The notes under the pieces: generated by a model
Told to the model about the DNA's origin: nothing
What the model saw: only the letters and a program-made list of their open reading frames with translations
Databases searched by the model: none
Source of the DNA: an uncultured Ignavibacteriales bacterium
Lineage (GTDB): Bacteria; Zixibacteria; MSB-5A5; GN15; FEB-12
Length of the DNA stretch: 64,000 nucleotides
Reading direction: 5' to 3'
NCBI GenBank assembly: GCA_964416195.1
Contig: CAYQDB010000003.1
Coordinates: forward strand, 8,555-72,554
Part shown: piece after piece, positions 1 through 64,000 of the stretch
Position numbering within the stretch: position 1 is the stretch's first letter
Layout: each line of letters starts with the position of its first letter
Position numbers and translations under genes: made by a program

Positions 1-185
1 TTACCAGTTTATTTTACACTACAATCAATACGTAAGTCAAGTTATAAGAAGAAAGAGGCTTTGACAGCGGCTGCCCTTAGGGTAAATTTGTATTTGTCGA
101 CAATAGGAATAGTAGTTATTTTAGTCATGAAACTAAGAACGTTGGACTAAAAACGGAGCAAATTCATCTGATATTTTGTTGAGAT

Positions 186-1328
186 ATGGGTAAAACATCA
201 AAGAGAATCGGCGTTCTAACAGGTGGAGGCGATTGCCCCGGCCTGAATGCTGTCTTGAGAGCAATCGTCAAGACGGCTGATAATGACTACGATATCGAAG
301 TCATTGGCTTTGCTGATGGCTATGAAGGGCTTGTCGAAGGCCGTTACCGGGAGCTGGGCACCAAGGATGTTTCCGGCATCCTAGCACAGGGCGGTACCAT
401 CCTGGGGACTTCCAACCGGGCGGATCCTTTTCATTATCCTGTTCTGGAGGGTGAGGATTTTGTTTACCTTGACCGCTCCAGCCAAGCCCTACGCAACTTC
501 GAATCCCTTGGGCTGGGTGCCTTGATTGCAATCGGCGGGGACGGTACAATGGCTGCCTCAGCAGGTATGGTCGACAAAGGGCTGCCCATTGTCGGGGTGC
601 CAAAAACAATTGACAACGACTTGGTTGGGACAGATGTTACCTTCGGTTTTGATTCCGCCTTTACAACGGCAACAGAAGCAGTTGACAAGATTCATACGAC
701 AGCCCAATCGCATCACCGGGTTATGATTGTTGAGGTGATGGGCCGGTATGCCGGATGGCTGGCCTTGTATTCGGGTATGGCTGGTGGTGGCGACATTATC
801 CTGATGCCGGAGTTTCCATACGACATCGATGCTGTCTGCGAAGCCGTTAAGACCAGAAACGCCATGGGCAAGAACTTCTCGATAGTTGTCGTTGGCGAGG
901 GGGTCAAGCCGTTTGGCGGAAAGATAGTCGTGAAGCGCACGGTCAGGGGCTCTCCTGATGCTATCCGACTGGGTGGGATATCTCACCAGATTGCCTCCCA
1001 AATAGAGGGTCTGACAAATATTGAGTGCCGGGTGACAATTCTGGGGCACTTGCTCAGGGGTGGATCACCGACACCGTTCGATCGCATACTGGCGACCAGG
1101 TTTGGCGCCGAAGCGGTGCGCATGGTGAGCCGAGGCGAGTTTGGTCAGATGGTCGCTTTGAAGAAAGGGAATATGAGCGCTACGCCTCTCAAGGACGTGG
1201 CCGGCAAGCTGCGTACTGTCACACCTGATCATCCCCTTGTGAAAACGGCTGAATCGCTGGGAATATGCTTGGGAGTTTCTGCTGGGACTCTCCTTGAAAA
1301 GCCGGAGTCGCAGGAGGTCACCCCATAG
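186..1328 (+). CDS. pfkA: 6-phosphofructokinase (PFK-A family)
   Basis: 380-aa ORF with GVLTGGGDCPGLNA, IGGDGT and PKTIDND motifs. GGDG is the ATP-type residue but PKTIDND carries the Lys typical of PPi/group III enzymes, so the phosphoryl donor cannot be called by eye. Confidence 0.9.
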   Translation: MGKTSKRIGVLTGGGDCPGLNAVLRAIVKTADNDYDIEVIGFADGYEGLVEGRYRELGTKDVSGILAQGGTILGTSNRADPFHYPVLEGEDFVYLDRSSQALRNFESLGLGALIAIGGDGTMAASAGMVDKGLPIVGVPKTIDNDLVGTDVTFGFDSAFTTATEAVDKIHTTAQSHHRVMIVEVMGRYAGWLALYSGMAGGGDIILMPEFPYDIDAVCEAVKTRNAMGKNFSIVVVGEGVKPFGGKIVVKRTVRGSPDAIRLGGISHQIASQIEGLTNIECRVTILGHLLRGGSPTPFDRILATRFGAEAVRMVSRGEFGQMVALKKGNMSATPLKDVAGKLRTVTPDHPLVKTAESLGICLGVSAGTLLEKPESQEVTP

Positions 1329-1605
1329 GCACTGCGGCAGGTGTATGGCAGTCCATCTTCTCCCGACCTAATGGAATCCGAAGAGATGAACGCCGCAGAG
1401 GTAGTTTGTCCGGATTCTTCAGGCGATGGGACAGCCTGTTACTACGAGAGTCAATTCAATAGCCTGCGGGATGAACAAATCTTTAGGTACCTATGTTGAT
1501 GGTAGTGTATTATAGTTCTGTGCTGGTGGCGGTGCCTGTAATAAGGCGGAGATTTTGAGTAATGCTCAGATGGTCTCATGGTAAGACTTAGTATTGGTAC
1601 GTGTT

Positions 1606-2478
1606 ATGTCAAAAAAGAAAAACGATGTGGAAGTGATGGTCAAGCGCCTGAAGAGGTCACCTGCCTATAAGATTGCCTATTACGACAATGATTTCATAGA
1701 TACGGATGACCTCCGCCCGGTGCGGCTGCAGTTAGAGCTGCTGAAACCTGAGCTCATTCTCCGTAAAGAAAAAATCGTATCGACTATCGTGGTCTTTGGT
1801 GGCACCCGTATTTTGGAGCCAAAAAAGGCTGAAGCCCGGGTGAAAAAACTTGAAGTGAAGCTCAAACGAAATCCTATGGATCGTTCTCTCAAGAGACAAT
1901 TGAGAATTGCCAGGTCGATTCGGGCTAAGTCTCATTTCTACGATGAGGCGAGAGAACTTGGCCGTCTGGTCTCTATGGAAGGCCAGAAACACAATGACCA
2001 CCAGTTCGTCATTGTTACCGGCGGTGGGCCGGGAATTATGGAGGCTGCCAATCGAGGAGCGCATGATGTTGACGCCAAGTCTGTTGGTCTGAATATCACA
2101 ATCCCTCAGGAGCAGGAGCCAAACCCATACATTTCTCCGGAACTCTGTATGCAGTTCCATTACTTTGCCTTGAGGAAAATGCACTTTTTCCTTCGCGCTA
2201 AGGCGCTGGTGGCGTTTCCAGGCGGCTATGGAACGATGGACGAGTTGTTCGAGGCTCTGACACTGGTCCAGACTGGAGTCGTGAAACGGCTGCCGATTAT
2301 TCTGTTCGGTGAGAAATACTGGCGTAAGTTGATTAACTTCGACTATCTGCTCAAAGAGGGTACTATCGACGAGGAAGACATCAATCTGTTTGTTTATGCC
2401 GACAAAGCAGCCGACGCCTGGAATTACATCAAGTATTTCTATGAATCCCGCGGTAACAGTCTCCCACGCCCCCTCTGA
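1606..2478 (+). CDS. LOG / TIGR00730 family Rossmann-fold protein (lysine-decarboxylase-like)
   Basis: GGGPGIMEA and PGGYGTMDELFE motifs. ATG at 1606 preferred over the upstream TTG at 1594. Confidence 0.75.
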   Translation: MSKKKNDVEVMVKRLKRSPAYKIAYYDNDFIDTDDLRPVRLQLELLKPELILRKEKIVSTIVVFGGTRILEPKKAEARVKKLEVKLKRNPMDRSLKRQLRIARSIRAKSHFYDEARELGRLVSMEGQKHNDHQFVIVTGGGPGIMEAANRGAHDVDAKSVGLNITIPQEQEPNPYISPELCMQFHYFALRKMHFFLRAKALVAFPGGYGTMDELFEALTLVQTGVVKRLPIILFGEKYWRKLINFDYLLKEGTIDEEDINLFVYADKAADAWNYIKYFYESRGNSLPRPL

Positions 2479-2696
2479 AAGCCACTTCCTGTGGGCATGT
2501 TCAGGTAATATGTGAATGGCTATGCTTCTATTTTCTCAAAAAACCCTGCTTTTGCAGGAACGACATCATATTCAGTCGTAGCACATTAGGCTCAGTGTTG
2601 GCCATGCGCCGAGCCGAATGTTCTGACCAGGAGTGCCTATCCGTACCATTAACGGCCAACTGTTTCGCTTCGTGAAATGTTATTGACAGATTGGTA

Positions 2697-3329
2697 TCAA
2701 CTGTTGTGAGTCCTATGATAGTCAAGGTAGGCTTTCCCTTTTTCAGTCAGATCGTAATAGGTATGGTTACGGTGCTTGATCCACTTGTTGTCGACAACTC
2801 CCTTGCGGTACTGCACTATTCGCGGCTCGACGCGCTGTAAAAGTCCCAGGTCTCGCAGCCGCTTATGCCGCTCGAACGCATCCTGTTTGGGAATAGCCAG
2901 CGCTTTTGCAACCATCAGGGAATAGTCAATGCCGTAGTCAAGATGATGCCTTAGCACCGCAAAGTCATCAACCTCCAATTCGTTGTAATCCTGCCCTGGG
3001 GTGAAACCTGCATCCTCCAGTATGTCATCCCATGACAATGCAACGAGCCTGGTTGGTTCGGCCTTTTTGAGACTGGCGCAGTCGTGATGGTGCACCTTGA
3101 GGTAATTGTCGTGGCTGTAGTAGCCGACAATCTTATCTTCAAGTGACGGAGAGCAACACTTCGCAAGGATATATTTTTCTTTGAGTTTTATTTCATTGGG
3201 CATGATTGTAATATACATCGGCTTGAAGAAAAAGGCAGCATGTTTTGCATTCACGGTGGCATCAGGCAGGTCGAGGTTGTCCCAAACCCTGTCTGCCGCG
3301 CACGGAAAGTCTTGTAGGTCAAGCTCCAA
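2697..3329 (-). CDS. hypothetical protein with RelA/SpoT zinc-finger (CC) domain-like motif and C-terminal winged-helix-like region
   Basis: AKCCSPSLEDKIVGYYSHDNYLKVHHHDC resembles the AKCC.P.PGD.IVG....G..VH..DC motif of the RelA/SpoT ZFD. The C-terminal part (RLRDLGLLQRV...YYDLTEKG) looks wHTH-like. Start is uncertain. Confidence 0.45.
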   Translation of the reverse strand: MELDLQDFPCAADRVWDNLDLPDATVNAKHAAFFFKPMYITIMPNEIKLKEKYILAKCCSPSLEDKIVGYYSHDNYLKVHHHDCASLKKAEPTRLVALSWDDILEDAGFTPGQDYNELEVDDFAVLRHHLDYGIDYSLMVAKALAIPKQDAFERHKRLRDLGLLQRVEPRIVQYRKGVVDNKWIKHRNHTYYDLTEKGKAYLDYHRTHNS

Positions 3330-3396
3330 GTGGGCTTGACCTACTTATTGCTATTAGATACATTCGGGCAAACATTAGGCGACCCTGAAAGGAACT

Positions 3397-4572
3397 ATGC
3401 AGCAATCACTCATCACATCCCCAGCCGGCATTCTAGCCGTGCTGGCGGCGGTAACTTCGTTTTTCTTTTTCCTGGAAAAGAAAACGGGGTGGAAGTTCTT
3501 CAATTACTTCCCACCGCTGATCTTTATTTATCTTATACCAGTAGCATTATCAAACAGCGGTCTCATCCCGACCAAGTCGCCCGTCTACGATTTTATGGGC
3601 GCCAACATCCTGCCCATGTTCCTTGTAATCATGCTTTTGGATGTCGATATACTGGCCACGGTCCGTGTAATGGGTAAAGGGGTGTTTGTAATGCTCGCCG
3701 GTACGCTGGGTGTTGTGGTCGGAGCGCCAATTGGATTCTTCATAGTCAAGCAAGGGCTGGGGCCGGAGGCCTGGAAAGGGTTTGGGGCACTGGCGGGAAG
3801 CTGGATCGGCGGCACGGGCAATATGGCCGCGGTGGCGATTGCGCTGGACCTTGACGAAAGCACGCTCGATTTCGGTTATGCCGTGATCGCCGACAACGCC
3901 GTCTATTTGATATGGTTGCCGATTATGCTGGCTTCGAAGAATCTGGCCGGGTGGTTCAACCGCTTCACCGGAATAGCGAAGGACAGGTTGGAAACGATGG
4001 AAAAGGCCGCTGCCGAACTGACCATGGACAAAGGCAAGGTCGAGATGCGCCACTATCTGTATTTAGCCTTTTTCGGGTTTGGCGTTACGGCTTTGGCTAC
4101 ATGGATCGCAAACATGCTCCCACCGGTACCGCCTGTGTTCTCCGTGAATACGTACAAGATTCTTATCGTGACGGTGGTCGGCATCATCCTGTCGTTTACC
4201 AGAGCCAGCAAGATACCCGGTTCCCACGCTCTGGCCATGGCGCTGGTCTATCTGTTCGTGGCGCGGATGGGGGCTAAGGCCGACCTGTCGAATTTGAGCA
4301 CGTCCGTCTTCTGGTTCTTGCTGGGGGCATATATCTGGATTTTCATACATGGAGCTTTTCTCGTTACGGCGGCCAAGATATTCAAAGTCGACGTCCACAC
4401 AGCGGCCATTGCCTCGGCAGCGAATATCGGCGGCGCAGCCTCCGCGCCGATTGTGGCGGCGTATCACCGGACGACGTTGGTGCCAGTCTCGATATTGATG
4501 GCGCTTTTGGGCTACGCCATTGGCAACCCCGCTGCGATATTAGCAGCTACGTTGTGTAAATGGGTGGGGTGA
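3397..4572 (+). CDS. multi-pass membrane protein, DUF819-like
   Basis: 391 aa and hydrophobic throughout, with GSWIGGTGNMAAV and ANIGGAASAPIVAA motifs recalled from the DUF819 family. Confidence 0.55.
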   Translation: MQQSLITSPAGILAVLAAVTSFFFFLEKKTGWKFFNYFPPLIFIYLIPVALSNSGLIPTKSPVYDFMGANILPMFLVIMLLDVDILATVRVMGKGVFVMLAGTLGVVVGAPIGFFIVKQGLGPEAWKGFGALAGSWIGGTGNMAAVAIALDLDESTLDFGYAVIADNAVYLIWLPIMLASKNLAGWFNRFTGIAKDRLETMEKAAAELTMDKGKVEMRHYLYLAFFGFGVTALATWIANMLPPVPPVFSVNTYKILIVTVVGIILSFTRASKIPGSHALAMALVYLFVARMGAKADLSNLSTSVFWFLLGAYIWIFIHGAFLVTAAKIFKVDVHTAAIASAANIGGAASAPIVAAYHRTTLVPVSILMALLGYAIGNPAAILAATLCKWVG

Positions 4573-4640
4573 TAAATCATGAAGTTTTTTGTCATGTACT
4601 TATGTAATGATCCTTTCAAGGATTAGCATCGTAATAACGT

Positions 4641-5627
4641 TCACTCCTCCACCAATCCAATCCGTTGTTTATCTACTTGCTCCTTCACATAGTCGATTAT
4701 CATGTCTATCGATATAACCACTGCGAGGTCGGAGTTCTCTTCGTACGTGAAAGTATAATCCTCAGAAAGTAACTGCAGTACGAGTGAGCTATCTGCTAGT
4801 CTGGTTGAGTCTACAAGTTCAATAACAGCTGGTATCTTCGATAGCGGAATCGTGTGTGGCTTAATGATGGGATAGTGTTTGCAGATGATTCCGGCAAGTC
4901 TCATATCATAAGAAACTGTCAACTTGCCATCTGAAGTTTCCGAAACGTAAGCCCTTCTAATAAACACTGGACCGCCGCTATTTCCACCCAAAGAAACGCC
5001 ATCAATCAGATACATGCCCGGGATCAAGAACTTCGAACCTGCGAAGTAAACGTCCTGAGTAGCAAAGAAGGCAACCGAACCATCTCGGCAAATGGGTAGA
5101 TTCCACACATTCCCATACAAACCATAATCGGCATAATTGGGATAGCCAAAGAAGAGAACCTGTTCACCGTATTCAAGGTCGTTGTGACGGATTGTTTTTT
5201 CTTCCGTAATTGGATTAATGCTTAATGAGTCATGTGGGCGAGCGATTGGTATTGCAACAAAATCAGAATCCGCATCTTCAGGCATAAGAGCCTTAGTTGT
5301 GTTCTTATGGAAAGTGGCAAATGCTTCTACTGCAAAAATACGCCCTTCTGAATGTCTGAAATTGGGGAAACTTATCTTAAGTGAATCTTTGTTAACGTAA
5401 ATATGTCTATTAGTAATCAGATAAATATCTGGAAATGTCGAATCTATATCACATAGAACTCCGGTTCCGAAAGGATACCACGACTGACTGGCGGTATCGA
5501 ATGCCATAATTAGAGCGATAGGTTCCAACAAACTTTTAGACCTCCAATGTGGTTTCAGAAGTGTTCCTGCCGCAGCTGCTTGGACGAGCCATACTACAAG
5601 AACTACTGCAATTACCAGTTTTCTCAT
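4641..5627 (-). CDS. secreted trypsin-like (S1/S1C) serine protease
   Basis: Internal ATG at 5627 is preceded by AGGAGG and followed by the signal peptide MRKLVIAVVLVVWLVQAAAAG. Triad context: TNRHIY (His), DSDFVAIPI (Asp), GGNSGGPVF (Ser). The region looks AT-richer than its flanks. Confidence 0.75.
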   Translation of the reverse strand: MRKLVIAVVLVVWLVQAAAAGTLLKPHWRSKSLLEPIALIMAFDTASQSWYPFGTGVLCDIDSTFPDIYLITNRHIYVNKDSLKISFPNFRHSEGRIFAVEAFATFHKNTTKALMPEDADSDFVAIPIARPHDSLSINPITEEKTIRHNDLEYGEQVLFFGYPNYADYGLYGNVWNLPICRDGSVAFFATQDVYFAGSKFLIPGMYLIDGVSLGGNSGGPVFIRRAYVSETSDGKLTVSYDMRLAGIICKHYPIIKPHTIPLSKIPAVIELVDSTRLADSSLVLQLLSEDYTFTYEENSDLAVVISIDMIIDYVKEQVDKQRIGLVEE

Positions 5628-5658
5628 AATCCAAATCCTCCTACATACAGTTAGAGTT

Positions 5659-5916
5659 TTATTGATTCGTTTTGTTGTACCGTGGGTTCTTTCCCTTGTG
5701 AGAGTGTCGATACTGTTCAAGCCTATTCTCCTCCCACTCTTCAGCTGAATCCTTTGTTACAAAGGGGCCCGCCTTGTTTACAGAAGTAAAACGCTTTCCG
5801 TCTTGGCGATGTTGCTCTGCACGTTCGTCAAGAGACTGACTCGTAATCCCTACATAGACTAATTTCCCTTTTTCTCGAAGCTCATACCTGGCGAACCCTC
5901 TCTTTTTTGACATCAT
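5659..5916 (-). CDS. small stand-alone GIY-YIG nuclease-superfamily protein
   Basis: 85 aa. YEL-x7-VYVG spacing fits GIY-x10-YIG, followed by RAEQH (Arg/His) and EEWEENRLEQY...N (Glu/Asn). Lies 31 nt upstream of the protease on the same strand. Confidence 0.6.
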   Translation of the reverse strand: MMSKKRGFARYELREKGKLVYVGITSQSLDERAEQHRQDGKRFTSVNKAGPFVTKDSAEEWEENRLEQYRHSHKGKNPRYNKTNQ

Positions 5917-6329
5917 AGTCTCCTATAGTTTAATTAAGTGTGACTTTTTGTTTAATTAACCAATCCAAGATAGCCTTTCGTAAAGAATACCAAACGCTAT
6001 TATAGGTGTTTTTTCTCTAACCCATAATCCCATACATTGCAATAACTTAGAGCTGAGACAAGCATACATAAAATGCGCATTTGTGCAGCGAATCTGAACA
6101 ATTGAAAAGTCTATTAATGTAACCACTATTCCAGTAACCACTTACGAACCGATCGGTTGTGATTGAATATAAGACCGCAAGACAGTAATTTTTTGGATGG
6201 CCGTAATCTTTTGGAAATTATATGATTAGAGAGGATTTTCTTAAGGGAGCCCAATAATGGGTAGCTCTTTGTAAATACTGGATGGACGGTTGGCCCACAG
6301 CTCTGGGAGTGTTGAAAAAGTCACATTTT

Positions 6330-6625
6330 TGTCATTGCGAGCAACAGCGTGGCAATCTCGGTTATTGAATGCAAACAAGATAGCCATATCACTTGGCTCC
6401 TCGCTATGACGCTTGTCATGTTTTTCAACAAGCACATTTGCCTGGTGCCCGGGTGCCCCATAGCTTGCTATGGGAAGCCTTAATCCAAGCACCCTTTTTC
6501 ATCCTTCGACTCCGCTCAGGATGACTATGTACGAGAGATAGGAGTGGCTTGCCACCGTCATGGTGAGCCGTCCATCCGCCTTTGGCGGACTGTCGGGCGA
6601 AGTCGAACAATGACATGTTTGTGAC
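6330..6625. repeat. cluster of dispersed hairpin repeats (cattgcgag...gcaatc type and TCGACTCCGCTC-core type)
   Basis: gtcattgcgagcaacagcgtggcaatc; tcatcct-tcgactccgctc-aggatga (7-bp stem); gtcatggtgagc...gaagtcgaacaatgac. The track ORFs here (6241..6492, 6425..6667) are built from these repeats. Confidence 0.6.
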
Positions 6626-6939
6626 CGGCGGGTAGGTTTGTGACGACTCTGCTGTCCACGATCGCATTCAAACCCACCTGTTAGGCGGGGTACAATGTAA
6701 CACCAAAAACCGCGAGGTTAAGACCCGAAAATGCCGCTTGCAGTGACGCTCTTAAACGGATATCGGGCTGTTTTTGAGGTGGACAAAAACAGTTTTTTTC
6801 TATATATTTGTGTTGAGTCAGAAAAAACGGAATACTTACGGAGTCCTTGCCTGCCGGAGAGCAAGAGAACGCTCCTATTTCAGTGTCTTTCTTGGCAGGC
6901 TGTTTGTCATCTCGCATTTGTTACGAAAGGATCTTGGTT

Positions 6940-9735
6940 ATGGAGTCTTTGGGAACATTCAGGAGAAAACGTGATTGCTTGGGGTTTGTCCTCTCTGCGA
7001 CTCTCGTTGCCGTTCTGATGGTGGCAACAGTCCCGGTTTATGGGCAGTTGACAAGTGAAGATATAGCTGTCCTGGAAGAACAAGGCAGGGAAGAGGGCTG
7101 GTCTTTTACGGTCGGCGAGAACCCTGCTACTCAGTATTCGCTCGATCAATTGTGCGGTTTGAAGGAGCCGGATAATTGGCGTGAAGGTGCCCGCTTTGAT
7201 CCCTGTAAGCCGGGTCGGGGCCTTCCGGTGTCATTCGATTGGCGGGATTCGGCTGGTTGTACGCCGGTGAAGGCTCAAGATGGCTGCGGAAGCTGCTGGG
7301 CGTTTGGAACGGTGGGGCCTCTTGAATGCAACATCAAGATCAGAGATGGTGTGACAGTGGACCTGTCAGAACAGTGGCTGGTAAGCTGTAATCGTGATGG
7401 GTGGGATTGTGATGGTGGCTGGTTTGCGCATGACTATCATGAGTGGAAGACGGATGATTGCGATAGTACCAGGGCAGTTTTGGAAGCCGATTTTCCGTAT
7501 GTTGCTTGGGACGCTCCATGTAGTTGTCCCTATCCTCACTCCTATGGCATAGAATCCTGGGCCTATATCGGCGATGCATATAGTGTTCCAAGTGTTGCGG
7601 CTATGAAGCAGGCGATTCTGGATTACGGTCCCATCTCCGTCGCTGTTTACGCCAATTCAGCTATGCAGGCGTACACTGGCGGTGTATTCAACGGCTGTTC
7701 GGGCGGTACTGTCAATCACGCCATTACTCTTGTTGGCTGGGATGATAACCAGGGGACGGACGGCGTTTGGTTCATGCGCAATTCATGGGGCCCCGGCTGG
7801 GGTGAAGGTGGCGGATACATGCGCATTCCCTATGGCTGCTCCAGTATCGGTTATGCTGCCTGTTACGTGAACTACATCACAGTGCGGAATATCTCTTTTG
7901 AGTATCCCAATGGAATCCCCACGAGCGTTATTCCAGAAGAGACGACTGTATTCGAGGTGGTTGTGAATGGCGTTGGGGGTGGAACACCAGTACCAGGCAG
8001 TGGGCAACTTCATTATGCCATCAACGGCGGATCGGTCCAAACCGAGTCGATGATGGAGAAATTGCTCAATCACTATGAGGCGACTTTGCCAGAGCTTACC
8101 TGTGGTGACCGGTTGGAGTTCTATATCAGTGTAGAGGAGTCTACCGATGGAAGGGTATATGATCCCGATCCCAGCTCCCCTAACGTGGCCATTCCGGCTA
8201 CTAACCTGATTACAGTTTTTGAGGATAACTTTGAAACCAACAAAGGATGGACAGTGTCAGGCGATGCAGTCGACGGACAGTGGGATCGCGGAGTTCCGGT
8301 CGGCGGCGGCGATCGCGGTGACCCGACAACCGATTTCGACGGTTCCGGGAGATGCTATCTCACCGACAACGTGGATGGCGATTCCGATGTTGACGGCGGG
8401 ACAACAATACTGACCTCTCCTGTCTTTGATCTCTCAGATGGTAACGCGCAGATACATTATGCCCGCTGGTACTCGAATGATTTCGGCAGTACTCCCCACA
8501 GCGATGTCTTTGAGGTATACATATCGAACAATAACGGCGGTAATTGGGTCCTTGTTGAAACTGTGGGGCCTACCGAAGAGGCTTCCGGTGGCTGGTATGA
8601 ACACGCTTTCTGGGTGAGTGACTTTATCACACCTACTACTCAGATGCGGCTGCGCTTTGACGCGTCTGACCTGGGTGATGGCTCTGTTGTTGAAGCCGGT
8701 ATCGATGATGTTAACATTACAGTATATGAGTGCGGGGTTTCGACGCCGCAGATCATCACCGTGGCTCTTCCCGATTGGACAATCAATAGCCCATATTCCC
8801 AGCAGTTGCAGGCAATGGGGGGTACCGGGACACTGACCTGGATTGACGAGTACGGTGATCTTATAGGAAGTGGCTTGATGCTCTCTTCTGCCGGTCTGTT
8901 GTCCGGGACTCCGGTCTCTACCGGGCAAATCTCATTCACTGCGCAGGTGACGGATGAAGCCCTTGAATCTGACGAAAGACTCTTCAGCTTTTTCATTAAC
9001 GCTGCGCTGGTCATTGTTACAGATTCGCTACCAAACTGGACAATTGATCAAGCCTATAGTGAGCAGTTGCAGGTAACCGGTGGCACCGGGATAAAGGTCT
9101 GGTCGGATAGGAACGGCGATCTCAGCGGGACGGGTTTGAGCCTGTCCATGACCGGAGTGCTATCGGGTGTGCCTGGTGTGGCATCAGTCATAACTTTTAC
9201 GGCTCACGTGAGCGATGATGGGGGAGACACTGAAGATAAACCCTTCTCGTTTACGATAAACCCTGCTGTAGCAATTACTACCGACTCGCTTCCGGCTGGT
9301 ACCGAGGGTGATCAGTATTCAGAGCAGCTTGAGGCCAGCGGGGGCACGGGCACAAGGACCTGGGATGACAAAGACCATGACCTCGAAGGAACCGGAATCA
9401 GTCTTTCACCAGCCGGTCTCCTTTCCGGAACACCGATTGACACCGGTACGGTTAATTTCACCGCACAGGTTGAAGACATAGCTGGCAGTACCGATGAGAG
9501 GCTGTTTACTCTTATCATCGGACCGTCGTACATCTGCGGTGACGTTGACGGCAGCGATTCCGATCCAAATGTCGCTGACGTAACCTACCTTGTTGATTAT
9601 CTCTTTTTGGGTGGGCCACCACCACAGCCTATAGAAGCGGCCGATGTCGATGGTGCAAATGGTGTGAACATTGCGGACCTGACTTACTTAGTGAACTACC
9701 TGTTTGGAGAAGGGGCCGAATTGAACTGCCCCTGA
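6940..9735 (+). CDS. secreted papain-like (C1A) cysteine protease with beta-sandwich module, four Ig-like repeats and C-terminal dockerin-like domain
   Basis: ATG at 6940 precedes a signal peptide. Catalytic motifs: QDGCGSCWAFG, VNHAITLVGWD, NSWGPGWGEGGY. Four repeats of LP.WT....YS.QL...GGTG...W. C-terminus has two DVDG...V(N)(I/V)AD(L/V)TYLV.YLF segments. Confidence 0.85.
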   Translation: MESLGTFRRKRDCLGFVLSATLVAVLMVATVPVYGQLTSEDIAVLEEQGREEGWSFTVGENPATQYSLDQLCGLKEPDNWREGARFDPCKPGRGLPVSFDWRDSAGCTPVKAQDGCGSCWAFGTVGPLECNIKIRDGVTVDLSEQWLVSCNRDGWDCDGGWFAHDYHEWKTDDCDSTRAVLEADFPYVAWDAPCSCPYPHSYGIESWAYIGDAYSVPSVAAMKQAILDYGPISVAVYANSAMQAYTGGVFNGCSGGTVNHAITLVGWDDNQGTDGVWFMRNSWGPGWGEGGGYMRIPYGCSSIGYAACYVNYITVRNISFEYPNGIPTSVIPEETTVFEVVVNGVGGGTPVPGSGQLHYAINGGSVQTESMMEKLLNHYEATLPELTCGDRLEFYISVEESTDGRVYDPDPSSPNVAIPATNLITVFEDNFETNKGWTVSGDAVDGQWDRGVPVGGGDRGDPTTDFDGSGRCYLTDNVDGDSDVDGGTTILTSPVFDLSDGNAQIHYARWYSNDFGSTPHSDVFEVYISNNNGGNWVLVETVGPTEEASGGWYEHAFWVSDFITPTTQMRLRFDASDLGDGSVVEAGIDDVNITVYECGVSTPQIITVALPDWTINSPYSQQLQAMGGTGTLTWIDEYGDLIGSGLMLSSAGLLSGTPVSTGQISFTAQVTDEALESDERLFSFFINAALVIVTDSLPNWTIDQAYSEQLQVTGGTGIKVWSDRNGDLSGTGLSLSMTGVLSGVPGVASVITFTAHVSDDGGDTEDKPFSFTINPAVAITTDSLPAGTEGDQYSEQLEASGGTGTRTWDDKDHDLEGTGISLSPAGLLSGTPIDTGTVNFTAQVEDIAGSTDERLFTLIIGPSYICGDVDGSDSDPNVADVTYLVDYLFLGGPPPQPIEAADVDGANGVNIADLTYLVNYLFGEGAELNCP

Positions 9736-10222
9736 TTAGCGTTTCACTTCAGGCAGCCGTTTATTCATCTCTGCTGAGTAATGGGCGTTCGGGCCAACGA
9801 GCAGAGCTATGATATTTCCAAGCAACCCATTGATTGGCTGTCAAATAGGCGCAACACATCAAGTATTACATTAGCAGTGAAGTAACCACATGTAGCCGGC
9901 ATCGAGGCGAACAGGCAATCCTTTAGGGTCTGTTCAATTAATTAGTTTTCCTGATTTCGTCTTTAGGAAATCTTTATGAAAAAAAGGGGGTATCTTGACT
10001 GATGGATTATGGGCATATGCTTATAATGCGTCGGCAATGATTATGTTAGGAGGTAACAGGGTTGGTCAGTCCGAGATATCCTGGACGAGTAGGAAGGCTG
10101 CCCAGGAAAAGCCGTGAAAACGCTGTTTGTTTGTAAGGTGCTGTGAATAGAAGGGGGTGAAATCGAGATGGCAGAAATGAATATGTACATGGAGAATGAT
10201 TAGGCCATAAAGGAGATAGGCG

Positions 10223-10438
10223 ATGGCAGAGATGAATAAACAACGGTATGGACCAAGTGGATACTGTATCTGCCCGAAGTGTGGTTACAGAAAACCCCAC
10301 GGGAGGGGTGTCCCCTGTCAGGAAGAGCGCTGTCCTAAGTGCAGAGGTAAGATGGTTCGGGAAGGTGGCCTGCACCACATACAGATCATGGAAGGACAGA
10401 AAAAAGCCGCACAGCGGAAGAATAAAAACGGTGAGTGA
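10223..10438 (+). CDS. small zinc-ribbon protein (CxxC...CxxC)
   Basis: 71 aa with [30 protein letters not shown]. Good SD (aaaggag) upstream. Confidence 0.55.
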
Positions 10439-10559
10439 TTTGTGAAGCTGTTGCCTAAAGGATCAGAAGATCGAATCAAACGGGCGGGACTTGCTATCGT
10501 TTCTGTTGAGATGTACCTTGAGAAAGTTACATGGAACCGTGTACCGGAGGCTATAGCAA

Positions 10560-11045
10560 TTGCAGGAGATTCAGTATCGACCGATAGGCATCATACATTC
10601 GCCATTCCAACAACCCCACGGGGCGCCGATCCAGCCGCGAGCAGCAGAGGGTGTCCAAGGCACGGTTGAAGTGTTCGATGAATTCAAGGAGGGACTGGCC
10701 GACCTCGATGGCTTCTCACACATCATTCTGGTTTACCATCTCCACTTGTCGGATGGCTATGCGCTAAAAGTGAAGCCGTTTCTCGATGATACTCGTCGCG
10801 GCCTTTTTGCTACCCGCGCCCCTCGGCGACCGAACCCGATCGGCATTTCTGTTGTTCCTCTCAGGAAGATAGACGGCGACACGCTGTACATAACAAATGT
10901 GGACATAATTGAAGGCACGCCGCTGCTGGATATCAAGCCGTACGTTCCTGAGTTCGACAGGGAGGTAGACATACGGGTTGGATGGCTTACGGGCAAATCC
11001 CACCGTGTCAAAGACACGTTTTCCGATGACCGGTTCAAGAAGTGA
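10560..11045 (+). CDS. trmO: tRNA (t6A37-N6)-methyltransferase TrmO (YaeB/TsaA-like)
   Basis: IGIIHSPF, FSHIILVYHLH, RRPNPIGISVV and GTPLLDIKPYVPEFD motifs. TTG start with GGAGG 9 nt upstream. Confidence 0.8.
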   Translation: MQEIQYRPIGIIHSPFQQPHGAPIQPRAAEGVQGTVEVFDEFKEGLADLDGFSHIILVYHLHLSDGYALKVKPFLDDTRRGLFATRAPRRPNPIGISVVPLRKIDGDTLYITNVDIIEGTPLLDIKPYVPEFDREVDIRVGWLTGKSHRVKDTFSDDRFKK

Positions 11046-11088
11046 GGATGGCTGAGCGATCGGCGACAGCCTCGATAGGGCTTGATGG

Positions 11089-12027
11089 GTGATGATTGTT
11101 TACACGGACAGTATCGAGTACGCTGAACAAGTTCTCTCGCCAGGGCTGTCCTGGGAGATGGCATCCCCGGCATCTGCCAGAAAAGAGGTCAAGAGCCTGG
11201 TGTCTAACCTCTTTTGCACCAGCTCCCTTGCCGTGTCCGCTGTAGATTGGAATCAGGTTTGGAAATACCTGTTCATTGTCAAGTCTGCTCCTGAGTCCCA
11301 GTACGATGCGCTGATCGAGCTGGCACGGTCGGAATGGCAGCTTCCGAACGGGGTGCTCTGCCTGGCCGGTTCGGGAAGTAAGCTGCATGGGTACAAAAAC
11401 AGGCCCTGGGTCAGCCTGGCTGGAAACATTCACCTGTCAGCTTACCTAACGCCTCAACAGAAAGTGGACCATTTTGGCGTTGGATTTACCATGCTATCCG
11501 CGGTCTCGGTGATTGAAACCATTGATTCCATTGCAGGCCTACAGCGAGAAGCATCCGTCAAGTGGGTAAATGATATACTGATTGAGAATGCCAAGGTATC
11601 GGGTGTGTTAGCCCAGACGCAGAGCCAGGGGGAGGTCGTGACCGGCGCCGTTTTAGGGATCGGCCTCAACGTTGAGGTCACTCCCCACATCGAGCGCGAT
11701 CCCTTCGTACCCAGGGTCGCTTCGCTGAGAGATTTTGTACAGGATGCGAATGAGTGCAATCAGAGAATGGCGTTTAATAAGCTAGCGTATATCCTGAATA
11801 AGAACTACCGACTCCTCTTGGGTGGGCACTATAGTCGGTTGCTTGATTTCTACCGGGAAAGGTCATTGGTTGTCGGCAGAAAAGTGAGCATTTACCCTGA
11901 TTCTTCTGATGGTTCCTGCCATGAAGTAGTTTACGGCACTGTCGTTTCGATCGGTGAAAACCTGGAACTGTACCTTGAAGGTATCGACACGCCTGTTTCC
12001 AGAGGCAGGTTGGTGTTACAAACTTGA
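11089..12027 (+). CDS. biotin--protein ligase-like (BPL/LplA family) with divergent biotin loop
   Basis: KWVNDILIENAKVSGVLAQT and GIGLNV match BirA. The GRGRxGRxW loop is replaced by GSGSKLHGYKNRPW. Start is GTG 11089 or ATG 11092. Confidence 0.65.
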   Translation: MMIVYTDSIEYAEQVLSPGLSWEMASPASARKEVKSLVSNLFCTSSLAVSAVDWNQVWKYLFIVKSAPESQYDALIELARSEWQLPNGVLCLAGSGSKLHGYKNRPWVSLAGNIHLSAYLTPQQKVDHFGVGFTMLSAVSVIETIDSIAGLQREASVKWVNDILIENAKVSGVLAQTQSQGEVVTGAVLGIGLNVEVTPHIERDPFVPRVASLRDFVQDANECNQRMAFNKLAYILNKNYRLLLGGHYSRLLDFYRERSLVVGRKVSIYPDSSDGSCHEVVYGTVVSIGENLELYLEGIDTPVSRGRLVLQT

Positions 12028-12142
12028 ATTACCGCTTCATGGTTTGGTAGGTGGAGTTCTCAGTGGCAAAACCCTGCAGCAGTGGGTTCGACCTCGCGTG
12101 TTGCCGTGCATGAGATTTAGTGTACATGCTGCCTGTTTCACG

Positions 12143-12166
12143 AAAAAGGCGCCCGTGGGGACGCCT
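12143..12166 (-). terminator. rho-independent terminator of the S41 protease gene
   Basis: The minus strand reads aggcgtcc-ccac-gggcgcct followed by ttttt, about 30 nt downstream of the stop at 12194. Confidence 0.55.
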
Positions 12167-12193
12167 CGAATGAACCCGGGAAGCATAAAGTGC

Positions 12194-14005
12194 TTAATTC
12201 AACTCTGCTTTTTTCTGCCCCCGTGAAATCAACTCTGAGTATTCGCCGGGAGTGGTGAGAATCTCAACTGCCTTCAAAATGGCCTTATCGGTTTTAAGAA
12301 CCACATTTTCATAGACACCTCGTTGACCGGCAATGGCCGCGACCACCTCGCGCTTGATCGTCTTTCTGATGTAATCGAGAGAGCGGTTGAAATCCTGGGC
12401 CTTCTCCAACTTCACAAGCTTCTGGAGACTGTCAATCATTCCTGTGAAGAGGCTGTCATTACCCTCGGAAGTGATGGATTCCTGAAGTTCTTCCATGGCG
12501 GCCTCAAGTGTAGACTTATAGTCGAACTCTCTATCCTTGATATACTGTCTGAACTCTTCGACTATCTCGTCGGTGATTTCAAGACTTGGTTTCACTTCAG
12601 GATATTCGGCAACATACTTCACGGCGAAATCGAAAAACATTGACTGCCGCCAGAGGTTGATATCAATAGGTTTCCAGGTCTCACGCTCAATCTCAATGTC
12701 CGGTACAATTCCACCGCCACCGTAGACAACCCGACCGCCATTAGTGTAGTAGATTTCCTGCTGGGGCGGCACTGTGAGCGAGTCGCTCTCTTCGGTGCCC
12801 TCTTGGGCTTCGGGAGGAGGAGTCTTGCTCTTTTTGTTCTGATTCTCCGGCTTTTGGATGCAGCGTCCGGAGGGGACGTAGTACTTGGCAGTGGTTAGTT
12901 TCAGTGCCATGCTGCCATCACTCGATAGCGGGAATATCTGTTGAACGAGACCCTTCCCATAGGTGGCATTGCCGAGAATAAGGCCTCGGTCCCAATCCTG
13001 TATTGCTCCGGAGACAATTTCCGAGGCTGAGGCAGTGCCCTCATCAACCAGAACGATTAACGGCTTGTCCGGGAACAAAGGAGGGCGCTCCGACGAATAG
13101 TGGCGTTCAGTGTTTTCCCATCGGCCCCTGGTGTAAACGATTTCACTGCCCTGCTCCAAAAATAACTCGGAGGTTTCCTTGGCCTGGTCAAGAAGTCCGC
13201 CACCGTTGGAGCGGAGATCGAATACCATAGCTGAGATATTTTGATCATTGAGAGAGCTAATAGCTTCTCGCAGTTCGTGACTTGTCTCTTCAGCAAAACG
13301 GGAAAGGCGCACATAACCGATATTGGTACTGGGAATAATGCCGTAATAATTGACCGACTTTAACTCAATGAGAGCCCGCTCAATTTCAAATTCTATCGGA
13401 TCCTTGATACCGGTTCTTTTGATTTTAAGTATTATCGAGGTACCCGCCTTACCGCGCATCAGCTTGGAGGCTTCCGAGGCGGTCATCCCTTCGGTTGACT
13501 GGCCCTCAATTTCCCAGACGACATCGCCGGCCTTGAGTCCCTTTCGATAGGCTGGTGTTCCTTCTATAGGGGCAATGATACGAATCCGGTTATCGCGGGC
13601 GTCAATCTGCATTCCCAGCCCTTCGTACTTCCCGTGCGTGGACTCCATGAGGGCATCATAGGTGGATTTCTCCATCAGTGTCGAGAACCGATCGAGATCG
13701 CTCAGCATACCTTTGATACCAGCCTTGATGATCTCCCCGGTGTTGACTTCCTCCATGTACTGGTTCCTGATGTTAAAGGCTGTCTGTGTTAGTTTCTTGA
13801 CATCTCTGAGGAATGAATCCCGCTTATTGGCCTGTTCTTCTTGCTCGGATGAACCGGCTTCGAGGTTTATGTGAACGGTGTCAGCCCAGAGAACAGGCTC
13901 ATCAGAGTTGGAGTTCTGGGTGGCTTCACCGGAACCGACAAACCAGATTGTCGCGAGTGCAAAGAGGGTAATACCAAAGAGCTGAAGTGTATAGCGAACC
14001 ATCAA
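12194..14005 (-). CDS. S41 family C-terminal processing (tail-specific) peptidase with PDZ domain
   Basis: 603 aa. N-terminal signal anchor, PDZ segment (GLKAGDVVWEIEG), DLRSNGGGLL and TASASEIVSGA motifs. Confidence 0.85.
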   Translation of the reverse strand: MMVRYTLQLFGITLFALATIWFVGSGEATQNSNSDEPVLWADTVHINLEAGSSEQEEQANKRDSFLRDVKKLTQTAFNIRNQYMEEVNTGEIIKAGIKGMLSDLDRFSTLMEKSTYDALMESTHGKYEGLGMQIDARDNRIRIIAPIEGTPAYRKGLKAGDVVWEIEGQSTEGMTASEASKLMRGKAGTSIILKIKRTGIKDPIEFEIERALIELKSVNYYGIIPSTNIGYVRLSRFAEETSHELREAISSLNDQNISAMVFDLRSNGGGLLDQAKETSELFLEQGSEIVYTRGRWENTERHYSSERPPLFPDKPLIVLVDEGTASASEIVSGAIQDWDRGLILGNATYGKGLVQQIFPLSSDGSMALKLTTAKYYVPSGRCIQKPENQNKKSKTPPPEAQEGTEESDSLTVPPQQEIYYTNGGRVVYGGGGIVPDIEIERETWKPIDINLWRQSMFFDFAVKYVAEYPEVKPSLEITDEIVEEFRQYIKDREFDYKSTLEAAMEELQESITSEGNDSLFTGMIDSLQKLVKLEKAQDFNRSLDYIRKTIKREVVAAIAGQRGVYENVVLKTDKAILKAVEILTTPGEYSELISRGQKKAELN

Positions 14006-14349
14006 GGCCTCCAGTCATGTTATAATAGCACTGAGTATAATGTAACCGCCATTCTCAACTTGTCAAGCCCGGCGGGATTTGTATCTTCAGACGTATCCAC
14101 TTGCCAATTATACGTTTATCATATTCGTTTAGTTGCCATGCCCGCGACTGATAAGTAGAAAAAATGAATAACTCATTGTACATTTAACAGTTAGGTCATT
14201 ATTTTCATGGCAGCCAGTAACTTTTTTGAGACTGGGTCCGTTAGCAATATTGGGACGATGATGTTAACTTGTTTGGTTACATCGGGATGGTTCTGTAAAT
14301 CCGCCACAAGGAAAGGGGAAATAGTGCGCTTTTTGAACAGGGGGCGCTT

Positions 14350-15135
14350 GTGCCCAAGATAGATGGTCGGTCACTGCCGTACAACCTTTTCTTGCACCTC
14401 CTACTGCCCGGGCTGGGACATCTCCTGTGGCGCGAGTATCTGTTTGGCATTTTTATCTTCCTGGTGACGTTATTGGCGTCGGTTCTCTTCATTGTCTCGC
14501 TTTTCATACATCTTCCAGTGGGAGTGAAGCTGGTCTTGTACGCTCTGCCTCTGTTGTTCTATGCTTTTACGTTTCTTGATCTGGTGCGCACAGTCAAAGA
14601 CAGGCGGCAGAAAATAACACCTGGCCGCAAGATAATCATCATTATCCTACTGCTGGGAGTGGCCTACCAGTTTTTATCCCCGATTGCGCCACTCAATTTC
14701 TCTTTGAGAAACTTCCCGGAGATATTCATTCAAAAGGATAATCGCCTCAGTCCTCTATATTCTGAGGGTGATTTGCTGAAGGCGAGTCGGCTTTCATACA
14801 TGGTTGATGTGTTTGTCGTTAACAGACCCATTGTGCACGCTCTGCCGCAGAGGTATGACATCGTCAGGTTCTCTGACAGTTCCGGCAGACGCCTCAACGG
14901 TATCGTCGTCGGTCTTCCCGGAGAAGAGATTGAAATAGCGGGTGGCGTTGTTGTGGCCAACGGTTTGCCTGATTTCGGAGAAGCGCCGGGAGGAATTATT
15001 CTCTCTGGTGAGTGTCCGTTGACTTTGGTGGGGGCATACTCTATTTTGGTGGCGACATTGAACTTGGGCAGGATCGATGGGGTCCAAGAGGTACCCCTGA
15101 CGGATGTGATTGGAGAAATAGGCAGGCTTTTTTGA
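14350..15135 (+). CDS. membrane protein with signal-peptidase-I (S26)-like C-terminal domain, catalytic dyad not evident
   Basis: About four N-terminal TM helices. The C-terminal GDLLKASRLSY...RYDIVRF...NGIVVGLPGEEIEIAGGVVVANG parallels GD...V.K..Y...RGDIVVF...KR.IGLPGD.V...G....NG. GTG start. Confidence 0.45.
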   Translation: MPKIDGRSLPYNLFLHLLLPGLGHLLWREYLFGIFIFLVTLLASVLFIVSLFIHLPVGVKLVLYALPLLFYAFTFLDLVRTVKDRRQKITPGRKIIIIILLLGVAYQFLSPIAPLNFSLRNFPEIFIQKDNRLSPLYSEGDLLKASRLSYMVDVFVVNRPIVHALPQRYDIVRFSDSSGRRLNGIVVGLPGEEIEIAGGVVVANGLPDFGEAPGGIILSGECPLTLVGAYSILVATLNLGRIDGVQEVPLTDVIGEIGRLF

Positions 15136-15800
15136 CGCTCATTAAGAATCTGATCTTCGACCTTGACGGCACATTGATAGACTCGTCTGAAGGAGTGGTC
15201 GATGCAGTAAACTATTCCCTCAGACAGATGGGCCAACCCGAACAGAAGCCGGAGGCAATAAAAGCCTTCATCGGCTATCCACTGGAAAAGATGTATCCCC
15301 ACTTTACCGACGCATCCCTGGATGACCTCTGTACCCACTTCCAAGCGAAGGCGAATAAAACGGTTGTAACCTCCACACAGATGCTACCCGGTGTCGAAGA
15401 GACGCTTCGCCGGCTTGAAGAGTGTGGATACCGTATGGCCATAGCAACGACCAAGATTAGAGTCAATGTCGATGGGATACTTAAGAAGTTAGGATGGCAG
15501 AAAATCTTTCACGTGGCAACAGCCGGGGACGAAGTTGAGAAGGTCAAGCCTGACCCGGCTATATTCAGATTGACGCTGGAGCGTCTCAAGGCTGAGCCCC
15601 ACGAAACCTTGGTGGTTGGTGATACCGTCAATGATGTTCTCGCCGCAAGGGCGGTACCGATGAAGGTCGTCGCGGTGGCCTCGCCATATGGCGGCAGAAG
15701 GAGAGTAGCAGCTGTCGGTCCTGACTTTTTTATCGACTCGATAACGGAGCTCGTGGATCTGCTGGATAATCACAACAGGAGGAAACTGAAAAACCAGTGA
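15132..15800 (+). CDS. HAD-superfamily phosphatase (phosphoglycolate phosphatase-like)
   Basis: Motif I FDLDGTLIDS, ATTK, and VGDTVNDVLAA. TTG start at 15132 overlaps the upstream stop (TTGA). The track ORF start at 15012 lies inside the upstream gene. Confidence 0.75.
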   Translation: MTLIKNLIFDLDGTLIDSSEGVVDAVNYSLRQMGQPEQKPEAIKAFIGYPLEKMYPHFTDASLDDLCTHFQAKANKTVVTSTQMLPGVEETLRRLEECGYRMAIATTKIRVNVDGILKKLGWQKIFHVATAGDEVEKVKPDPAIFRLTLERLKAEPHETLVVGDTVNDVLAARAVPMKVVAVASPYGGRRRVAAVGPDFFIDSITELVDLLDNHNRRKLKNQ

Positions 15801-16297
15801 GAAAGCTTTACCTGCATTCGTTTGCTTCGAGGATTGGAACTATCCGCACAGTGGCCACCGATAAAGGCCTAGCGCTTGTATTTCTCCCCAGTGAGCCCAG
15901 GAAGCTCTTCGAAGGGAAGATCAAGAAGCTGTTCCCCGGATATGAGATCTCTGCCGGGGGAAAAATAAACAAGCAGGCGCAGAAGCAGCTTAACGCTTAT
16001 CTGGATGGTCGGCTCAGGAAGTTCACGTTGAAGCTTGACATTTACGCATCTCCTTTTCATAAGAAGGTGCTTAAGCGCGTTGCAAGAATCCCCTATGGGA
16101 AGATACTGACCTATGGCGAAGTTGCGCGTGCTATCGGGTATCCAAAGGCATATCGTGCGGTCGGTGCCGCCAATGCGCGAAATAACTTGCCGTTGGTAAT
16201 CCCTTGTCATCGCGTTGTAGCCTCGACCGGCCTTGGCGGCTATGGGGGAGGGCTTGAAATGAAGAAGAGGCTGTTGCGTCTGGAGGGAGCGCCATGA
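15797..16297 (+). CDS. ogt: methylated-DNA--protein-cysteine methyltransferase
   Basis: IPCHRVV active-site motif and YGEVARAIGYPKAYRAVGAANARN. GTG start overlaps the upstream stop. Confidence 0.85.
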   Translation: MRKLYLHSFASRIGTIRTVATDKGLALVFLPSEPRKLFEGKIKKLFPGYEISAGGKINKQAQKQLNAYLDGRLRKFTLKLDIYASPFHKKVLKRVARIPYGKILTYGEVARAIGYPKAYRAVGAANARNNLPLVIPCHRVVASTGLGGYGGGLEMKKRLLRLEGAP

Positions 16298-16339
16298 ACG
16301 ATTTTCCCATGTCGTGAGAGATGTTATCTGGCAAACACA

Positions 16340-16585
16340 AAGGCATGTCACCCTGAGCGGAGTCGAAGGACCCTGTCATCCTGCCTGACGGAGTGTCATG
16401 GTTCGACTCCGCTCACCATGACTATAAGAGAAAGAGTAGGTCGGGTTTCTCGGTCGTCCGCCTGAGGCGAGCTCCCTCGGAACGCCGACCTACGGGTCTT
16501 CCGTTTATATAGTCAAGCACACGTACTGTCTCCAGAAAGGTAGGTCGGGTTCCGATCCGCCTATTGCGGGGAGAAACCCGACATA
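16340..16585. repeat. cluster of dispersed hairpin repeats
   Basis: gagcggagtcga core; gtcatggt-tcgactccgctc-accatgac (8-bp stem); gtaggtcgg...ccgacctac (9-bp stem); gtcgggtt...aacccgac. Confidence 0.6.
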
Positions 16586-16690
16586 GTAACAGTAAAGGAC
16601 GCCCTGTTCCTAACCAGATTCGATTGACCCATCATCTCATTTTCGCTACATTGCTGTCAGAATGATATAACAACAAAACGGAGTTGAGCT

Positions 16691-17947
16691 ATGTCATATC
16701 TCAAACAAGTCGACCCGGAAATATACGATGCCATTATCAAAGAGACTGACCGCGAGGCCAGCAAATTGGAGTTGATTGCCTCCGAGAACTTCGTTTCTGA
16801 GGCGGTCCTGGAAGCGGCGGGCGGCGTCATGACCAACAAGTATGCAGAGGGTTACCCCGGCAAACGGTACTACGGAGGATGCGAGTTTGTCGATATTGCC
16901 GAGGACCTTGCCCGCGAACGGCTCAAGCAGTTGTTTGGCTGCGAGCACGCTAACGTTCAGCCGCACAGCGGCTCCCAGGCTAACATGGCAGTGTATTTTA
17001 CTGCCTTGAAGACGGGAGATAAGGTAATGGGGCTTGATCTCTCTCACGGCGGGCACCTCACTCATGGTCACCCGATCAACTTCTCCGGCTTCCTTTTCGA
17101 TTTCGTCAGTTACCAGGTCGACAAAGAAACCGAAGTTATCAACTATGACCGCCTGATTGAGCAGGCCAAAGAGGTCAAGCCGAAAATGATTGTCGCCGGT
17201 GCCTCGGCCTACCCGCGCTTCTGGGATTTCGATAAAGTCCGCGAGGCCTGCGACGTCTGCGGGGCGTACATGATGGTCGACATTGCCCACATTGCAGGCC
17301 TGATTGCAGCCGGTGTGCATCCATCGCCGATTCCGATGGCCGATTTTGTAACTTCCACGACTCATAAGACACTGCGAGGGCCGAGGGGCGGAGTGATTAT
17401 GTGCAAGGAGAAATATGCCGCCGATCTCGACCGCATGGTCATGCCCGGTATCCAGGGCGGACCGCTGATGCACATCATTGCGGCCAAGGCTGTCGCCTTC
17501 AAGGAAGCCTTGACGGATGAGTTCAAAGCGTATCAGAAACGCATCATAGAGAACGCCAAAGCTCTTGCTGAAGCTCTCAAGGGATACGGCTATCATATCG
17601 TCGCGGGTGGTACTGATACCCATCTGATGCTGGTGTCATTTATCGATGTCCCCAAACTCACCGGAAAGAAAGTCGAAAAGGCGCTGGATAAAGCCGGTAT
17701 CACGGTCAATAAAAACACCGTTCCGTTCGATCCCGAGAAGCCGTTTGTCACTTCCGGCATTCGGATTGGTACACCAGCCATCACAACACGTGGCATGGGG
17801 ATAGAAGAGATGAAGCAGATTGCGGATTTTATCCACCGCGGTATCCAGAACCGTCGCAACGATGAAGCTCTGGCCGAAATAGCCAAGGAAGTGGCGGCGT
17901 TGTGCGAAAAGTTTCCGCTCTATCCAGAGCGCTTACAGGAGGCGTAA
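16691..17947 (+). CDS. glyA: serine hydroxymethyltransferase
   Basis: 418 aa with full-length SHMT signature, including [13 protein letters not shown] (PLP lysine). Confidence 0.95.
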
Positions 17948-17949
17948 CA

Positions 17950-18258
17950 ATGTTGTTTCAGTTAGCAATGTTTCCCACCAGTAAGGGGACGGTGTCGGTC
18001 TCGGCGGATGTCGCCAAAGTAATCGACATTATTGACAAGTCCGGCCTGCCCTACAAGCTGAGTGCCATGTCAACCGTAATCGAGGGCGACTGGGAGCCGG
18101 TGATGAAGGTTATCAATAAGGCGCGCCTGACGCTGCGCAAGAGGCACAACCGCATTTACATTGTGCTGACGATTGATGACCGCAAAGGAGCCAGAAACCG
18201 CCTGACCGGTAAGGTCAAGTCGATTGAAAACAAACTCAAGCGAGAGGTGAAAAAGTAA
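17950..18258 (+). CDS. MTH1187/YkoF-family (DUF77) thiamine-binding-like protein
   Basis: ATG at 17950, MLFQLAMFPTSKG...STVIEGDW, about 100 aa as typical of the family. Confidence 0.65.
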   Translation: MLFQLAMFPTSKGTVSVSADVAKVIDIIDKSGLPYKLSAMSTVIEGDWEPVMKVINKARLTLRKRHNRIYIVLTIDDRKGARNRLTGKVKSIENKLKREVKK

Positions 18259-18264
18259 TGGAAA

Positions 18265-18383
18265 TTGCTTTTTCTGTCGGTTCTTGCACGCCAAAGGCGG
18301 GTGTGAACCGACAGTTTGCCAGTTGGTCGTCAGGTCACATCCGCTTTCGCGGACAAGACCTGACGAAACTCAGGGAAAAAAGG
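18265..18383. repeat. 119-bp double-hairpin insertion between DUF77 gene and cutA, flanked by 30-nt junction duplication
   Basis: Flanks 18235-18264 and 18384-18413 match 28/30. Inside: ctgtcggttc...gaaccgacag (10-bp stem) and tcgtcaggtc...gacctgacga (10-bp stem with an inner tccgc/gcgga hairpin). Confidence 0.65.
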
Positions 18384-18406
18384 CTCAAGCGAGAGGTGAG
18401 GAAGTA

Positions 18407-18727
18407 ATGGAAACAGTGCGAGTAGTTTTTATCAGTATCCCGCGCGACGAGGCCAACAAACTGGCGCGCACCCTGGTGGAGAAACGTCTGGCCGCCTGTA
18501 TCAACATTGTACCCAAGATCGAGTCCTATTTCCGGTGGGTTAACAAAGTGGAGCATGACGAGGAGGCGCTTTTGATTGCCAAAACCACCCAGCAACGCAT
18601 CGACGAATTGATGCTCTATGTGCAAGCCAACCACCCCTACGAATTCCCCGAGGTAATATCATTGCCTTTATCCGAAGGCCTCCCCGACTACGTCGCCTGG
18701 GTGAAGAAGGAGACAAAACAGGGGTAG
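18407..18727 (+). CDS. cutA: divalent-cation tolerance protein CutA
   Basis: ATG at 18407. LAACINIVP.IESYFRW...EEALLIAKT...HPYEFPEVISLP matches the CutA1 family. Confidence 0.85.
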   Translation: METVRVVFISIPRDEANKLARTLVEKRLAACINIVPKIESYFRWVNKVEHDEEALLIAKTTQQRIDELMLYVQANHPYEFPEVISLPLSEGLPDYVAWVKKETKQG

Positions 18728-18748
18728 GGTGCACAGTTAGCGTGTCAA

Positions 18749-19498
18749 ATGGGTAAGAAAAAAACTCAGATTACAGTTCGCACGGAGGATAAGTCGAAGT
18801 TTCTCGGCCTAACTGCGGTGTGGTGGGTCGTCGTAATCATGGTAGTGGGAATTCCTGTCAGCATCTGGCTGGCATTTCGTGATGGTGGCAACGGTGAGAA
18901 ACAACTACTTGAACAGAGGGTTGAGAAACTGCAAGCCGATAAGGAAGAACTGTATTCACTGTTACACCAATGCCTTGGCAATACCCCTATCATTCTTGAT
19001 AAAGACAATCCACCACCTGAGCCTGACTGTTTTGACACGGTTGAAATTGAAGTCAGAAACATCATTGAACAGGGAGGCTATGTAAACGGAGCGGATTTGC
19101 TGAGAGTTGGTAACGTTCTTTATACAAAGGGCGATTGTCAGAAAGCACTGTCCTATTATCAAGTTGCCCTTAACCAAGCTGGGCAGCACGATGACAGTTC
19201 GCTCATTGCTTCTGCAAAGGGTAATATCGGTCTGATCTATTCTGACAAGGGTGATCTGGATGAGGCGTTGAAATATCACCAGGCGGCGTTGGAAATTCAC
19301 AAGGAAGTTGGGTACCGCCAGGGTAAGGCGAATCAGTTAGGTAATATCGGTCTGATCTATAAAGCTAAGGGTGATCTGGATGAGGCGTTGAAGTATCTGA
19401 AGGAAGCTTTGGAGATTTTTGAAGCCCATGGCTATACGAAAGAAGTCGAACAGACCAAAAGAAACATTGCTGAGATTGAGCGAATGAAGAATGAGTAG
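18749..19498 (+). CDS. membrane-anchored TPR-repeat protein
   Basis: N-terminal TM helix. Tandem units GNIGLIY..KGDLDEALKY..(A/E)ALEI recur with 120-nt periodicity and long identical nucleotide runs. Confidence 0.75.
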   Translation: MGKKKTQITVRTEDKSKFLGLTAVWWVVVIMVVGIPVSIWLAFRDGGNGEKQLLEQRVEKLQADKEELYSLLHQCLGNTPIILDKDNPPPEPDCFDTVEIEVRNIIEQGGYVNGADLLRVGNVLYTKGDCQKALSYYQVALNQAGQHDDSSLIASAKGNIGLIYSDKGDLDEALKYHQAALEIHKEVGYRQGKANQLGNIGLIYKAKGDLDEALKYLKEALEIFEAHGYTKEVEQTKRNIAEIERMKNE

Positions 19499-19499
19499 T

Positions 19500-19965
19500 T
19501 GTTACACTTCGACTCCGAAACTGTGTCATAAATCGCAATTCACGCTTTCTCATGGTGGCGTCAGGCGTCTCTGCCTGACGCTTGCACGACGTATTGGTGT
19601 ATTGCGTATTCACTTGTGGCTGTCGGGCAGAGACACCCGACAGCACCTTGTAAGCTCAGGACAGGCAGGGCTTTTGACCTACGGGGATTGTTGGGGCAGA
19701 TGTGGACATCTGCCACCCACGATACTCGCCTTTGGCGTACTGCCCACAGTACACGGATGTCATTCCCGCGAAAGCGGGAATCCAGGTACTTAACGTTGAG
19801 AAAAGAGACACGAATGGATTCCTGCTTCCGCAGGAATGACGGGCGAGTAGCCTTATTGAGTCAGGTGCAAAAGGAACCTGAGCTACTAGGGCAGATGTGG
19901 ACATCTGCCGCATACAAGCAAGAAGGGTATGACAACATAGGCGAATTGGCGAGCCGAACACGGAA
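19500..19965. repeat. intergenic array of at least six unrelated perfect hairpins (REP/MITE-like)
   Basis: Hairpins at 19558-19581 (9 bp), 19620-19643 (8 bp), 19695-19714 and 19890-19909 (identical ggcagatgtggacatctgcc), 19762-19781 (attcccgc gaaa gcgggaat) and 19818-19837 (attcctgc ttcc gcaggaat). Confidence 0.7.
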
Positions 19966-19966
19966 A

Positions 19967-20029
19967 ATGAAATACTCCAAGTGCGGACATGAGGAAGATA
20001 AGGTCATAGGCAGCAAAAGTGGATATTGA
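19967..20029 (+). pseudogene. decayed duplicate of the nrdR 5' end (20-codon remnant ORF)
   Basis: 19967-20005 matches nrdR 21115-21153 at 35/39 nt. Remnant MKYSKCGHEEDKVIGSKSGY versus NrdR MKCPKCGHEEDKVVDSRPS. The first zinc-ribbon Cys is lost. Confidence 0.65.
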
Positions 20030-20972
20030 AATCCTGGGAACGGAGTCTCTGGGGGTCAGGGGGCTTTCGTGTTTTGTCAGAGCCGGAAATCAAAGAATAC
20101 TGATCGATCCGGGTATTGCCTTAGGTTACATCCGCCACGGGTTGCTGCCGCACCCTTTTCAGGTAGCCGTTGACGAAAGGATACAGAAGAAAATCGTGCA
20201 GAGATGGTCTGACGCTACGGATATAGTCATCAGCCATTTTCATGGAGACCATGTTCCCCTTGCGGATGCCAACCCGTATCAGTTCAATATCAGGAAGGTA
20301 ACCGGATTGAATCCGCACGTCAGGATATGGACAAGGAGTCTGTCGCATCTCTCAATGGTGCAAAAACGAAGAGCGGAGTCCCTTTCCACAGTATTACGCA
20401 CTGATCTGTTACCGGCGGAAGGGACCACACAGGGAATAATGACTTTTTCCGGGCAGGTATGTCATGGCGAAAAAAGCAGCCATCTGGGAACTGTAATAAT
20501 GACCAGGATTGAGGAAGATGGTGTGTTTGTGCACGCTTCTGATATTCAGCTTCTCAACGACGAAGCGATTTCCATAATACTGTCCTGGAAACCTGATATT
20601 GTATTCGCTGCCGGACCGCCTCTCTACCTGTACCACAAGGTTTTCAAAAGCAAAATGAGAATAGCCTGGCATAATGCCAGAATTCTTTCAGAGCGGGTTG
20701 GCATTTTAATTCTTGATCATCACTTGATGAGGAGTTATGAAGGGATTACATGGCTGAAGCGTCTATCGGTGGAGACAGGGAACAAGGTTATCTGCGGAGC
20801 GGACTTCATGGGGAAGCCGCGGATGTTGCTCGAAGCCAGGCGCAGGGACCTGTACAAGGATATGCCTGTCCCGTCCGGCTGGCATGAAGCCTATGGCAGG
20901 GGTGAGGTAAGCACTGATGCTTATTGGAGGTCAGCAAAGAGACTCTACAAGGAGATGAGGCTAAGCGACTAA
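20019..20972 (+). CDS. MBL-fold metallo-hydrolase, archaeal UPF0282-like
   Basis: SHFHGDH motif. The N-terminus LGTESLGVRGLSCFV....RILIDPGIALG..R.GLLPHP recalls the UPF0282 family. GTG start overlaps the nrdR remnant ORF. Confidence 0.65.
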   Translation: MDIEILGTESLGVRGLSCFVRAGNQRILIDPGIALGYIRHGLLPHPFQVAVDERIQKKIVQRWSDATDIVISHFHGDHVPLADANPYQFNIRKVTGLNPHVRIWTRSLSHLSMVQKRRAESLSTVLRTDLLPAEGTTQGIMTFSGQVCHGEKSSHLGTVIMTRIEEDGVFVHASDIQLLNDEAISIILSWKPDIVFAAGPPLYLYHKVFKSKMRIAWHNARILSERVGILILDHHLMRSYEGITWLKRLSVETGNKVICGADFMGKPRMLLEARRRDLYKDMPVPSGWHEAYGRGEVSTDAYWRSAKRLYKEMRLSD

Positions 20973-21114
20973 GGAAGTAGCGTAGGTCGAAGCCCCGTGG
21001 TTTCGACAAAGATATGAGACTTTGACGTGTGACCTACATGAATAAAGAGATTACCCACAGCAAAGCTGTGGGGTACCTCTGGTGTGTGAACGAACAATCA
21101 TGATTGGTTACTGA

Positions 21115-21567
21115 ATGAAATGCCCTAAGTGTGGACATGAGGAAGATAAGGTCGTGGATAGCAGGCCGTCACAGGATGGCCGGGCGGTGCGCCGTCGCCG
21201 TGAATGCCTGAAGTGCCACGAACGCTTCACGACATACGAGTATGTTGAGCACGGCACATTAACCGTCCTCAAGTCCGACGGCCGTAGGGAGCCGTTTGAC
21301 CGCAATAAAATCCTGACCGGCATCAAGCTGGCCTGCAACAAACGCCCGGTGACCGGCCAGCAGATGCAGTCAATGCTGGACAGTATCGAGGCCGAGCTCA
21401 GCGCCCGTTTTCGCACTGACGTCACCAGCAAGGAGATCGGTGAGGTGGTTATGCAGAAACTACGCGAGGTGGACGAGATCGCCTATGTCCGCTTTGCGTC
21501 GGTATACCGCCGTTTCCAGGATGCGGCTGAGTTCCTTGAGGAGATCAAGAAGCTGCTCGACAAGTAA
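21115..21567 (+). CDS. nrdR: transcriptional repressor NrdR
   Basis: MKCPKCGHEEDKVVDSR...RRRRECLKCHERFTTYE zinc ribbon plus ATP-cone. Confidence 0.95.
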   Translation: MKCPKCGHEEDKVVDSRPSQDGRAVRRRRECLKCHERFTTYEYVEHGTLTVLKSDGRREPFDRNKILTGIKLACNKRPVTGQQMQSMLDSIEAELSARFRTDVTSKEIGEVVMQKLREVDEIAYVRFASVYRRFQDAAEFLEEIKKLLDK

Positions 21568-21609
21568 CATGCGAAGAAACCCACCGCAAGCTGTGGGCCA
21601 CCCTGTCAG

Positions 21610-21690
21610 CACTATTTCTTTGTTGTCATGGTGAGCGGAGTTGAACTATGAACGTTGCCCCTCGACTCCGCTCGGGGTGACGGTATCGTG
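21610..21690. repeat. hairpin repeats of the TCGACTCCGCTC-core family
   Basis: gtcatggtgagcggagttgaac and cccctcgactccgctcggggtgac. nrdR is also flanked by CCCACAGC-loop-GCTGTGGG hairpins at 21054-21072 and 21580-21597. Confidence 0.55.
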
Positions 21691-21741
21691 CGGGGCAAAA
21701 CCATTTGACATCTATACGGATCATCCACACATTCCGGTTTA

Positions 21742-22476
21742 ATGGTAGACGATGAAGAAAAGCACGAGGTATCGGAGTCCGGTTCTATGCCATTCGTAGA
21801 CCACCTTGAAGAGCTGCGGTGGCGTTTATTGAAGTCGCTTCTCGCCGTAGTGATTCTGTCGCTAGCTGCCTTTTACTTCTCTGACTACCTGATGAAATTC
21901 TTCGTTGTCCCCGCCGGTAATATCAAGCTTCATGTCACCGAGGTGACCGGCTCATTCTATGCTTACCTGAAGGTTTCGTTGATAACAGGAATCGTAGCAG
22001 CCTCTCCCATTGTTTTTTATCAGCTGTGGGCGTTTGTGAGCCCGGGGTTGTATCCCAGAGAGAAAGCTCATGTGTTGCCAATGGTGTTTGTATCGACGGT
22101 ACTCTTCCTGGTCGGGGCCGGATTCTGTTACCTTGTCATGCTTCCCTTCTCGTTGAAATTTCTTATTAGTTTTTCCGGTGAGTTGCTGAGTCCGATCATC
22201 ACGGTCGGCAGCTATCTGACCTTTGCAGGCGTAATGATGCTGGCTTTTGGGATTGGTTTTGAAATGCCGGTTGCGGCCTATTTCCTTGGTAAAGCCGGTA
22301 TTGTGTCATCGCGTTTCCTGGCCAAGGGCAGGCGCTACGCCATTGTACTGATTCTCATCGTTGCGGCACTCCTCACCACTCCCGATGTGGCCACTCAGTG
22401 CCTGCTGGCGCTTCCCCTGTACGTGCTGTACGAGGTTTCCATTATTGTTGTGAAGGTAACGGGTAAGAAGAGATAG
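21742..22476 (+). CDS. tatC: twin-arginine translocase subunit TatC
   Basis: 244 aa with six TM helices and a conserved N-terminal region, MPFVDHLEELRWRLLKSL. Confidence 0.9.
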   Translation: MVDDEEKHEVSESGSMPFVDHLEELRWRLLKSLLAVVILSLAAFYFSDYLMKFFVVPAGNIKLHVTEVTGSFYAYLKVSLITGIVAASPIVFYQLWAFVSPGLYPREKAHVLPMVFVSTVLFLVGAGFCYLVMLPFSLKFLISFSGELLSPIITVGSYLTFAGVMMLAFGIGFEMPVAAYFLGKAGIVSSRFLAKGRRYAIVLILIVAALLTTPDVATQCLLALPLYVLYEVSIIVVKVTGKKR

Positions 22477-22535
22477 GCGAGGTAGGTTACCTTTCTCTGT
22501 CTTGCCTCCGGCTGGTATTGGTGTGTCTAAGCCTG

Positions 22536-22564
22536 TTGACAATCAGACTGCCCAAGGCTAAATT
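22536..22564 (+). promoter_or_regulatory. sigma70-type promoter (TTGACA-N17-TAAATT) upstream of the truncated tRNA-Gly copy
   Basis: TTGACA at 22536-22541, a 17-nt spacer, TAAATT at 22559-22564, about 20 nt before position 1 of the tRNA sequence. Confidence 0.45.
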
Positions 22565-22584
22565 GCATCAGGTAATATTGGATA

Positions 22585-22630
22585 GCGGGCGTAATTCAGT
22601 GGTAGAATGCAAGCTTCCCAAGCTTGACGC
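22585..22630 (+). pseudogene. truncated tRNA-Gly (nt 1-46 only); left direct repeat of the islet
   Basis: 46/46 identical to 25313-25358. The T arm and 3' acceptor strand are absent. Confidence 0.85.
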
Positions 22631-22793
22631 TACCAGAACAAGTCTAATTGTCTGCCATAACTCCAAGTCTTTCAAGGGGGAACGCCAATATTGAGATCAA
22701 CCCATCTCCGATAATTGGGGCTATATAAGACAAGCCCCAAAGAGATGAAGCCGGAGAATTAGTAGGTGGTTTTTGGTTTGCCGACTCGCCTAC

Positions 22794-22825
22794 AAAAAAG
22801 CCAACAGTTAACGAGTGCTGTGGGC
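22794..22825 (-). terminator. rho-independent terminator of the islet operon
   Basis: The minus strand reads gcccacag-(10-nt loop)-ctgttggc (7/8 bp) followed by tttttt, about 20 nt after the stop at 22844. Confidence 0.5.
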
Positions 22826-22843
22826 TTTCTGTTATCTGTTTAT

Positions 22844-23266
22844 TCACCAGTTGCCGGAATCGACAATTTGCTGCTGTTGCTTTCGATCTGCATACCAATG
22901 TCCATTCCATAGAATTCGCCGGTATTTGTATTCCTCATTATCGCTGTTAGCGTATCTGATGCTGAATGTACGCTCACCGTCAATGCGGTGTCCTACAGCA
23001 TCAACCACAGTGCCGACAAATACCATTGGCGATTGGCTATTAACACGATAATACAGCTTGACTCCAGGATAGATTCGAGGTTCACACCATCTGGACTGTT
23101 CAACAGCAGAGAGGGTGTGCTGTGATTTTTCTACTTGTGGTTTACTGGTTTGTGGTTTGGTATTCTGTACATTGTAGCCCGTTATTGCTGAAAAAACAAT
23201 AAACGCCAATACTGCAGCTATAATAAAAAGCCAGCCTGTTGCTGAGGGATTCTTATATTGTTTCAT
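22844..23266 (-). CDS. hypothetical N-terminally anchored protein (islet ORF4)
   Basis: ATG at 23266 with an agagg SD. MKQYKNPSATGW followed by a TM helix. No family recognised. Confidence 0.55.
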   Translation of the reverse strand: MKQYKNPSATGWLFIIAAVLAFIVFSAITGYNVQNTKPQTSKPQVEKSQHTLSAVEQSRWCEPRIYPGVKLYYRVNSQSPMVFVGTVVDAVGHRIDGERTFSIRYANSDNEEYKYRRILWNGHWYADRKQQQQIVDSGNW

Positions 23267-23279
23267 TGTCAAACCTCTG

Positions 23280-23672
23280 TTAAAGAATAGTCCAATTGTT
23301 AGGATTGTGAGGATTGCCGCCATCCCATACCACTTTACAATCCGCCACCGAAGAATCATAAGCAGCACCGTTCACATAAAGTATCCAGTATCCTGTAACA
23401 GTCCACGTATACTTACTACTGTCTTTATTGATGACAGTAATGGTGTCTATTGCACCATGATATTCCATATTATAATCCCACGGAACAGGAGTTTTGTGTA
23501 AGTCCCGCATCATGTCTTTATATACACGAGCTATAAATTTGTTGACAACTACTGTTGCGTCATCTGTGGTAGGCGGATGTGGCACATATCTGTTATAAAG
23601 CCAAGACCAAGCAGCAATTTGACTTATTATTGCTACCACTGCCAGTACTACAATCCATCTTGTTTTCATCAC
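23280..23672 (-). CDS. hypothetical N-terminally anchored protein (islet ORF3), paralogue of ORF1
   Basis: TM helix, PPTTDDA, C-terminal GGNPHNPNNWTIL (compare ORF1 GRNPAISHNWRIL). Confidence 0.55.
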   Translation of the reverse strand: MMKTRWIVVLAVVAIISQIAAWSWLYNRYVPHPPTTDDATVVVNKFIARVYKDMMRDLHKTPVPWDYNMEYHGAIDTITVINKDSSKYTWTVTGYWILYVNGAAYDSSVADCKVVWDGGNPHNPNNWTIL

Positions 23673-23691
23673 GACCTCTTAATTTTGTTAT

Positions 23692-24156
23692 TTAAGGCAG
23701 GCTATAATGAGCCTCTGCGATTACATATTCTCCACTGCTGGCGGATGTCTTCATTTTTACACCATCTACATAAATCGACACATGCAAACCCACACATGCT
23801 GGATCCGTCAATTGAGCACTGACGTATAGAAAATTGCCTTTTATCGCTCCAAACGAATACGTCCAAGGTTCGTTCCTTTTGAAGTATGCTTCTTTTTGTG
23901 ATGTTCCACCATCAGCATTGGTGTAAGTAATAAAAACTTCAGAATATTCAGTATATCCGGTGCGGACCTCATATTCGATATTGTGTACTGTGTATTCGTC
24001 AACATAAGCAGAAACAGAGACATTTTCACTATATGCTGGTTTCTTGTTGTTGTGACCAGTACCAGTATGTGTCAAAGCTATGATGAATACTATAAAAACA
24101 GGTACGATAACGAGCCACAACAAAAAGGGAGTTTTTTTCTTTTGCTGTTTCATCAC
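23692..24156 (-). CDS. hypothetical N-terminally anchored beta-rich protein (islet ORF2)
   Basis: TM helix followed by YEV..G....V.ITYTNADGG..Q......PW.......VSAQ.......V.IYVDG, loosely MmpS-like by eye. Confidence 0.5.
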   Translation of the reverse strand: MMKQQKKKTPFLLWLVIVPVFIVFIIALTHTGTGHNNKKPAYSENVSVSAYVDEYTVHNIEYEVRTGYTEYSEVFITYTNADGGTSQKEAYFKRNEPWTYSFGAIKGNFLYVSAQLTDPACVGLHVSIYVDGVKMKTSASSGEYVIAEAHYSLP

Positions 24157-24620
24157 GACCTCCTTTCACCAATTGCTCGATTGCGATTGTCAACTGACAT
24201 AAGGCTGGTTCCCATTGAAAAATAAAGGATTCGCCAATTATGAGATATCGCCGGATTGCGACCCATCCATTGCATATCCAATACTAATGTTGTCGAATCT
24301 ACAACGGTATTACCCTTATCTTCGGACATCAAGAACCAGCCTTCGGCTCTCCACACATTATACTGCATCTTGGGATACAAATCTGCATCTCTCTTCGATA
24401 CTGTAAGACAGTAATGTGTGTAATAACCCTCCTCCAAACCAATACTTGCAGCCACAAGAGCAGAATCACAGAGCGTCTTCATTGCATTCACCGCATCTAA
24501 CGTTGTTGGTCGCAGTGGCATACCATACCAATATTGTGCTGTTACCAGCAGAACAACAGAAGCGACAATAGTAATAGCAGTCCACCAACCTGCTGAAAGA
24601 TGATCCTTATATTGTTTCAT
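24153..24620 (-). CDS. hypothetical N-terminally anchored protein (islet ORF1)
   Basis: MKQYKDHLSAGWW followed by a TM helix. 4-nt overlap with ORF2. Shares a 15-nt start region (cttatattgtttcat) with ORF4. Confidence 0.55.
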   Translation of the reverse strand: MKQYKDHLSAGWWTAITIVASVVLLVTAQYWYGMPLRPTTLDAVNAMKTLCDSALVAASIGLEEGYYTHYCLTVSKRDADLYPKMQYNVWRAEGWFLMSEDKGNTVVDSTTLVLDMQWMGRNPAISHNWRILYFSMGTSLMSVDNRNRAIGERRS

Positions 24621-24676
24621 TTTATATTTCCCCCTAATTTAAAAGTTATCCATATACTTCATCGGCAATGGTGACC

Positions 24677-24826
24677 TTATTTATTATTAAGTAGTAGCAT
24701 CTCCATTTCGTCAGCAATATCTTCAAGCTGCGCATACTGTTTGCTGGTGCCAAATTCTGATTCGGTTAAATGCACACGTAGACGTATTACCAGATTATCA
24801 AGTATTTTATACATTATTACTGTCAT
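24677..24826 (-). CDS. possible 49-aa small ORF upstream of the islet operon
   Basis: MTVIMYKILDNLVIRLRVHLTESEFGTSKQYAQLEDIADEMEMLLLNNK. Below the track cutoff. Preceded by a possible 27-aa basic ORF at 24829..24912. Confidence 0.25.
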   Translation of the reverse strand: MTVIMYKILDNLVIRLRVHLTESEFGTSKQYAQLEDIADEMEMLLLNNK

Positions 24827-25162
24827 AACTACATTTCCTGCACCTGCTGTTTTGATTTAGTTTGCATTTTCATCTTACGCCTGCCTTTCTTGGTGGATGA
24901 GTATGTCATCATTCTAATTTATTAGAATGGCAAAGAACGTGCCGATTGATCGAAGCTAAGGAGAGGTATTGCCCTTGGCCTTTGTTTTGGATGTACTCTC
25001 GCACGGTATATACCTTAAACGCTTACGTACGGGGAAGAGCTTCCGAGACGCACTCCTGTGGACAGGAGCCGGTGGATTAGACCAGCATATATAGAGCAAG
25101 ACCTATATTGGTAAACTGTATATATAATTTGTGGATTTGTTCCTACATCTTCGATATATCTG

Positions 25163-25191
25163 TTGACTATATTGGAATGCGCCAATATAAT
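25163..25191 (+). promoter_or_regulatory. sigma70-type promoter (TTGACT-N17-TATAAT) inside the islet, pointing at the intact tRNA-Gly
   Basis: TTGACT at 25163-25168, a 17-nt spacer, TATAAT at 25186-25191, about 120 nt upstream of the tRNA. Confidence 0.4.
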
Positions 25192-25312
25192 ACACGCCTG
25201 TGCAACTTGACAGAGACGGCTTTGTGTATTTTTTTGTATATAGAGACATTTTGAGACGTCAAGTCTTGGAGATGAACAGTATCTCGAAGATGACGTTTCT
25301 TCTTGGAGACAA

Positions 25313-25384
25313 GCGGGCGTAATTCAGTGGTAGAATGCAAGCTTCCCAAGCTTGACGCCGTGGGTTCGAGTCCCATCGCCCGCT
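25313..25384 (+). tRNA. tRNA-Gly (anticodon CCC)
   Basis: 72-nt cloverleaf drawn by hand: acceptor gcgggcg/cgcccgc, D arm attc-agtggta-gaat, anticodon arm caagc-ttCCCaa-gcttg, T arm gtggg-ttcgagt-cccat. No encoded CCA. A T-run follows. Confidence 0.9.
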
Positions 25385-25402
25385 TTTTTTAATGGATGCG
25401 AC

Positions 25403-26686
25403 ATGAAAATAGTCAATGTCGACCTCTCCTCGCCGTTGTACGGACGCGTTCTCCCCGGCTACAAAGTTCTGGCAATAGATGGTAAACGCGTCCTCGACTC
25501 GATTGACTTTTACTACCGGACTGCCAGTGAGTCGGTGACGATCCGATTCTCCGACCGCCGTGGACGGGAGCTGGAGCTGCGGCTTGACGAACCGACTGCC
25601 GGCGGTTTGGGGTTGACGCTTGATGAGGACAGGATAAAACGGTGTAACTGCAATTGCATCTTCTGCTTTGTTCACCAGCAGCCAAAAGGGCTGCGAAGTA
25701 GCCTCTATGTCAAGGATGAGGACTATCGTCTTTCCTTTACTCACGGTAACTTCATTACTCTTTCCAATGTGACCGAACAGGATATGGCGAGGATCATCGA
25801 GCAACGGCTCTCACCACTTTATGTCTCTGTGCATGCTACTGATGACAGCCTGCGCCGCTACATGCTTGGTAATGAAAAGCTGACACCAATTCTGCCGCGC
25901 CTGCAGCGCCTGACTGAGAACGGGATTGCTATTCACTCACAGGTCGTTCTCTGTCCGGGCATAAATGATGGTCCTCAGTTGGAGAAGACAGTCGATGACC
26001 TCTCGCGGCTTTACCCCGGCGTTGAGACTCTGGCGGTGGTGCCGGTCGGTCTAACCCGGTATCGTGACAACCTGCCGCAGTTGCGTGCCTATACGAGTGA
26101 TGAGTCAGCGGCTATTGTTGATTTCCTTGAGGTTTGTCAGAAAGATTTGCTTGCAAGGCTCGGCACCAGGTTTGTCTGGCCCGCTGACGAGTTCTACGTA
26201 CTGGCGGAGAGGGATTTCCCCAACCGGTCTTCATATGAACAGATGGCCCAGTTTGAAAACGGGGTCGGCATGGTACGGGAGTTTATCACCCTGTTCAATC
26301 GACGCCGGGCGTACCTCAGACGGATACGGTCCGACCGACGGGTGCTGTTTTTGACCGGTTACTCTGCATACCCTTTCCTGAGCCGGGAAGTTGCACCTTT
26401 CATACAGGATGAACTCGGGATAAACCTTCTTGTACAACCTGTGAGAAACATCTTTTGGGGAGAAACTGTTACGGTCTCAGGTCTGCTGACAGGGCAGGAC
26501 CTGCTTGCTGAAGCTCTGGCAATGGCGAATGAGTATGACGTCCTAGTTCTGCCGCCGAACTGTTTGAACACGGATGATCTACTCTTGGACGATATGTCGC
26601 TTTCGCAGTTTCGGACATCCCTGGGCAAGCCGGTTGTTGTCGGTCGGTACAACCTGGCTGAGAGTATCAGGGAGGCCTTTGGGTGA
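25403..26686 (+). CDS. DUF512-type radical SAM protein
   Basis: ATG at 25403. CNCNCIFC (CxxxCxxC) cluster, PDZ-like N-terminus and long DUF512-like C-terminus. Confidence 0.75.
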   Translation: MKIVNVDLSSPLYGRVLPGYKVLAIDGKRVLDSIDFYYRTASESVTIRFSDRRGRELELRLDEPTAGGLGLTLDEDRIKRCNCNCIFCFVHQQPKGLRSSLYVKDEDYRLSFTHGNFITLSNVTEQDMARIIEQRLSPLYVSVHATDDSLRRYMLGNEKLTPILPRLQRLTENGIAIHSQVVLCPGINDGPQLEKTVDDLSRLYPGVETLAVVPVGLTRYRDNLPQLRAYTSDESAAIVDFLEVCQKDLLARLGTRFVWPADEFYVLAERDFPNRSSYEQMAQFENGVGMVREFITLFNRRRAYLRRIRSDRRVLFLTGYSAYPFLSREVAPFIQDELGINLLVQPVRNIFWGETVTVSGLLTGQDLLAEALAMANEYDVLVLPPNCLNTDDLLLDDMSLSQFRTSLGKPVVVGRYNLAESIREAFG

Positions 26687-27996
26687 GAATCCCAACCATT
26701 GCCATTATCGGACGTCCCAACGTCGGGAAATCCTCGCTATTCAATCGTATGCTCCAGAAGCGGGTAGCCGTAGTGCATGAACGGCCGGGTATTACCCGTG
26801 ACCGCAATTACGCCATCTGTGATTGGGCGGGAGTGAGCTTTCGGTTGATTGATACCGGCGGGATGGTGCCGGAGACGGACGATCTGATGGAAAAGCTGAT
26901 TTACGACCAGACCGAATTCGCTATCAACGAGGCTGACTTAGTGCTGTTTCTTGTAGACACACTTGTTGGCCCTGACCCCGCTGACCGTCAGATTGCCCGA
27001 CGACTGCACCACTCAGGCAAAAAGTACATCCTAGTCGCAAACAAGGCGGATAATGAGAGGATTGAAAGCGAGATATTCGAGTTTCTTGCGCTGGGGCTTG
27101 GCGATCCTGTTCCGGTCTCGGCGAAGATCGGGCGAGGTATCGGGGATCTATTGGACAAGGTGATCTCATTTCTCCCAGTGTCCGACCATGTCACCGAACC
27201 TGACGGGGGGGCCATCAGGGTAGCTCTGGTGGGACGGCCTAACGTCGGTAAATCTTCTTTTATCAACTACTTGATTGGACAACCGCGACTGCTTGTTACT
27301 CCAACTGCCGGCACTACTCGTGATGCGGTTGATACGCTGTTAGAGCTCGATGGTCAGAACTACGTTATGGTTGATACTGCCGGACTAAGGCGAAAATACA
27401 AAGTGCGCGAAAATGTAGAGTTCTATACAGTGTTGCGCGCCACCAGAGCTATTGAGGAATGCGACGTTGCGATTGTTCTTGTTGATGCCACAGAGGGACT
27501 TACGACCCAAGATCAGCGGATTCTGGAGCAGGTTTTTGCCAACCGTCGGTCCGCGGTGCTGGTAGTGAACAAGTGGGACCTGGTGGAAAAAGACCCCACC
27601 ACGGCTGATAGATATACAAAGGCCATCAACGCCATCCTGGCCAAGTATGCCTACCTCCCGGTTATCTATGTTTCAGCCCTAACCGGTCAACGTACCGGCA
27701 AAGTTATGTCGCTGGTCAAGCAAGTTTACGCTGAGGCCAGAAAAAGGATTCCCACTGCAGAACTCAACACATTCCTCCAGAAGGTTGTCAAAAGGCGTCA
27801 GCCTCCGGCTCGGAGAGGTAAGTATATCAAGATCAACTACATGGCCCAGACAGAAGTGGCGCCACCGACATTTGTATTCTTTACCAATCAGCCCAAATTG
27901 ATTGACAAGGCGTATATCGGATACCTCAGTAACCGGATTCGGCAGGAATTCGGGTTTGAAGGGGTTCCCTTCCGCGTGAAGTTTCGGAAAAAGTAG
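26683..27996 (+). CDS. der: ribosome-biogenesis GTPase Der (EngA)
   Basis: Two tandem G domains (GRPNVGKSSLFN, GRPNVGKSSFIN) and a KH-like C-terminus. Confidence 0.95.
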   Translation: MRIPTIAIIGRPNVGKSSLFNRMLQKRVAVVHERPGITRDRNYAICDWAGVSFRLIDTGGMVPETDDLMEKLIYDQTEFAINEADLVLFLVDTLVGPDPADRQIARRLHHSGKKYILVANKADNERIESEIFEFLALGLGDPVPVSAKIGRGIGDLLDKVISFLPVSDHVTEPDGGAIRVALVGRPNVGKSSFINYLIGQPRLLVTPTAGTTRDAVDTLLELDGQNYVMVDTAGLRRKYKVRENVEFYTVLRATRAIEECDVAIVLVDATEGLTTQDQRILEQVFANRRSAVLVVNKWDLVEKDPTTADRYTKAINAILAKYAYLPVIYVSALTGQRTGKVMSLVKQVYAEARKRIPTAELNTFLQKVVKRRQPPARRGKYIKINYMAQTEVAPPTFVFFTNQPKLIDKAYIGYLSNRIRQEFGFEGVPFRVKFRKK

Positions 27997-28061
27997 CCTA
28001 TTTCCCTTTATAATACCAGTCTCAAGCTCAAAAGCCTTCCCTCCGTGTCGATATATTATAC

Positions 28062-29354
28062 ATGTCTGCCCATATTGATATCGACGATAAGCTGAATGAG
28101 CTGGAAGCCAAATTGGCGACCACCAAAGCCCAACTGTGCGACTTGGCAACTATGGGGGCGATTATCACCTCCATCCATGAGATCAATGCTGTGCTCTCGG
28201 TTGTCATGGATATGGCTATCAGACTTGCTGACGGCGAGGTTGGTCTGATCATGTTGGAAGAAGACGGCCAGTTGAAGGTCAAGATTGGTTGGGGTGTGAG
28301 CGAGGAGTTTGTCCATTCGTTGATCTACCAGGACGGTATGGATCTTCCAAGCTATTGTTTCAAAATCCGTGAGACAATTGTCCTTAACAATCTCGGCGTG
28401 AAAGATGACAGCGGCTTCTCGATAGAGTCGATTATCTGCCTGCCCATTAAGACGGCTGAGAAATGTCACGGAGTGCTGATGATTATCAACAAAGTGGGGG
28501 CAGGCGAATACGATGAGGAGGACAGAGAAAGCTTGGAGATGTTCCTCAACTTTGTAGCCGTCGCCATCGACAACGCAATTCTCCTCAAGGACAAACTGAA
28601 GCAGCAGAAGGTGGCCCAGGAGATGGTCATCGCGAAGCAGATACAGGAGACGATTCTGCCGCAGGATGTTGACGCTATTACCGGCGCTGAGATAGGCGCT
28701 GTCTATTATCCCGCCAGGGAAGTTGGCGGCGATTTCTATAACATCTTCAAACTGGATGATGAGCGGTTCATGGTCGTCATCGGAGATGTGTCCAACAAAG
28801 GAGTCCCCGCGGCGTTGGTCATGTCGGCAGCCTCTGGGATTATCAGCTCCCTGTTGTCAACGAATCCCAACATAACAGTCTCAGAATTGGTCGAATGTCT
28901 GAATAACCTGTTGGCCAATGAGATAATCAAAGATCGAGAGATGTTCGTCACGCTCTTCTTTGGAAGATTTGACCTCGAAAGCTCTTGCTTGACCTATTGC
29001 AACGGCGGCCACCTGCCGGGACTTCTCTGGGACGCTGAGAAACAGAAAATATGCGAGCTGGCTGAGGGGGGACCGATTGTGGGGCAGTTTGCCGAGATTC
29101 CTTTCAAGCAAGGGCACAGGCATCTGGGCAGCGGTGATCGTCTGTTGCTTTTTACGGATGGTCTTACGGAAGCTGCTGATGTTGATAACAATCTCTTTAG
29201 TTTCGAAAGAGTCGGGCAGGTCTTTACTACTGAGATCGAGCTGCCCCCAAAAGAGTTTTGTATGAAAGTCAAGCAGACGGTAGATCGTTTTGCAGAAGGA
29301 GCGCCGGAGGAAACGCGCGACGACTTCACTGTCCTGCAGATCAAAGTCAACTAA
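28062..29354 (+). CDS. GAF-domain PP2C (SpoIIE/RsbU-type) serine phosphatase
   Basis: N-terminal GAF-like region followed by GGDFYNIF, VVIGDVSNKGVPAAL and FTDGLTEA. Confidence 0.85.
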   Translation: MSAHIDIDDKLNELEAKLATTKAQLCDLATMGAIITSIHEINAVLSVVMDMAIRLADGEVGLIMLEEDGQLKVKIGWGVSEEFVHSLIYQDGMDLPSYCFKIRETIVLNNLGVKDDSGFSIESIICLPIKTAEKCHGVLMIINKVGAGEYDEEDRESLEMFLNFVAVAIDNAILLKDKLKQQKVAQEMVIAKQIQETILPQDVDAITGAEIGAVYYPAREVGGDFYNIFKLDDERFMVVIGDVSNKGVPAALVMSAASGIISSLLSTNPNITVSELVECLNNLLANEIIKDREMFVTLFFGRFDLESSCLTYCNGGHLPGLLWDAEKQKICELAEGGPIVGQFAEIPFKQGHRHLGSGDRLLLFTDGLTEAADVDNNLFSFERVGQVFTTEIELPPKEFCMKVKQTVDRFAEGAPEETRDDFTVLQIKVN

Positions 29355-29356
29355 CC

Positions 29357-29788
29357 ATGCCTGTCTACGAATATACATATCCGTCGGTGACGTCGTCGGA
29401 AGACAAGATGCTTGATGACATGCTGGAAGTTCTGCGCGCGAACTGTATACCAGAAGACACGCTGAACAGGTTTACACTGGCTGTTTCGGAAGCGTTTACC
29501 AATGCTTTGGTGCACGGAAACGAGTATGATCCAAATAAATCGATAAAGCTAATACTCGATGTCAACAGCAGCCACCTTGCTGCCGATATTATTGATGAGG
29601 GAGTGGGGGGCATCAACAAGGTGAGACACAGGCGCTCCCCAGCGATACTCTCAGAAGGGGGACGTGGCGTTGATCTCATGGCACATTATGCGGGTGTCTT
29701 GAGATTCACTGAGACGGAAGGCGGAGGCTTGAAGGTCTCCATACGACTTGACTGGAAGAAGAAAAACGAAGTAGAGAGCATATCATAG
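29357..29788 (+). CDS. RsbW/SpoIIAB-like anti-sigma serine kinase (HATPase_c_2)
   Basis: ATG at 29357. EAFTNALVHGN (N box), IIDEGVGG and GGRGVDLM. Confidence 0.8.
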   Translation: MPVYEYTYPSVTSSEDKMLDDMLEVLRANCIPEDTLNRFTLAVSEAFTNALVHGNEYDPNKSIKLILDVNSSHLAADIIDEGVGGINKVRHRRSPAILSEGGRGVDLMAHYAGVLRFTETEGGGLKVSIRLDWKKKNEVESIS

Positions 29789-29806
29789 TTGAATGTGGAG
29801 GAGATC

Positions 29807-30157
29807 ATGGAAATCACTATTAGAGATGAAACAAACGTGACTATTCTCGCCCTGAAAGGCAGGTTGGACCTAGGCACCGGTTCAGCAGTGAAGGAGCAGG
29901 TCAAAAATCTGTTTGAAAAGGAAAAAACGATGATTCATCTCAACCTTGCCGAAGTTGAGTTTATCAATAGTTCCGGTCTGGGATCGCTGGTCTCGATAAT
30001 GAAGGAAGTTCGGTTGCGCAAGGGTCGTCTGACACTATCGAATTTGGATAGCTACGTTCAGGAGATATTTGAGATCACGCAACTGTCTCACATTTTCGAG
30101 ATCTTTGCTACGGAAGAGGAGACCCTGAACTCCTATCGGGCTGTTCCGGTCAGCTGA
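29807..30157 (+). CDS. STAS-domain anti-sigma-factor antagonist (RsbV/SpoIIAA-like)
   Basis: ATG at 29807 after GGAGGAG. FINSSGLGSLV carries the phosphorylatable Ser. Confidence 0.85.
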   Translation: MEITIRDETNVTILALKGRLDLGTGSAVKEQVKNLFEKEKTMIHLNLAEVEFINSSGLGSLVSIMKEVRLRKGRLTLSNLDSYVQEIFEITQLSHIFEIFATEEETLNSYRAVPVS

Positions 30158-30202
30158 CACACTACGTTGCCTGATGAACTGAGCAATTCAGGAGCCCGGC
30201 AG

Positions 30203-32071
30203 ATGCACACCGTTGTCGATCGAATGGGACGGTTTCTCGCGCAACTGCAGTCGTCTGACTTCGCTGACCGCGAAAAAGCCGTCAAAGAGCTGGCGACATT
30301 CTATGGGGATGAAGCTATAGCCGGGCTTGTACTCGCACTGGAAGATTCCGACCCACGCATCAGGGAGTTGGCGGCGGATTCGTTAGGGCGGACAAATGTC
30401 TGCTTTGCGTCCCAGTTGTTGATTCGTTCTCAGAATCACAGAAATATCGAAACACGCAAGCTCGTCACCGAGTTTCTGGTGCGGATAGGTTCTCCTGCAG
30501 TGCAATTCCTTTTGGACGCTCTCGACGATGATGACCCGGATATCCGCATGTTTGCAGTCTGTATGTTGGGTCGGATCAGGGACGACACAACCGTGGGAGC
30601 CTTGTGCGAACGGTTGTCAGACGGCAACCTCAAGGTGGTCCGTTCTGCCGTCGAGGCCTTGGGCGAAATCGGCTCCAGCAAAGCTATCCCGGCCTTGGTA
30701 GCTACTTATGAAAAAATAGCGGATGTCCGCCTGCAAGTGGTCGAGGCGTTGGGAAAGATTGGCGATCCTGCCGCGGTGGAAGCCTTGTTAGGATACCTCA
30801 AGGCGGATGATCCACTGTTGTTGTGCGCTGTTATCGAGGCAGTCGGCAACATTGGAGCAAAAGACTCGGTGGAAACTCTGCGAGAGCACTTAGATTCCAA
30901 AGACCCTGCCATTGCCGAGACGGCTCTTGCCGCTATTATCAATATCACTGCAAAGTATGGCCAGGATTTTGGCTACGATCTGCCGGTGAAGCAGTTCCAA
31001 GGCTTTCTGATATCCAGCATCAAGAATGGAGACAAGAAGATTACTGAATTCATCCTCAATCGTCTCACCGGTCTCTGCGAGCAGCAGATGGTCGGGTTCG
31101 CCCTCGATGCTCTTGATTTCGTCGAGGAAGGTGCGGTCAAGCGCATATTGGAGGCCCTTGGCAAGGTTGGACCCTCCGCGAGCGAGCTGATCCTTGAGAG
31201 ATTTGTGGAGTCTACCTACCGCACCAAGTTGATTCTGCTGGATATCCTCGGTTGGTTTGTTGATGAGAGTATTGCTGGAAGGCTGGTGGATTTTGTAGAT
31301 GATCCGCATCCTGAGGTCCGCCGGAAGATCGCCTATACGCTTGGGAAAGCCGGGTGGAGCGGTGCGGCGGCAACTCTGAAAAAGCTGGCAACTGATGAGG
31401 TAGGTTATGTCAGGGAGGCTGCCTTTGTCGCCCTGGGATGGCTGTGCTCGGAACGTGACGTCGATTTCCTGCTTACGGGTCTTAAGGACGAGTACTCTGA
31501 TGTCCGCGAAGCGGCTCTGGGTGCCCTCGTCATTATAAGTGGCCCCAAAGTCATCGCGAAACTCGCAGCTGACCTCTACCACCACGATAGCGGACGGCAA
31601 CACCTAGCCGTGACAGGTTTGGGCCTGATAGGGGAGAGGGAGGTGATTGACCCATTGATGAAGGTCCTCAATCATCCTGAGCCTTCCATCCGAAAAGCAG
31701 CCCTTACATCACTGGCTCGGATCGGTGAGATCACCGATATCGAACCGTTGAAGCTGGCCTTGCACGACGAGAACAGTGGAGTCCGAAAAGCAGCGGTGTC
31801 AGCTCTCATTACCATTCAGGGAGAGCGGGCTGTCGGTGAAATTAGATTCCTACTTGATGACAAAGATGTCTGGGTACGGTACCACACTATCAGTTCGATC
31901 GGACGTCTCGGCTTTGATAAACATAGCGAGTACCTGTTGCCCTACCTGGAGGAAGAAGAGGACATTGTAAGGATTGCGGCCACTAAGGCTGTAGCTCAGA
32001 TGGCGAACAGGAGGGTTTTGCCGCAGCCAGAGGCCTCGCCGAAAGAAGAAAGATACTGTCGAGGCTGCTGA
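30203..32071 (+). CDS. HEAT-repeat (PBS-lyase type) protein
   Basis: More than 12 repeats of D..(V/I)R..A..ALG.(I/L)G. ATG at 30203 with an AGGAG SD is preferred over TTG at 30167. Confidence 0.75.
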   Translation: MHTVVDRMGRFLAQLQSSDFADREKAVKELATFYGDEAIAGLVLALEDSDPRIRELAADSLGRTNVCFASQLLIRSQNHRNIETRKLVTEFLVRIGSPAVQFLLDALDDDDPDIRMFAVCMLGRIRDDTTVGALCERLSDGNLKVVRSAVEALGEIGSSKAIPALVATYEKIADVRLQVVEALGKIGDPAAVEALLGYLKADDPLLLCAVIEAVGNIGAKDSVETLREHLDSKDPAIAETALAAIINITAKYGQDFGYDLPVKQFQGFLISSIKNGDKKITEFILNRLTGLCEQQMVGFALDALDFVEEGAVKRILEALGKVGPSASELILERFVESTYRTKLILLDILGWFVDESIAGRLVDFVDDPHPEVRRKIAYTLGKAGWSGAAATLKKLATDEVGYVREAAFVALGWLCSERDVDFLLTGLKDEYSDVREAALGALVIISGPKVIAKLAADLYHHDSGRQHLAVTGLGLIGEREVIDPLMKVLNHPEPSIRKAALTSLARIGEITDIEPLKLALHDENSGVRKAAVSALITIQGERAVGEIRFLLDDKDVWVRYHTISSIGRLGFDKHSEYLLPYLEEEEDIVRIAATKAVAQMANRRVLPQPEASPKEERYCRGC

Positions 32072-32104
32072 GATGACTTTCTGCAGCTTTGAGGAGGGAC
32101 AACT

Positions 32105-32479
32105 GTGAAAACGCACTCCATATTAGTTGTGGATGATGAGCTGTTGATTCGGGACCTGCTGTATGACTTCTTTCACGGTCAGGGGTGGGAAATAGCTGTC
32201 GCTGAAAATGGAGAAAAGGCGCTGGAGGTGCTCCGCTCGCGGAAAATCGACCTTGTTCTGACCGATATCAAAATGCCTCAGATGGACGGGCTGGAGTTGA
32301 CGTCAGAGATGAGAGAATCATACCCCGATATTCCCGTGGTGCTGATGACCGGCTTTCCATCGGTCGACTCGGCAGTGATGGCGCTCAGATACAAGGCCAC
32401 AGATTACATTACCAAACCATTCAACATCAACCAGCTCTACAAAGTTGTGGAAGCGAAGGTGAAGGAGAATGAGGGTTGA
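32105..32479 (+). CDS. single-domain response regulator (receiver only)
   Basis: VVDDE, LVLTDIKMPQMDG and ITKPF. Confidence 0.85.
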   Translation: MKTHSILVVDDELLIRDLLYDFFHGQGWEIAVAENGEKALEVLRSRKIDLVLTDIKMPQMDGLELTSEMRESYPDIPVVLMTGFPSVDSAVMALRYKATDYITKPFNINQLYKVVEAKVKENEG

Positions 32480-32913
32480 TGAGGGGCGGCGTTGAAACGG
32501 AACTAACGGTCAAGAGAATCCTTGTGGCTGACAGCGAAATGGGGGTTCGGGAGAGCCTGACGGATTTCTTTGTCGGGCTCGGATACTGGGTAGATGGAGC
32601 GAGGAACGCTCAGGATGTGCTGGATAAAGCAGCTACCAGCGACTACGCAGTAATCCTGATAGATTGCCGGCTTTCGGGGAACCGGGGCCTCGAAGTGCTG
32701 ACGGAGCTGTCAGCTTTATACCCGGATATTTCGGTTATCATGCTCAGTGCCGAGTCATCACTTGAGATTGTCACTGCTGCTCTGCGGAAGGGAGCTTTTG
32801 ATTTCGTGATCAAACCGATTGATGTCGGCCAACTTACAGAGATTATGCAAAGGGCATGGGAGCACCATGAATTGACGAAAATGTATCAGGACATGTGTGC
32901 ACAAGTGCGCTAA
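32479..32913 (+). CDS. single-domain receiver protein with atypical acidic pocket
   Basis: LVADSE (DS in place of DD/DE), ILIDCRLSGNRG and VIKPI. The ATG overlaps the upstream stop. Confidence 0.7.
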   Translation: MRGGVETELTVKRILVADSEMGVRESLTDFFVGLGYWVDGARNAQDVLDKAATSDYAVILIDCRLSGNRGLEVLTELSALYPDISVIMLSAESSLEIVTAALRKGAFDFVIKPIDVGQLTEIMQRAWEHHELTKMYQDMCAQVR

Positions 32914-33057
32914 GACAGCGATCGAAGAAAAGTGTCGCTGATAGTGAGGGGAGGTCGGGCGCTGGTTCCTATCGGACAGGATGGTTAAGGCTCTGTCGCT
33001 GAACGTAGTCTTGAACCGCTTGAAATGAAACAGAATTGATAGAAAAAAGGGGGTTAG

Positions 33058-33432
33058 ATGGCTGATCTTAGGGTTCTGGCTGTTGACAACAATCTCACCA
33101 TGAGGCGGATTATTGTCAATACGCTTAGAAGAATTGGCTACAGTGACGTTGTGGAAGCCAGCAATGGTAAAGATGCCTTGGCGAAGTTGAAAGTTGAGAA
33201 AATCGACTTTGTTGTCACTGATTGGAACATGCCGGAGATGGATGGCCTGGAGTTCGTTACTACGCTGCGTTCAATAGCGGAATACAAGGACCTGTCGGTC
33301 TTGATGGTAACAGTTCGATCAGCTAAGGATGATGTTGTGGAAGCTTTGAAGGCAGGGGTCAATAGTTATATTGTGAAACCTTTTACAGCCAATACACTTA
33401 AACAGAAGATTGAGCAAATGCTGTTTGGGTAA
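33058..33432 (+). CDS. cheY: CheY-like chemotaxis response regulator
   Basis: VDNNLTMRR, VVTDWNMPEMDGLEF and YIVKPFT. Confidence 0.8.
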   Translation: MADLRVLAVDNNLTMRRIIVNTLRRIGYSDVVEASNGKDALAKLKVEKIDFVVTDWNMPEMDGLEFVTTLRSIAEYKDLSVLMVTVRSAKDDVVEALKAGVNSYIVKPFTANTLKQKIEQMLFG

Positions 33433-33652
33433 CGGACCAACCGGTCGGAAGGAGGAGGAACCTGCCTGATAGATATTCGATTCGCAGCACAGTTTCCGGA
33501 CAAGATATTAGAAATTGCCTCACTCAGGTAAAGCCACATTATTCCCTTGAGGGTATCGCCGGTAGAAGAGTCATCCGTTTGCCGAAAAAGTTTTAGTTGT
33601 AAACCGTTGCGAGCAATTCTATCATTTCACCAATGGATGGCTGAGGTTTGTC

Positions 33653-34996
33653 ATGGATGATATCAGGAAAGTTCTCAACGATCCGACACTTGATATGGAT
33701 GAGGTGTCGAAATTTGCTGAGTCGTATGCTTCATTTAGCCGCATAATCAACTCTTTACAACGCAGATACATCGAACTCAAAGATGAGTTCTCAGATCAGA
33801 ACGAGAAACTTGTTCAGGCTAATAAAAAGCTGGTTGAACTCACCGAACGCAACCTTGCTGCGACAGAGTTCCTCAATGGAATCCTGAATTCGATTTCAGC
33901 CGGTGTTATTGCAGTTGATCAAAGCGGGTGGATAACCCATTTTAACCCGGCTGCTTCCATGATTCTGGGAATCCCTGTCAATCAACCGTTGGGGAAGCAT
34001 TATCGGGATATGGTCTCCCCCGGTAATCCTGTGGATGCCAACGCATTACGGGCGACTGAAAGTGGTCGCGAGGTAGCCTCGATAGAGAAAAAGATCGAGC
34101 TGTCCGATGGTACCAGGCTTCACCTCTCAGTTTCGACTGCGATTCTGAGGGATGATCAGGGTCGCTCAAGGGGCGCTGTGGAAGTTTTTCAGGACATAAC
34201 CAAAATAAAGAAAATGGAGCAAGAGATCGCCCGCCTGAATACGCTGGCCGCACTGGGCGAGATGGCAGCCACCGTAGCTCACGAGGTGCGCAACCCACTG
34301 TCGGGAATAGTCGGCTTTGCTTCGCTTTTGGAAAAGGAGCTGGATCCGGCTGATCCCAAAAGAAAGCTGGCGAGCAACATTATCCGTGGTGTCAACAGTC
34401 TTAATGAAACTGTTACGACCCTGCTGAACTACACAAGGTTGGAGGAAGTCAACCGAACGGAAGTCATCTACGACGATTTCTTGAGAACCACCATAGAGCA
34501 GTTTCGGCAGGAGTTCTTGGAGAAGTCGCAGCTGGCTGAGATCTGGCTTCATGTCCCCGACAGACCGTCTGAGAGTCCGATCAGATTGACTCTTGATCGG
34601 TTGTTGATGCGTCAGGTGCTGTTCAATATCCTATCGAACGCAGTCGATTCGTTTTCCGGCGAGGGGGAAATCGAAGTGCGGTTTCGCTGTTTGCCCCGGC
34701 AGCGAGCAGTTGCACTCTATGCCGAACGAATTCTACTCGGTCTGGATGAGACCGTCGTTGAAACATCAATTTCTGACAACGGTTCCGGTATTAGTCCGGA
34801 GAACATAGACCATGTCTTTTCGCCTTTTTTCACGACAAAGAAAGAGGGCAACGGCCTCGGGCTGGCGGTGGCGTGGAAGATCATGAAAGCCCACGGGGGA
34901 GACATTGTTGCTGAAAACGGCTCCGAAGGCGGCGCTGTCTTTCGCCTTCTTATGCCAGCCAAGACAGATGGCGTAATCCGGGAGAGCACAACATGA
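33653..34996 (+). CDS. cytoplasmic PAS-domain sensor histidine kinase (FlrB/FleS/NtrB-like)
   Basis: PAS region, H box HEVRNPLSGI, N box NILSNAVDS, DNGSGI and GNGLGLAV. No TM helix. Confidence 0.85.
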   Translation: MDDIRKVLNDPTLDMDEVSKFAESYASFSRIINSLQRRYIELKDEFSDQNEKLVQANKKLVELTERNLAATEFLNGILNSISAGVIAVDQSGWITHFNPAASMILGIPVNQPLGKHYRDMVSPGNPVDANALRATESGREVASIEKKIELSDGTRLHLSVSTAILRDDQGRSRGAVEVFQDITKIKKMEQEIARLNTLAALGEMAATVAHEVRNPLSGIVGFASLLEKELDPADPKRKLASNIIRGVNSLNETVTTLLNYTRLEEVNRTEVIYDDFLRTTIEQFRQEFLEKSQLAEIWLHVPDRPSESPIRLTLDRLLMRQVLFNILSNAVDSFSGEGEIEVRFRCLPRQRAVALYAERILLGLDETVVETSISDNGSGISPENIDHVFSPFFTTKKEGNGLGLAVAWKIMKAHGGDIVAENGSEGGAVFRLLMPAKTDGVIRESTT

Positions 34997-36339
34997 AGTA
35001 TTCTGTGCTGGTAGTTGATGATGATGCTCTGGTCAGTGAGGTCCTTGTAGAAACTATCACCCGGGCTGGTTACGAGTGCTTTGCAGCCGGTTCGGGTGAA
35101 GAGGCGATGGCCAAGTTTGACGAGCGGTCGTTTGATATTGTTTTAAGCGACCTCAGGATGAAGGAAATGGATGGCCTGGTGCTCCTGAAAAACATCAAAA
35201 CGATCAGCCCTGAGACCGTCGTAATCATGATCACAGCCTTTGGAACGATAGAAAATGCTGTCAAGGCTATAAAGCAAGGGGCTTACGATTTTCTCTTGAA
35301 ACCGATTTTACCGGAAACGGTGGAGCATATTCTCAATCGCGTGACTGAGATTCTCAGGCTCAGGTCAGAGAATGAAATCCTTCGCAAGGACCTGACTAAC
35401 AGGTTTCATAATCTTATCGGCAAGTCCAAGGTGATGACGGAAGTATTCGATCTGATCCAGGCTGTGGCAGATGCCCGCTCAACAGTGATGATTACTGGCG
35501 CCTCCGGCACGGGCAAGGAATTGGTGGCTCGGGCGATTCATTACACTTCCAGCCGCAAGGAGGGTCCCTTCATCAAGTTGAACTGTGCTGCGTTGCCCGA
35601 GAACCTGGTAGAGGCAGAGTTGTTTGGTTACGAAAAGGGCGCTTTTACTGACGCGAAAAAGACCAACCGAGGGCGGTTTGAACTGGCTGACGGAGGTACC
35701 CTATTGCTTGATGAAATTTCGGAGATGCCCTTGAACTTGCAGTCCAAGTTGCTCCGGGTAATCCAGGAGCGGGAGTTTGAGCGAATCGGTTCCAGTACAA
35801 CCATTAAGGTTGACGTGCGGTTGATTGCCACCTCGAACCAGAACCTGAAGGAGGCAATCAGTAAGTCTCGCTTCCGCGAGGACCTGTTTTACCGGCTCAA
35901 CGTCATCCCGATTCACCTGACAACCCTGGAAGAGCGAACAGAAGACATCCCTCTTCTGGTTCGACACTTCATTGAGAGATACAACCATGAGAACAGCAAA
36001 ATGATCAAGGGAATTGACCAGGGGGCGCTGGGGCTCTTAATGAAGTACCACTGGCCGGGGAATGTCAGGGAGTTGGAGAACCTCGTTGAAAGAGCAGTAG
36101 TTACCAGCAAGCGTGAGCTTTTGAGCGAGGATGACTTCCCCGCCGATTTGGCCCTTGGTCGGGTCGCCGAGGCACTACCTGCTTTGCGGGTCCCCATGAG
36201 GCTTGAAGAGGGTAGCAAGTATCTCATCCTCAGAACCCTTGAGAAGTTCAACGGAAACAAGACCAAGGCAGCCGAAGCGCTGGGGATCACCACCAGGACT
36301 ATCAGGAACAAGCTGGCTGAATATCGGCTTGTCGAATAG
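34993..36339 (+). CDS. sigma54-dependent response regulator (NtrC/FlrC/FleR-like enhancer-binding protein)
   Basis: Receiver (LSDLRMKEMDG), AAA+ (GASGTGKE, GAFTDA variant of GAFTGA) and Fis-type HTH (AAEALGITTRTIRNKL). Confidence 0.9.
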   Translation: MKYSVLVVDDDALVSEVLVETITRAGYECFAAGSGEEAMAKFDERSFDIVLSDLRMKEMDGLVLLKNIKTISPETVVIMITAFGTIENAVKAIKQGAYDFLLKPILPETVEHILNRVTEILRLRSENEILRKDLTNRFHNLIGKSKVMTEVFDLIQAVADARSTVMITGASGTGKELVARAIHYTSSRKEGPFIKLNCAALPENLVEAELFGYEKGAFTDAKKTNRGRFELADGGTLLLDEISEMPLNLQSKLLRVIQEREFERIGSSTTIKVDVRLIATSNQNLKEAISKSRFREDLFYRLNVIPIHLTTLEERTEDIPLLVRHFIERYNHENSKMIKGIDQGALGLLMKYHWPGNVRELENLVERAVVTSKRELLSEDDFPADLALGRVAEALPALRVPMRLEEGSKYLILRTLEKFNGNKTKAAEALGITTRTIRNKLAEYRLVE

Positions 36340-36423
36340 TAGTCTCCGGCCAACCGGCCACTACCCTCCATTGCTCATTCCCTATCCAAAGCCGCTACAG
36401 CGGCTTCATAATACACTGCTTGT

Positions 36424-36431
36424 GCCGATAA
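36424..36431 (+). promoter_or_regulatory. possible sigma28 -10 element (GCCGATAA) upstream of motA
   Basis: Exact GCCGATAA lies 70 nt before the motA start. No convincing TAAA -35 at 15-nt spacing. Confidence 0.3.
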
Positions 36432-36500
36432 CAGATAGGAATGGCCTCCCTTTGGCCTGTGACACTAATTGACACATCGGAAACAAGGTGTTCGGTACCT

Positions 36501-37265
36501 ATGGACTTAGCCACTTTAATCGGTCTGATTGTTGCTTTTGGATCTGTTGGCAGCTCGTTTCTGCTGGAGGGAGGGCACCTTCATTCACTAATCCTGACGG
36601 CCCCGATGCTCATAGTGCTTGGCGGCACACTTGGTGCAACCACTGTGACTACTTCAATTCAGACCGTAGTGCATATCCCCCACTACCTGAAGGTTGTTGG
36701 CTTTGGCAAGACGTACCCCTTTAATGAGTCCATTGACGCCATCGTAGGGTTGGCAGAGAAAGCGCGACGGGAAGGTATCCTGGGTCTGGAAGCGGATCTC
36801 AAGACGATTACTGATCCTTTCCTCAGAAAAGCTATCCGTCTTGTTATAGATGGCACCGAAGTCACCGCCCTGCGCGAAATCCTTGAAACAGAAATCGCTT
36901 ACATTGAAGAGCGCCACAAGAGGGGGATAATCTTTTTTCAGAAGGCCGGGGGGTTTTCACCGACAATGGGAATTTTGGGTACTGTGCTGGCTCTTATTCA
37001 CGCTTTTGGCAATGTCTCGGACGCATCTGTGATGGCGACTAGGATTGCAAGTGCCTTCATAGCTACTCTTTGGGGGGTTGGCTTGGCCAACCTGTTTTTC
37101 CTGCCGGTATCCGACAAGCTGAGAATGCGCCACGAGGAGGAGATCGCCCACCTGGAACTGGTCATGGAGGGCGTGCTGGCCATACAATCCGGCGAAAATC
37201 CTCGCTATGTGCGGACCAGACTGCTTTCCTTCATTGCCCCCCGTAACCGTTATCATGAGGACTAA
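36501..37265 (+). CDS. motA: flagellar stator protein MotA
   Basis: ATG at 36501, MDLATLIGLIVAFGSV, four TM helices and a conserved C-terminal TM3/4 region. Confidence 0.9.
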   Translation: MDLATLIGLIVAFGSVGSSFLLEGGHLHSLILTAPMLIVLGGTLGATTVTTSIQTVVHIPHYLKVVGFGKTYPFNESIDAIVGLAEKARREGILGLEADLKTITDPFLRKAIRLVIDGTEVTALREILETEIAYIEERHKRGIIFFQKAGGFSPTMGILGTVLALIHAFGNVSDASVMATRIASAFIATLWGVGLANLFFLPVSDKLRMRHEEEIAHLELVMEGVLAIQSGENPRYVRTRLLSFIAPRNRYHED

Positions 37266-37268
37266 ACC

Positions 37269-38015
37269 TTGCGTCGTACACGGAAAAAACACGACTCCAA
37301 GGAAGACCTCGAACGCTGGCTTCTGACATACACCGATCTTGTTACTTTGCTGCTGGCGTTCTTTGTCGTGATGTACTCGATGTCGCAGATCGATGCCAAG
37401 AAATTTGGCAAGGTGGCTGAGGCCTTGCACGGGGCGTTGAGAGGGGGAGACAACCTATTATGGCGCGATGCCCGTGAGCAGAAAACAAAGGGGTATGGAT
37501 TGCTCAAGCTGGGCGACCTGCGCATGCTTCAGACAAAAATCGACGAGAAGTTCCAACATCTTGGGCAACAGGGTGAGGTACAGACTGAACTGACTGAACG
37601 CGGACTGGTGGTGCACATTCTTGAGTCAGCGCTTTTCAAAGAAGGTTCTGCAAAACTGCAGCTAAAGGCCATGGAACTCTTGGACATCGTATCCGACAGA
37701 ATCAAAAACATACCCAATCACATCCGTGTCGAGGGGCACACCGACGACCGTCCCATCAACACTGTCCGGTACCCCTCCAACTGGGAGCTCTCTTCTGCCC
37801 GCGCCACCGAGGTGGTGCGTTACTTTGTCAATAATCACTCAATACCTTCGGACAAAATATCAGCGCTCGGTTATGGTCAATACCGACCTATCCATCCTAA
37901 CAATTCGATAGAGAATAGAGCCTTCAATCGACGGGTCGATGTGGTCATTCTGACCATGGAATTATCAATGAAGGAACCTGGCTCGCAGATGTATTATCTG
38001 GCTAATAACGAGTAA
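37269..38015 (+). CDS. motB: flagellar stator protein MotB (OmpA-like)
   Basis: WLLTYTDLVTLLLAFFVVM plug/TM with the conserved Asp. OmpA-like C-terminus: EGHTDDRPI...NWELSSARA. Confidence 0.9.
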   Translation: MRRTRKKHDSKEDLERWLLTYTDLVTLLLAFFVVMYSMSQIDAKKFGKVAEALHGALRGGDNLLWRDAREQKTKGYGLLKLGDLRMLQTKIDEKFQHLGQQGEVQTELTERGLVVHILESALFKEGSAKLQLKAMELLDIVSDRIKNIPNHIRVEGHTDDRPINTVRYPSNWELSSARATEVVRYFVNNHSIPSDKISALGYGQYRPIHPNNSIENRAFNRRVDVVILTMELSMKEPGSQMYYLANNE

Positions 38016-38132
38016 TCTCTTCTCAGCCCTGACGGAAATCATTTCCCTTCTCTTTTCTTGCGACTCCCGTAGCTATCCGGGAAGCGGGCGTAAGTCGCTG
38101 TTGCGCAAGATAATTGAAGCCGCTGCCAGTTA

Positions 38133-38148
38133 TGGCATCGGGGTTGCT
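38133..38148 (+). promoter_or_regulatory. sigma54 promoter (TGGCAT-N5-TTGCT) upstream of flgB
   Basis: TGGCATcggggTTGCT matches the -24/-12 consensus TGGCAC-N5-TTGCW with one substitution, about 40 nt before flgB. Confidence 0.6.
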
Positions 38149-38185
38149 TTGCAGCAAAGTGAGTAAGTGTAAGTGAGTGTATACT

Positions 38186-38605
38186 ATGCCGAACAAATTA
38201 ACACAGTTCATGTTCGACCGGATTGGGTTACCAACCTTCGGTAAGTACTTAGACCTGGCTGCGCTTCGTCATAAGCTGATCAGCGGTAATATTGCCAATG
38301 CTTCCACTCCTGGTTACCAGAGGCGCGACATTGATTTCCAGGCAGAGTTTGAGAAAATGACCGGCAAATCCTGCGGTATGGTCGGTAAACTAACCCACTG
38401 CAGCCATATTCCCCTTGGGAATAATACGAAAAAACCTCACGATATTGATATTAATGAGGCTAAGATTGCCGATGGCGACATGAACTCCGTGGATATTGAC
38501 CATGAGGTTGCTACTCTCGCAAAGAACGAGTTGTTGTTTTCTGTCGGAGCCCGACTGCTCCAGAAGAAACTCGGCAGTCTCAAGCATGCGATTACAAGCA
38601 AATAA
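38186..38605 (+). CDS. flgB: flagellar basal-body rod protein FlgB
   Basis: ISGNIANASTPGYQRRD rod-protein motif. Start is ATG 38186 or GTG 38177. Confidence 0.85.
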   Translation: MPNKLTQFMFDRIGLPTFGKYLDLAALRHKLISGNIANASTPGYQRRDIDFQAEFEKMTGKSCGMVGKLTHCSHIPLGNNTKKPHDIDINEAKIADGDMNSVDIDHEVATLAKNELLFSVGARLLQKKLGSLKHAITSK

Positions 38606-38616
38606 AAGGATAATGT

Positions 38617-39111
38617 ATGGCCGGTATTCTAAGCGCGATTGAGATTTCGTCACAGGGCTTATCCGTTCAGCGAGCCAAGATGAACACTGTTGCTGAGAAC
38701 ATCGCTAACGCGGAGACAACCGAAACGGAAACAGGCGGCCCCTACCGGCGCAAACGGATTGTGGTCAATGAAGACAAGGTTAAAGGGACCTTCAGTTCGC
38801 TGGTCAAGGAGGCCGGCCTCCGTTTGTTGCGAACAAGTCAGCGGCATCTTGGAGTCAGGCCACATCGTACTGGAGGCGACATTGAGCTTTCGACAGTGAC
38901 CGCCAAGGAGATTGCCGATCCTGACTCCAGCTTTCGGTTGGTGTATGATCCCTCTCACCCTGAGGCTGATGAGGAAGGCTATGTAAAGATGCCTGACATT
39001 GAAGTAATCAACGAGATGGTCGATATGATGGCTGCCTCACGAGCTTATGAAGCAAACACTGTGGCTATCTCCGCAGCCAAGAATATGGCGAAAAATGCTC
39101 TGGACATATAG
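38617..39111 (+). CDS. flgC: flagellar basal-body rod protein FlgC
   Basis: VAENIANAETT....PYRRK and C-terminal EMVDMMAASRAYEANTVAI. Confidence 0.9.
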   Translation: MAGILSAIEISSQGLSVQRAKMNTVAENIANAETTETETGGPYRRKRIVVNEDKVKGTFSSLVKEAGLRLLRTSQRHLGVRPHRTGGDIELSTVTAKEIADPDSSFRLVYDPSHPEADEEGYVKMPDIEVINEMVDMMAASRAYEANTVAISAAKNMAKNALDI

Positions 39112-39130
39112 CTGAGGTAAGGACAGACAG

Positions 39131-39460
39131 ATGAAAATCAATCCCATAGGTATTCAATCATATCAACAACTGGAACGCCGTGACTTACCGACAGAGTCAA
39201 CCACCGATAGCAGGGGACTGCCCGAGGGCGAACCTTCGGTAACGATTTCACCACAGGATACCGAAACAAGCCCCCGGCTTGCCGTCCAAGCCCCCTTGGG
39301 CGACTACGCAGAGTTTCTAACCCCGGAGGAGAGAGGTGCGCTGGAACTCCTGTTTCATCGGTTCCGCGATCCAGCTCGCTTGGGGCCCGCCTACCGGAAA
39401 GAAGCTGGTACCTCAGGTGAAAACGCGACAGTGGGCCACATTATTGATGTGAAGGTGTGA
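39131..39460 (+). CDS. hypothetical protein embedded between flgC and fliE
   Basis: 109 aa, Pro/Glu/Thr-rich. The N-terminus MKINPIGIQSYQQ resembles the start of Bacillus FlgM, but the sigma28-binding C-terminus is absent. Confidence 0.5.
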   Translation: MKINPIGIQSYQQLERRDLPTESTTDSRGLPEGEPSVTISPQDTETSPRLAVQAPLGDYAEFLTPEERGALELLFHRFRDPARLGPAYRKEAGTSGENATVGHIIDVKV

Positions 39461-39462
39461 AA

Positions 39463-39783
39463 ATGACAACGCCCCTTGTAAACGTGAACCATCTTCTGGC
39501 CGGCGTGGTGCAACGAGTCGGCCAGCAGCAAGTGAATGAGGTTCAGTCCGAAACCAAAACGGAGGGGAGTTTCACCGATCTGTTCTCAGACTTGGTCAAC
39601 TCGGTTAATGACCTGCACAAGGAGTCGGCTCAGATACAGGATGCCTTTCTATCCGGTGAGCCGGTGGAGTTGCATCAGGTTATGATCAAAGCGGAAGAGG
39701 CCGGTCTGGCGACAGAGCTGCTTCTTGAGATCCGCAACCGGGTTGTGGAGGCCTGCAAGGAATTGCTGCGAATGCCTATGTAA
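39463..39783 (+). CDS. fliE: flagellar hook-basal body complex protein FliE
   Basis: FTDLFSDLVNSVNDL......F..GE.VELHQVMI..EEA...L.L..E(I)RN(R)VVEA(C)KE(L)LRM. Start is ATG 39463 or GTG 39457. Confidence 0.85.
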   Translation: MTTPLVNVNHLLAGVVQRVGQQQVNEVQSETKTEGSFTDLFSDLVNSVNDLHKESAQIQDAFLSGEPVELHQVMIKAEEAGLATELLLEIRNRVVEACKELLRMPM

Positions 39784-39841
39784 AACAGCGCCGTTTGTAT
39801 TTGTAACCATGGATGGTCGGGTGCAGTAAATAGGAATTAAC

Positions 39842-41398
39842 ATGGAAAGAATCAAAGCGTTCTTCAAGAATGTAACAGAGTATATCGGCAGAATGACCCC
39901 CAGCCAGGTCATGATGCTGCTGGGGATCGTCGCCGGAACCCTCGTGGGGATTTTCTTTGTTGTCGGTTGGGTCAATGATAATACCTATTCCCTTCTCTAT
40001 TCCAATCTCGATGAAAGCGAAGCCGGTGATGTAATATCTTACCTGAACGACAACGGTATTTCCTACCAACTGAAGGATGGCGGACGGACAGTTTCGATCC
40101 CTGCCGATGAAGTGTACAAGACCCGCATCGCCCTTGCCTCGGAAGGCCTTCCACGATCGGGGACTGTCGGGTATTCGATATTCGACCAGAACAACCTTGG
40201 GATGACGGACTTCCTGCTCAACCTCAATTTCCGTCGGGCTCTGGAGGGAGAGTTAACTCGGACGATAATGCAGCTAAGCGAGGTGGATGCAGCTCGCGTG
40301 CACATTGTGATCCCCAAGGATCGGCTGTTTAAGGAGGACAAGAAGGAAGCCACCGCGTCCGTGGTCTTAAAGCTGAAAAGTGGCGGAGGTCTTTCCAAGC
40401 GCCAGGTCTCCGGCATTACCCACCTGGTGGCGTCCTCGGTGGAAGGGTTGACTCCCGACAACATTACGGTAGTCGATTATGATGGCAATCTTCTTTCCTC
40501 GGGCCAGCGCTCAGATCCAATTGCCGGCCTCAGCGCTAATCAACTGGAAGTGCGGCAGCAAGTGGAGAATTATCTTGAACACAAGGCGCAAACGATGCTG
40601 GATGATGTTCTTGGCAACAGTAAGTCGGTAATCCGCGTGACGGCGGATCTCAACTTCCAGCAACTGGAGAAAACCTCGGAACTATACGACCCGAACACGC
40701 CCTCTATACGCAGTGAGGAGCGGGTAACGTCGTCAAATAAGACGTCAGACAAGCAAGACGAGTCAACCGAGAGCCAGGAGGACGGTAATTCCGAAAGCAT
40801 CGTTACTAACTATGAGTTGAACAAGTCTGTTGAGCATATTATAAACGCGGTGGGATCGATAGAGCGCCTGTCTGTGGCGGTTATGGTTGATGGTATTTAC
40901 TCGCCTGTTGAAAACGACAAGGGCGAAACGGAGCTGGTCTACCAGCCGCGCGGCCAGGAGGAGCTCGATCGGCTGGCAGCAATTGTCAAGAACGCCGTGG
41001 GTTTCGATCAGCAAAGAAACGACCAGATTGAGATGGTCAATATCGCTTTCGACCGTCAAAACCTGGAACAGGAGAGACAACTCCTGGACTCCATGTACAT
41101 GCGGGATTTCTACCTCCAGATTGCTAAGAAGATTGGCTATGTTGTTCTCTTTGTTCTCCTCTTTTTATATCTCAGAAAGAAGTCTAAGAAGTTGTTCACC
41201 GCGCTGGCGAAATTAGTACCGCCTTCTCGCATGTCCCCGCAGCCGCCGACTTCTGCTGAGCAACTTGGGGCGAGTCCCATGGCCAAACACGTTGTTCCTG
41301 AGAAACGCCAGCCACGTCTTGTTGACGAGATGCAGGAAGCGGCAAAAGGGGAGCCGGAGGAGATTGCCAGAGTAATAAAGACCATGATGATCGAGTAA
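39842..41398 (+). CDS. fliF: flagellar M-ring protein FliF
   Basis: 518 aa, two TM helices and conserved YSNL....A..V...L...GI.Y. Confidence 0.9.
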   Translation: MERIKAFFKNVTEYIGRMTPSQVMMLLGIVAGTLVGIFFVVGWVNDNTYSLLYSNLDESEAGDVISYLNDNGISYQLKDGGRTVSIPADEVYKTRIALASEGLPRSGTVGYSIFDQNNLGMTDFLLNLNFRRALEGELTRTIMQLSEVDAARVHIVIPKDRLFKEDKKEATASVVLKLKSGGGLSKRQVSGITHLVASSVEGLTPDNITVVDYDGNLLSSGQRSDPIAGLSANQLEVRQQVENYLEHKAQTMLDDVLGNSKSVIRVTADLNFQQLEKTSELYDPNTPSIRSEERVTSSNKTSDKQDESTESQEDGNSESIVTNYELNKSVEHIINAVGSIERLSVAVMVDGIYSPVENDKGETELVYQPRGQEELDRLAAIVKNAVGFDQQRNDQIEMVNIAFDRQNLEQERQLLDSMYMRDFYLQIAKKIGYVVLFVLLFLYLRKKSKKLFTALAKLVPPSRMSPQPPTSAEQLGASPMAKHVVPEKRQPRLVDEMQEAAKGEPEEIARVIKTMMIE

Positions 41399-41404
41399 GT
41401 TGCC

Positions 41405-42415
41405 ATGGATTTTGAGCAAATGACCCCCATTCAGAAGGCGGCTGTCGCACTGGTTGCTTTTGGTCCGGAAGTTTCGGCGCATGTCCTCAAGGGATTGCCC
41501 GAGGAAGATATTGAGAAACTTACCGTTGAGATCGCCGGTATGCGTGACGTACCAATAGAAGTAGAAGATAAGGTTATAGAAGAATGTTACCAGATTTTCA
41601 TGGCCCGTCAGTATATATCTCAGGGCGGTGTTGACTTCGCTCGGGAGATACTCGAAAAAGCCGTCGGTCTCGAAAAAGCCAAAGAGATTATGGGTCGCCT
41701 GGAGTCGTCTATCAAGTCCACCGGTTTCTCTCTCCTTAAGGATATTGACCCTAAACAGCTAACCAGTTTTCTGCAGAATGAACATCCACAAACTATTTCG
41801 CTAATTCTCACTCAGCTTTCACCGCAGCATGCAGCCGCGATCCTGGCGGAACTGACACCGGAGTTGCAGGCTGAAGTATCCCTTCGTGTCGCCACTATGG
41901 AAAAGATCGCGCCTGAGATTCTTGGGGAGATCGAACAGACGCTACAAGGCCATTTTGAGCAGTCAACAGGTGCCGGAGTGACAGCATCCGGGGGAGCCAA
42001 AGCGGTGGCGGAAATACTGAACCTTATTGATGCCACAGCGGAAAAGAACATCCTGCAATCCCTGGAAGCCGAAGACCCCGACCTTGCCGCTGAAGTCAAG
42101 AATATGATGTTCGTCTTTGACGACATTACGTTGCTTGATGACCGTTCGATCCAGCGTCTGCTCAAGGATGTGGAGACGAAAGACCTTGCTATCGCACTGA
42201 AGGCGGCCAGCGAGGAAGTGAAAGGGAAAATCTTTGCCAACGTGTCGGAGCGAGTGGCGGTAATGATCAAAGAGGAAATGGAATTCATGGGTCCGACACG
42301 TCTTTCCGATGTTGAGGCTGCCCAGAGCCGCATCGTCGAATCGGTGCGCCGCCTGGAAGAAGAAGGTCAGATTATCGTAGCCGGGCGGGGAGGCAAAGAG
42401 GAAATTATTGTCTAA
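41405..42415 (+). CDS. fliG: flagellar motor switch protein FliG
   Basis: 336 aa with HPQTISLIL, MFVFDDI and RLEEEGQI. Confidence 0.95.
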   Translation: MDFEQMTPIQKAAVALVAFGPEVSAHVLKGLPEEDIEKLTVEIAGMRDVPIEVEDKVIEECYQIFMARQYISQGGVDFAREILEKAVGLEKAKEIMGRLESSIKSTGFSLLKDIDPKQLTSFLQNEHPQTISLILTQLSPQHAAAILAELTPELQAEVSLRVATMEKIAPEILGEIEQTLQGHFEQSTGAGVTASGGAKAVAEILNLIDATAEKNILQSLEAEDPDLAAEVKNMMFVFDDITLLDDRSIQRLLKDVETKDLAIALKAASEEVKGKIFANVSERVAVMIKEEMEFMGPTRLSDVEAAQSRIVESVRRLEEEGQIIVAGRGGKEEIIV

Positions 42416-43121
42416 GCTCATCCGACATACCACCCAGGCTCCCACGGTGTACATCGGGGGGAAGCATCTTGACTTTGAAAGAGAGGCGCTGGCCGAACGG
42501 AAACTCGGTAGTATCTTTCCATTGGTTTCAATTGTTACCGACCCCGACGGCGCTAAGCTGATCCCGATTCAAGAGGTGTTCAAGATAGAAGGGGTATATG
42601 AAGATGAGACGCGCCAGGCGCGCCAGGCGGGGTACGATGAAGGTTACCGGACAGGTTTGAACCAGGGACGGGCCGAGGGACGGGCCGAGGCGGAAAAGGT
42701 TTTGCAGCAGTTTAACCAGGCCATCACGGACGCCGTGCAACAGCGAGAAATACTTCTTAGTGAGGCAAAACAGAAAGTACTTGATCTGGTCATTCAGATA
42801 AGTCGCAAGGTGACCTTCGACGCTGTTACTGTCGACCCGGAGTCGACACTGGCCACGATCAGCGGCGTGATTGATACCCTGATAGATCGCTCGAAGCTGA
42901 AAATCAGAGTCAACCCCAATCATCTCCCGATTGTTGAGCAGAATATTGAGCGTTTTGTGGCAGGTTCGGTAACCATCAAAGAAATATCAATTGAACCTGA
43001 TCCTCGTGTCCGCTATGGAGGCTGCCTGATCGAAACACCGACCGGCGATATCGATGCTCGCCTGGAATCACAGCTCGAGGTTATCGAGGAGATGATTCTG
43101 TCGGACGAGGAACGGCCGTGA
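42408..43121 (+). CDS. fliH: flagellar assembly protein FliH
   Basis: GYDEGYRTGLNQGRAEGRAEAE and position between fliG and fliI. TTG start. Confidence 0.8.
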   Translation: MSKLIRHTTQAPTVYIGGKHLDFEREALAERKLGSIFPLVSIVTDPDGAKLIPIQEVFKIEGVYEDETRQARQAGYDEGYRTGLNQGRAEGRAEAEKVLQQFNQAITDAVQQREILLSEAKQKVLDLVIQISRKVTFDAVTVDPESTLATISGVIDTLIDRSKLKIRVNPNHLPIVEQNIERFVAGSVTIKEISIEPDPRVRYGGCLIETPTGDIDARLESQLEVIEEMILSDEERP

Positions 43122-44458
43122 GCCTTATCGCCTATGATGTCTATGCCGAGCGGATCAAGAGCGCCAGGACAATCACGCACTTCGGCAAAGTAACCCAGGT
43201 GATCGGGCTGGTCATAGAATCGGCTGGGCCGGCTGTCTCAATTGGTCGGCTCTGCAATATAGAGAATTGTGAAACCGGCAATAAAGTAATGGCAGAGGTG
43301 GTTGGTTTTCGTGACGACCGTATCCTGTTGATGCCCCTAGGGCCGATTTTCGGAATCACGCCGGGAGGTATCGTTACCTCGACTTCTGAGCAACTGCGTA
43401 TTCCCGTAGGCACCGAGCTTATCGGTCGTGTGCTGGGCGGCTTGTGTCAACCAATCGACGGCAAGGGTCCGATATTGACTAACGTTACCCGCCCCATAAA
43501 CGCCCAGCCGATTCCAGCCCTCAGGCGAAAGCGAATCACCGAGCCGCTGCTAACAGGAATCAGGGCAGTCGACCTTACGACGGCTGTTGGCAAAGGTCAG
43601 CGCCTGGGCATTTTCTCAGGGTCCGGTGTGGGGAAGTCGATCATGTTAGGTATGATGGCGCGTGGATCTTCGGCTGATGTCAATGTCGTTGCTCTGGTTG
43701 GGGAACGGGGGAGAGAGGTTCGCCAGTTTATCGAGACCGACCTCGGCCCGGAAGGCATGAAAAGGACGGTTGTGGTTGCGGTTACCTCTGATCAACCGTC
43801 GTTAATTCGGATCAAGGGAGCTCTTGCCGCCACCACCATTGCCGAGTATTTCCGTGATCAGGGGAAAGATGTCCTGCTTTTGATGGATTCTCTCACCCGC
43901 ATAGCAATGGCCCAGCGTGAAATCGGCATTGCTGTCGGTGAACCGCCCACAACAAAAGGATACACCCCATCCGTTTTTGCCCTTCTTCCCAGATTGCTGG
44001 AAAGAGCCGGATATACGGAGGTAGGATCGATCACCGGTTTATATACGGTGTTGGTGGAGGGGGATGACTTCAACGAACCGATATCAGACGCCGTCCGATC
44101 TATTCTCGATGGTCATGTTACTCTCTCCCGGAGACTGGCCTCGTTGAATCAGTACCCAGCGGTTGACATCCTTGACTCCATCAGCCGTTTGATGGTTGAT
44201 GTATGTACTGACGAGCAGGTAGCGCTGGCAGGGCAGCTACGGGAGCTGGTTTCGGTCTACCGGGAAGCTGAAGATTTGATCAACATCGGCGCCTACGTCA
44301 AAGGCTCCAGCCCCAAAATCGACAGAGCCATTTCGAAGATTGACGAGATAAATGCTTTTTTCCGACAGGGAATAAACGAGCTGGCTGATTACGAGGAGTC
44401 GTTTCGGCAGTTACAGGCCATCATGGAAGATGAACCGCCACCATGTGCAAAAGAATGA
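43118..44458 (+). CDS. fliI: flagellum-specific ATPase FliI
   Basis: Walker A GSGVGKS. F1/T3SS ATPase signature throughout. Confidence 0.95.
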   Translation: MSLIAYDVYAERIKSARTITHFGKVTQVIGLVIESAGPAVSIGRLCNIENCETGNKVMAEVVGFRDDRILLMPLGPIFGITPGGIVTSTSEQLRIPVGTELIGRVLGGLCQPIDGKGPILTNVTRPINAQPIPALRRKRITEPLLTGIRAVDLTTAVGKGQRLGIFSGSGVGKSIMLGMMARGSSADVNVVALVGERGREVRQFIETDLGPEGMKRTVVVAVTSDQPSLIRIKGALAATTIAEYFRDQGKDVLLLMDSLTRIAMAQREIGIAVGEPPTTKGYTPSVFALLPRLLERAGYTEVGSITGLYTVLVEGDDFNEPISDAVRSILDGHVTLSRRLASLNQYPAVDILDSISRLMVDVCTDEQVALAGQLRELVSVYREAEDLINIGAYVKGSSPKIDRAISKIDEINAFFRQGINELADYEESFRQLQAIMEDEPPPCAKE

Positions 44459-44467
44459 TATAACCAC

Positions 44468-44914
44468 ATGAAAAAGTTCAAATACCGCCTCGAATCTCTG
44501 CTTAAGGCAAAAGAACACATCGAAAAGGAAAAGCAGAAGCAACATGCCGGCGCCTTGCAGCAAGTCAACAACCAGCAACAGGCTCTAAAACAAATCGACC
44601 AAAATAAAACGACGACCCTTTCCAAACAATGCAATGGAATGATCGGCTCGATGTCGGTAGCTGAAATGCTCATTTATTCTCGGTATATTCTCAAGCTAAA
44701 GCGTGATATGCTCGCCGGCAGTGAATTGTTAAAGGCTCTTAACAAAACTGAGGGGGAAAAGCGAGAAGCTTTGGTGGAAGCGTCAAGGGAACGCAAGGTG
44801 TACGAGAAATTGAAGGAACGTCGCCACGAGCAATTCAACGAGTCTGTACGGTTGCAGACCGCCAAAGAAAACGATGAAATCGCCCTCAACAGCTACCGTC
44901 TGAAAAGAGATTAG
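44468..44914 (+). CDS. fliJ: flagellar export chaperone FliJ
   Basis: 148-aa coiled coil starting MKKFKYRLESLL, downstream of fliI. Confidence 0.75.
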   Translation: MKKFKYRLESLLKAKEHIEKEKQKQHAGALQQVNNQQQALKQIDQNKTTTLSKQCNGMIGSMSVAEMLIYSRYILKLKRDMLAGSELLKALNKTEGEKREALVEASRERKVYEKLKERRHEQFNESVRLQTAKENDEIALNSYRLKRD

Positions 44915-45004
44915 CTCCCTCTATTCTGCAAAAGCGGTAAAAATTGAGTCTTCTGCCCCGATTTTGAAACTACCACGAGATTTGCGCCAGCCATAAAAAG
45001 CTTA

Positions 45005-45769
45005 TTAGAAGCACAGAGGTGGCGGGTCTCCGCCTCGGAAGAGAAAGTTGACCAGATAGGTCAGATCGGCGACGTTGATGTTTTCCCCGGGATCGCCATC
45101 GACGTTGGCCTCCATAATACATGGCGGCGCCGGGCCACTCCGAAACAGGTACAATACAAGGAAGGTGATGTCGGCCACGTTAACCTCATCACCCGGCAGG
45201 TAGTCAACATTGCCCCTGATGCCAATACAACAGCTCGTATTTTCCTGAATATCGAGATAGCCCTTCTGGAACTGTGGTTTGAAGGAATTCGCTAATGAGT
45301 CTGAGAACGTGGTTGAGGATTCAATATCGCCGACAACCAGTGTGACGCTATCGATAGAAACGACCTGCGGGTTGATGGTCGGCAGGTAGGAGAAGTGCAG
45401 CCGGCCAAACAGCCCACTCCCCGGTGGTAGCAGGTCTTGGCCTGAAAAGGGAAAGCAGTAGATTGTGACGGTGCTGTCACTGGAGGACACCCCCTTAAGA
45501 GAGGTATATTCGACCCGTGAGCCCACGAATGAAAAGGAGTCCAGAACAACATCCGGAGAATCCCAGATCAGAGTTACCTCTATGCCAGCCAGAGGTTCGT
45601 CGTTGTAGAAATTGATCGGTACAATTCCGGGGCCGGTGTTGAAAGCGACGACCGAATCTACCAGAACCGAGTCCGGTATACCCGGGTCGTCCCGCAAGAC
45701 CTGACTATCAGCCGCTGTGGCGAAAAGAACCACGGCAGCAGATATATTGAGCAGCGTCTTAACATTCAT
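45005..45769 (-). CDS. secreted protein with cohesin-like N-terminal domain and dockerin-like C-terminal domain
   Basis: Signal peptide MNVKTLLNISAAVVLFATAADS. The segments GIVPINFYNDEPLAGIEVTLIWDSPDVVL and GLFGRLHFSY parallel cohesin strands by eye. C-terminal NVD...NVAD(I/L)T(F/Y)LV..LF occurs twice. Confidence 0.55.
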   Translation of the reverse strand: MNVKTLLNISAAVVLFATAADSQVLRDDPGIPDSVLVDSVVAFNTGPGIVPINFYNDEPLAGIEVTLIWDSPDVVLDSFSFVGSRVEYTSLKGVSSSDSTVTIYCFPFSGQDLLPPGSGLFGRLHFSYLPTINPQVVSIDSVTLVVGDIESSTTFSDSLANSFKPQFQKGYLDIQENTSCCIGIRGNVDYLPGDEVNVADITFLVLYLFRSGPAPPCIMEANVDGDPGENINVADLTYLVNFLFRGGDPPPLCF

Positions 45770-46450
45770 ACGGTTATCCTCTTCTCAGTAGATTTGACAT
45801 AGCAAAAACAGTGCTATTTAGACAGTGCAAAGATGTAATGCCCAAAATCTCGGCTATGGATTTGGGGCAGCGCCGTAAGTACTTGATATCACTTCTACAC
45901 AGACAAGATTAATATAATATCCTGCTGCCCTGGGCGCAACTTATTTTTGATTTTCGGATACCGGTGTGCAAGCATATTCAGTATTTCGTGAAAAGCGGTG
46001 GTTGCGCTGCTTGGTCGAGTCACAGCACTTATTGGGCCAACATCTTACTTTGTATGCTGCTGATAAAGTTGGATACGCCTCGCAACAAAACGCTAAAAGT
46101 GGCTAAAAGATGTGCTTGTATCAATGTCTGCTATACAGCCGAAGAGCTCAAATGCCTTGGTTACAAGATGAACTATTCACTGTACTGCCAACCAAAGGTC
46201 TGGTACCTGAGCGGGGAGCGTTTCATCGCTGCTGTCGATCGATTGATTGACAGGGCCAGAGCCAGGTACGAAAAACTGTCTCATTGAACAAAGGATCAGG
46301 GTTAGTAAGAGTATCATTCGGTGGTCGGAAAAATACTCCCCTAACGGGAAGAAATCGCTTCCTTTCAACAGGCATTCAGTGCTATTAAAAACGCAGATAC
46401 ATCTCCGTAACACTCAGGCAATCAATTAGTTAATTACACTCCGCAGCTTT

Positions 46451-46466
46451 TGGCACAGGCTGTGCT
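46451..46466 (+). promoter_or_regulatory. sigma54 promoter (TGGCAC-N5-GTGCT) upstream of flgF
   Basis: TGGCACaggctGTGCT has correct GG-N10-GC spacing. GGAGGA SD at 46480-46485 and GTG start at 46490. Confidence 0.6.
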
Positions 46467-46489
46467 AAAAAGGGACAGCGGAGGATGCC

Positions 46490-47221
46490 GTGATCAAGGG
46501 AATGTACACATCTGCTTCGGGGATGCTTCCTCGAATCAAGAAGCAGGAGCTGACGGCCAACAACATCGCCAACGTCAGTACTCCGGGCTACAAAAGAGAT
46601 ATGCTCTTTACGAAAGAGCTGACCCGGGCAGAACAGAAACTGGTGCACAAGCAATCCGACTGGCAACGTCCGATGGTTAATGAAGTCTATACCGACTACG
46701 CTCCGGGAATATTCGACAAGACCGGGAATCCCCTTGATCTGGCTATCGACGGCGATGGTTTTTTCACCCTTGAGCTGGCTGATGGCACCAGGGCTCTTAC
46801 CAGAGCCGGCTCATTTACTGTCAGCAACGATGGTTTTCTGGTTTTCCCTGGCGGCCCTCTGGTGCTTGGCGAGGGGGGGCCAATCGAGGTCGGTAACGGT
46901 AAGGTGACTATTTCTCAGTCTGGGGAGGTAGATGTTGACGGCTCGGTCATCAGCCGAATTGTCCCCGTGACTGTGGACAATGTGGACCTTCTGACTAAGC
47001 TGGGAGGCTGTCTCTTTGCGGTGCCGGAGGGAGTTGAGCTTCGGCCGGTGACAACCGCCAGTATCAGGCAGGGATATCTGGAAGCGGCCAATGTCGATAT
47101 CGTTGGAGAAATGATTGACATGATCGTTTCGTTCCGCACTTACGAAGTCAATGCGCGAGCTTTGCAAACACAGGACCGATCGCTGGAGAATCTCTTCAAT
47201 CGGGTCGGCGGGCGAGGGTAG
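46490..47221 (+). CDS. flgF: flagellar basal-body rod protein FlgF
   Basis: MIKGMYTSASGM, NNIANVSTPGYKR and C-terminal EMIDMIVSFRTYEVN. Confidence 0.85.
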   Translation: MIKGMYTSASGMLPRIKKQELTANNIANVSTPGYKRDMLFTKELTRAEQKLVHKQSDWQRPMVNEVYTDYAPGIFDKTGNPLDLAIDGDGFFTLELADGTRALTRAGSFTVSNDGFLVFPGGPLVLGEGGPIEVGNGKVTISQSGEVDVDGSVISRIVPVTVDNVDLLTKLGGCLFAVPEGVELRPVTTASIRQGYLEAANVDIVGEMIDMIVSFRTYEVNARALQTQDRSLENLFNRVGGRG

Positions 47222-47249
47222 AGCAACGCGAAGGGAATAAGGAGTAAAG

Positions 47250-48038
47250 ATGATTAAGGCGATGCGAACAGCGGCCTCCGGTATGGTGGCGCAACAAATG
47301 AACGTGGATAATATCGCCAACAACCTATCCAACGTCAGCACCACCGGTTTCAAAAGCAGCAAAGTGGAGTTTCAAGATGTCTTGTACCAGAATTACCGGC
47401 GTGCGGGAACGGCTTCTGCCGTTGGTTCCGAACTGCCAACCGGTCTGGCGATAGGGTACGGAACAAAAGCCGCCGCGACTGTCCGGCACTTCAGCGAGGG
47501 TAATCTGACGCTCACCGGCAACCCTCTTGATCTGGCTATCAGCGGCGACGGGTTCTTCCAGATCCAGTACCCGGACGGCACCACGACCTACACCCGTGAT
47601 GGCGCCTTTAAGCTCTCTGCCGATGGCAGGATCGTGACCAGCGACGGCTTCTTTATGCTACCAGAACTCACTATACCAGAAGATGCCACAGCAGTTTCTG
47701 TGGGCGCCGATGGAGTGGTGGAAGTCATAATAGCCGGACAGGAGGAGCCAACCCAGATCGGTCAGATTGAGCTGGCCCGCTTCATCAATCCGGCCGGGCT
47801 CAAGGCAATTGGGCGTAACCTACTGGTGCAGACCGGCGCCTCCGGCGATCCTATAACGGATGTGCCCACCCAGGGCGGTCTTGGCCAGATTGATCAGGGG
47901 TACCTTGAGATGTCCAATGTGAAGGTCGTCGATGAGATGGTGAACATGATTGTTGCCCAACGGTCATACGAAATGAATGCCAAGGCGATTCAAACGGCCG
48001 ACGATATGGCCGGTATTGCCAACAATCTAAAGAAATAG
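47250..48038 (+). CDS. flgG: flagellar basal-body rod protein FlgG
   Basis: 262 aa with MRTAASGM, DNIANNLSNVSTTGFK, GYLEMSNV and EMVNMIVAQRSYEMN. Confidence 0.95.
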   Translation: MIKAMRTAASGMVAQQMNVDNIANNLSNVSTTGFKSSKVEFQDVLYQNYRRAGTASAVGSELPTGLAIGYGTKAAATVRHFSEGNLTLTGNPLDLAISGDGFFQIQYPDGTTTYTRDGAFKLSADGRIVTSDGFFMLPELTIPEDATAVSVGADGVVEVIIAGQEEPTQIGQIELARFINPAGLKAIGRNLLVQTGASGDPITDVPTQGGLGQIDQGYLEMSNVKVVDEMVNMIVAQRSYEMNAKAIQTADDMAGIANNLKK

Positions 48039-48045
48039 GGCCAAG

Positions 48046-48741
48046 ATGAACTACTGCAAGGCAGTCTTTTTTCTCCCGCTCGTGGCAATCACGTTAGCGC
48101 TTGCGGGGCCGGTGCAGGCAGTTACCTGTGACCAGGCAATTATTGAGAAGATGATGGCGATGTACAATCTGGACACAAACTCGTATCAGATTGAAATCCT
48201 GTCCAACAGGCTTGCCTCGGCTGAGGCGACTGTGGACAATATCGCTATCCGTCCTCTAACGGCAAAAGAACCTTTGGGGTTGTTCACTGTCATGGCCAAG
48301 GTTAGCGAAGGCAGCGAGTTTGTTGAAAGCGGCCAAATTCGTATGAGGATCAGGCAGTTTGCAGATGTGGTCGTACTCTCCGACAGAATCCGGAGCCGTC
48401 AACCGCTGACTGCGGATTGTCTGACTGTCAAGCGGATGGACATTACTTCTCTACACGAAAAACCGCTGCCATCACTTGCTGCCATCGATGGTTATCGGGT
48501 TAGGCGAAACCTGCGCCGAGGCACGATCCTCACAACATCGGCTATCGAACCTATACCGGACATCGAATCCGGACGGGAGCTCTCCATTGTCTATGTTGAT
48601 GGCCTGTGTCGGATCACGACCGTCGGGGTGGCTCTTCAAACGGGTATGGCTGGTGACTACATAAAGGTCAAGAATAAGGGGTCCGGCAAAATAATCCTGG
48701 CCCGCGTTGTTGATGGCGCTGCGGTGGCCGTCGATCCATGA
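48046..48741 (+). CDS. flgA: flagellar P-ring assembly chaperone FlgA
   Basis: Signal peptide, SAF-like C-terminal region (G..I.V.N..SGK...A.V) and position before flgH. Confidence 0.8.
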   Translation: MNYCKAVFFLPLVAITLALAGPVQAVTCDQAIIEKMMAMYNLDTNSYQIEILSNRLASAEATVDNIAIRPLTAKEPLGLFTVMAKVSEGSEFVESGQIRMRIRQFADVVVLSDRIRSRQPLTADCLTVKRMDITSLHEKPLPSLAAIDGYRVRRNLRRGTILTTSAIEPIPDIESGRELSIVYVDGLCRITTVGVALQTGMAGDYIKVKNKGSGKIILARVVDGAAVAVDP

Positions 48742-48767
48742 TAAGCGGTTGAAGCCTGAGGTGTAAG

Positions 48768-49355
48768 ATGAAATATAAGAAAGCATTTATTATTCTGTTG
48801 GTGTTGCTCCTGTTGCCGTTCACCTTAAAACTGCGAGGTGAAGATTTTGGTCAGAACCAGTCGTTGTTCACGGATATCAAAGCACACAAAGTGGGCGATA
48901 TTCTCACGGTGCTCATTTATGAGCAGAACCGTGCCTCGCAGCAAGTGCAGGCCAAGACCGAAAAGACAACCAAGTTTTCAGCTAAAGGCGGACCAGGGGT
49001 CGGCACGCTTGATTTTCTACCTCTGTTTGGCGTTGACGGCACCAGTAAGGGCACCCATGACGGCAAGGGGGAGAACATCCGCAACGGGAGCCTGCAGGCC
49101 AAGATGTCGGTCACCGTTATCGAGGTGAAGCCCAACGGTGATCTGATCATTGAAGGGTCCCGCACAATCGGCATCTCCGGCGATCGCGAAACGTTGGCTC
49201 TGACGGGCGTCGTTCGCCAAAAGGACATCACTCCTGACAATACTATTGATTCGTACCTGATTGCCGATGCTGAGATTCACTACACCGGGAAGGGCAGCGC
49301 CACCACTGGCTCTCGCCCGGGGCCGCTTATGCGCTTTCTCAACTGGCTATTTTAG
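48768..49355 (+). CDS. flgH: flagellar L-ring protein FlgH
   Basis: SLF.D.KA.KVGDILTV.I and GNL.I.G....I. motifs. Confidence 0.9.
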   Translation: MKYKKAFIILLVLLLLPFTLKLRGEDFGQNQSLFTDIKAHKVGDILTVLIYEQNRASQQVQAKTEKTTKFSAKGGPGVGTLDFLPLFGVDGTSKGTHDGKGENIRNGSLQAKMSVTVIEVKPNGDLIIEGSRTIGISGDRETLALTGVVRQKDITPDNTIDSYLIADAEIHYTGKGSATTGSRPGPLMRFLNWLF

Positions 49356-49364
49356 GAGTGTTCG

Positions 49365-50498
49365 ATGCTGACAGGACTCTTTAGCAGAATGGCAATGCCT
49401 TCGCCCCTGGTGCTCGTGTTGTCTTTGGTGGCAGCGTTCTATGTTCCCGCAGAGGCGGGAAAGGTGAGAGTGAAGGACATCTGCTCATTTCAGAACAAGC
49501 AGGAAGTCGATTTGATCGGCTACGGGCTCGTGATCGGTCTGGACGGGACCGGTGACGGAACCGGCACGCAGTTTACAGTGCAATCTCTGGCCAACATGAT
49601 GGAACGGATGGGGCTGACCGTTGAGGCCGGTAAGATCAAGGTAAAAAATGTCGCCGCTGTCATAGTTACGGCGCGCATCTCCAGCCAGCAGACCGAAGGC
49701 TCTTGCTTTGACGTCACCGTGTCGTCGCTTGGCGACGCCTCGTCGCTCCAGGGTGGGATGCTGTTGTTGACGCCGCTTGCCGGGCCGCATGGGAGCGTCC
49801 GGGCTATGGCGCAAGGGCCGGTTTCAATCGGTGGTTTCAATGTTCAAGTCGACGAAAATAAAATAGTTAACAACTACACGCTCGTAGGGAGGGTCCCGGG
49901 AGGGGGGAAAATAACAAATCCGCTGGAAACACCGGAAAAGTGCGCATCGGAGATTTATCTATCACTATTTGACCCCGATGTCACGACTGCCTACCGTATT
50001 GCTGAGCGGATCAATATCAAGTATGGACTGACGTCTTCTCCTGTTAATGGGGGAACGGTCCGGGTAGTAGTTCCGGACTCGCTGGCTCAACCGACTGCGA
50101 GAATGAAATTCATCTCCGATATCGGTCTTCTCCAGGTGGTGCCTGATAACAACGCTCGTGTTGTTATCAATGAGAAGACAGGTACTATCGTAGCTGGCCA
50201 GCATGTCACTATCGAGCCGGTGGCAATCGCGCACGGAGCGATAACCGTCAACATTCAGTCAACCCCGGTTATCTCACAGCCGGAGCCGTTTAGCGATGGC
50301 GAAACAGTCGTTACTCAGCAGGCGCGCATCAGCGTGAACGATGAACCGGCACACGTGGTGCACCTGAAACGCTCAGTCTACCTTTCAGACATAGCTAAAG
50401 CCATGAACAAGATCGGCGCCACGCCGCGAGACATCATCGCCATCTTTCAGGCTCTCAAACAGGCAGGCGCCCTCAGAGCAGAGCTGATCATACTGTAA
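49365..50498 (+). CDS. flgI: flagellar P-ring protein FlgI
   Basis: VRVKDI, L.GYGLV.GL.GTGD and C-terminal ALKQAGAL.AEL(I)I(L). Confidence 0.95.
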   Translation: MLTGLFSRMAMPSPLVLVLSLVAAFYVPAEAGKVRVKDICSFQNKQEVDLIGYGLVIGLDGTGDGTGTQFTVQSLANMMERMGLTVEAGKIKVKNVAAVIVTARISSQQTEGSCFDVTVSSLGDASSLQGGMLLLTPLAGPHGSVRAMAQGPVSIGGFNVQVDENKIVNNYTLVGRVPGGGKITNPLETPEKCASEIYLSLFDPDVTTAYRIAERINIKYGLTSSPVNGGTVRVVVPDSLAQPTARMKFISDIGLLQVVPDNNARVVINEKTGTIVAGQHVTIEPVAIAHGAITVNIQSTPVISQPEPFSDGETVVTQQARISVNDEPAHVVHLKRSVYLSDIAKAMNKIGATPRDIIAIFQALKQAGALRAELIIL

Positions 50499-51451
50499 TG
50501 GTGCCTACCGTTAAATCTCATGTAGGGATTTATCCCCAGACCGCGATCGAGAGACTGAAAGACTCTAACGGCGGCGATATCGGGATGGAAAAGCAACGTC
50601 TGCGAAAGGCGACAAAAGAGTTCGAATCGCTTTTCATGTATGAGATGCTCAAAACGATGCGCAAAACGATACCGGGTGACGACTCATCCGAAAACAACGT
50701 CTTCTCAACTGATCTGGGGAAAGACACTTATACACAAATGTTTGACATGGAACTGGCCAGGAAGTTAACCAGCGGCGGGCAGGGCTCAATCGCTGATATG
50801 CTCTATAACTCTCTTGAGAGGGTGATTGCTGACCAACCCCGGTCTGAATCTTCACCGGTTAAGATCAAAGCTCTGAATCAAGCGGAGACAAAACTGACAA
50901 CTCTTGATCGGGAGCAAAAGAATATCCCGCTGCATCGGCTGCGGCCGGTCTCAATGCTTCCCAGGACACCGGGATTTGTTCCCATCCGGTCTGTCACGGC
51001 AAGTCGCTCACAGGACCCGATTATCTCCCAGTTTGGCCGGTACATCGAAGAAGCTGCCCAACAGACCTTGCTCGATTCATCCTTGATCTATGCCGTAATC
51101 AAGACTGAGTCTGACGGTGACCCACGCGCCATTTCACAGGTAGGAGCCAAGGGTCTGATGCAACTGGCGGACTCAACAGTGCAGGATTACAACGTCTCCC
51201 AGGTGTTTGATCCCAGGGAAAACATCCTCGCCGGCAGCAAGTATCTCCGGGACCTGGTCGACCGCTTTGGCAACCTGGAATTGGCACTCGCCGCTTACAA
51301 TGCGGGCCCACGGAATGTAGAGCGGCACGATGGTGTCCCGCCGTTCAAGGAAACAAGGGCATTCGTTGACAGAGTAATGCGCATTGTCGCGTCGCATAAT
51401 CGCACACTGCCGGAGCGTGAAGCTAAAGTAAGCACAGGAAGTGACCGATAA
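50498..51451 (+). CDS. flgJ: FlgJ-like rod-assembly protein: rod-binding N-domain fused to SLT-type lytic transglycosylase
   Basis: N-terminal KEFESLFMYEMLKTMRKT (rod-binding). C-terminal ESDGDP.A.S..GAKGLMQL...AAYNAGP (family-1 lytic transglycosylase). Confidence 0.8.
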   Translation: MVPTVKSHVGIYPQTAIERLKDSNGGDIGMEKQRLRKATKEFESLFMYEMLKTMRKTIPGDDSSENNVFSTDLGKDTYTQMFDMELARKLTSGGQGSIADMLYNSLERVIADQPRSESSPVKIKALNQAETKLTTLDREQKNIPLHRLRPVSMLPRTPGFVPIRSVTASRSQDPIISQFGRYIEEAAQQTLLDSSLIYAVIKTESDGDPRAISQVGAKGLMQLADSTVQDYNVSQVFDPRENILAGSKYLRDLVDRFGNLELALAAYNAGPRNVERHDGVPPFKETRAFVDRVMRIVASHNRTLPEREAKVSTGSDR

Positions 51452-51483
51452 AAATGATACGCGAACCGTCGAAACAGTGAAAT

Positions 51484-51969
51484 ATGGTAGATCGGTTAAT
51501 TGACATCCTTGGAAAAGAGGCGGCTCTCTTTGAATCGTTTCTCGATTTGCTGGAACAGCAGCAGCAGATGCTGGTCGCAAACAACCTCGAGGGACTGAAC
51601 AAAGTCACTGACCTGCAGCGAGAGAAGCTGATCGAAAGTCGGATATTGAATCGTCAGCGTGAGGAGCTGGTTGAGCGGATCAAAGTGGCCAATGAGATCG
51701 ACGGAGACCTGAACGTGGCACGCCTCCTGGAATTGGTTGATACCAACCGTGCGGGCCAGTTGACCAAATTGAGGGAGATTATTCTTAACCTCAGTGAGAA
51801 AATTACCCAGACCCGTAATCAGAATGCGATGCTGTTGAACCGGTCGCGTGAGTATATCGCGAAGACAATGGAAATGTTGTCACAAATTCACAACCCCAAA
51901 GGCGCCTATGCGTCGAGTGGGGCTGAGCAGCAGCGAACGGCAAACGTTGCCGTAGACAGGAGAGTCTGA
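51484..51969 (+). CDS. flgN: FlgN-family flagellar chaperone
   Basis: 161-aa helical protein with L..E...F..LL.LLE.QQQ.L. Lies immediately upstream of and overlapping flgK. Confidence 0.65.
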   Translation: MVDRLIDILGKEAALFESFLDLLEQQQQMLVANNLEGLNKVTDLQREKLIESRILNRQREELVERIKVANEIDGDLNVARLLELVDTNRAGQLTKLREIILNLSEKITQTRNQNAMLLNRSREYIAKTMEMLSQIHNPKGAYASSGAEQQRTANVAVDRRV

Positions 51970-53363
51970 TGCCGGGATTGTTCCAGGGACTTGAGCTGGG
52001 AAAACGGGCGCTGCTCACACACCAGACTTACCTGCAGACAATAGGGCACAATATTGCCAACGTCAATACCCCGGGCTACAGCCGTCAGCGGGTGAGCATT
52101 TCATCGACTTTTCCCGAACACAACGCGATAGGAACGATTGGCACCGGCGTAGCCGTTACCGACATCCGGCAGGTTCGCGATTTATTCCTGGGTGAGCAGT
52201 TTCGGAAGGAGAACAAGTCGCTTGGGCAGTGGTCGTACAAGCACAAGATTATGTCCCAGATTGAGGCTGTCTTTGGTGAACCAAACAGCAATACTCTCTC
52301 AGACCTGCTGAACGACTTCTGGGATGGTTGGGATGATCTTTCCACCAACCCAAGTTCTACCAGTCCCCGGGTGGCTCTCATTGAAAACGCTAACCTGCTG
52401 ACTAATCGTTTCCACGAGGTGGCCGCACAGCTAAATACTCTGCGCGATGCTATCGACGGCAACCTGGTTGCTATGACCAGCAATATCAACAGTCTCACCG
52501 CCGATGTGGCCCGTCTGAATGGCCAGATCAAAAAGCAGGAACTTGGCGGTGGTCGAGCCAACGACCTTCGTGATGTCCGCGATCAGCTCATTGATGAGTT
52601 GTCCGAGTATATCGACGTCAATACTATTGAGCAGAAAGACGGTCAGGTGCGCGTTTTTATTGGAGCAATGGAAATCGTAAATGGTGTCGATCAGGTGAAT
52701 ATCAACACAAGGGTCTTCAATGATAATGGTACGATCACGCACCAGCTCGTTTGGGAAAACAGCAACATGGTCGTGGGAAATACCAATGGTCAGTTCAAGG
52801 GGCTCCTGGATGCTCGCGATGATATTGTCCCCAGATACCTGGAACAACTGGACATACTGGCACAGGAACTGATTCAGCAGGTTAATAGCTTACACAGCAC
52901 CGGCTATGGCCTTGATGGCTCAACTGGTGTCGATTTTTTCGATAGCGCTTGTACCGGAGCTGCCAGCATCAGCTTAAACACGGCACTGGCCCAGAACCCG
53001 GACCGAATTGCCGCCTCCGCCAGTGGAGAGGAGGGCGATAATACTATTGCCCTGGCGATACAGGACTTGCGCAACCAGAGAGTCATGGAAAACAACACGA
53101 CAACGATGAGCGACTATTATAACAGCGTAATAGGCAAGCTCGGTGTCGAGGCACACGGAGCCCAGTCCCTTTCTGAAAACTATGAACTTCTGGTGCATCA
53201 GGTGTTGAGTGCCAGGGAATCAGTTCAGGGAGTTTCCCTCGATGAAGAGATGACGAACTTGGTGAAGTTTCAACATGCCTATGACGCGGCTGCCAGAGTC
53301 ATTACGACGATGGATGAAGCGCTTGATATGGTGATTCTCAGGATGGGGGTCACGGGTCGATAG
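51969..53363 (+). CDS. flgK: flagellar hook-associated protein 1 FlgK
   Basis: IGHNIANVNTPGYSRQR and C-terminal VSLDEEMTNLVKFQHAYDAAARVI. Confidence 0.9.
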   Translation: MPGLFQGLELGKRALLTHQTYLQTIGHNIANVNTPGYSRQRVSISSTFPEHNAIGTIGTGVAVTDIRQVRDLFLGEQFRKENKSLGQWSYKHKIMSQIEAVFGEPNSNTLSDLLNDFWDGWDDLSTNPSSTSPRVALIENANLLTNRFHEVAAQLNTLRDAIDGNLVAMTSNINSLTADVARLNGQIKKQELGGGRANDLRDVRDQLIDELSEYIDVNTIEQKDGQVRVFIGAMEIVNGVDQVNINTRVFNDNGTITHQLVWENSNMVVGNTNGQFKGLLDARDDIVPRYLEQLDILAQELIQQVNSLHSTGYGLDGSTGVDFFDSACTGAASISLNTALAQNPDRIAASASGEEGDNTIALAIQDLRNQRVMENNTTTMSDYYNSVIGKLGVEAHGAQSLSENYELLVHQVLSARESVQGVSLDEEMTNLVKFQHAYDAAARVITTMDEALDMVILRMGVTGR

Positions 53364-53407
53364 CTGGGACCTGAGCCACAAAAACTACTATTACCACGGA
53401 GGGTGGT

Positions 53408-53743
53408 GTGCTCATACTTACACGGAGGTTGGGTGAATCAATCACCATTGGAGACAACATTAAGGTCTCCGTACTCGGTATTCATGGACGGCAAGTGCGG
53501 TTGGGAATCGATGCCCCGCCGGAAGTGGTTGTGCATCGAGAAGAGATATACGTTAGAATTCAGACAGAGAACCGCAAGGCGTCGAAGTCTATCAAGAAAG
53601 ACTTGGTCGGCATGGTGCATTTGATCAAGGATAAGATAAAAAAGAAGGACCATCGGCAGACTAACTCGGCGAAGATTAACTACAAAGATAAGCCGCCAAA
53701 AGGCGGACGTAGCAGTAAGGGCAGAGAGGGAACGGTTGGGTAG
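53408..53743 (+). CDS. csrA: carbon storage regulator CsrA with about 50-aa Lys-rich C-terminal extension
   Basis: [48 protein letters not shown], then a basic tail [22 protein letters not shown]...[11 protein letters not shown] start. Confidence 0.9.
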
Positions 53744-53777
53744 CGATTACCGATAAGGCACCGTAAGGAGTATAGCA

Positions 53778-55697
53778 ATGCGCATCACTACTAACATGCT
53801 CACCGACCAAGTTGCCTACAATATGCAGCGTAATATCAGGCGCTACATGGAGATACAGACTCAGTTCTCTTCGGGACGAAGGATTAACACCCCGTCGGAC
53901 GACCCTGTCGGGACTCAGCGCGATCTTATGTATCGTACTGAGCTGGCCAAAGGCGAGCAGTACCGCAAAAACATCAGCCAAGGTCAGAATTGGATGCAAT
54001 CGTATGACAGCATCCTCTGCGACCTTAAGGATCTGTTTTCCAGCGGTAAGGAAATCGCGATCGATATGTCCAACGGTATCTACGATAGTGTGGCGCGCGA
54101 AGGTGCGGCCAACGAGATTGAGTCTGCTTTTAACCGACTGATCCAGTTAGCCAACAGTGAACTTGAAGGGAAATTCCTGTTTTCCGGTTTCAGGACCAGC
54201 ACGAAAGCTATCGTGGCTTCTGCCAATGGCGTGGTTTACGGAGGAGACGAGGGCCGGATTGAGTTCCAGATTGACTCCTCTTCACGCATGGGAGTCAACT
54301 TGACGGCTCAGGATGTTTTCCTTGCCTCTCTGTCTGTTATAGGCCAGAACGCTGATCTGAACCCGGTGATTATCAGTTCCACCTCATTGTCGGACCTCCA
54401 TAACGGGCAGGGAGTCGATCAGAGTCCAGGCACCTTTACCATTACCGATCAGAACCTGGGTATCGTTTCCACCATCGACGTGAGCGCCGCTGTCGATATC
54501 AATGACGTTCTCGCAACCATAAATACCCAACTGGCTGCCGACGGAATCACTAACCTTCAGGCTACGATCGGCCAGGAGAAGAACAATATCCTGCTGGATA
54601 CGACTCAGAACGGTCTCATATCGAACGTGACGACTCTGGACAAACTGAATAGCGGGACCGGTATTGACCTAACCCCCGGGAAGATACTCGTGACCGATGG
54701 TGGAACCATCAACGCCACGATCGATTTCTCTGGTTCTACTACCATCGGGGATATCATCACGGCCTTCAATACCCAATTGGCGGCGCAGGGAGCAGCCAAT
54801 GTCACCATGCAGATAAATGCCGCCAACACTGGCTTGGAGATCATTGACTCCAACGGGGCGCCGCTTGGTTTGAGCATTATGGAGGCTGACCTATCTGAGA
54901 ACACTGCCTCCAACCTCGGCATCCTGGGCGATGTCGATCCCATCCTGGTAGGGGGCGATCTTGACCCGGTAGTCAGCTTCAAAGTTGAAGAGATCACAGG
55001 CACAACGGCTACCGATCTGGGAATCATAGGCGAGTTTTCCGGGGATTTCGCCGGTACGGACCTTGACCCATTATTGCTTGCCACTTCGAACATAGCGGAT
55101 CTAAATGCCGGTGGTGGCTATGAGCTCGGTGAGATTGTCATATGCCAGGGGGATACCAGCCGAACTATTGATCTCTCCAGCCTCGCAATTGTCACTGTGC
55201 AGGACATACTGGATGCCATCAATGGTTGCGGCCTGGACATCACTGCCTCTATTAACGCCAATGGACAAGGTATTCAGATTGTCAACGATGATCCTACCCG
55301 ATCGTTAACCGTTGAGGACGTCCCCGGTGGCAGAACAACGAAGGATTTGGGAATCTTCGGCTCAAGTGACATGATGGGAACAATGCTGGTCCTCATGAAC
55401 TCCCTGCGCAACGATGATCAGGAAGGTACCGGACTGCTGTTACAGAACCTGGATGACAGCATGCAGCACTTGTTGAATCAGCGTGCGTCAGTGGGCGCCA
55501 AAGCTATGCGTCTCGAGGGTACCCACGCTCGTCTGGTGGATCTCGACATGAGCTTTATTAAGCTGCTCAGCGAAGTGGAGGACGCTGATATCACCAAGTT
55601 GGTCACGGACTTGGCAACCTACGAAAACAATTACAAAGCCTCGCTGATAGCAAGCTCCAAGATTATACAGTCGTCGCTATTGGATTTTCTGGAGTAG
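53778..55697 (+). CDS. flgL: flagellar hook-associated protein 3 FlgL, expanded (639 aa) with internal repeat modules
   Basis: Flagellin-type N-terminus (MRITTNM...SSGRRINTPSDDP) and C-terminus (RASVGAKAMRLE). The central part has three modules of about 75 aa with Flagellin_IN-like motifs. Confidence 0.8.
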   Translation: MRITTNMLTDQVAYNMQRNIRRYMEIQTQFSSGRRINTPSDDPVGTQRDLMYRTELAKGEQYRKNISQGQNWMQSYDSILCDLKDLFSSGKEIAIDMSNGIYDSVAREGAANEIESAFNRLIQLANSELEGKFLFSGFRTSTKAIVASANGVVYGGDEGRIEFQIDSSSRMGVNLTAQDVFLASLSVIGQNADLNPVIISSTSLSDLHNGQGVDQSPGTFTITDQNLGIVSTIDVSAAVDINDVLATINTQLAADGITNLQATIGQEKNNILLDTTQNGLISNVTTLDKLNSGTGIDLTPGKILVTDGGTINATIDFSGSTTIGDIITAFNTQLAAQGAANVTMQINAANTGLEIIDSNGAPLGLSIMEADLSENTASNLGILGDVDPILVGGDLDPVVSFKVEEITGTTATDLGIIGEFSGDFAGTDLDPLLLATSNIADLNAGGGYELGEIVICQGDTSRTIDLSSLAIVTVQDILDAINGCGLDITASINANGQGIQIVNDDPTRSLTVEDVPGGRTTKDLGIFGSSDMMGTMLVLMNSLRNDDQEGTGLLLQNLDDSMQHLLNQRASVGAKAMRLEGTHARLVDLDMSFIKLLSEVEDADITKLVTDLATYENNYKASLIASSKIIQSSLLDFLE

Positions 55698-55718
55698 GCC
55701 AGATTAAGGACAGAGATT

Positions 55719-56198
55719 ATGCTTGTACAAACTGTGCGATTTGGGCAGCTTGAGGTTCCTGAGAGCAAGTTGATCAGAATGCAGAAGCCGATACTGGGCT
55801 TTGAACGTCTTGGCCTTTACTGCCTGGTCGAGAGAGAGGAGTTTCGGCCGTTTCTCTGGCTGCAGTCGGTGGAGGATCCGGCGGTCGCTTTCGTTGTGGT
55901 CAACCCCCTTGTGTTCTTCGCAGATTACCGAATTGAAGTGCATTCCAACGAGCTTGCTGAGCTGATGATTACCCACACCGATCGTGTGGAGACGTATGTC
56001 ATTGTTACGATACCTGAGGATCCTACTCAGATGTCCGCCGATCTGCAGGGTCCGATTGTGATCAATACCGAAAACAACCGAGCTAAACAACTGGTGCTGG
56101 TCAACTCGGACTACCATATTGCGCACAGTATCTTCGATGCCATCCAGGGTGCAGGTGCGCCGGTAGTGGCGGTAGAAAAAGAGCCTGTCGGTGTCTGA
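55719..56198 (+). CDS. fliW: flagellar assembly factor FliW
   Basis: FGQLEV.ES.LI.....ILGFE.L......E......FLWLQS.ED..VAFVVVNP. About 150 aa. Confidence 0.9.
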   Translation: MLVQTVRFGQLEVPESKLIRMQKPILGFERLGLYCLVEREEFRPFLWLQSVEDPAVAFVVVNPLVFFADYRIEVHSNELAELMITHTDRVETYVIVTIPEDPTQMSADLQGPIVINTENNRAKQLVLVNSDYHIAHSIFDAIQGAGAPVVAVEKEPVGV

Positions 56199-57939
56199 AT
56201 CTCCACTGGGCTCAGTCCGAAAGGACAGTGCCCAACAAAAAGGGACGGAGCATACCCACAAAGCTAAACAACTTGGAAATCGGAATTCCAGTATGGAGCG
56301 AACCGACGGCAAAATGGAACAGACCGACCAGCTCCCTGCAGACCTTTCAGTCGAGGAGCTCACGCGTCGGGCGAATACCTATCTTGAGAAGAATGACTTA
56401 ACACAGGCCTATCCCTATGTCTCCCGTCTGGCTGAGCACGAGGCATCCCAGCCGCAAGCGGCCGTTACTGCTGGCCTGATGGCGCTGACGCTTGGCAAGA
56501 AGGACGAAGCGGCAAAACAGTTCCGGTGCGCCAGAGACCGAGCTCCAGACAACTTCGATGCCAACTACAATCTTGCCCTGCTGGACATGATCGAAGGTAA
56601 TTACGATGAAGCTGTAATCATTCTTCAGTCCTTAGTTCGGCTCCAGTCGGACAACGCCGCTTTGCACAACGACCTTGCCGTTGTCTTGATGAACAAGGAA
56701 GAGTCCCAAGGAGCGCTCCGGTCGTTCGAAAAAGCTCTACGTCTGGACCCGAACTTTGCCAAGGCCCGCCGGAATAGTATGCAGTTCGTTTTGAGAAAGG
56801 GTCTTTTTGACGAGGGCAGACACCTCCTTCAGATTAACGCTAATCATCCCCAAGTCTCAGAGGCATCTCTGGCGGATATCAAAAGGTGGCGCAGCGCCAT
56901 TGACCAATCGTCTCCTGGCTCACATGTCGCTGAGTCCAGTGAAACCAAGCCTGCGCTAATGTCTGAATCCTGTAACGGACGTCTGAAAGGTAAAAAGATC
57001 GCCTTTTTTGCTAGCCAGCGGACTTTCATAAAAGACATCATTGCGCGCTTGTCGAAGGAAAACGAAGCCCGGATATTCGGAGGCGAGTCGCTGCAGGAGA
57101 TGAAAGACCTGATGGCTTGGGCCGATCTCACCTGGTTCGAGTGGTGTGATTCCCTGATAATTGAAGCAACCAAGCATCCGAAGCTGTGCCCGATCATATG
57201 CCGACTGCACAGCTACGAAGCCTTCACGGATATGCCGAGCAAGGTAGACTGGAGCAAGGTTGACAGGTTGGTGTTCGTCAATGAATCGGTTAAGGAGATA
57301 TTTCAACGCCAGGTGCGTACCAATGTCCCTGTCAGCATCGTTCATAATGGCGTTGACATCAACAGGTTTAACATTCCCGCTGACAAAGAGTATGGAAAGA
57401 AGATAGCTTCGGTAGGTTATATCAATTACAAGAAGAATCCGGCTTTGCTGCTATATTGTTTCAAAAAGATACATGCCTATGATTCCGAATACAGCCTTCA
57501 CATTGCCGGACAACATCAAGACTCCCGCATCCAACTCTATTTTGAGCACTTCCTGCGCAAAAACCCACTTCCAGTGCGTTTTCACGGCTGGATTGATGAC
57601 ATGCCAGCATGGTATGCGGACAAAGACTATGTCATCTCAACCTCTCTGTTTGAATCGTTCCATTATTCAATTGCCGAGGGAATGGCCTCGGGATTGATGC
57701 CGCTCATTCATGACTGGTACGGTGCCAAAGGGGTCTATCCGCAGGAGTTTCTTTTCACTGATCCCGACGAATGTCTCAGCCTGTTGAAGCGCCAAGAGAA
57801 GCTCGAGAAACATCAATTAGCTCAGGAGAACCGGCGGTTCATTGTGGAACGTTATAACCAGGCTGATAAGTACAGACAGATAGAAGAGCAATTAGCTCTG
57901 GTAATAGAAAACAGCCATGCCGAACTATCGATGTTATAA
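56191..57939 (+). CDS. TPR-repeat protein fused to GT-B (GT4-like) glycosyltransferase; candidate flagellin glycosyltransferase
   Basis: N-terminal TPRs. The C-terminal ESFHYSIAE (E-x7-E) motif is followed by GMASGLMPLIHD. Start is uncertain: GTG 56191 or ATG 56293. Confidence 0.7.
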   Translation: MSESPLGSVRKDSAQQKGTEHTHKAKQLGNRNSSMERTDGKMEQTDQLPADLSVEELTRRANTYLEKNDLTQAYPYVSRLAEHEASQPQAAVTAGLMALTLGKKDEAAKQFRCARDRAPDNFDANYNLALLDMIEGNYDEAVIILQSLVRLQSDNAALHNDLAVVLMNKEESQGALRSFEKALRLDPNFAKARRNSMQFVLRKGLFDEGRHLLQINANHPQVSEASLADIKRWRSAIDQSSPGSHVAESSETKPALMSESCNGRLKGKKIAFFASQRTFIKDIIARLSKENEARIFGGESLQEMKDLMAWADLTWFEWCDSLIIEATKHPKLCPIICRLHSYEAFTDMPSKVDWSKVDRLVFVNESVKEIFQRQVRTNVPVSIVHNGVDINRFNIPADKEYGKKIASVGYINYKKNPALLLYCFKKIHAYDSEYSLHIAGQHQDSRIQLYFEHFLRKNPLPVRFHGWIDDMPAWYADKDYVISTSLFESFHYSIAEGMASGLMPLIHDWYGAKGVYPQEFLFTDPDECLSLLKRQEKLEKHQLAQENRRFIVERYNQADKYRQIEEQLALVIENSHAELSML

Positions 57940-57944
57940 AAGGA

Positions 57945-60659
57945 ATGTGTATGAGCAGGTCGAAAGGTAAAAGCAGCCGAAGACGAAAGCTGCCTAAGAA
58001 AAGCAGCAATCGGGAGCGAAAGTTGAGGAAAGAGTTTCCTCCCGAATCACTTGATACTCTTCTAGCTGCCGTCCGGACGAACCCGGATGACATCCTGGCC
58101 CGATTGGAACTGGGTGAGTACTATTTGAGAAACGACCTGGAAGAAAAGATTCTTGACGCTATTGCCAACCTCGAGAGACAGTATCCTTTTCCCAATCGGT
58201 TCACACGTGGGTACTACAACCGGCTACTGGCTTTTGGCTATGCCCATCGCAATCAGTTTGTTGAGGCTGAGGAAGCGGCCCGCCGGGGAGTCGAGGAGTA
58301 CCCCGACTCGCTGGATTTCTATTTCGTACTTAGTTATGTCCACTTGTCGCTGAAAGAAGTTGATCGGACCATAGAGCAGGCGGAGCGCTTTGTTTCCATA
58401 TGGAATAAGATTAAGCAGGGGCGTCTGTCGCCGACAGATTTCAGCTTCACGGGCCGGGATATAACACAGTTGTATAACATCCTTGCCACCGCCTACCGTG
58501 ATAAAGGGGATGTGTCACAGGCTCGTCGATATTATGAGAAGGCAATCAAAGCTGACCCCGGCAACCACCTGCCATATACCAACCTTGCCAATCTGCTCAA
58601 ACAATATGGTGAGCTTGACAGAGCCGAAGAAATCATCCGGCGCGGTTTGTCACAATGCCGTCAAATAAATGAGTTGCGCATGATCGCCGGGTCGCTCGAG
58701 CACAAGGCGGCTGTTTCAGCCTGTATGATAGTCAAGAATGAAGAGGAACTGCTACCGGGTTGCCTTGAGTCAATACGGGACTGGATTGACGAGCTTATTG
58801 TCGTCGATACAGGTTCGACCGACCGTACGGTCGAGATTGCTGAATCCTACGGTGCTCATGTCTTTCATCAATCCTGGGAGGGCGATTTCTCCAAACATCG
58901 CAACTTCTCCATCGCCCAGGCTACCCGTGAGTGGGTTTTCATCATCGATGCCGACGAGTGTATTTATCAAGAAGATGTTTCCCTTATCAAGAAAGTTCTG
59001 AACCAACAAGACTATAATATCATCTCCATAAATGTTTTCAACGTTACCGGTAAGAACGAAGAGCAGGTTACTTTCCTGCCCTCTATCCGGTTCTTCAGGA
59101 GGAACCTGGGCTTAAAGTATGAAGGAATTGTCCACAATCTCCTGCTTCCCCCGGCTGACCAACCCATAATGCGAGCCGGCATCAGGCTGAAGCACTATGG
59201 GTACGGACTGTCGCCGGAGAAAATGAAAGCCAAGATGTCTCGCTCTAAGGAGCTGTTGGAAAAACAGATAACGGAAAATCCCAACAATTCCTTTGCCTTG
59301 TTCAATTATGCCCAGTTGCTGCGTGGGGAGGGAGTAGAGGGCCGCCCTGAAAATGCCTCAAAGATCATCGAAGCGGCAGGCCGTGCATTGGAACTAACTC
59401 ACCCTGATATCGCCTCCGAGCGCCATATTCACATCATGGCTCATCACCAGCTTGCCTGGGTCTACTTTGTCCTCGGCAAGTACGAGAAAGCTGAACGGTA
59501 TTGCTTCGATGTTCTCCTATTCAAACCTGACTATCTGGACGCCCTGCTTCTGCTGGGGCATATCTACCTGAGGCAAGAGTTCTTCGACAAAGCGGAACAG
59601 TATTATCGGAAGTACATTGAAGCTCAGAGAAAATACAATGAGACCTGTGAGGTCGACAACATCATCATTCTCAACCCGCGCAGCCTGCCTGCCGCCTACT
59701 ACGGCCTCGGGTTGGCGGCGGAACATACGGGCGATTTGGAAAAAGCCGGGCAGCACTATCGCAGGACATTTCAACTGTCTCCGGGGTATATGGATGTCAG
59801 TTTTCGCCTTGGCCGGTTATATTTGATCGACCATGACTATGGGGAAGCGGAACGATGCTTCTTAAAGCAGTTGGAATTGGATGAGAAGTCGCACCAGGCT
59901 GTAGTTGGGCTGGCCGATCTATATTTCGCCCAGAAGAACTTTGAAAAAGCAGAAGAATACTATCAACGGGCTCTCGAGATCAGCCCAACAGATAATGCCT
60001 CGCTCATAAGATACGGCCATTTCCTCCTGGAGAGGGGGGAGAAAAATCGGGCTGTCGAGATGTTCAAGAAAGCAGCCGAGTCCGCCGGTTCCCCAGGAAA
60101 GGCTGAGCGTTACTTAGCTGAAACCTACTTCCGGCAGAACCGCTTTGAAGAGGCTGCCGACGTTTATCGGAAGCTACTGGAAGTCGAGCAAGATGACGGC
60201 GAGATCCTAAACGATCTGGGTAACTGCTATTACAAGTCCGGTCAGTGGGAAGAGGCGGAAGATCAGTATTTGCAGGCCATTGAGTCTCCTTCGGTTCTGG
60301 CTGTCGCCTATCGGAATCTGGGACTGGCCCGGGTGAAGCTCGGCAAACTCAATGAGGCCATTGTCGCCCTTGAGAAGTATGTTGAGCTGGATCCTGAGCA
60401 ACGCGATATCTACCATATTATAGGCGACCTCTATTCCAGACTGAGCGAGTACGACCTCGCAATCCCTTACTACGAGAGGTTTCTCCAGGCCTGTCCCAGT
60501 GACCCGCTGGCCCTGTACCACCTGTCGGAGTGCTATCTTAACATGGGACATAGAGATTCAGCCCTTCTTGGGTATCGCCGTGTTCTCGAGCTGGATAGCA
60601 GTTTCAAGCCGGCTCAAAAGCGGCTGGTCGAGCTGGCAGAGCTGGCCACCAAAGCCTGA
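57945..60659 (+). CDS. TPR - GT2 glycosyltransferase - TPR protein; candidate flagellin glycosyltransferase
   Basis: SACMIVKNEEELL..CLESI....DELIVVDTGSTDRT and IIDADE (DxD), flanked by many TPR units. Confidence 0.8.
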   Translation: MCMSRSKGKSSRRRKLPKKSSNRERKLRKEFPPESLDTLLAAVRTNPDDILARLELGEYYLRNDLEEKILDAIANLERQYPFPNRFTRGYYNRLLAFGYAHRNQFVEAEEAARRGVEEYPDSLDFYFVLSYVHLSLKEVDRTIEQAERFVSIWNKIKQGRLSPTDFSFTGRDITQLYNILATAYRDKGDVSQARRYYEKAIKADPGNHLPYTNLANLLKQYGELDRAEEIIRRGLSQCRQINELRMIAGSLEHKAAVSACMIVKNEEELLPGCLESIRDWIDELIVVDTGSTDRTVEIAESYGAHVFHQSWEGDFSKHRNFSIAQATREWVFIIDADECIYQEDVSLIKKVLNQQDYNIISINVFNVTGKNEEQVTFLPSIRFFRRNLGLKYEGIVHNLLLPPADQPIMRAGIRLKHYGYGLSPEKMKAKMSRSKELLEKQITENPNNSFALFNYAQLLRGEGVEGRPENASKIIEAAGRALELTHPDIASERHIHIMAHHQLAWVYFVLGKYEKAERYCFDVLLFKPDYLDALLLLGHIYLRQEFFDKAEQYYRKYIEAQRKYNETCEVDNIIILNPRSLPAAYYGLGLAAEHTGDLEKAGQHYRRTFQLSPGYMDVSFRLGRLYLIDHDYGEAERCFLKQLELDEKSHQAVVGLADLYFAQKNFEKAEEYYQRALEISPTDNASLIRYGHFLLERGEKNRAVEMFKKAAESAGSPGKAERYLAETYFRQNRFEEAADVYRKLLEVEQDDGEILNDLGNCYYKSGQWEEAEDQYLQAIESPSVLAVAYRNLGLARVKLGKLNEAIVALEKYVELDPEQRDIYHIIGDLYSRLSEYDLAIPYYERFLQACPSDPLALYHLSECYLNMGHRDSALLGYRRVLELDSSFKPAQKRLVELAELATKA

Positions 60660-60707
60660 GGACTATCGGGCGCTGTTTTTTTCCTCAACCCCTCTCTCTG
60701 TTACCGG

Positions 60708-60734
60708 TTAAGCTGCTCAGTATTCTGCCGATTA
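60708..60734 (+). promoter_or_regulatory. sigma28 (FliA)-type promoter TTAA-N15-GCCGATTA upstream of fliC
   Basis: Compared by eye with the consensus TAAA-N15-GCCGATAA. Lies about 205 nt upstream of the flagellin ATG. Confidence 0.5.
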
Positions 60735-60940
60735 AGAACTTAGAAAAACCTTAATAAGGAAATGAGGGAAACTCAAAACCAAACAAAGGAGGAAAAGAAA
60801 CAAGTTTGTTGAGGGGTTAAATGGACCGTTAACTCGGGGCAACTACTCTAGACATTGGAAGTGACATATGTTGAGTATGTAACCAAAAACAAAGGGGGTG
60901 TATGATGAGACGTTAAAACAGTTCAAGGAGGAATGAGCAT

Positions 60941-63112
60941 ATGGCACTTCGTATTAACCACAACCTGGCAGCTCTCAATGCCCACCGGAACCTGGTGACT
61001 ACCACCAACAGTCTGTCGGCATCGATGGAGAAGCTGTCTTCTGGTTTTCGTATCAACAAGGGGTCGGACAATCCGGCCGGCTTGGTCATATCCGAGCAGT
61101 TCCGCGCGCAGATAGCGGGCCTGAATCGCGCCATTGAAAACTCCGAGGGATCAATAGACATGATCCAGACGGCTGAGGGCGCTCTCACAGAAATCAGCAA
61201 CCTGTTGATCTCCATGAGAGAGCTGGCCATTCATGCCGCGAACGAAGGTTTCAACGATGCCGATCAGCTGGCTGCCGACCAGGCTGAAATTGACAATGCG
61301 ATCAAGACAATTGACCGTATCGCAGCCAACACTCAGTTTGGCACAAAGAAGCTCATTGATGGTTCTAAGGCCAACATCGCTACCGTCACCAGCGCCAATG
61401 CCTCGCAGGCGACAATTTATCAGTCGAGTCTTACCACTGGTATTCACTCCATCAGTGCGACCAAGACTGCCGATCCGACGGCTACGTTGAATACCACGTC
61501 GCTGGGTCTCAGCCTGGCCAATACCGACGGCGACCCCTATAATCTGGAAGAGAAGATCCACAATCTCGACGTTGTGCAGGCTTCCGACGTTGCCAAGAAA
61601 ACGTCTGACCAGGTTACTATCGCCGACGCTTGGGGCAACAACCTGACCATCGCCACCACCGCCACTTACGCCCAGATTACGTCTGCTGCCGCTCTCGCTG
61701 TTGCAACGGCTTCGCACGTGGGCACCTACACGGTCGTCTTCAACTATCAGGAAAGCGGCGAAGCGGTCACGGGCGAGCAGACGATCCAGGTAGCTGTTGA
61801 GGTTGGCGATGACGCTAACACCATCGCTTCTAAGTTCAGCACCCAGATCGCTCTGAATACCGCCCTTGCCGGGAAGGTCCAGGCGAGTGGTACCGCTGGT
61901 GCTGGCAATAGCCTGTTTTTCACAGCGGCCAACGCCGGTGCGCAATTCTCGATGAAGACGAATACTTCGACAACGGATGCTTCCAGTGCACTGTTCTCTA
62001 TCACTTCCCAGTCCTCGCGTGGTTACTCCGGGCGTGATTTGAGCCTCACGGCTACGACCGTCAAGAATAGCTCCGTAACCCAAACGGTAACGCTTGCTTC
62101 CGGTACTTACTCCTCTCTATCCTCGCTTGTGTCAGCTCTTGATACGGCGCTGCTGACTGCCTTTGCTACAGTCTCAGGCGGCACGATAGCCGACGTTGAT
62201 GCGTTGGTCGTCAACAGCAACCAAATACAGCTTGCTACCTGGGATGAAGGCTCTGACTACAAGATCAAGTTGAACACCGTTGGCGGCGGCACTGGCGACC
62301 TCGAGAACGTGCTGCAGCTCACGCCGGATACTTTGGCCAGCAGTGGCACCGATGCACTGGTGAGTTTTGACAACTATACTACCAGCGTAACCAGCGTGAA
62401 ATATGGTTCGACCACCCAGGTTACAATCGGTAGCAAGGCTAGCGGAGAAACCGGCAGAGGCACTGTCAAACTCACGATTTCCAACGCTCAGGTTGGCGTG
62501 AATGTCGGTAACCTGTTACTGGATGTGAAAGCGGCGCGGTTTGACGTCCGTCTTGACGGCGGTCCGGCCACTGCGGTCACGGGAGGCGTGAAGACTAATA
62601 TCTTTAATGCCGACCGTAGCCAATCGCTGATTGTGAAGTACGACTTGGCGTCTACAGGTGGAACGGAAACGATCAATAACACCGATCAGTCTCTTGTTTT
62701 CCAGATTGGCGCCAACGTCGGTCAGACGGCGCGAATTGGCCTGCGCAATATGAGCGCCTCCTCATTGGGCAAGAACCTGCCCGGCAATTTGTACACCTCT
62801 CTTGCCGGGATTGATGTGACCACGGTTCAGGGAGCCCAGGATGCGCAGGCGGTAGTCGATGCCGCCATCAATGAGGTATCTACAACACGTGGTACCCTGG
62901 GTACCTTCCAGAAGAATACGCTGGAATCCAACTTGAGAAACCTCCGGATTGCCTCACAGAACCTGACTGCATCCGAATCCCGAATCCGCGATACGGATAT
63001 GGCGAAGGAGATTTCGAACTTCACCAAGAACCAGATCCTGCTTCAGGCCGGTACCGCTATGCTGGCCCAAGCTAACCAGGTTCCACAAGTTGTTCTCTCC
63101 CTCTTCGGTTAA
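60941..63112 (+). CDS. fliC: flagellin (723 aa, large Ser/Thr/Ala-rich central domain)
   Basis: N-terminal MALRINHNLAALNAHRNL...SSGFRINKGSDNPAGL. C-terminal QILLQAGTAMLAQANQVPQVVLSLFG. Confidence 0.9.
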   Translation: MALRINHNLAALNAHRNLVTTTNSLSASMEKLSSGFRINKGSDNPAGLVISEQFRAQIAGLNRAIENSEGSIDMIQTAEGALTEISNLLISMRELAIHAANEGFNDADQLAADQAEIDNAIKTIDRIAANTQFGTKKLIDGSKANIATVTSANASQATIYQSSLTTGIHSISATKTADPTATLNTTSLGLSLANTDGDPYNLEEKIHNLDVVQASDVAKKTSDQVTIADAWGNNLTIATTATYAQITSAAALAVATASHVGTYTVVFNYQESGEAVTGEQTIQVAVEVGDDANTIASKFSTQIALNTALAGKVQASGTAGAGNSLFFTAANAGAQFSMKTNTSTTDASSALFSITSQSSRGYSGRDLSLTATTVKNSSVTQTVTLASGTYSSLSSLVSALDTALLTAFATVSGGTIADVDALVVNSNQIQLATWDEGSDYKIKLNTVGGGTGDLENVLQLTPDTLASSGTDALVSFDNYTTSVTSVKYGSTTQVTIGSKASGETGRGTVKLTISNAQVGVNVGNLLLDVKAARFDVRLDGGPATAVTGGVKTNIFNADRSQSLIVKYDLASTGGTETINNTDQSLVFQIGANVGQTARIGLRNMSASSLGKNLPGNLYTSLAGIDVTTVQGAQDAQAVVDAAINEVSTTRGTLGTFQKNTLESNLRNLRIASQNLTASESRIRDTDMAKEISNFTKNQILLQAGTAMLAQANQVPQVVLSLFG

Positions 63113-63130
63113 GAAACAACAATACCGCGT

Positions 63131-63160
63131 TTCCGGGGGAAGGTAAAACTTCCCCCGGAA
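63131..63160 (+). terminator. strong hairpin downstream of fliC (terminator or mRNA stabiliser; no U-tract)
   Basis: ttccgggggaag-gtaaaa-cttcccccggaa, a 12-bp perfect stem beginning 19 nt after the stop. Confidence 0.5.
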
Positions 63161-63218
63161 ATAGGAAGTTGTTGCATAGGGTAGAGTGACATTGAGGTTG
63201 TGAGCTACAGGAGTAGAT

Positions 63219-64000
63219 ATGTCGAGTCTTTATTCAATTGATGGAATTAACTCGGGTCTCAATACCGCCGAGATTATTGACGCCATCATGGCCTCCGAAC
63301 GGCGCAACGTCGATTTTCTTGAGCAGGAGCAGACCGAAAAGACACAAATCGTCACAACACTTAAAGCTCTCCAAGCCAAGTTCCTGGCACTCCAGACGAA
63401 CCTTGCCAAACTCACCAAAAGCAGCACCTTTGAGGCAGCTACAGCCACGGTGTCGGATGAATCGATCCTGAATGCTTCGGTCAGTGGGCGGGTTGGCACC
63501 GGATCATACGATATTCAGGTGCTTTCTCTGGCTCGCAACCACCAGATAGCCAGCCAGGGTTCTACCGATCAGTCGCTTGGTATTTTCGGTACAGGGACGA
63601 TCAATATAAGCGTTGGTGACGGGTCACTGCACGCTATTGTTGTCGATGCCAAGAACAACTCGCTCATCGGTATCAAGAGCGCTATCAACGATGCCAACAT
63701 GGGGGTTAGAGCCACGATAATAAACGACGGGTCCTCTTCGAATCCATACCGTCTGATCCTGGCATCTGAGGATACCGGTGTCGCCAACAAGATCAACGTA
63801 ACATCGAATCTAACCGGTGGGAGTAATCTCGATTTCAACGCAGCTTCGTTTGACGATCCGGAGACTATTGCAATGGATTCGAGCTCGAGCTCCCAGATAT
63901 CGCTGGGCGCCACAGCTTCCTATTCGGGCTCGGTAAACAAGATTTATACCTTTACTGTTGCCGGCAGTGGAACACAAACGGTCGGGACCGATACGATCAC
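63219..64000 (+). CDS. fliD: flagellar filament cap protein FliD (5' partial, runs off the window)
   Basis: Hand translation from ATG 63219 gives MSSLYSIDGINSGLNTAEIIDAIMASERRNVDFLEQEQ...GSYDIQVLSLARNHQIAS. The frame stays open to position 64000. It is absent from the track because no stop is reached. Confidence 0.85.
   Translation, partial: MSSLYSIDGINSGLNTAEIIDAIMASERRNVDFLEQEQTEKTQIVTTLKALQAKFLALQTNLAKLTKSSTFEAATATVSDESILNASVSGRVGTGSYDIQVLSLARNHQIASQGSTDQSLGIFGTGTINISVGDGSLHAIVVDAKNNSLIGIKSAINDANMGVRATIINDGSSSNPYRLILASEDTGVANKINVTSNLTGGSNLDFNAASFDDPETIAMDSSSSSQISLGATASYSGSVNKIYTFTVAGSGTQTVGTDTI

Follow-up and report, generated by a model that had tools for sequence, protein, structure and literature searches.

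Does the DNA analysed here hold gene starts that are preferred targets of one insertion process, or scars of separate events that happen to look alike? The question is raised by four plus-strand genes lying within 15 kb of an uncultured Ignavibacteriales genome: a zinc-ribbon gene (case 1), cutA (case 2), nrdR (case 3) and a tRNA-Gly gene (case 4), each adjoined by a direct repeat and inserted DNA (Table 1). The window, meaning the whole stretch that was analysed, comprises 64 kb (GCA_964416195.1 CAYQDB010000003.1:8555-72554). All four repeat pairs are present in its sequence, mostly with the dimensions that an earlier note had given. Case 1 indeed has 16/17 identical positions, with 38 nt between the copies (10167-10183 and 10222-10238). 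The 35/39 match and 1.1-kb insert with an MBL gene of case 3 are borne out within a full repeat of 42/50, and the 46/46 match of case 4, with its 2.7-kb islet, becomes 47/47 once the base at -1 is included. For cutA, the 28/30 core and the hairpin insert stand, but the full repeat is 39 nt long (34/39 identical), which leaves an insert of 110 nt and not 119 bp.

A repeat scan against shuffled controls, of the kind that the note had proposed for the whole genome, was run on the 64-kb window. It found 11 pairs with at least 16/17 identities within 5 kb, compared with 0.84 on average after block-wise dinucleotide shuffling; at spacings up to 200 nt, the expectation is 0.04 pairs per window. Four of the 11 are the start-proximal cases, the others being coding repeats of TPR genes or paralogues, one palindrome pair and one gene start repeated inside the islet. 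The remaining 49 kb of the window holds no such scar. Furthermore, contigs from other samples jointly cover all junctions at 99.7-100% identity (JGI L168, L169, L170; Logan L001, L002, L083, L084, L171), and the case 1 junction is likewise reproduced in contigs L175-L178. The four repeat pairs are confirmed, and an assembly artefact is rejected since independent assemblies agree.

Table 1. Features of the four repeat-flanked insertions (positions in the window).
Case	Feature	Position	Strand	Remarks
1	Upstream copy	10167..10183	+	Opens an 11-codon upstream ORF
1	Spacer	10184..10221	+	38 nt
1	Downstream copy and zinc-ribbon gene	10222..10438	+	Copy 10222-10238; gene 10223-10438
2	Thiamine-binding-protein gene (ThiBP, PF01910)	17950..18258	+	Last 33 nt inside upstream copy
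2	Upstream copy	18226..18264	+	Live ThiBP 3' end and stop, then ATGGAAA
2	Insert	18265..18374	+	110 nt; two stable hairpins (18274-18314, 18327-18366)
2	Downstream copy	18375..18413	+	Carries cutA Shine-Dalgarno sequence and start codon; cutA 18407-18727
3	Hairpin-rich REP-like spacer, TPR gene to nrdR echo	19499..19965	.	Perfect palindrome pair of 21 nt (19694 and 19889)
3	Echo of nrdR start	19966..20015	+	Repeat to 21114-21163
3	MBL-fold gene	20019..20972	+	PRK04286 family
3	Spacer after MBL gene	20973..21113	.	GTAGGTC...GACCTAC REP-like unit (20982-21037); hairpin (21046-21080)
3	Functional nrdR with downstream copy	21114..21567	+	Gene 21115-21567; copy 21114-21163
4	Presumed native tRNA-Gly promoter	22536..22564	+	TTGACA-17-TAAATT; would now drive the truncated copy only
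4	Displaced tRNA-Gly 5' fragment and first 26 nt of islet	22584..22656	+	Fragment 22584-22630; tRNA-like, 37.1 bits
4	Islet	22631..25311	-	2.7 kb
4	Near-consensus promoter, islet right end	25163..25191	+	TTGACT-17-TATAAT; toward intact tRNA gene
4	Intact tRNA-Gly(CCC)	25312..25385	+	First 46 nt and base at -1 repeat the displaced fragment

The claim that DNA has been inserted at these sites is upheld by the uninterrupted gene junctions of relatives, in which the order SHMT–ThiBP–CutA–(TPR)–NrdR–TatC–tRNA-Gly–radical-SAM–Der is free of inserts. Most of them have an overlap between the stop of ThiBP and the start of cutA (TAATG or ATGA). Moreover, nrdR is abutted by TPR or cutA, the TPR stop overlapping the nrdR start in L004 and L090, and TatC, tRNA-Gly and the radical SAM gene are contiguous. 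The ancestral sites of cases 2-4 were empty.

Case 4 fits a known class (PMC4383910), the islands in tRNA genes that leave a displaced 5' fragment, and the site-specific capture put forward earlier suits it. The Islander survey counted 159 islands with a 5' tRNA-gene fragment versus 3760 with a 3' fragment, described anticodon-centred attachment sites and requires a 5' fragment to lie upstream of the gene (PMC4383910). As in these islands, an intact tRNA-Gly gene has a fragment of its own end nearby, pointing the same way and lying upstream as a 5' fragment should, and the intervening DNA is foreign in composition (GC about 40% versus about 52% in the flanks), at a site that is empty in relatives. 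The copies (22584-22630 and 25312-25358) are 2728 nt apart from start to start with 2,681 nt between them, within the 2-200 kb that Islander accepts. Their identity covers tRNA positions 1-46, including the anticodon stem-loop, and stops abruptly at the start of the T arm. The islet also restores what the gene lost, here its 5' half and promoter: the two strongest promoter matches in 17800-25500 lie 20 nt upstream of the fragment and, in the islet, about 120 nt upstream of the intact gene.

Unlike Islander islands, the islet encodes no tyrosine integrase, is only 2.7 kb long, carries four small orphan proteins with membrane anchors besides an ORF of 49 aa, and has a left end that resembles a decayed tRNA 3' half (37 bits with the Rfam tRNA model). 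The five islet ORFs tested (49-155 aa) gave only weak, sub-threshold matches to Pfam, none to NCBIfam and a single weak PHROG match to a family of unknown function, and two of them proved to be orphans against databases comprising billions of proteins. Terminal inverted repeats were not found at the islet ends, the islet shows no REP-like hairpins and it is seen in integrated form only in all contigs. The arrangement would have arisen by site-specific recombination between a foreign islet and the 5' half of tRNA-Gly(CCC), the symmetric anticodon stem-loop being the probable crossover site and the islet contributing its own copy of positions 1-46 and a promoter. The working gene would consist of islet promoter, islet 5' half and host 3' half, with the host's original 5' half and promoter stranded upstream; the integrase may have been lost since, or may act from elsewhere in the genome. 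Against this model, no integrase is present to support it directly. The islet clearly exemplifies the rare class with a 5' fragment, and tools that rely on an integrase, such as Islander, would miss it because it has none.

In case 3, the insert contains only the MBL gene and hairpins. The MBL protein is about 70% identical to archaeal (Methanosarcinales/ANME) proteins, and its start, which is the native first residue of the PRK04286 family, lies 3 nt from the end of the decayed nrdR echo. The echo opens a 20-codon ORF (19967-20029), the stop codon of which overlaps the GTG with which the MBL gene begins. Its match to nrdR includes a 21-nt perfect core (19985-20005), and the mismatches fall on conserved NrdR residues. 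Since a relative of 91% identity (L085/L086) has the echo too, the event is old and predates that split. The echo is found in 0/163 other nrdR loci from genome and metagenome collections, and no flanking echoes were found at MBL homologues elsewhere. The archaeal-type gene would have landed 3 nt after the initial 50 nt of nrdR, under the original expression signals of nrdR; a complete nrdR would have been regenerated downstream and the stranded start would then have decayed. The nrdR/MBL module shows a transferred archaeal-type gene in a position to use the expression signals of a resident one. The nearest parallel in our comparison is provided by dusA-specific islands, which replace the 5' end of the gene and supply promoters (PMC4482086). 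There too, the insert lies between two copies of a protein-gene 5' end that form imperfect direct repeats and share a conserved core, the downstream copy works and the original start is stranded upstream. However, unlike these islands, the nrdR insert has no integrase, a single gene and 1.1 kb, its site is not recurrently used, and its cargo gene begins almost at the repeat.

The view that every upstream copy is a dead echo fails for cutA, where this copy is the live 3' end of ThiBP: it contains the last 11 codons and the stop, and the duplicated cutA coding sequence amounts to only 7 nt. A double hairpin would have split the overlapping ThiBP/cutA stop/start junction, and both genes stay intact because the junction is present on both sides of the insert. 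The insert forms two stable hairpins (z = -6.4). Between strains, hairpin 1 is hypervariable at its tip, and the compensatory differences, which are clustered, could stem from exchange with other copies; no second copy of the insert exists in the 64 kb or in the fetched loci, and no terminal inverted repeats were found at its ends. As with REP/REPIN sequences, the intergenic spacers of the window are filled with short hairpins that are rich in GC and in some instances have a GTAG head, other hairpin families recur in the window and in related MAGs, and the insert itself is a hairpin pair. Unlike them, the insert has no second copy in the available sequences, and a RAYT transposase gene was not seen among the window ORFs scanned against Pfam. 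REP/REPIN insertion is not known to create 39-nt target duplications.

Case 1 is the weakest of the four, with a probability of about 0.04 of arising by chance. Its upstream ORF (10168-10203, MAEMNMYMEND*) has its own Shine-Dalgarno sequence, and the 38-nt spacer provides both the stop codon of this ORF and the AAGGAG Shine-Dalgarno sequence of the zinc-ribbon gene, whose product is a member of the CICPKCG... family. No second copy of the spacer was found in the window or in the fetched loci. A 55-nt local event may have created the short ORF, which has its first five codons in common with the main gene.

A single mechanism for the four events is not supported because they differ in age, cargo and boundaries, and because the insert ends have no common motif. 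Divergence between copies ranges from 0/47 (0%) in case 4 to 1/17 (6%) in case 1, 5/39 (13%) in case 2 and 8/50 (16%) in case 3, and the cargo consists of foreign low-GC orphan genes, a 38-nt spacer, a hairpin pair and an archaeal-type MBL gene, respectively. The proposal that duplication begins near a gene start is correct for cases 1, 3 and 4, at -1 from the start codon or tRNA +1, but not for case 2, at -32. By eye, the insert ends share no motif, in agreement with the earlier statement that no common element links the cases; the idea that gene starts are the preferred target of one process is not supported. No recombinase or transposase was found among the window ORFs scanned against Pfam, and no recombinase in the gene table of contig L168 (25.4-34.6 kb). 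As in transposon or insertion-sequence target-site duplication, direct target repeats flank inserted DNA, but these repeats are long and of four lengths (17, 39, 50 and 47 nt), the inserts are mutually unrelated, no transposase was found and no terminal inverted repeats were found at the ends of the islet and of the case 2 insert.

On balance, we lean towards reading the four repeats as scars of separate insertion events of different dates in a conserved block of closely packed genes. Their resemblance would come from survivorship: in this block, an insertion would persist only if it leaves a gene start intact. The window shows how foreign or selfish DNA can enter a compact array of overlapping housekeeping genes and leave them alive, by two routes: either a replacement start comes with the insert or the junction is duplicated. 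L004 and L092 carry hairpin inserts at the ThiBP/cutA junction without any duplication, a finding that favours the reading of case 2 as a separate event and also tells against survivorship. Furthermore, two start-proximal scars pass a 26/30 filter in the 64 kb versus about 2-3 comparable ones in 1.88 Mb of homologous neighbourhoods of relatives, a local density that survivorship alone does not explain and that hints at a lineage- or region-specific cause. The exact 1-nt left boundary in three of the four cases is also unexpected for random breakpoints; cases 1 and 3 may also involve element-borne gene starts. The four scars leave current understanding unchanged.

These boundaries bear on a possible but rather unlikely alternative, namely that cases 3 and 4, and perhaps 1, are remnants of integrative elements that targeted gene 5' ends and brought a replacement. 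The repeats would be attL/attR pairs whose integrases were lost. Similarity starting exactly 1 nt before the ATG or tRNA +1 would then be expected, because element and host would share functional sequence only. The 21-nt perfect core with diverged arms in case 3 (calculated probability about 0.07 for 8 random mismatches in 50 positions), the promoter that the islet gives to the tRNA gene and the precedent of dusA-specific islands (PMC4482086) point in the same direction. However, an integrase is absent from the nrdR insert, the islet and all window ORFs tested, nrdR is not a recurrent target (0/163 loci), the MBL start leaves no room for an attachment-site arm, the case 1 insert has only 38 nt, and simple decay also explains the echo mismatches on conserved residues.

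It is improbable that one lineage-specific process produced insertions with long (17-50 nt) target duplications, whether through a recombinase with widely staggered cuts, Campbell-type integration of DNA circles via short gene-start homologies or hairpin-associated template switching at replication. Such a process would account for four events within 15 kb, a density about 20 times that of the homologous neighbourhoods of relatives, and for the REP-like hairpins that abound in the genome and are found inside or next to the inserts of cases 2 and 3; in addition, L067 shows a similar 54-nt duplication around a REP-like insert at the 3' end of a gene. Nevertheless, a shared terminal motif, inverted terminal repeats and a candidate enzyme were all not seen, duplication lengths and left boundaries differ, the islet, which shows no REP-like hairpins, matches a known mechanism, the events have very different ages and the other 49 kb of the window is free of scars.

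We regard as equally doubtful an undescribed, still-active system inserting at the first nucleotide of protein-coding and tRNA genes, with 17-50-nt duplications and no recombinase inside the insert. It could take the form of a trans-acting recombinase that mobilises integrase-less cassettes with replacement gene starts; one system would then have produced the small inserts as well as the tRNA-Gly islet and the nrdR/MBL module.

Finally, it is highly improbable that some or all repeats are chance matches or assembly artefacts: the case 1 repeat is short and purine-rich, with a pair of its quality expected 0.04 times per window within 200 nt, and no close relative shows its empty site, but cases 2-4 are far beyond chance by scan and shuffles, all four pairs recur in independent assemblies of other samples, and each of the case 1 copies coincides with a start codon that has a Shine-Dalgarno sequence ahead of it.

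The four direct-repeat pairs that the earlier note had reported beside inserts, at the starts of a zinc-ribbon gene (case 1), cutA (case 2), nrdR (case 3) and a tRNA-Gly gene (case 4), are all present at the positions it gave. The 30-nt core listed for case 2 matches at 28/30 and the 39 nt listed for case 3 at 35/39. Across the whole window, 11 pairs reach at least 16/17 identity within 5 kb, for a mean chance expectation of 0.84, or 0.04 at a spacing of 200 nt or less (block-wise dinucleotide shuffles). Besides the four cases, the matches are coding repeats of TPR or paralogous genes, a 21-nt palindrome pair within a cluster of hairpins and a repeated gene start internal to the islet, the low-GC insert upstream of the intact tRNA-Gly. 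Every junction is spanned by contigs assembled independently from other samples, with 99.7-100% identity (Logan contigs L001, L002, L083, L084, L171 and L176; JGI contigs L168-L170, L175, L177 and L178). Therefore, the four repeat structures are genuine, and fixed in the population sampled.

The NrdR proteins of the nearest genomes and metagenome contigs, which bear the labels Ignavibacteriales, Zixibacteria or Calditrichaeota, are only 68-77% identical to that of the window. These relatives keep the gene order SHMT-ThiBP-CutA-(TPR)-NrdR-TatC-tRNA-Gly-radical SAM-Der, ThiBP being the thiamine-binding protein, and none of them carries the islet or the MBL gene, a metallo-beta-lactamase-fold gene inserted upstream of nrdR. 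Since the relatives have this order without MBL or islet, all inserts are, judging from gene order, derived in the lineage of the window.

Repeat pairs, genes and hairpin sites of the gene block
Feature	Position	Identity or source of assignment
Case 1 pair	10167-10183 + 10222-10238	16/17 identical
Case 2 pair	18226-18264 + 18375-18413	34/39 identical
Case 3 pair	19966-20015 + 21114-21163	42/50 identical
Case 4 pair	22584-22630 + 25312-25358	47/47 identical
SHMT	16691-17947	Pfam/NCBIfam
Thiamine-binding protein (ThiBP)	17950-18258	Pfam/NCBIfam
CutA	18407-18727	Pfam/NCBIfam
TPR protein	18749-19498	Pfam/NCBIfam
MBL-fold protein	20019-20972	Pfam/NCBIfam
NrdR	21115-21567	Pfam/NCBIfam
TatC	21742-22476	Pfam/NCBIfam
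tRNA-Gly(CCC)	25312-25385	
Radical-SAM protein, Der	downstream of tRNA-Gly	Pfam/NCBIfam
Hairpin sites, window	3314-3344, 6499-6528, 16347-16585, 19499-19965, 20982-21037, 21655-21684	
Hairpin sites, relatives	L004 1770-2700 and 4870-5180; L092 3680-3850	

The tRNA-Gly case adds to a known class of islands; the remaining cases, instructive as they are, are ordinary scars. In two relatives (L003 and L006), the genes for TatC, tRNA-Gly(CCC) and the radical-SAM protein directly follow one another. The window has a displaced fragment at the native distance behind TatC, 20 nt downstream of a TTGACA-17-TAAATT promoter; it consists of tRNA nt 1-46 and the base at -1. It is followed by the islet (2,681 nt, GC ~40% vs ~52% in the flanks) and then by the intact tRNA-Gly, the identity of the two copies ending abruptly where the T arm begins. 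Such a fragment, foreign insert and intact tRNA is the recognition signature of tRNA-gene islands. The islet follows the orientation, configuration and length rules of Islander and departs only from the integrase rule: it encodes no integrase and gave no informative phage-family match. In the Islander paper, 159 islands have a displaced fragment of the 5' type vs 3,760 of the 3' type, and anticodon-centred attachment sites are described (PMC4383910). We conclude that the islet is an integrase-less member of this known minority (5'-fragment) class, whose integrase would either have been lost or act in trans. The predicted islet-free site would read …GGATAGCGGGCG…GACGC+CGTGGGTTCGAG… and the junction of an islet circle …CTTGGAGACA+AGCGGGCG…GACGC+TACCAGAACAAG….

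Furthermore, the displaced fragment and the first 26 nt of the islet together score 37.1 bits as a tRNA, and their 3' acceptor strand pairs 7/7 with the 5' strand (three G·U pairs), which we estimate to occur by chance about once in 500. These two features suggest a whole tRNA-like sequence as the origin of the attachment site of the islet. The best promoter match of the region, TTGACT-17-TATAAT (25163-25191), lies at the right end of the islet and is aimed at the intact tRNA. This end also carries two copies of GACGT(C/T)…CTTGGAGA (window 25255-25272 and 25292-25309) that resemble an inverted tRNA anticodon arm (TCCCAAGCTTGACG) and may be candidate recombinase-binding sites.

The minus strand of the islet encodes four small membrane-anchored proteins. 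They form small paralogue sets (window 22844-24620): two begin with MKQYK, two have a common W.G.NP…NW.IL tail, and the ribosome-binding site and start of two genes are identical (AGAGGTCGTGATGAAA). For two proteins, databases of billions of proteins gave essentially self-matches only, and a full-length element with an integrase, sought through their homologues, was not found. Likewise, the tRNA 5' half and one islet protein had no match among viral contigs of viral collections. A second islet was considered in L011, where TatC and tRNA-Gly lie 3 kb apart; the interval is taken up by additional ordinary genes and has no tRNA fragment.

In relatives, the TPR stop and the nrdR start share bases as GTGA or ATGA (L004, L090), or cutA lies 12-24 nt ahead of nrdR (L008, L009). 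In the window, the TPR gene is followed by a 467-nt hairpin cluster, a 50-nt copy of the nrdR start and the MBL gene. The copy, or echo, opens a 20-codon ORF whose stop overlaps the GTG start of MBL, 3 nt past the copy. The first residue of the MBL protein is the native first residue of its family, PRK04286; therefore, the foreign DNA starts essentially at the start codon. This protein is ~70% identical to those of Methanosarcinales/ANME archaea and assorted anaerobes. A relative with a 91%-identical MBL (contigs L085 and L086) has the same echo, closer to the nrdR of the window (35/37). Hence, the event is older than their split and the echo of the window has decayed since.

The nrdR case is possibly an illegitimate insertion with a 50-nt duplication, which would have been kept as MBL gains the signals of nrdR while nrdR is regenerated. 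This reading is favored in that the insert has no integrase, the MBL start abuts the repeat and the site is non-recurrent: none of 163 other nrdR loci has an echo, and nrdR was rejected as a recurrent target. Possibly also, by analogy with dusA islands, which target the 5' end of their gene (PMC4482086), it would be the remnant of an element of this type, a reading favored by a 21-nt perfect core (estimated p ~0.07) and a left boundary at -1. Among the literature titles and abstracts listed, there was no relevant report of nrdR as an attachment site. Movement of echo and MBL as a unit, considered from L085 and L086, is not shown, because their right flank departs from the window after GTAGGTCGAA into MMLRCHFDRDFKLNAV, which by eye resembles, from its first residues, an IS3-family orfA start inserted into the hairpin, and because the left-flank difference falls within a hairpin cluster. 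A mobile MBL cassette was rejected, no echo being found in five other MBL contexts, as was an integron cassette, whose G|TTRRRY core site is not matched at the boundaries.

The IS3-like left end interrupts the hairpin after MBL at L085 1915-2021 and L086 1480-1603, and L085 carries an FRG-domain gene upstream of the echo (3-749). Elsewhere, PRK04286-type MBL genes are clustered with one or two more MBL-fold genes (L181 3001-5662; L183/L184 3001-4950), one of which matches the anti-Pycsar Apyc1 family.

For cutA, most relatives have an overlap of the ThiBP stop with the start codon (TAATG or ATGA). In the window, this junction is doubled around a 110-nt insert made of two strong hairpins (fold of 18259-18410: -65 kcal/mol, z = -6.4). 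The Shine-Dalgarno and ATG of cutA come from the downstream copy and the upstream one is the live end of ThiBP; the claim that the upstream copy is always a dead echo therefore fails here. Four of the five differences between the copies are accounted for by two AAA-to-AGG changes, which in the ThiBP frame would replace Lys by Arg. Since L004 and L092 have unrelated REP-like hairpin inserts at this junction with no duplication, viability does not depend on a duplication.

Two strains with an overall identity of 99.67% have 9 of their 21 mismatches in the cutA insert, seven of them clustered in one hairpin tip (window 18286-18302 vs L169). They include compensatory pairs (CA…GG to TT…AA), with the loop changing from AAA to TTT. 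This clustering possibly reflects exchange with other copies or selection on structure. The predicted RNA fold pairs the initial bases of the insert (AUUGCUUUUUC) with the cutA Shine-Dalgarno and start (18264-18274; 18396-18408), which could mask cutA translation. Among the literature titles and abstracts listed, there was no relevant report of REP insertions with long duplications. A 3'-end counterpart occurs in an Omnitrophota MAG (L067 8021-8312), where the 3' end of a 2,600-aa gene is imperfectly duplicated over 54 nt on either side of a 184-nt REP-like hairpin insert.

Case 1 is the weakest of the four, with a chance expectation of ~0.04 per window. The zinc-ribbon gene is a member of a small but real family (motif CICPKCG…, 10 protein letters not shown). 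An 11-codon ORF, which has a Shine-Dalgarno to itself, begins in the upstream copy, and the 38-nt spacer provides the stop codon of this ORF and the AAGGAG of the zinc-ribbon gene. Identity to the nearest homologue is only 68%, the gene upstream of this homologue is a different one, and no close relative with an empty site was found. A structured RNA was rejected (no Rfam match; fold no better than shuffles, z = 0.23). Upstream of the zinc-ribbon homologue of a relative, L173 2093-2442 looks by eye like an ArsC/Spx-like gene with an in-frame TGA at the expected catalytic cysteine and may encode selenocysteine.

The observation of the earlier note is confirmed; its interpretation, which named gene starts as possible preferred insertion or duplication points, is partly supported. 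The copies diverge by 0, 6, 13 and 16% across the cases, at least one event being ancient, and the cargoes are unrelated. As in the earlier note, no common motif was visible when the insert ends were compared. Terminal inverted repeats were not found at the ends of the islet or the case 2 insert, nor recombinases among the window ORFs scanned against Pfam and the gene table of contig L168 for 25.4-34.6 kb; the other 49 kb of the window has no comparable scars. On these grounds, we lean towards events that arose independently and are viewed through a survivorship filter acting in a block of abutting genes. The same features speak against a lineage-specific process behind all four insertions. 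This is a minority possibility, favored by three left boundaries exactly at -1, by the location of all four events within 15 kb and by only ~2-3 comparable events, the L067 echo among them, in 1.88 Mb of relatives' homologous neighbourhoods.

Several GC-rich hairpin families fill the intergenic spacers of the block and, like REP-type elements, recur in related MAGs. Examples are GTAGGTCGAA.CCC…GGTTTCGAC, GTCA(C/T)CCTGAGCG.AGTCGAAGG.TGA, GTCATTCCCGCG…CGGGAATCC and CGTCAGG…CCTGACG. Two copies of a perfect 21-nt palindrome (GGGCAGATGTGGACATCTGCC) are spaced 195 nt apart (window 19694-19714 and 19889-19909). The 91%-identical relative lacks the hairpin segment between them, and three Logan contigs break at the left edge of this segment (starts 19758/19759), which may be a polymorphic nested insertion.

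Follow-up and report, generated by a model that had tools for sequence, protein, structure and literature searches.

What placed a double hairpin between two genes whose ends would once have overlapped, and why does the same stop/start junction stand on both sides of it? The question concerns a DUF77-family gene and cutA in the window, by which we mean the whole 64-kb stretch of DNA that was analysed. A preliminary description made from the letters alone had noticed the repeated junction and the hairpins, and had read them as the trace of a MITE- or REP-like insertion. Its observation is confirmed, and its interpretation is supported part by part, with the amendments given below. We consider it likely that a 110-nt REPIN entered a former one-base overlap and is now bracketed by 39-nt copies of the junction, that the duplication was made at insertion, that survival was filtered by an open reading frame relayed across the insert, and that the hairpins have a role in the RNA other than termination.

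The junction and its insert

The two genes lie in a conserved operon, glyA-DUF77-cutA-(TPR)-nrdR. The features of the locus are the following.

17950..18258, + strand: upstream gene, 102 aa, PF01910 Thiamine_BP (formerly DUF77), profile match E = 5e-25
18226..18264, + strand: junction copy 1, made up of the DUF77 C-terminal codons, the ribosome-binding region GAGAGGTGA, a TAA overlapping an ATG, and GAAA
18249..18274, + strand: 11-bp hairpin (-9.5 kcal/mol) in which the copy-1 stop/ATG region pairs with the T-rich left end of the insert
18258..18407, + strand: relay ORF of 49 codons, from the old cutA ATG through the whole insert to the duplicated TAA
18265..18374, no strand: inserted REPIN, 110 nt, composed of TTGCTTTTT, REP1, a 12-nt spacer, inverted REP2 and AACTCAGG
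18268..18316, + strand: REP copy 1, with a 10-bp outer stem CTGTCGGTTC, a TTG/TGT internal loop and an inner stem
18325..18372, - strand: REP copy 2, inverted, with outer stem TCGTCAGGTC, inner stem TCCGC and the GTT tag intact on the minus strand
18375..18413, + strand: junction copy 2, with the working ribosome-binding region and cutA ATG, plus a non-coding relic of the DUF77 tail and stop
18407..18727, + strand: cutA (PF03091), 106 aa, profile match E = 4e-34
19552..19649, no strand: weak, truncated inverted pair that shares its outer-stem cores GCGTCAGGC / GCTGTCGGG with the REPs, inner stem absent (covariance model R1, E = 0.02-0.03)

The direct repeat first noticed, 18235-18264 against 18384-18413, is present with 28/30 matches and extends without gaps to 39 nt (18226-18264 against 18375-18413, 87%, spacing 149). 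The last 10 codons and the TAA of the DUF77 gene fall within copy 1, where the TAA (18256-18258) is overlapped by an ATG at 18258. In copy 2 the TAA at 18405-18407 is overlapped by the ATG at 18407, and this copy does supply the real start of cutA, as had been claimed. The preliminary description further held that copy 1 fuses the DUF77 stop to an ATG that is no longer a gene start. The fusion is there; the loss of the start is not established, because the copy-1 ATG opens a 49-codon ORF (18258-18407) that gene callers annotate. The terminal TAA of this ORF overlaps the real cutA ATG, and the same ORF is open in a relative of ~90% DNA identity (L123). Each hairpin has the perfect 10-bp stem originally described (18274-18314 and 18327-18366), and a nested inner stem, which had been assigned to the second hairpin only, occurs in both. 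A hairpin insert does lie between the two copies; its length is 110 nt and not 119 bp. The predicted RNA fold of 18226-18420 has an energy of -75.9 kcal/mol (z = -6.7), and none of 200 shuffles was equally stable.

Three independent assemblies that span the junction (two from JGI and one from Logan) are identical over 18150-18480, and the junction is therefore no assembly artefact. Two further Logan contigs begin within the insert. One of these is identical, and the other has 4 mismatches and a gap across its first ~158 bases.

The window belongs to a Zixibacteria genome, and we compared the junction with that of 31 Zixibacteria relatives in which cutA adjoins the DUF77 gene. Relatives have a single-copy version of the sequence of junction copy 1. 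A one-base stop/start overlap, of the TAATG or TGA type, is found in 25/31, a 4-base ATGA overlap or no gap in 3/31, and a spacer in 3/31; the gap is zero or negative in 28/31. These genomes support a one-base overlap as the probable ancestral state, as the preliminary description had inferred when it proposed TAATG-type coupling.

In a sister lineage of ~90% DNA identity (L123/L154) this REPIN occupies the corresponding position, with a flanking repeat that is 37/38 identical. It follows that the insertion predates the split from this lineage and that the duplication was originally perfect or nearly so, at 38-39 nt; the same comparison delimits the insert proper to 18265-18374. In the window's lineage copy 1 has undergone two later AGG-to-AAA (Arg-to-Lys) changes. 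These gave rise to the 11-bp hairpin in which copy 1 pairs with the element's T-rich end, a hairpin specific to that lineage. The tag of REP copy 1 reads TTT in the window, mutated from the GTT that is retained in L123. The relay ORF of L123 differs from that of the window mostly by changes that alter amino acids, and one stem pair is broken; clear selection is apparent neither on the relay peptide nor on a perfect stem. L123 and L007 have one more insertion in common, which lies ten codons into cutA and consists of REP types different again; here too the ribosome-binding region, ATG and first codons are present as a flanking copy.

A dispersed REP family and its RAYT genes

The two hairpins represent a single repeat, present twice in inverted orientation. 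Hairpin H1 aligned to the reverse complement of H2 scores 18, against 6.0 +/- 1.35 for shuffles. H1 reads CTGTCGGTTC-TTG-CACGCC-AAA-GGCGGG-TGT-GAACCGACAG and H2, inverted, reads TCGTCAGGTC-TTG-TCCGC-GAAA-GCGGA-TGT-GACCTGACGA; the internal loops are identical and the stem differences are compensating. Each REP is ~48 nt long and consists of an unpaired GTT tag, a 10-bp outer stem, the TTG/TGT internal loop and an inner GC stem. A CGTC/TGTC motif is paired within the stem.

Scanning the metagenome collection with a pattern that fixed only the loop-proximal bases returned 114 metagenome stretches. The family consensus is tTtt.t-GTT-CTGTCAGGTC-TTG-CCCGCC-loop-GGCGGG-TGT-GACCTGACAG. Although the search pattern did not require it, the unpaired GTT shows a conservation of 1.5-1.7 bits; the tag is not GTAG. 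Among the aligned REP copies there is no conservation downstream or anywhere else outside the GTT tag, which leaves the limits of the mobile unit undefined. Aligning 84 copies gave pairing in 95.5% of cells and 110 double-change cells, against 35.6 +/- 4.2 in shuffles (0/500 shuffles reach 110), and slid registers of the same alignment pair at just 27-44%.

A covariance model, R1, was built from this alignment. The 114 metagenome loci plus the window contain 184 non-overlapping matches and 146 clusters. Far from being unique to this junction, the repeat stands at more than 115 distinct sites in metagenome contigs of the Zixibacteria type. Most REP copies at the metagenome loci have a partner 10-67 nt away, and 28/38 neighbouring pairs are in the head-out '+-' orientation with gaps of 10-67 nt, the same arrangement as in the window. 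In the window itself, R1 recovers REP copy 1 at 59.0 bits (E = 2.4e-16; hairpin energy -24.5 kcal/mol) and REP copy 2 at 64.7 bits (E = 3.5e-18; -25.6 kcal/mol). Searches of the 64 kb with blastn-short, the stem pattern and the covariance model found exactly these two full copies, which make one full REPIN, plus the weak pair at 19552-19649. Possibly this pair is a REPIN of the same family that has decayed or that represents a variant.

Several other classes of element and RNA were considered and rejected. The repeats of a CRISPR array are separated by spacers of about 30-40 nt, whereas those of the window stand 110 nt apart and are made of the host's own gene junction. Integron attC sites have the order RYYYAAC ... 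GTTRRRY around a bulged stem, and the tag order found here, GTT...AAC, is the reverse. Classical MITEs of DDE transposons have terminal inverted repeats that are conserved and target duplications that are short and constant in length; in this family nothing is conserved beyond the GTT tag, and the flanking repeats vary from 14 to 51 nt. A known RNA family was rejected since Rfam 15 gave nothing at the gathering score, and a permissive Rfam scan gave chance-level matches only (mir-2, 23 bits against a gathering score of 45.5). The CGTC-tagged REP superfamily was rejected on two grounds: here the motif is in the stem and not unpaired, and that superfamily has no RAYT association (PMC3733652).

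We also do not believe that the hairpins are a locally evolved regulatory RNA, or that 18258-18407 is a real small-protein gene and not mobile DNA. The very stable fold would suit the former, and the latter could point to an ORF that gene finders call and that is open in two lineages. However, the same hairpin recurs at unrelated sites throughout the metagenome loci, relatives are without the whole segment, and neither Rfam nor Pfam gives a match. We reject a genuine 49-aa protein on the grounds that no Pfam family matches, that the peptide is a plain translation of the REP, that another frame of the insert is open as well, and that most substitutions relative to the sister lineage alter amino acids. 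Dispersal largely refutes both versions, and we give them next to no credence.

Clustering the ORFs near the REPs yielded one recurrent small protein, in which HUH and Y..NPV..GLV..W.WSS motifs are conserved. It matches Pfam Y1_Tnp and the NCBIfam model NF047646 (REP-associated tyrosine transposase), the latter at 93.2 and 89.9 bits against a cut-off of 80, and its sole PDB match is 4ER8, the E. coli TnpA-REP (E = 2.5e-7). RAYT genes adjoin REPs in at least seven loci. In four of the loci (L089, L054, L104 and L129) a REP(+)...REP(-) pair brackets the RAYT gene, and these bracketed RAYTs are 32-42% identical to the L124 RAYT used as query. The 64-kb window has no RAYT gene, and the association comes from related metagenome contigs. 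A RAYT bracketed by REPs is the defining arrangement of REP/RAYT systems (PMC2817692, PMC3116915). Because the insert consists of inverted REP copies, and because the repeat is dispersed mostly as inverted doublets and flanks RAYT genes, the insert is a REPIN; it belongs to a new REP family with an unpaired GTT tag. The REP-like mobile hairpin element of the preliminary description is borne out by the same evidence, together with the covariation of the repeat.

A different transposase might in principle have moved the insert as a MITE while making long, variable target duplications, the association with RAYTs being incidental. Insertion of IS1549 and IS1634 yields direct repeats of 8-514 bp through an unexplained mechanism (PMC2266710), and the whole insert is an imperfect inverted repeat with T-rich outer ends. 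We consider this improbable, since RAYTs as divergent as those described above are bracketed head-out at four or more loci, ORF clustering at the metagenome loci found no second recurrent transposase family adjoining the repeats, and conservation of terminal inverted repeats does not go beyond the GTT tag.

Long duplications, relay ORFs and the insertion step

The flanks of REP clusters were compared over 160 nt on each side, with random positions in the same loci as the control. Flanking repeats are ~10-fold enriched around REP clusters: a score of at least 14 was reached by 10/115 de-duplicated clusters against 0.92 expected, and a score of at least 20 by 8 of the 115 against 0.46 expected. 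The flanking repeat of the window scores 26.5, and scores of at least 20 occur at 0.4% of control positions in comparable loci. For ~90% of the examined REP clusters a flanking repeat is undetectable; it may be that long duplications are exceptional, or that they simply decay. The high-scoring flanks at L047, L118, L110 and L075 involve other repeat modules and not unique target, and such cases were left out of the count of target duplications. The few clean cases, listed here, have a unique target sequence and repeats that adjoin the element at a distance of 1-7 nt.

Window and L123: 39 nt
L145: 51 nt
L134: 24 nt
L087: 17 nt
L130: 14 nt
L058: 14 nt

The L145 case parallels that of the window. 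There a REPIN of the window's stem-pair type lies between two VWA-domain genes, batA/batB-like, and a 49/51-nt repeat provides two copies of the junction around it. In L159 (97% protein identity), L161 and L162 the site is empty and the junction is a single CTGCCGTAG-gagagaggtgtaggataact-ATGCGTTTTGCTGAGCCGATAC. Sequence comparison thus verifies a second filled/empty pair. A different REP type occupies the same junction in L160 (94% identity), with a junction duplication that is more diverged. Inspection by eye of the boundaries of the two verified duplications revealed no common motif or microhomology. The preliminary view that the junction had been regenerated, and that the duplication involved much exceeds in length the target-site duplications of classical transposons, is upheld by the 39 nt found here and by the 51 nt at this independent site.

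How the duplication relates in time to the insertion bears on the mechanism. Simple tandem duplication followed by divergence is rejected, because the similarity of the insert to the cutA 5' region and to the DUF77 3' region is at shuffle level (scores 9 and 10, against 8.6 and 9.1 for shuffled sequence). A two-step history, in which tandem slippage first duplicated the 39 nt and a REPIN later inserted between the copies without a duplication of its own, was also considered. The prior duplication would have been harmless, as an in-frame repeat of 13 codons, and short tandem duplications are common. Such a history keeps the duplication-free chemistry expected of RAYT/IS200-type enzymes (PMC2817692), and the REPIN clusters of Pseudomonas are tandem repeats that include flanking sequence (PMC3116915). 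In both events with empty alleles, however, the element is located exactly between complete copies, within 2-7 nt, a placement that a random insertion point would give at roughly 1/39 x 1/51. A tandem junction without the element occurs in 0/31 relatives, and the same geometry is seen again with other REP types in L123/L007 and L160. Full-length repeats directly adjoining the element make it very unlikely that a tandem duplication was there beforehand.

Homologous capture would be another route to the same arrangement, either by Campbell-type integration of a circle carrying the junction or by a larger tandem duplication followed by deletion up to a downstream REPIN. Two other long repeats of the window would be compatible with homologous capture: 50 nt of the nrdR start recur before an acquired MBL-fold gene, and 47 nt of the 5' part of tRNA-Gly recur 2.7 kb upstream of the tRNA gene. 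The repeats, however, are locus-specific and the junctions unrelated (DUF77/cutA and batA/batB), such that a circle could have come only from the locus itself, and duplication plus deletion needs two precise events at each of several sites. We regard both versions as highly improbable.

Most probably, the duplication was made during insertion. As the repeats abut the element, the 39-nt duplication and the insertion of the REPIN would be one event. Copy 1 keeps the last DUF77 codons and the stop, and copy 2 the ribosome-binding region and the cutA start. Two routes can be envisaged. Strand cuts staggered by tens of bases might be followed by fill-in; alternatively, a nascent strand might copy the REPIN and re-anneal upstream of its departure point (template switching). 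The variable length of the duplications fits both.

In five events the duplication contains a start codon, and in these the ORF that begins at the upstream pseudo-start crosses the whole insert and ends near the real start. Their lengths, and the distances from their stops to the real ATG, are as follows.

Window and L123 event 1: 49 codons, -1 nt (overlap)
L145: 57 codons, 20 nt
L130: 57 codons, 3 nt
L123 event 2: 29 codons, 27 nt
L160: 57 codons, 2 nt

With shuffled inserts the probability of an open frame is 0.09-0.21 per event. In 4/5 events only one frame of the three can relay, and it is always the ATG frame (product 0.012); in the window insert a second frame is open as well. These frames suggest that the old ATG probably still initiates translation of the relay ORF and that relay ORFs may preserve translational coupling. 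The proposed survival filter would operate at this point: the duplication would rebuild both gene ends, the frame of the old start codon would run through the hairpins to the real start, and ribosomes would melt the hairpins and relay coupling to cutA.

The preliminary description had raised RNA folding as a guide to whether the hairpins insulate or terminate between the genes. The fold is indeed highly stable, and an intrinsic terminator is rejected, there being no terminator-like site within 18265-18374 on either strand and no U-tract; the sequences after the hairpins are TTTGCC and AAACTC. We propose that the hairpins are transcribed within the operon and might act as an RNA barrier or modulator of translation, and not as a terminator. 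The distance from the upstream stop codon to REP1 is 15 nt, which falls in the range where the REPs of E. coli make terminating ribosomes stall. Translation of a gene in E. coli is lowered when a REP follows its stop codon at fewer than 16 nt (as cited in PMC12306157). By analogy, a similar effect on translation of the DUF77 gene is possible.

As a tentative extension, towards which we are slightly more doubtful than inclined, the REPs and REPINs of this lineage may generally insert by a target-copying route that yields duplications of 14-51 nt, variable in length, in contrast to the single-strand transposition without duplication that is assumed for REPINs; they might thereby colonise even overlapping gene junctions, the survivors being those with relay ORFs that lead ribosomes past the hairpins to the real start.

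Comparison with known systems

The element is of a known kind, REPIN/RAYT, and of a new family; the long variable duplication and the relay ORFs are not described for that kind. Like the REPINs of P. fluorescens SBW25 and the REP/BIME sequences of E. coli with their TnpA-REP (4ER8), the window family has a short palindrome. At one end it carries a conserved unpaired tag, which may correspond to the classical one but reads GTT and not GTAG. The family also shares with these systems the predominance of inverted head-out doublets with a variable spacer, the bracketing of RAYT genes by repeats (PMC3116915, PMC2817692) and the location of copies between operon genes. Unlike that of described REPs, the stem is in two parts, separated by the conserved TTG/TGT internal loop. 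The hosts are Zixibacteria, a phylum not mentioned in the cited REP literature. CGTC repeats have an unpaired tag (PMC3733652), whereas the CGTC/TGTC of the window family is paired. Some insertions of the window family have target duplications of 14-51 nt, unlike described REPINs, and no such REPIN duplications are described in PMC3116915, PMC3733652, PMC3686654, PMC12306157 or bioRxiv 10.1101/2021.07.10.451892.

How REPs and REPINs spread has been an open question since their discovery. The cited REPIN literature describes no insertion event, and notes that the parent IS200/IS605 family leaves no sizeable duplication. Two clean filled/empty pairs (39 nt and 51 nt), along with several candidates, offer concrete and testable evidence on the insertion step. 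They suggest how palindromic repeats may enter operons of overlapping genes without killing either gene, and that short new ORFs with ready-made start and stop signals could arise as a by-product. Long direct repeats would permit precise recombinational loss, so that insertions could be reversible modulators of expression within an operon.

Single-strand 'peel and paste' transposition of the IS200/IS605 type has been proposed as the model for REPINs, and RAYTs derive from IS200/IS605 elements; insertion of these leaves the target without a sizeable duplication (PMC2817692). The IS200/IS605 family resembles the window family in its Y1 HUH transposase relative and in hairpin ends that are recognised as structure. 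The two differ in that IS200/IS605 insertion is duplication-free, whereas the 39-nt (window, L123) and 51-nt (L145) duplications are verified against empty alleles. The closest precedents for the duplication are IS1549 and IS1634 and the REPIN clusters of P. fluorescens. IS1549 and IS1634, of the IS1634 family, resemble the present case in generating long, variable direct repeats on insertion (PMC2266710). They are DDE-type elements of 1.5-2 kb, and the repeats of the window have no associated transposase of that type.

Flank-REPIN-flank clusters in P. fluorescens, in which the flank is duplicated along with the REPIN, are comparable (PMC3116915, legend of Fig. S7). Those clusters repeat the whole unit, including the REPIN, whereas the window has a single REPIN between two copies of the target. 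The Rickettsia palindromic elements (RPE), from the work of Ogata et al. in 2000, are reportedly tolerated in translated sequence, with the reading frame left open. The insert resembles the RPE case in being an in-frame palindromic insertion; RPEs join the host protein, whereas the repeat of the window forms a separate short ORF, which sits between two regenerated gene ends. RPE-6 and RPE-4 have been classed as CGTC repeats (PMC3733652). Finally, the REP-mediated down-regulation of E. coli, as cited in PMC12306157, has its likeness in the position of REP1 close behind the stop of the upstream gene. A difference from the E. coli case is that here an ATG shares a base with the stop, from which ribosomes could begin translation anew across the REP.

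Insertions at the cutA and batA/batB-like junctions

Two related loci, L123 (from a relative about 90% identical to the window) and L007, have a second insertion, located ten codons inside cutA:

L123, about 2980-3100 (reverse complement): second cutA insertion
L007, 4307-4461: second cutA insertion

This insertion is composed of GGCAGATGT..ACATCTGCC and ATTCCTGCGAAAGCAGGAAT repeats. At its flank the ribosome-binding region, the ATG and the first codons recur in diverged form, which brings the number of junction copies in L123 to three. The second insertion is present in L007 while the double-hairpin REPIN, which in the window separates the DUF77 gene from cutA, is absent. This distribution suggests that insertions have been both gained and lost at this one site, perhaps by way of the direct repeats.

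An insert of a different REP type occupies the batA/batB-like junction of a further related locus, L160, and two others have hairpin-rich spacers 3' of the DUF77 stop:

L160, 1309-1501: REP insert, TTGTCGGGTT ... AACCCGACA
L013, 4310-4440: hairpin-rich spacer
L039, 4319 onward: hairpin-rich spacer

The L160 insert carries its own junction duplication, and its relay ORF, the frame opened by the old ATG and crossing the insert, ends 2 nt short of the real ATG. The L013 and L039 spacers are unrelated in sequence, and no junction duplication is recognisable at either. A new AAGGAG ribosome-binding site precedes cutA in L013; in L039 cutA has been lost from the position after the DUF77 gene.

An MBL-fold gene before nrdR

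In the window, a duplicated nrdR start brackets an insert:

19966-20015 and 21114-21163: nrdR-start repeat, 50 nt, 84% identity
20016-21113: insert between the copies
20019-20972: MBL-fold gene

The repeat comprises the nrdR ATG and 16 codons; the real start is at 21115, and the extra copy lies directly 5' of the MBL-fold gene. This nrdR-derived leader runs for 20 codons, its terminal TGA overlapping the GTG start region of the MBL-fold gene. The gene was absent from the operon in all of about 30 relatives compared. As the identity of its homologues falls from 91% to 73% or less, with archaea among those beyond the drop, it was probably acquired horizontally. Two sister-lineage contigs, L163 and L164, have the same leader and MBL-fold gene in other contexts, adjoining an IS3-like ORF.

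A partial tRNA-Gly(CCC) copy

An exact copy of the 5'-most 47 nt of tRNA-Gly(CCC) lies 2.7 kb upstream of the gene itself, which is intact:

22584-22630: 5' repeat, 47 nt
25312-25385: intact gene

Between the two lie minus-strand genes for four small hypothetical proteins; no integrase is encoded there. Possibly an element carrying the tRNA 5' part once integrated here, and this segment is what remains of it.

Palindromic repeats of the lineage

The TPR-nrdR spacer (19499-19965) measures 468 nt in the window, compared with about 30-45 nt in relatives, and is dense with several hairpin repeat types. Hairpin repeats of this spacer and palindromes elsewhere:

19552-19649: truncated inverted pair, TPR-nrdR spacer
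19694 and 19889: GGGCAGATGTGGACATCTGCC, two occurrences, TPR-nrdR spacer
19762-19837: ATTCCCGCGAAAGCGGGAAT and inverted partner, TPR-nrdR spacer
6499-6528, 16347-16427 and 21620-21684: dispersed palindromic repeat GTCACCCTGAGCGGAGTCGAAGGA and complement, intergenic
20983-21037 (also L163, about 745; L164, about 311): classical GTAG-tagged palindrome GTAGGTCGAAgCCCcgtGGTTTCGAC

The GTCACCCTGAGCGGAGTCGAAGGA repeat lies, among other places, just 5' of glyA and 3' of nrdR.

In all three sequences the classical GTAG-tagged palindrome adjoins the module containing the MBL-fold gene. This lineage therefore harbours four or more distinct REP-like families side by side.

Follow-up and report, generated by a model that had tools for sequence, protein, structure and literature searches.

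In this study, a duplicated nrdR 5' end was shown, almost beyond doubt, to bracket an insertion specific to one lineage in the window (the whole 64-kb stretch of DNA analysed here). The insertion comprises a functional MBL-fold gene and is accompanied by a dead remnant of the nrdR start. The locus is a real and well-dated scar of gene transfer and does not constitute a new kind of system. Its features are as follows:

18749-19498, + strand: gene with TPR repeats (Pfam TPR_12 and related families), adjoining the insertion on its left and serving as synteny anchor
19499-19945, no strand: intergenic cluster of GC-rich REP-like hairpins (perfect hairpins)
19946-19965, + strand: short leader that precedes the remnant ATG and is conserved between the window and the sister lineage (homology between the window and L086 starts here)
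19966-20015, + strand: upstream repeat copy, nrdR 5' remnant (42/50 identical to 21114-21163)
20019-20972, + strand: inserted gene with a GTG start, encoding a PRK04286-type MBL-fold protein of 317 aa (Pfam, NCBIfam)
20973-21113, + strand: spacer from the MBL stop to the nrdR start, with two hairpins (RNA fold z-score -3.0)
21114-21163, + strand: downstream repeat copy, functional nrdR 5' end (repeat search)
21115-21567, + strand: intact nrdR, 150 aa, Zn ribbon and ATP-cone (TIGR00244, Zn_ribbon_NrdR)
21580-21597, + strand: imperfect second copy of the CCCACAGC/GCTGTGGG hairpin, right after the nrdR stop (repeat family D5, 1 mismatch)

The two copies of the nrdR start form a 50-nt direct repeat, 19966-20015 and 21114-21163, with 42 of 50 positions identical (84%). 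This result reproduced, and extended, the match of 35 of 39 nt between the nrdR start and an upstream copy that had been reported in the first-pass annotation. The 39-nt span ends in 21 mismatch-free nucleotides, GGACATGAGGAAGATAAGGTC, and this core occupies positions 20-40 of the 50-nt repeat, toward its inner (3') side; the chance of such a run in this repeat was calculated at approximately 0.06-0.07. The repeat starts 1 nt ahead of the ATG, exactly at the first base of nrdR (gene start AAGTGYGGACATGAGGAAGATAAG), and the flank upstream of the remnant is unrelated to the flank upstream of the nrdR copy. Moreover, the 27-nt core pattern of the repeat occurred exactly twice in 64 kb and not once in 100 shuffles, and in all fetched loci the motif was restricted to nrdR starts and the remnant, rather than being a widespread repeat. 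Five assemblies made independently, namely Logan contigs L001-L003 together with the JGI contigs L133 and L134, agreed exactly at both insert junctions. The MBL gene at 20019-20972 was the sole gene between the copies, as had been claimed.

The gene order of relatives, either TPR-nrdR or cutA-nrdR-tatC, demonstrated that the arrangement around the MBL gene arose by insertion. Empty nrdR sites were found in L088 and L090-L092, within a conserved same-strand string of glyA, thiamine-BP, cutA, TPR, nrdR and tatC. The insert-free locus of L088 (NrdR 88% at the amino acid level) contains SHMT, thiamine-BP, CutA1 and TPR followed directly by nrdR, and that of L090 contains CutA1, nrdR and tatC. The orthologous TPR gene thus stands directly before nrdR in L088 and upstream of the remnant and the MBL gene in L086, which answers the synteny question raised in the first-pass annotation and bears out its proposal that the MBL gene entered at the very start of nrdR and duplicated the 5' end; furthermore, no relative paired the MBL gene with nrdR without a remnant. 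In the sister lineage (L086 and L087), the MBL protein is 91% identical at the amino acid level, and the same remnant occupies the same place after cutA and TPR. The remnants of both lineages share a derived Pro4-to-Ser codon (TCC), which indicates one ancestral event; the remnants with this codon 4 are those of L004, L005, L086, L087 and L135. Reconstructed to its ancestral state, the remnant would differ from nrdR at 1-2 nt in 39. For more distant MBL homologues, neither nrdR nor a remnant lay nearby at about 118 loci (80 genome and 38 metagenome loci). In addition, an IS3-like element sits inside the first spacer hairpin of the sister lineage and is a later, separate insertion; the sister-lineage contigs end in this IS, and the comparison covers the TPR-remnant-MBL side up to it.

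Judged from its sequence, the remnant is evidently a dead fragment in decay, marked by the changes Cys3Tyr and Pro4Ser relative to NrdR and by indels in its tail. Its ORF (19967-20029) runs for 20 codons before the stop and reads MKYSKCGHEEDKVIGSKSGY, so the earlier description of a 20-codon remnant that had lost the first zinc-ribbon Cys was accurate; only the first 16 codons or so derive from nrdR. Being so short, with a Tyr in place of Cys3 and a frame that an indel disrupts in the sister lineage, it encodes neither a functional NrdR nor a zinc ribbon. The 13-nt tail (20003-20015) accounts for all 5 indel columns in the alignment of the window with L086, which has 1049 columns. The leader and remnant start (19946-20002) showed 4 differences in 57 nt, a divergence below that of synonymous sites (0.23 in the MBL gene, range 0.23-0.39; binomial P ~0.002) in this single pair of lineages.

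The product of the inserted gene matched Pfam Lactamase_B with 27.6 bits (cutoff 22.7) and aligned with positions 1-302 of 303 of NCBIfam NF003288 (PRK04286.1-2) with 384.3 bits. The latter score lies under the equivalog cutoff of 409 bits, and the protein is therefore a family-level relative and no equivalog; at that level, the PRK04286-type assignment is right. The PRK04286-type MBL-fold proteins (NCBIfam NF003287-NF003290) are presumably the same as UPF0282, a term that gave no match in the literature search. The HxHxDH metal motif noticed earlier is present as SHFHGDH, with H73, H75 and H78 invariant and D77 nearly invariant among 20 homologues. Between the window and L086, the gene showed a dN/dS of 0.16 (0.044/0.269), which indicated that it has been kept under purifying selection. 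The AlphaFold model reached a pLDDT of 82.9, and no solved structures were found among the relatives of the protein. The composition of the gene was unremarkable, with GC and GC3 within 1 SD of the window genes.

The gene had also been called archaeal-type, a description that holds only in part. ANME-2/Methanosarcinales archaea (~70%) are among the nearest relatives, together with a Krumholzibacteriota bacterium (73%). However, 65 of 80 homologue loci of species representatives were bacterial and 15 archaeal (GTDB), and the NJ tree placed the window protein as sister to the Krumholzibacteriota sequence and the ANME-2/Methanosarcinales clade, nested among bacterial sequences. In the closest archaeal clade, a 74-aa Zn-ribbon ORF overlaps the MBL gene on its downstream side; the window gene lacks such an ORF. 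The family is widespread and is found in anaerobes, and no conserved gene neighbourhood was detected across the 80 loci with a threshold of at least 80 aa. A link of the family to ribonucleotide reductase was considered and dropped, as it involved only 2-3 loci. Duplications flanking MBL homologues elsewhere were limited to L061, where a 173-nt non-coding repeat surrounds an MBL-aminotransferase fusion, which is a different phenomenon. No viral carriage of the family was found in IMG/VR, and plasmid carriage was limited to a single match, an 809-kb chromid; this picture, with no viral or clear plasmid carriage, counts against a mobile element as the vehicle.

The overlap of the MBL start with the remnant ORF was confirmed in the window, where the GTG (20019) lies 11 nt inside the remnant ORF and the TGA of the latter (20027-20029) lies 8 nt past it. 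In the sister lineage, however, a 1-nt indel shifts the frame of the remnant ORF, which ends approximately 75 nt inside the MBL gene. The overlap is thus not conserved, and the translational coupling that had been suggested is not supported in that form. A programmed frameshift fusing the remnant to the MBL protein was rejected, because the two lineages would need different shifts and half of a zinc ribbon would have no plausible function. No sigma-70-like promoter was predicted upstream of either repeat copy, and no promoter-like or terminator-like sites were predicted on the + strand from the TPR gene to nrdR outside the MBL coding sequence. The MBL gene has neither a promoter nor a Shine-Dalgarno sequence of its own, and the mRNA structure around its start was nothing unusual (z = +0.6). 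Since nrdR belongs to a same-strand string in relatives (35 nt after cutA in L090), read-through transcription is more likely than the suggested use of a former nrdR promoter. Transcripts of the MBL gene probably arise by read-through from the genes of the string that lie upstream, with the remnant start region (19946-20002) probably acting as its leader, and transcription would continue through the spacer, which holds no predicted + strand terminator, into nrdR.

NrdR itself matched TIGR00244 with 197 bits (cutoff 124.65) over positions 1-147 of 147 and Zn_ribbon_NrdR over positions 1-42 of 42; the ATP-cone spans residues 50-136, and the translation retains Cys3, Cys6, Cys31 and Cys34. Public gene calls often start nrdR at GTG 21154 (137 aa), thereby losing the first CxxC. 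Judged from the named NrdR matches alone, a Zixibacteria-like bacterium is the probable host. The surroundings of the gene are rich in hairpins. The spacer contains GTAGGTCGAAGCCCCGTGGTTTCGAC at 20983-21008 and CCCACAGCAAAGCTGTGGG at 21054-21072, and this second hairpin, a perfect one, flanks nrdR together with the mismatched copy at 21580-21597, as described before. Between the TPR gene and the remnant, perfect hairpins occur at 19558-19581, 19619-19644, 19695-19714, 19762-19781, 19818-19837 and 19890-19909. Seven of the approximately 12 perfect hairpins of the window with stems of at least 8 bp fall in 19558-21072. The cluster at 19499-19945 was unalignable with the sister lineage, which indicated quick turnover. 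Neither Rfam nor a tRNA scan gave any match in 19.3-21.8 kb.

A parallel arrangement is located 1.1 kb beyond tatC, where an island lies between two copies of a tRNA-Gly gene start:

22584-22630, + strand: left repeat, 47-nt fragment (nt 1-47) of tRNA-Gly(CCC), a perfect repeat of 25312-25358
22631-25311, - strand: low-GC island of 2.7 kb that carries four small genes, each for a predicted membrane protein (ORFs)
25312-25385, + strand: right repeat, intact tRNA-Gly(CCC) (ARAGORN)

The island is foreign in composition, with a GC content of approximately 40% as against 51% for the window, and its ORFs matched no Pfam family above threshold. The left tRNA-Gly fragment is still preceded by the native promoter, TTGACA-N17-TAAATT, and L090 provides the empty site, in which the same promoter and tRNA stand insert-free between tatC and a radical-SAM gene. 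The nrdR insert and the island have no sequence in common. Genes for tRNA are classical integrase targets; no integrase or other recombinase was found in either insert or in ten other mid-size window ORFs scanned. The small size of the nrdR insert, just 1.1 kb with one gene and no recombinase, is a further observation against an element.

We propose that the ancestor of the two lineages acquired one MBL gene by Campbell-type integration and that the gene is expressed by read-through, an account that, taken as a whole, has about as much chance of being right as of being wrong. A circular element with its own nrdR-like 5' segment would have recombined inside that segment with the chromosomal nrdR in a site-specific, Campbell-type manner. 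The original nrdR 5' end and its native upstream DNA would have been left behind as the remnant, and the element would have donated the 5' end that nrdR uses today; later, the element would have been reduced to the MBL gene and the hairpin-laden spacer. The start of the repeat at the first base of nrdR and the geometry of the tRNA-Gly island both fit an element bearing a replacement 5' end. By analogy with the tRNA-Gly case, the only one that argues the point, the left copy would be native and the right copy supplied by the element. The DNA upstream of the remnant and of nrdR showed no usable homology to the nrdR leaders of four relatives, because all these regions, in the window as in the relatives, are filled with fast-changing hairpins.

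The same structure could also have arisen without any mobile element, through a break or fork collapse in nrdR near codon 17, after which repair would have copied foreign MBL DNA and resumed about 50 nt upstream, that is, a templated insertion by microhomology-mediated template switching. An insert of one gene without mobility genes suits such an origin, as does a locus that is a hotspot of REP-like hairpins prone to fork stalling and rearrangement, at which the IS of the sister lineage also struck a hairpin; the repeat copies, moreover, were near-identical at formation (1-2 nt in 39 different). Nevertheless, break repair leaves unexplained both the start of the duplication at the exact first base of the gene and the second insertion 1.1 kb beyond tatC, whose repeat likewise sets in at nt 1, there of a tRNA gene, and no microhomology is evident at the junctions. 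This origin is possible but rather unlikely. A broader generalisation, which we consider improbable, is that in this lineage small integrase-less cassettes enter the extreme 5' ends of genes (here nrdR and tRNA-Gly, ~1.5 kb apart) and bring replacement 5' ends, with the cargo driven by the displaced native promoter and start region and the remnant serving as a conserved functional leader. Still less probable is that remnant and MBL gene move together as a mobile block, by means of flanking hairpin repeats or the adjacent IS, with the nrdR-like piece formed elsewhere and its proximity to nrdR secondary. In the sister population, the remnant-MBL-IS unit was indeed found joined to the TPR gene (L086/L087), to an FRG-domain gene (L004) and to another gene (L005), with breakpoints at the GTAGGTCGAAACCCC... 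hairpin, and the same hairpin type bounds the 3' side of the block. The block, however, occupies the same chromosomal place in both lineages, after cutA and TPR, and the remnant is a near-perfect match to the local nrdR with no copy found outside the lineage; the other joins were seen in short metagenome contigs, at repeats of 27 nt, and may therefore reflect chimeric assembly or rearrangement at a later stage. Coincidental similarity, a misassembled chimera, or a dispersed repeat without relation to nrdR has virtually no standing, given an unexpected 42/50 match that shuffles never produced, a motif present only at nrdR starts and remnants, and five independent assemblies that agree at both junctions.

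The integration that we favour resembles several known systems. The dusA-associated islands and prophages enter a protein-coding gene within its 5' end and supply a new one, so that the gene stays whole and the old 5' end becomes a remnant on the other side; they are flanked by imperfect direct repeats with 21-bp att sequences, always carry a dedicated tyrosine integrase, measure tens of kb and excise as circles (Farrugia et al. 2015, PMC4482086). The nrdR insert likewise lies between direct repeats of a 5' end, with the intact gene on one side and the remnant on the other. Unlike the dusA islands, it has no integrase, has nrdR as its target, and extends over 1.1 kb with one gene and a repeat of 40-50 nt. 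Islands in tRNA genes, as well as e14 and phage 21 in icd, also integrate in a Campbell-type manner, carry a substitute gene end and leave a partial duplicate. In these classical tRNA-gene and icd cases, it is the 3' part that is duplicated, whereas the nrdR and tRNA-Gly cases duplicate the 5' part from nt 1, and the intact gene thus loses its native upstream region. The second island of the window, in its use of a tRNA-Gly gene, is like the islands and prophages integrated in tRNA genes that were reportedly described by Williams in 2002. With transposon or IS insertions, the nrdR insert shares a direct target duplication on its flanks; such duplications, however, are typically 2-15 bp and are accompanied by a transposase and terminal inverted repeats, whereas the nrdR insert has a duplication of 40-50 nt, and neither a transposase nor terminal inverted repeats were found in it. 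CIMEs (cis-mobilizable elements) are short, integrase-less derivatives of integrative elements that are bounded by att-like direct repeats, and their definition depends on a known integrative conjugative element (ICE), the integrase of which acts on them. The nrdR insert is like a CIME in being bounded by repeats and free of recombination genes, but no parent element is known for it.

In conclusion, the locus represents a cleanly resolved entry of one foreign gene into a conserved gene string, in which the regulator encoded by nrdR was spared. Together, the nrdR insert and the tRNA-Gly island point to 5'-end replacement, a polarity documented mainly for the dusA islands. Replacement of this kind separates the target gene from its own upstream region and puts the cargo behind that region. 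Should further genomes bear out the pattern, nrdR would count as a new integration target, and remnants of this type would offer a practical marker for small decayed islands in metagenome-assembled genomes.

A repeat search of the window identified a 50-nt direct repeat (19966-20015 versus 21114-21163; identity 42/50), within which 19967-20005 matches 21115-21153 at 35/39 nt. All four mismatches of the 39-nt span fall within its first 19 nt, after which comes a perfect 21-mer, GGACATGAGGAAGATAAGGTC. Searches with a 27-nt core pattern returned two sites in the window and none in shuffled sequences, and the mismatch-free core was only marginally unusual (P ~0.06-0.07). The locus comprises the following features:

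19967-20029, + strand: remnant ORF, an upstream copy of the nrdR 5' end; 20 codons (MKYSKCGHEEDKVIGSKSGY), Cys3 changed to Tyr
20019-20972: metallo-beta-lactamase-fold (MBL) gene, the sole gene between the repeat copies; its GTG start lies 11 nt within the remnant ORF
From 21115, + strand: intact nrdR; TIGR00244 197 bits (cutoff 124.65), Zn ribbon 1-42/42, ATP-cone

Both junctions were unchanged in five independent assemblies, which excluded an assembly artefact. Moreover, a reading of 19000-22400 together with the ORF list bore out all of the sequence statements of the first-pass annotation. Public gene calls mostly give nrdR as 137 aa from GTG 21154, with loss of the first zinc-ribbon CxxC; from ATG 21115 the full protein has 150 aa, and the Zn-ribbon model covered 1-42/42.

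The first-pass annotation proposed that the MBL gene was inserted at the start of nrdR and duplicated its target, and empty sites in relatives demonstrated that this core interpretation was right. Among named relatives of NrdR the best are Zixibacteria, which points to a probable Zixibacteria-like host. Contig L088 (NrdR 88% aa) carries SHMT, a thiamine-binding protein, CutA1, TPR, 195 nt of hairpins and nrdR without the MBL gene, so that TPR directly precedes nrdR, the gene order that the first-pass annotation had asked about. Three further contigs (L090-L092; NrdR 77%) carry the thiamine-binding protein, CutA1, nrdR and tatC, and nrdR begins 35 nt past cutA. The window has the same gene string plus the MBL gene between TPR and nrdR. 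Some Zixibacteria NrdR homologues (P0132, P0134-P0136) are 251-253 aa long, with high total scores and only ~55% identity to the query; their extra length may be a second ATP-cone.

A sister lineage (L086/L087, also L004, L005 and L135) carries CutA1, TPR, remnant and MBL in this order, with 91% nt identity to 19946-20991 and an MBL protein 91% identical in amino acids. Its remnant retains Cys3. Codon 4 is TCC (Ser4) in both remnants and CCN (Pro) in every nrdR examined, which indicated a single event older than the lineage split. No nrdR or nrdR-like fragment was found near MBL homologues in 80 species-representative genome loci and 38 metagenome loci; these homologues are 49-75% identical across most of the protein and include one short end-of-contig fragment (L132, 88% over 50 residues). 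Comparison of the two lineages gave a lower dS for MBL (0.27; 20019-20972) than for cutA (0.55; 18391-18724, few sites), and the MBL block may have been exchanged more recently or the rates may differ. The adjacent TPR gene varies in repeat number, encoding 249 aa in the window (18749-19498), 299 aa in L086 (562-1461) and 196 aa in L088 (5215-5805); the window copy contains internal 120-nt repeats (e.g. 19220-19297 and 19338-19417).

The MBL protein matched Pfam Lactamase_B above threshold, and its SHFHGDH motif is invariant in relatives, as are other His/Asp residues. It aligned over its full length to NF003288 with 384 bits, just below the equivalog cutoff of 409, and it belongs to the PRK04286 group. 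The dN/dS between the two lineages was 0.16 (0.044/0.269), indicating a maintained, functional gene, and in composition it does not stand out from the rest of the window. No solved relatives of the family were found; the structure model was confident (pLDDT 82.9) but gave no more than a weak match to glyoxalase II. The 80 GTDB loci (15 archaeal, 65 bacterial) showed no conserved gene neighbourhood. The closest sequences came from a Krumholzibacteriota MAG (73%) and ANME-2/Methanosarcinales archaea (~70%), and in a neighbor-joining tree without support values the group formed by these and the window protein sits inside bacterial sequences. The earlier label "archaeal-type" holds only in part. 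The gene was clearly acquired horizontally, and its donor may have been bacterial or archaeal. In the ANME-2/Methanosarcinales clade, which is closest to the window protein, a 74-aa Zn-ribbon ORF (MIIIKCAKCKRK...) is conserved 3' of MBL with an ATGA stop/start overlap (L008 4957-5181 and 18 other loci, e.g. L095-L101, L105-L107, L063) and is a possible functional partner. The window lacks this ORF; there the gene 3' of MBL is nrdR, which likewise begins with a KCxKC zinc knuckle. An Aminicenantes MAG (L061) encodes a 699-aa in-frame fusion of the MBL homologue with an aminotransferase, and a non-coding 173-nt direct repeat of 81% identity (3810-3982, ~6173-6344) brackets this unit.

The repeat begins exactly one base before the ATG, and the sequences upstream of the two copies are unrelated. 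The likeness of the remnant to nrdR weakens past 20005 and, in both lineages, remains traceable as far as 20015 (GGCAGCA or GGGTAGTCA in the remnants versus GGATAGCA); the MBL GTG follows 3 nt beyond. In other organisms MBL starts with ATGGATATTGAA... or ATGAACATAGAA... and the upstream DNA is unrelated; on its left side the foreign DNA therefore begins with the start codon or immediately ahead of it. Of the 57 nt in 19946-20002 (leader and first 36 nt of the remnant), 4 differ from the sister lineage, which is low relative to synonymous-site divergence (0.23 in MBL, 0.39 in cutA; binomial P ~0.002), and the 13 nt after 20002 account for every one of the five indel columns in the alignment of 1049 columns. 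This comparison of one pair of lineages suggests that the start region of the remnant is under constraint.

A second insertion was found beyond tatC when L090 was compared with the window:

22584-22630: left copy of a perfect 47-nt repeat, nt 1-47 of tRNA-Gly(CCC)
22631-25311: second island between the repeats, 2.7 kb, ~40% GC (window 51%), four small predicted membrane-protein genes
25312-25385: intact tRNA-Gly(CCC), whose start (25312-25358) is the right copy

The four small genes belong to no recognisable family. In the insert-free L090, tatC is followed by a TTGACA-N17-TAAATT promoter, the tRNA and a radical-SAM gene. In the window this promoter fronts the left fragment; the left copy is therefore native, and the first 47 nt of the intact tRNA came with the insert. 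Both duplications begin with the right-hand gene's first functional base and end 47-50 nt inside it.

Islands associated with dusA bring a replacement 5' end and leave a "remnant dusA 5' end" (PMC4482086), and the original 5' end of nrdR would have been left in the same way. Given this precedent and the geometry of the two duplications, the favoured reading, by analogy, is that an element carrying an nrdR-like replacement 5' end integrated site-specifically at nrdR in a Campbell-type manner, which would need a match to the target only in the part that becomes the functional gene, and later decayed, keeping only the MBL gene and a spacer rich in hairpins. No integrase was found in the nrdR insert, the second island or ten other ORFs scanned, nor was any sequence common to the two inserts. 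The lack of mobility genes fits the main rival, templated insertion during break repair within a hairpin hotspot; 7 of the ~12 perfect hairpins in the 64 kb with stems of 8 bp or more fall within 19558-21072. However, break repair does not account for the start of both independent duplications at base 1 of their genes. Both CCCACAGC/GCTGTGGG hairpins are present, the first perfect and the second with one mismatch. Many hairpins bear a GTAGGTC head or its complement GACCTAC and form inverted pairs (19668-19683, 20981-20996; L088 5814-5878), resembling REP/REPIN elements with a GTAG head.

A third, less likely reading is that the remnant-MBL block is itself mobile, via hairpins or the IS. In the sister population, copies of the block are alike (3 mismatches and one 29-nt indel) and have three different upstream joins, to TPR (L086 562-1475), an FRG-domain protein (L004 1-790) and another gene (L005 1-354), with breakpoints at the GTAGGTCGAAACCCCTGCGGTTTCGAC hairpin. 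These joins could be genuine rearrangements or assembly chimeras at repeats; the alternative ones coincide with 27-nt repeats and come from short contigs, and the TPR-side position is common to both lineages, which argues against mobility. An IS3-like element (end TGATCTTGCCCC..., ORF MMLRCHFDRDFKLNAV, weak HTH_Tnp_1 match) lies within the first hairpin 3' of MBL in the sister lineage, at GTAGGTCGAAAC|TGATCTTGCCCC (L086 2578-2762; L004 1920-2021; L135 1057-1106), and all contigs of that lineage break there without reaching nrdR.

Prediction on the + strand gave no sigma-70-like promoter ahead of either the remnant or nrdR, and, the MBL coding sequence aside, no + strand terminator in the stretch from TPR to nrdR. 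No Shine-Dalgarno-like sequence was found ahead of MBL; such motifs precede ~43% of rough gene starts in the window versus 20% background. Most likely, MBL would be read from a transcript arriving from the upstream gene string, with the conserved start region of the remnant as its leader. The 20-codon ORF ends 8 nt past the GTG in the window, and re-initiation at MBL could follow. The overlap on which the first-pass annotation based translational coupling is present in the window, but a 1-nt net indel shifts the remnant frame in the sister lineage, so the overlap is not conserved and re-initiation would not be required. The MBL start region has no unusual structure (z = +0.6). The spacer 20973-21113, through which nrdR would be transcribed, is strongly structured because of its hairpins (RNA fold, z = -3.0).

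In conclusion, the nrdR/MBL locus is a well-resolved scar of a horizontal insertion, for which dusA islands provide a known analogue; it does not represent a system of a new kind. With the tRNA-Gly case close by, the 5'-end-replacement reading merits a wider survey.
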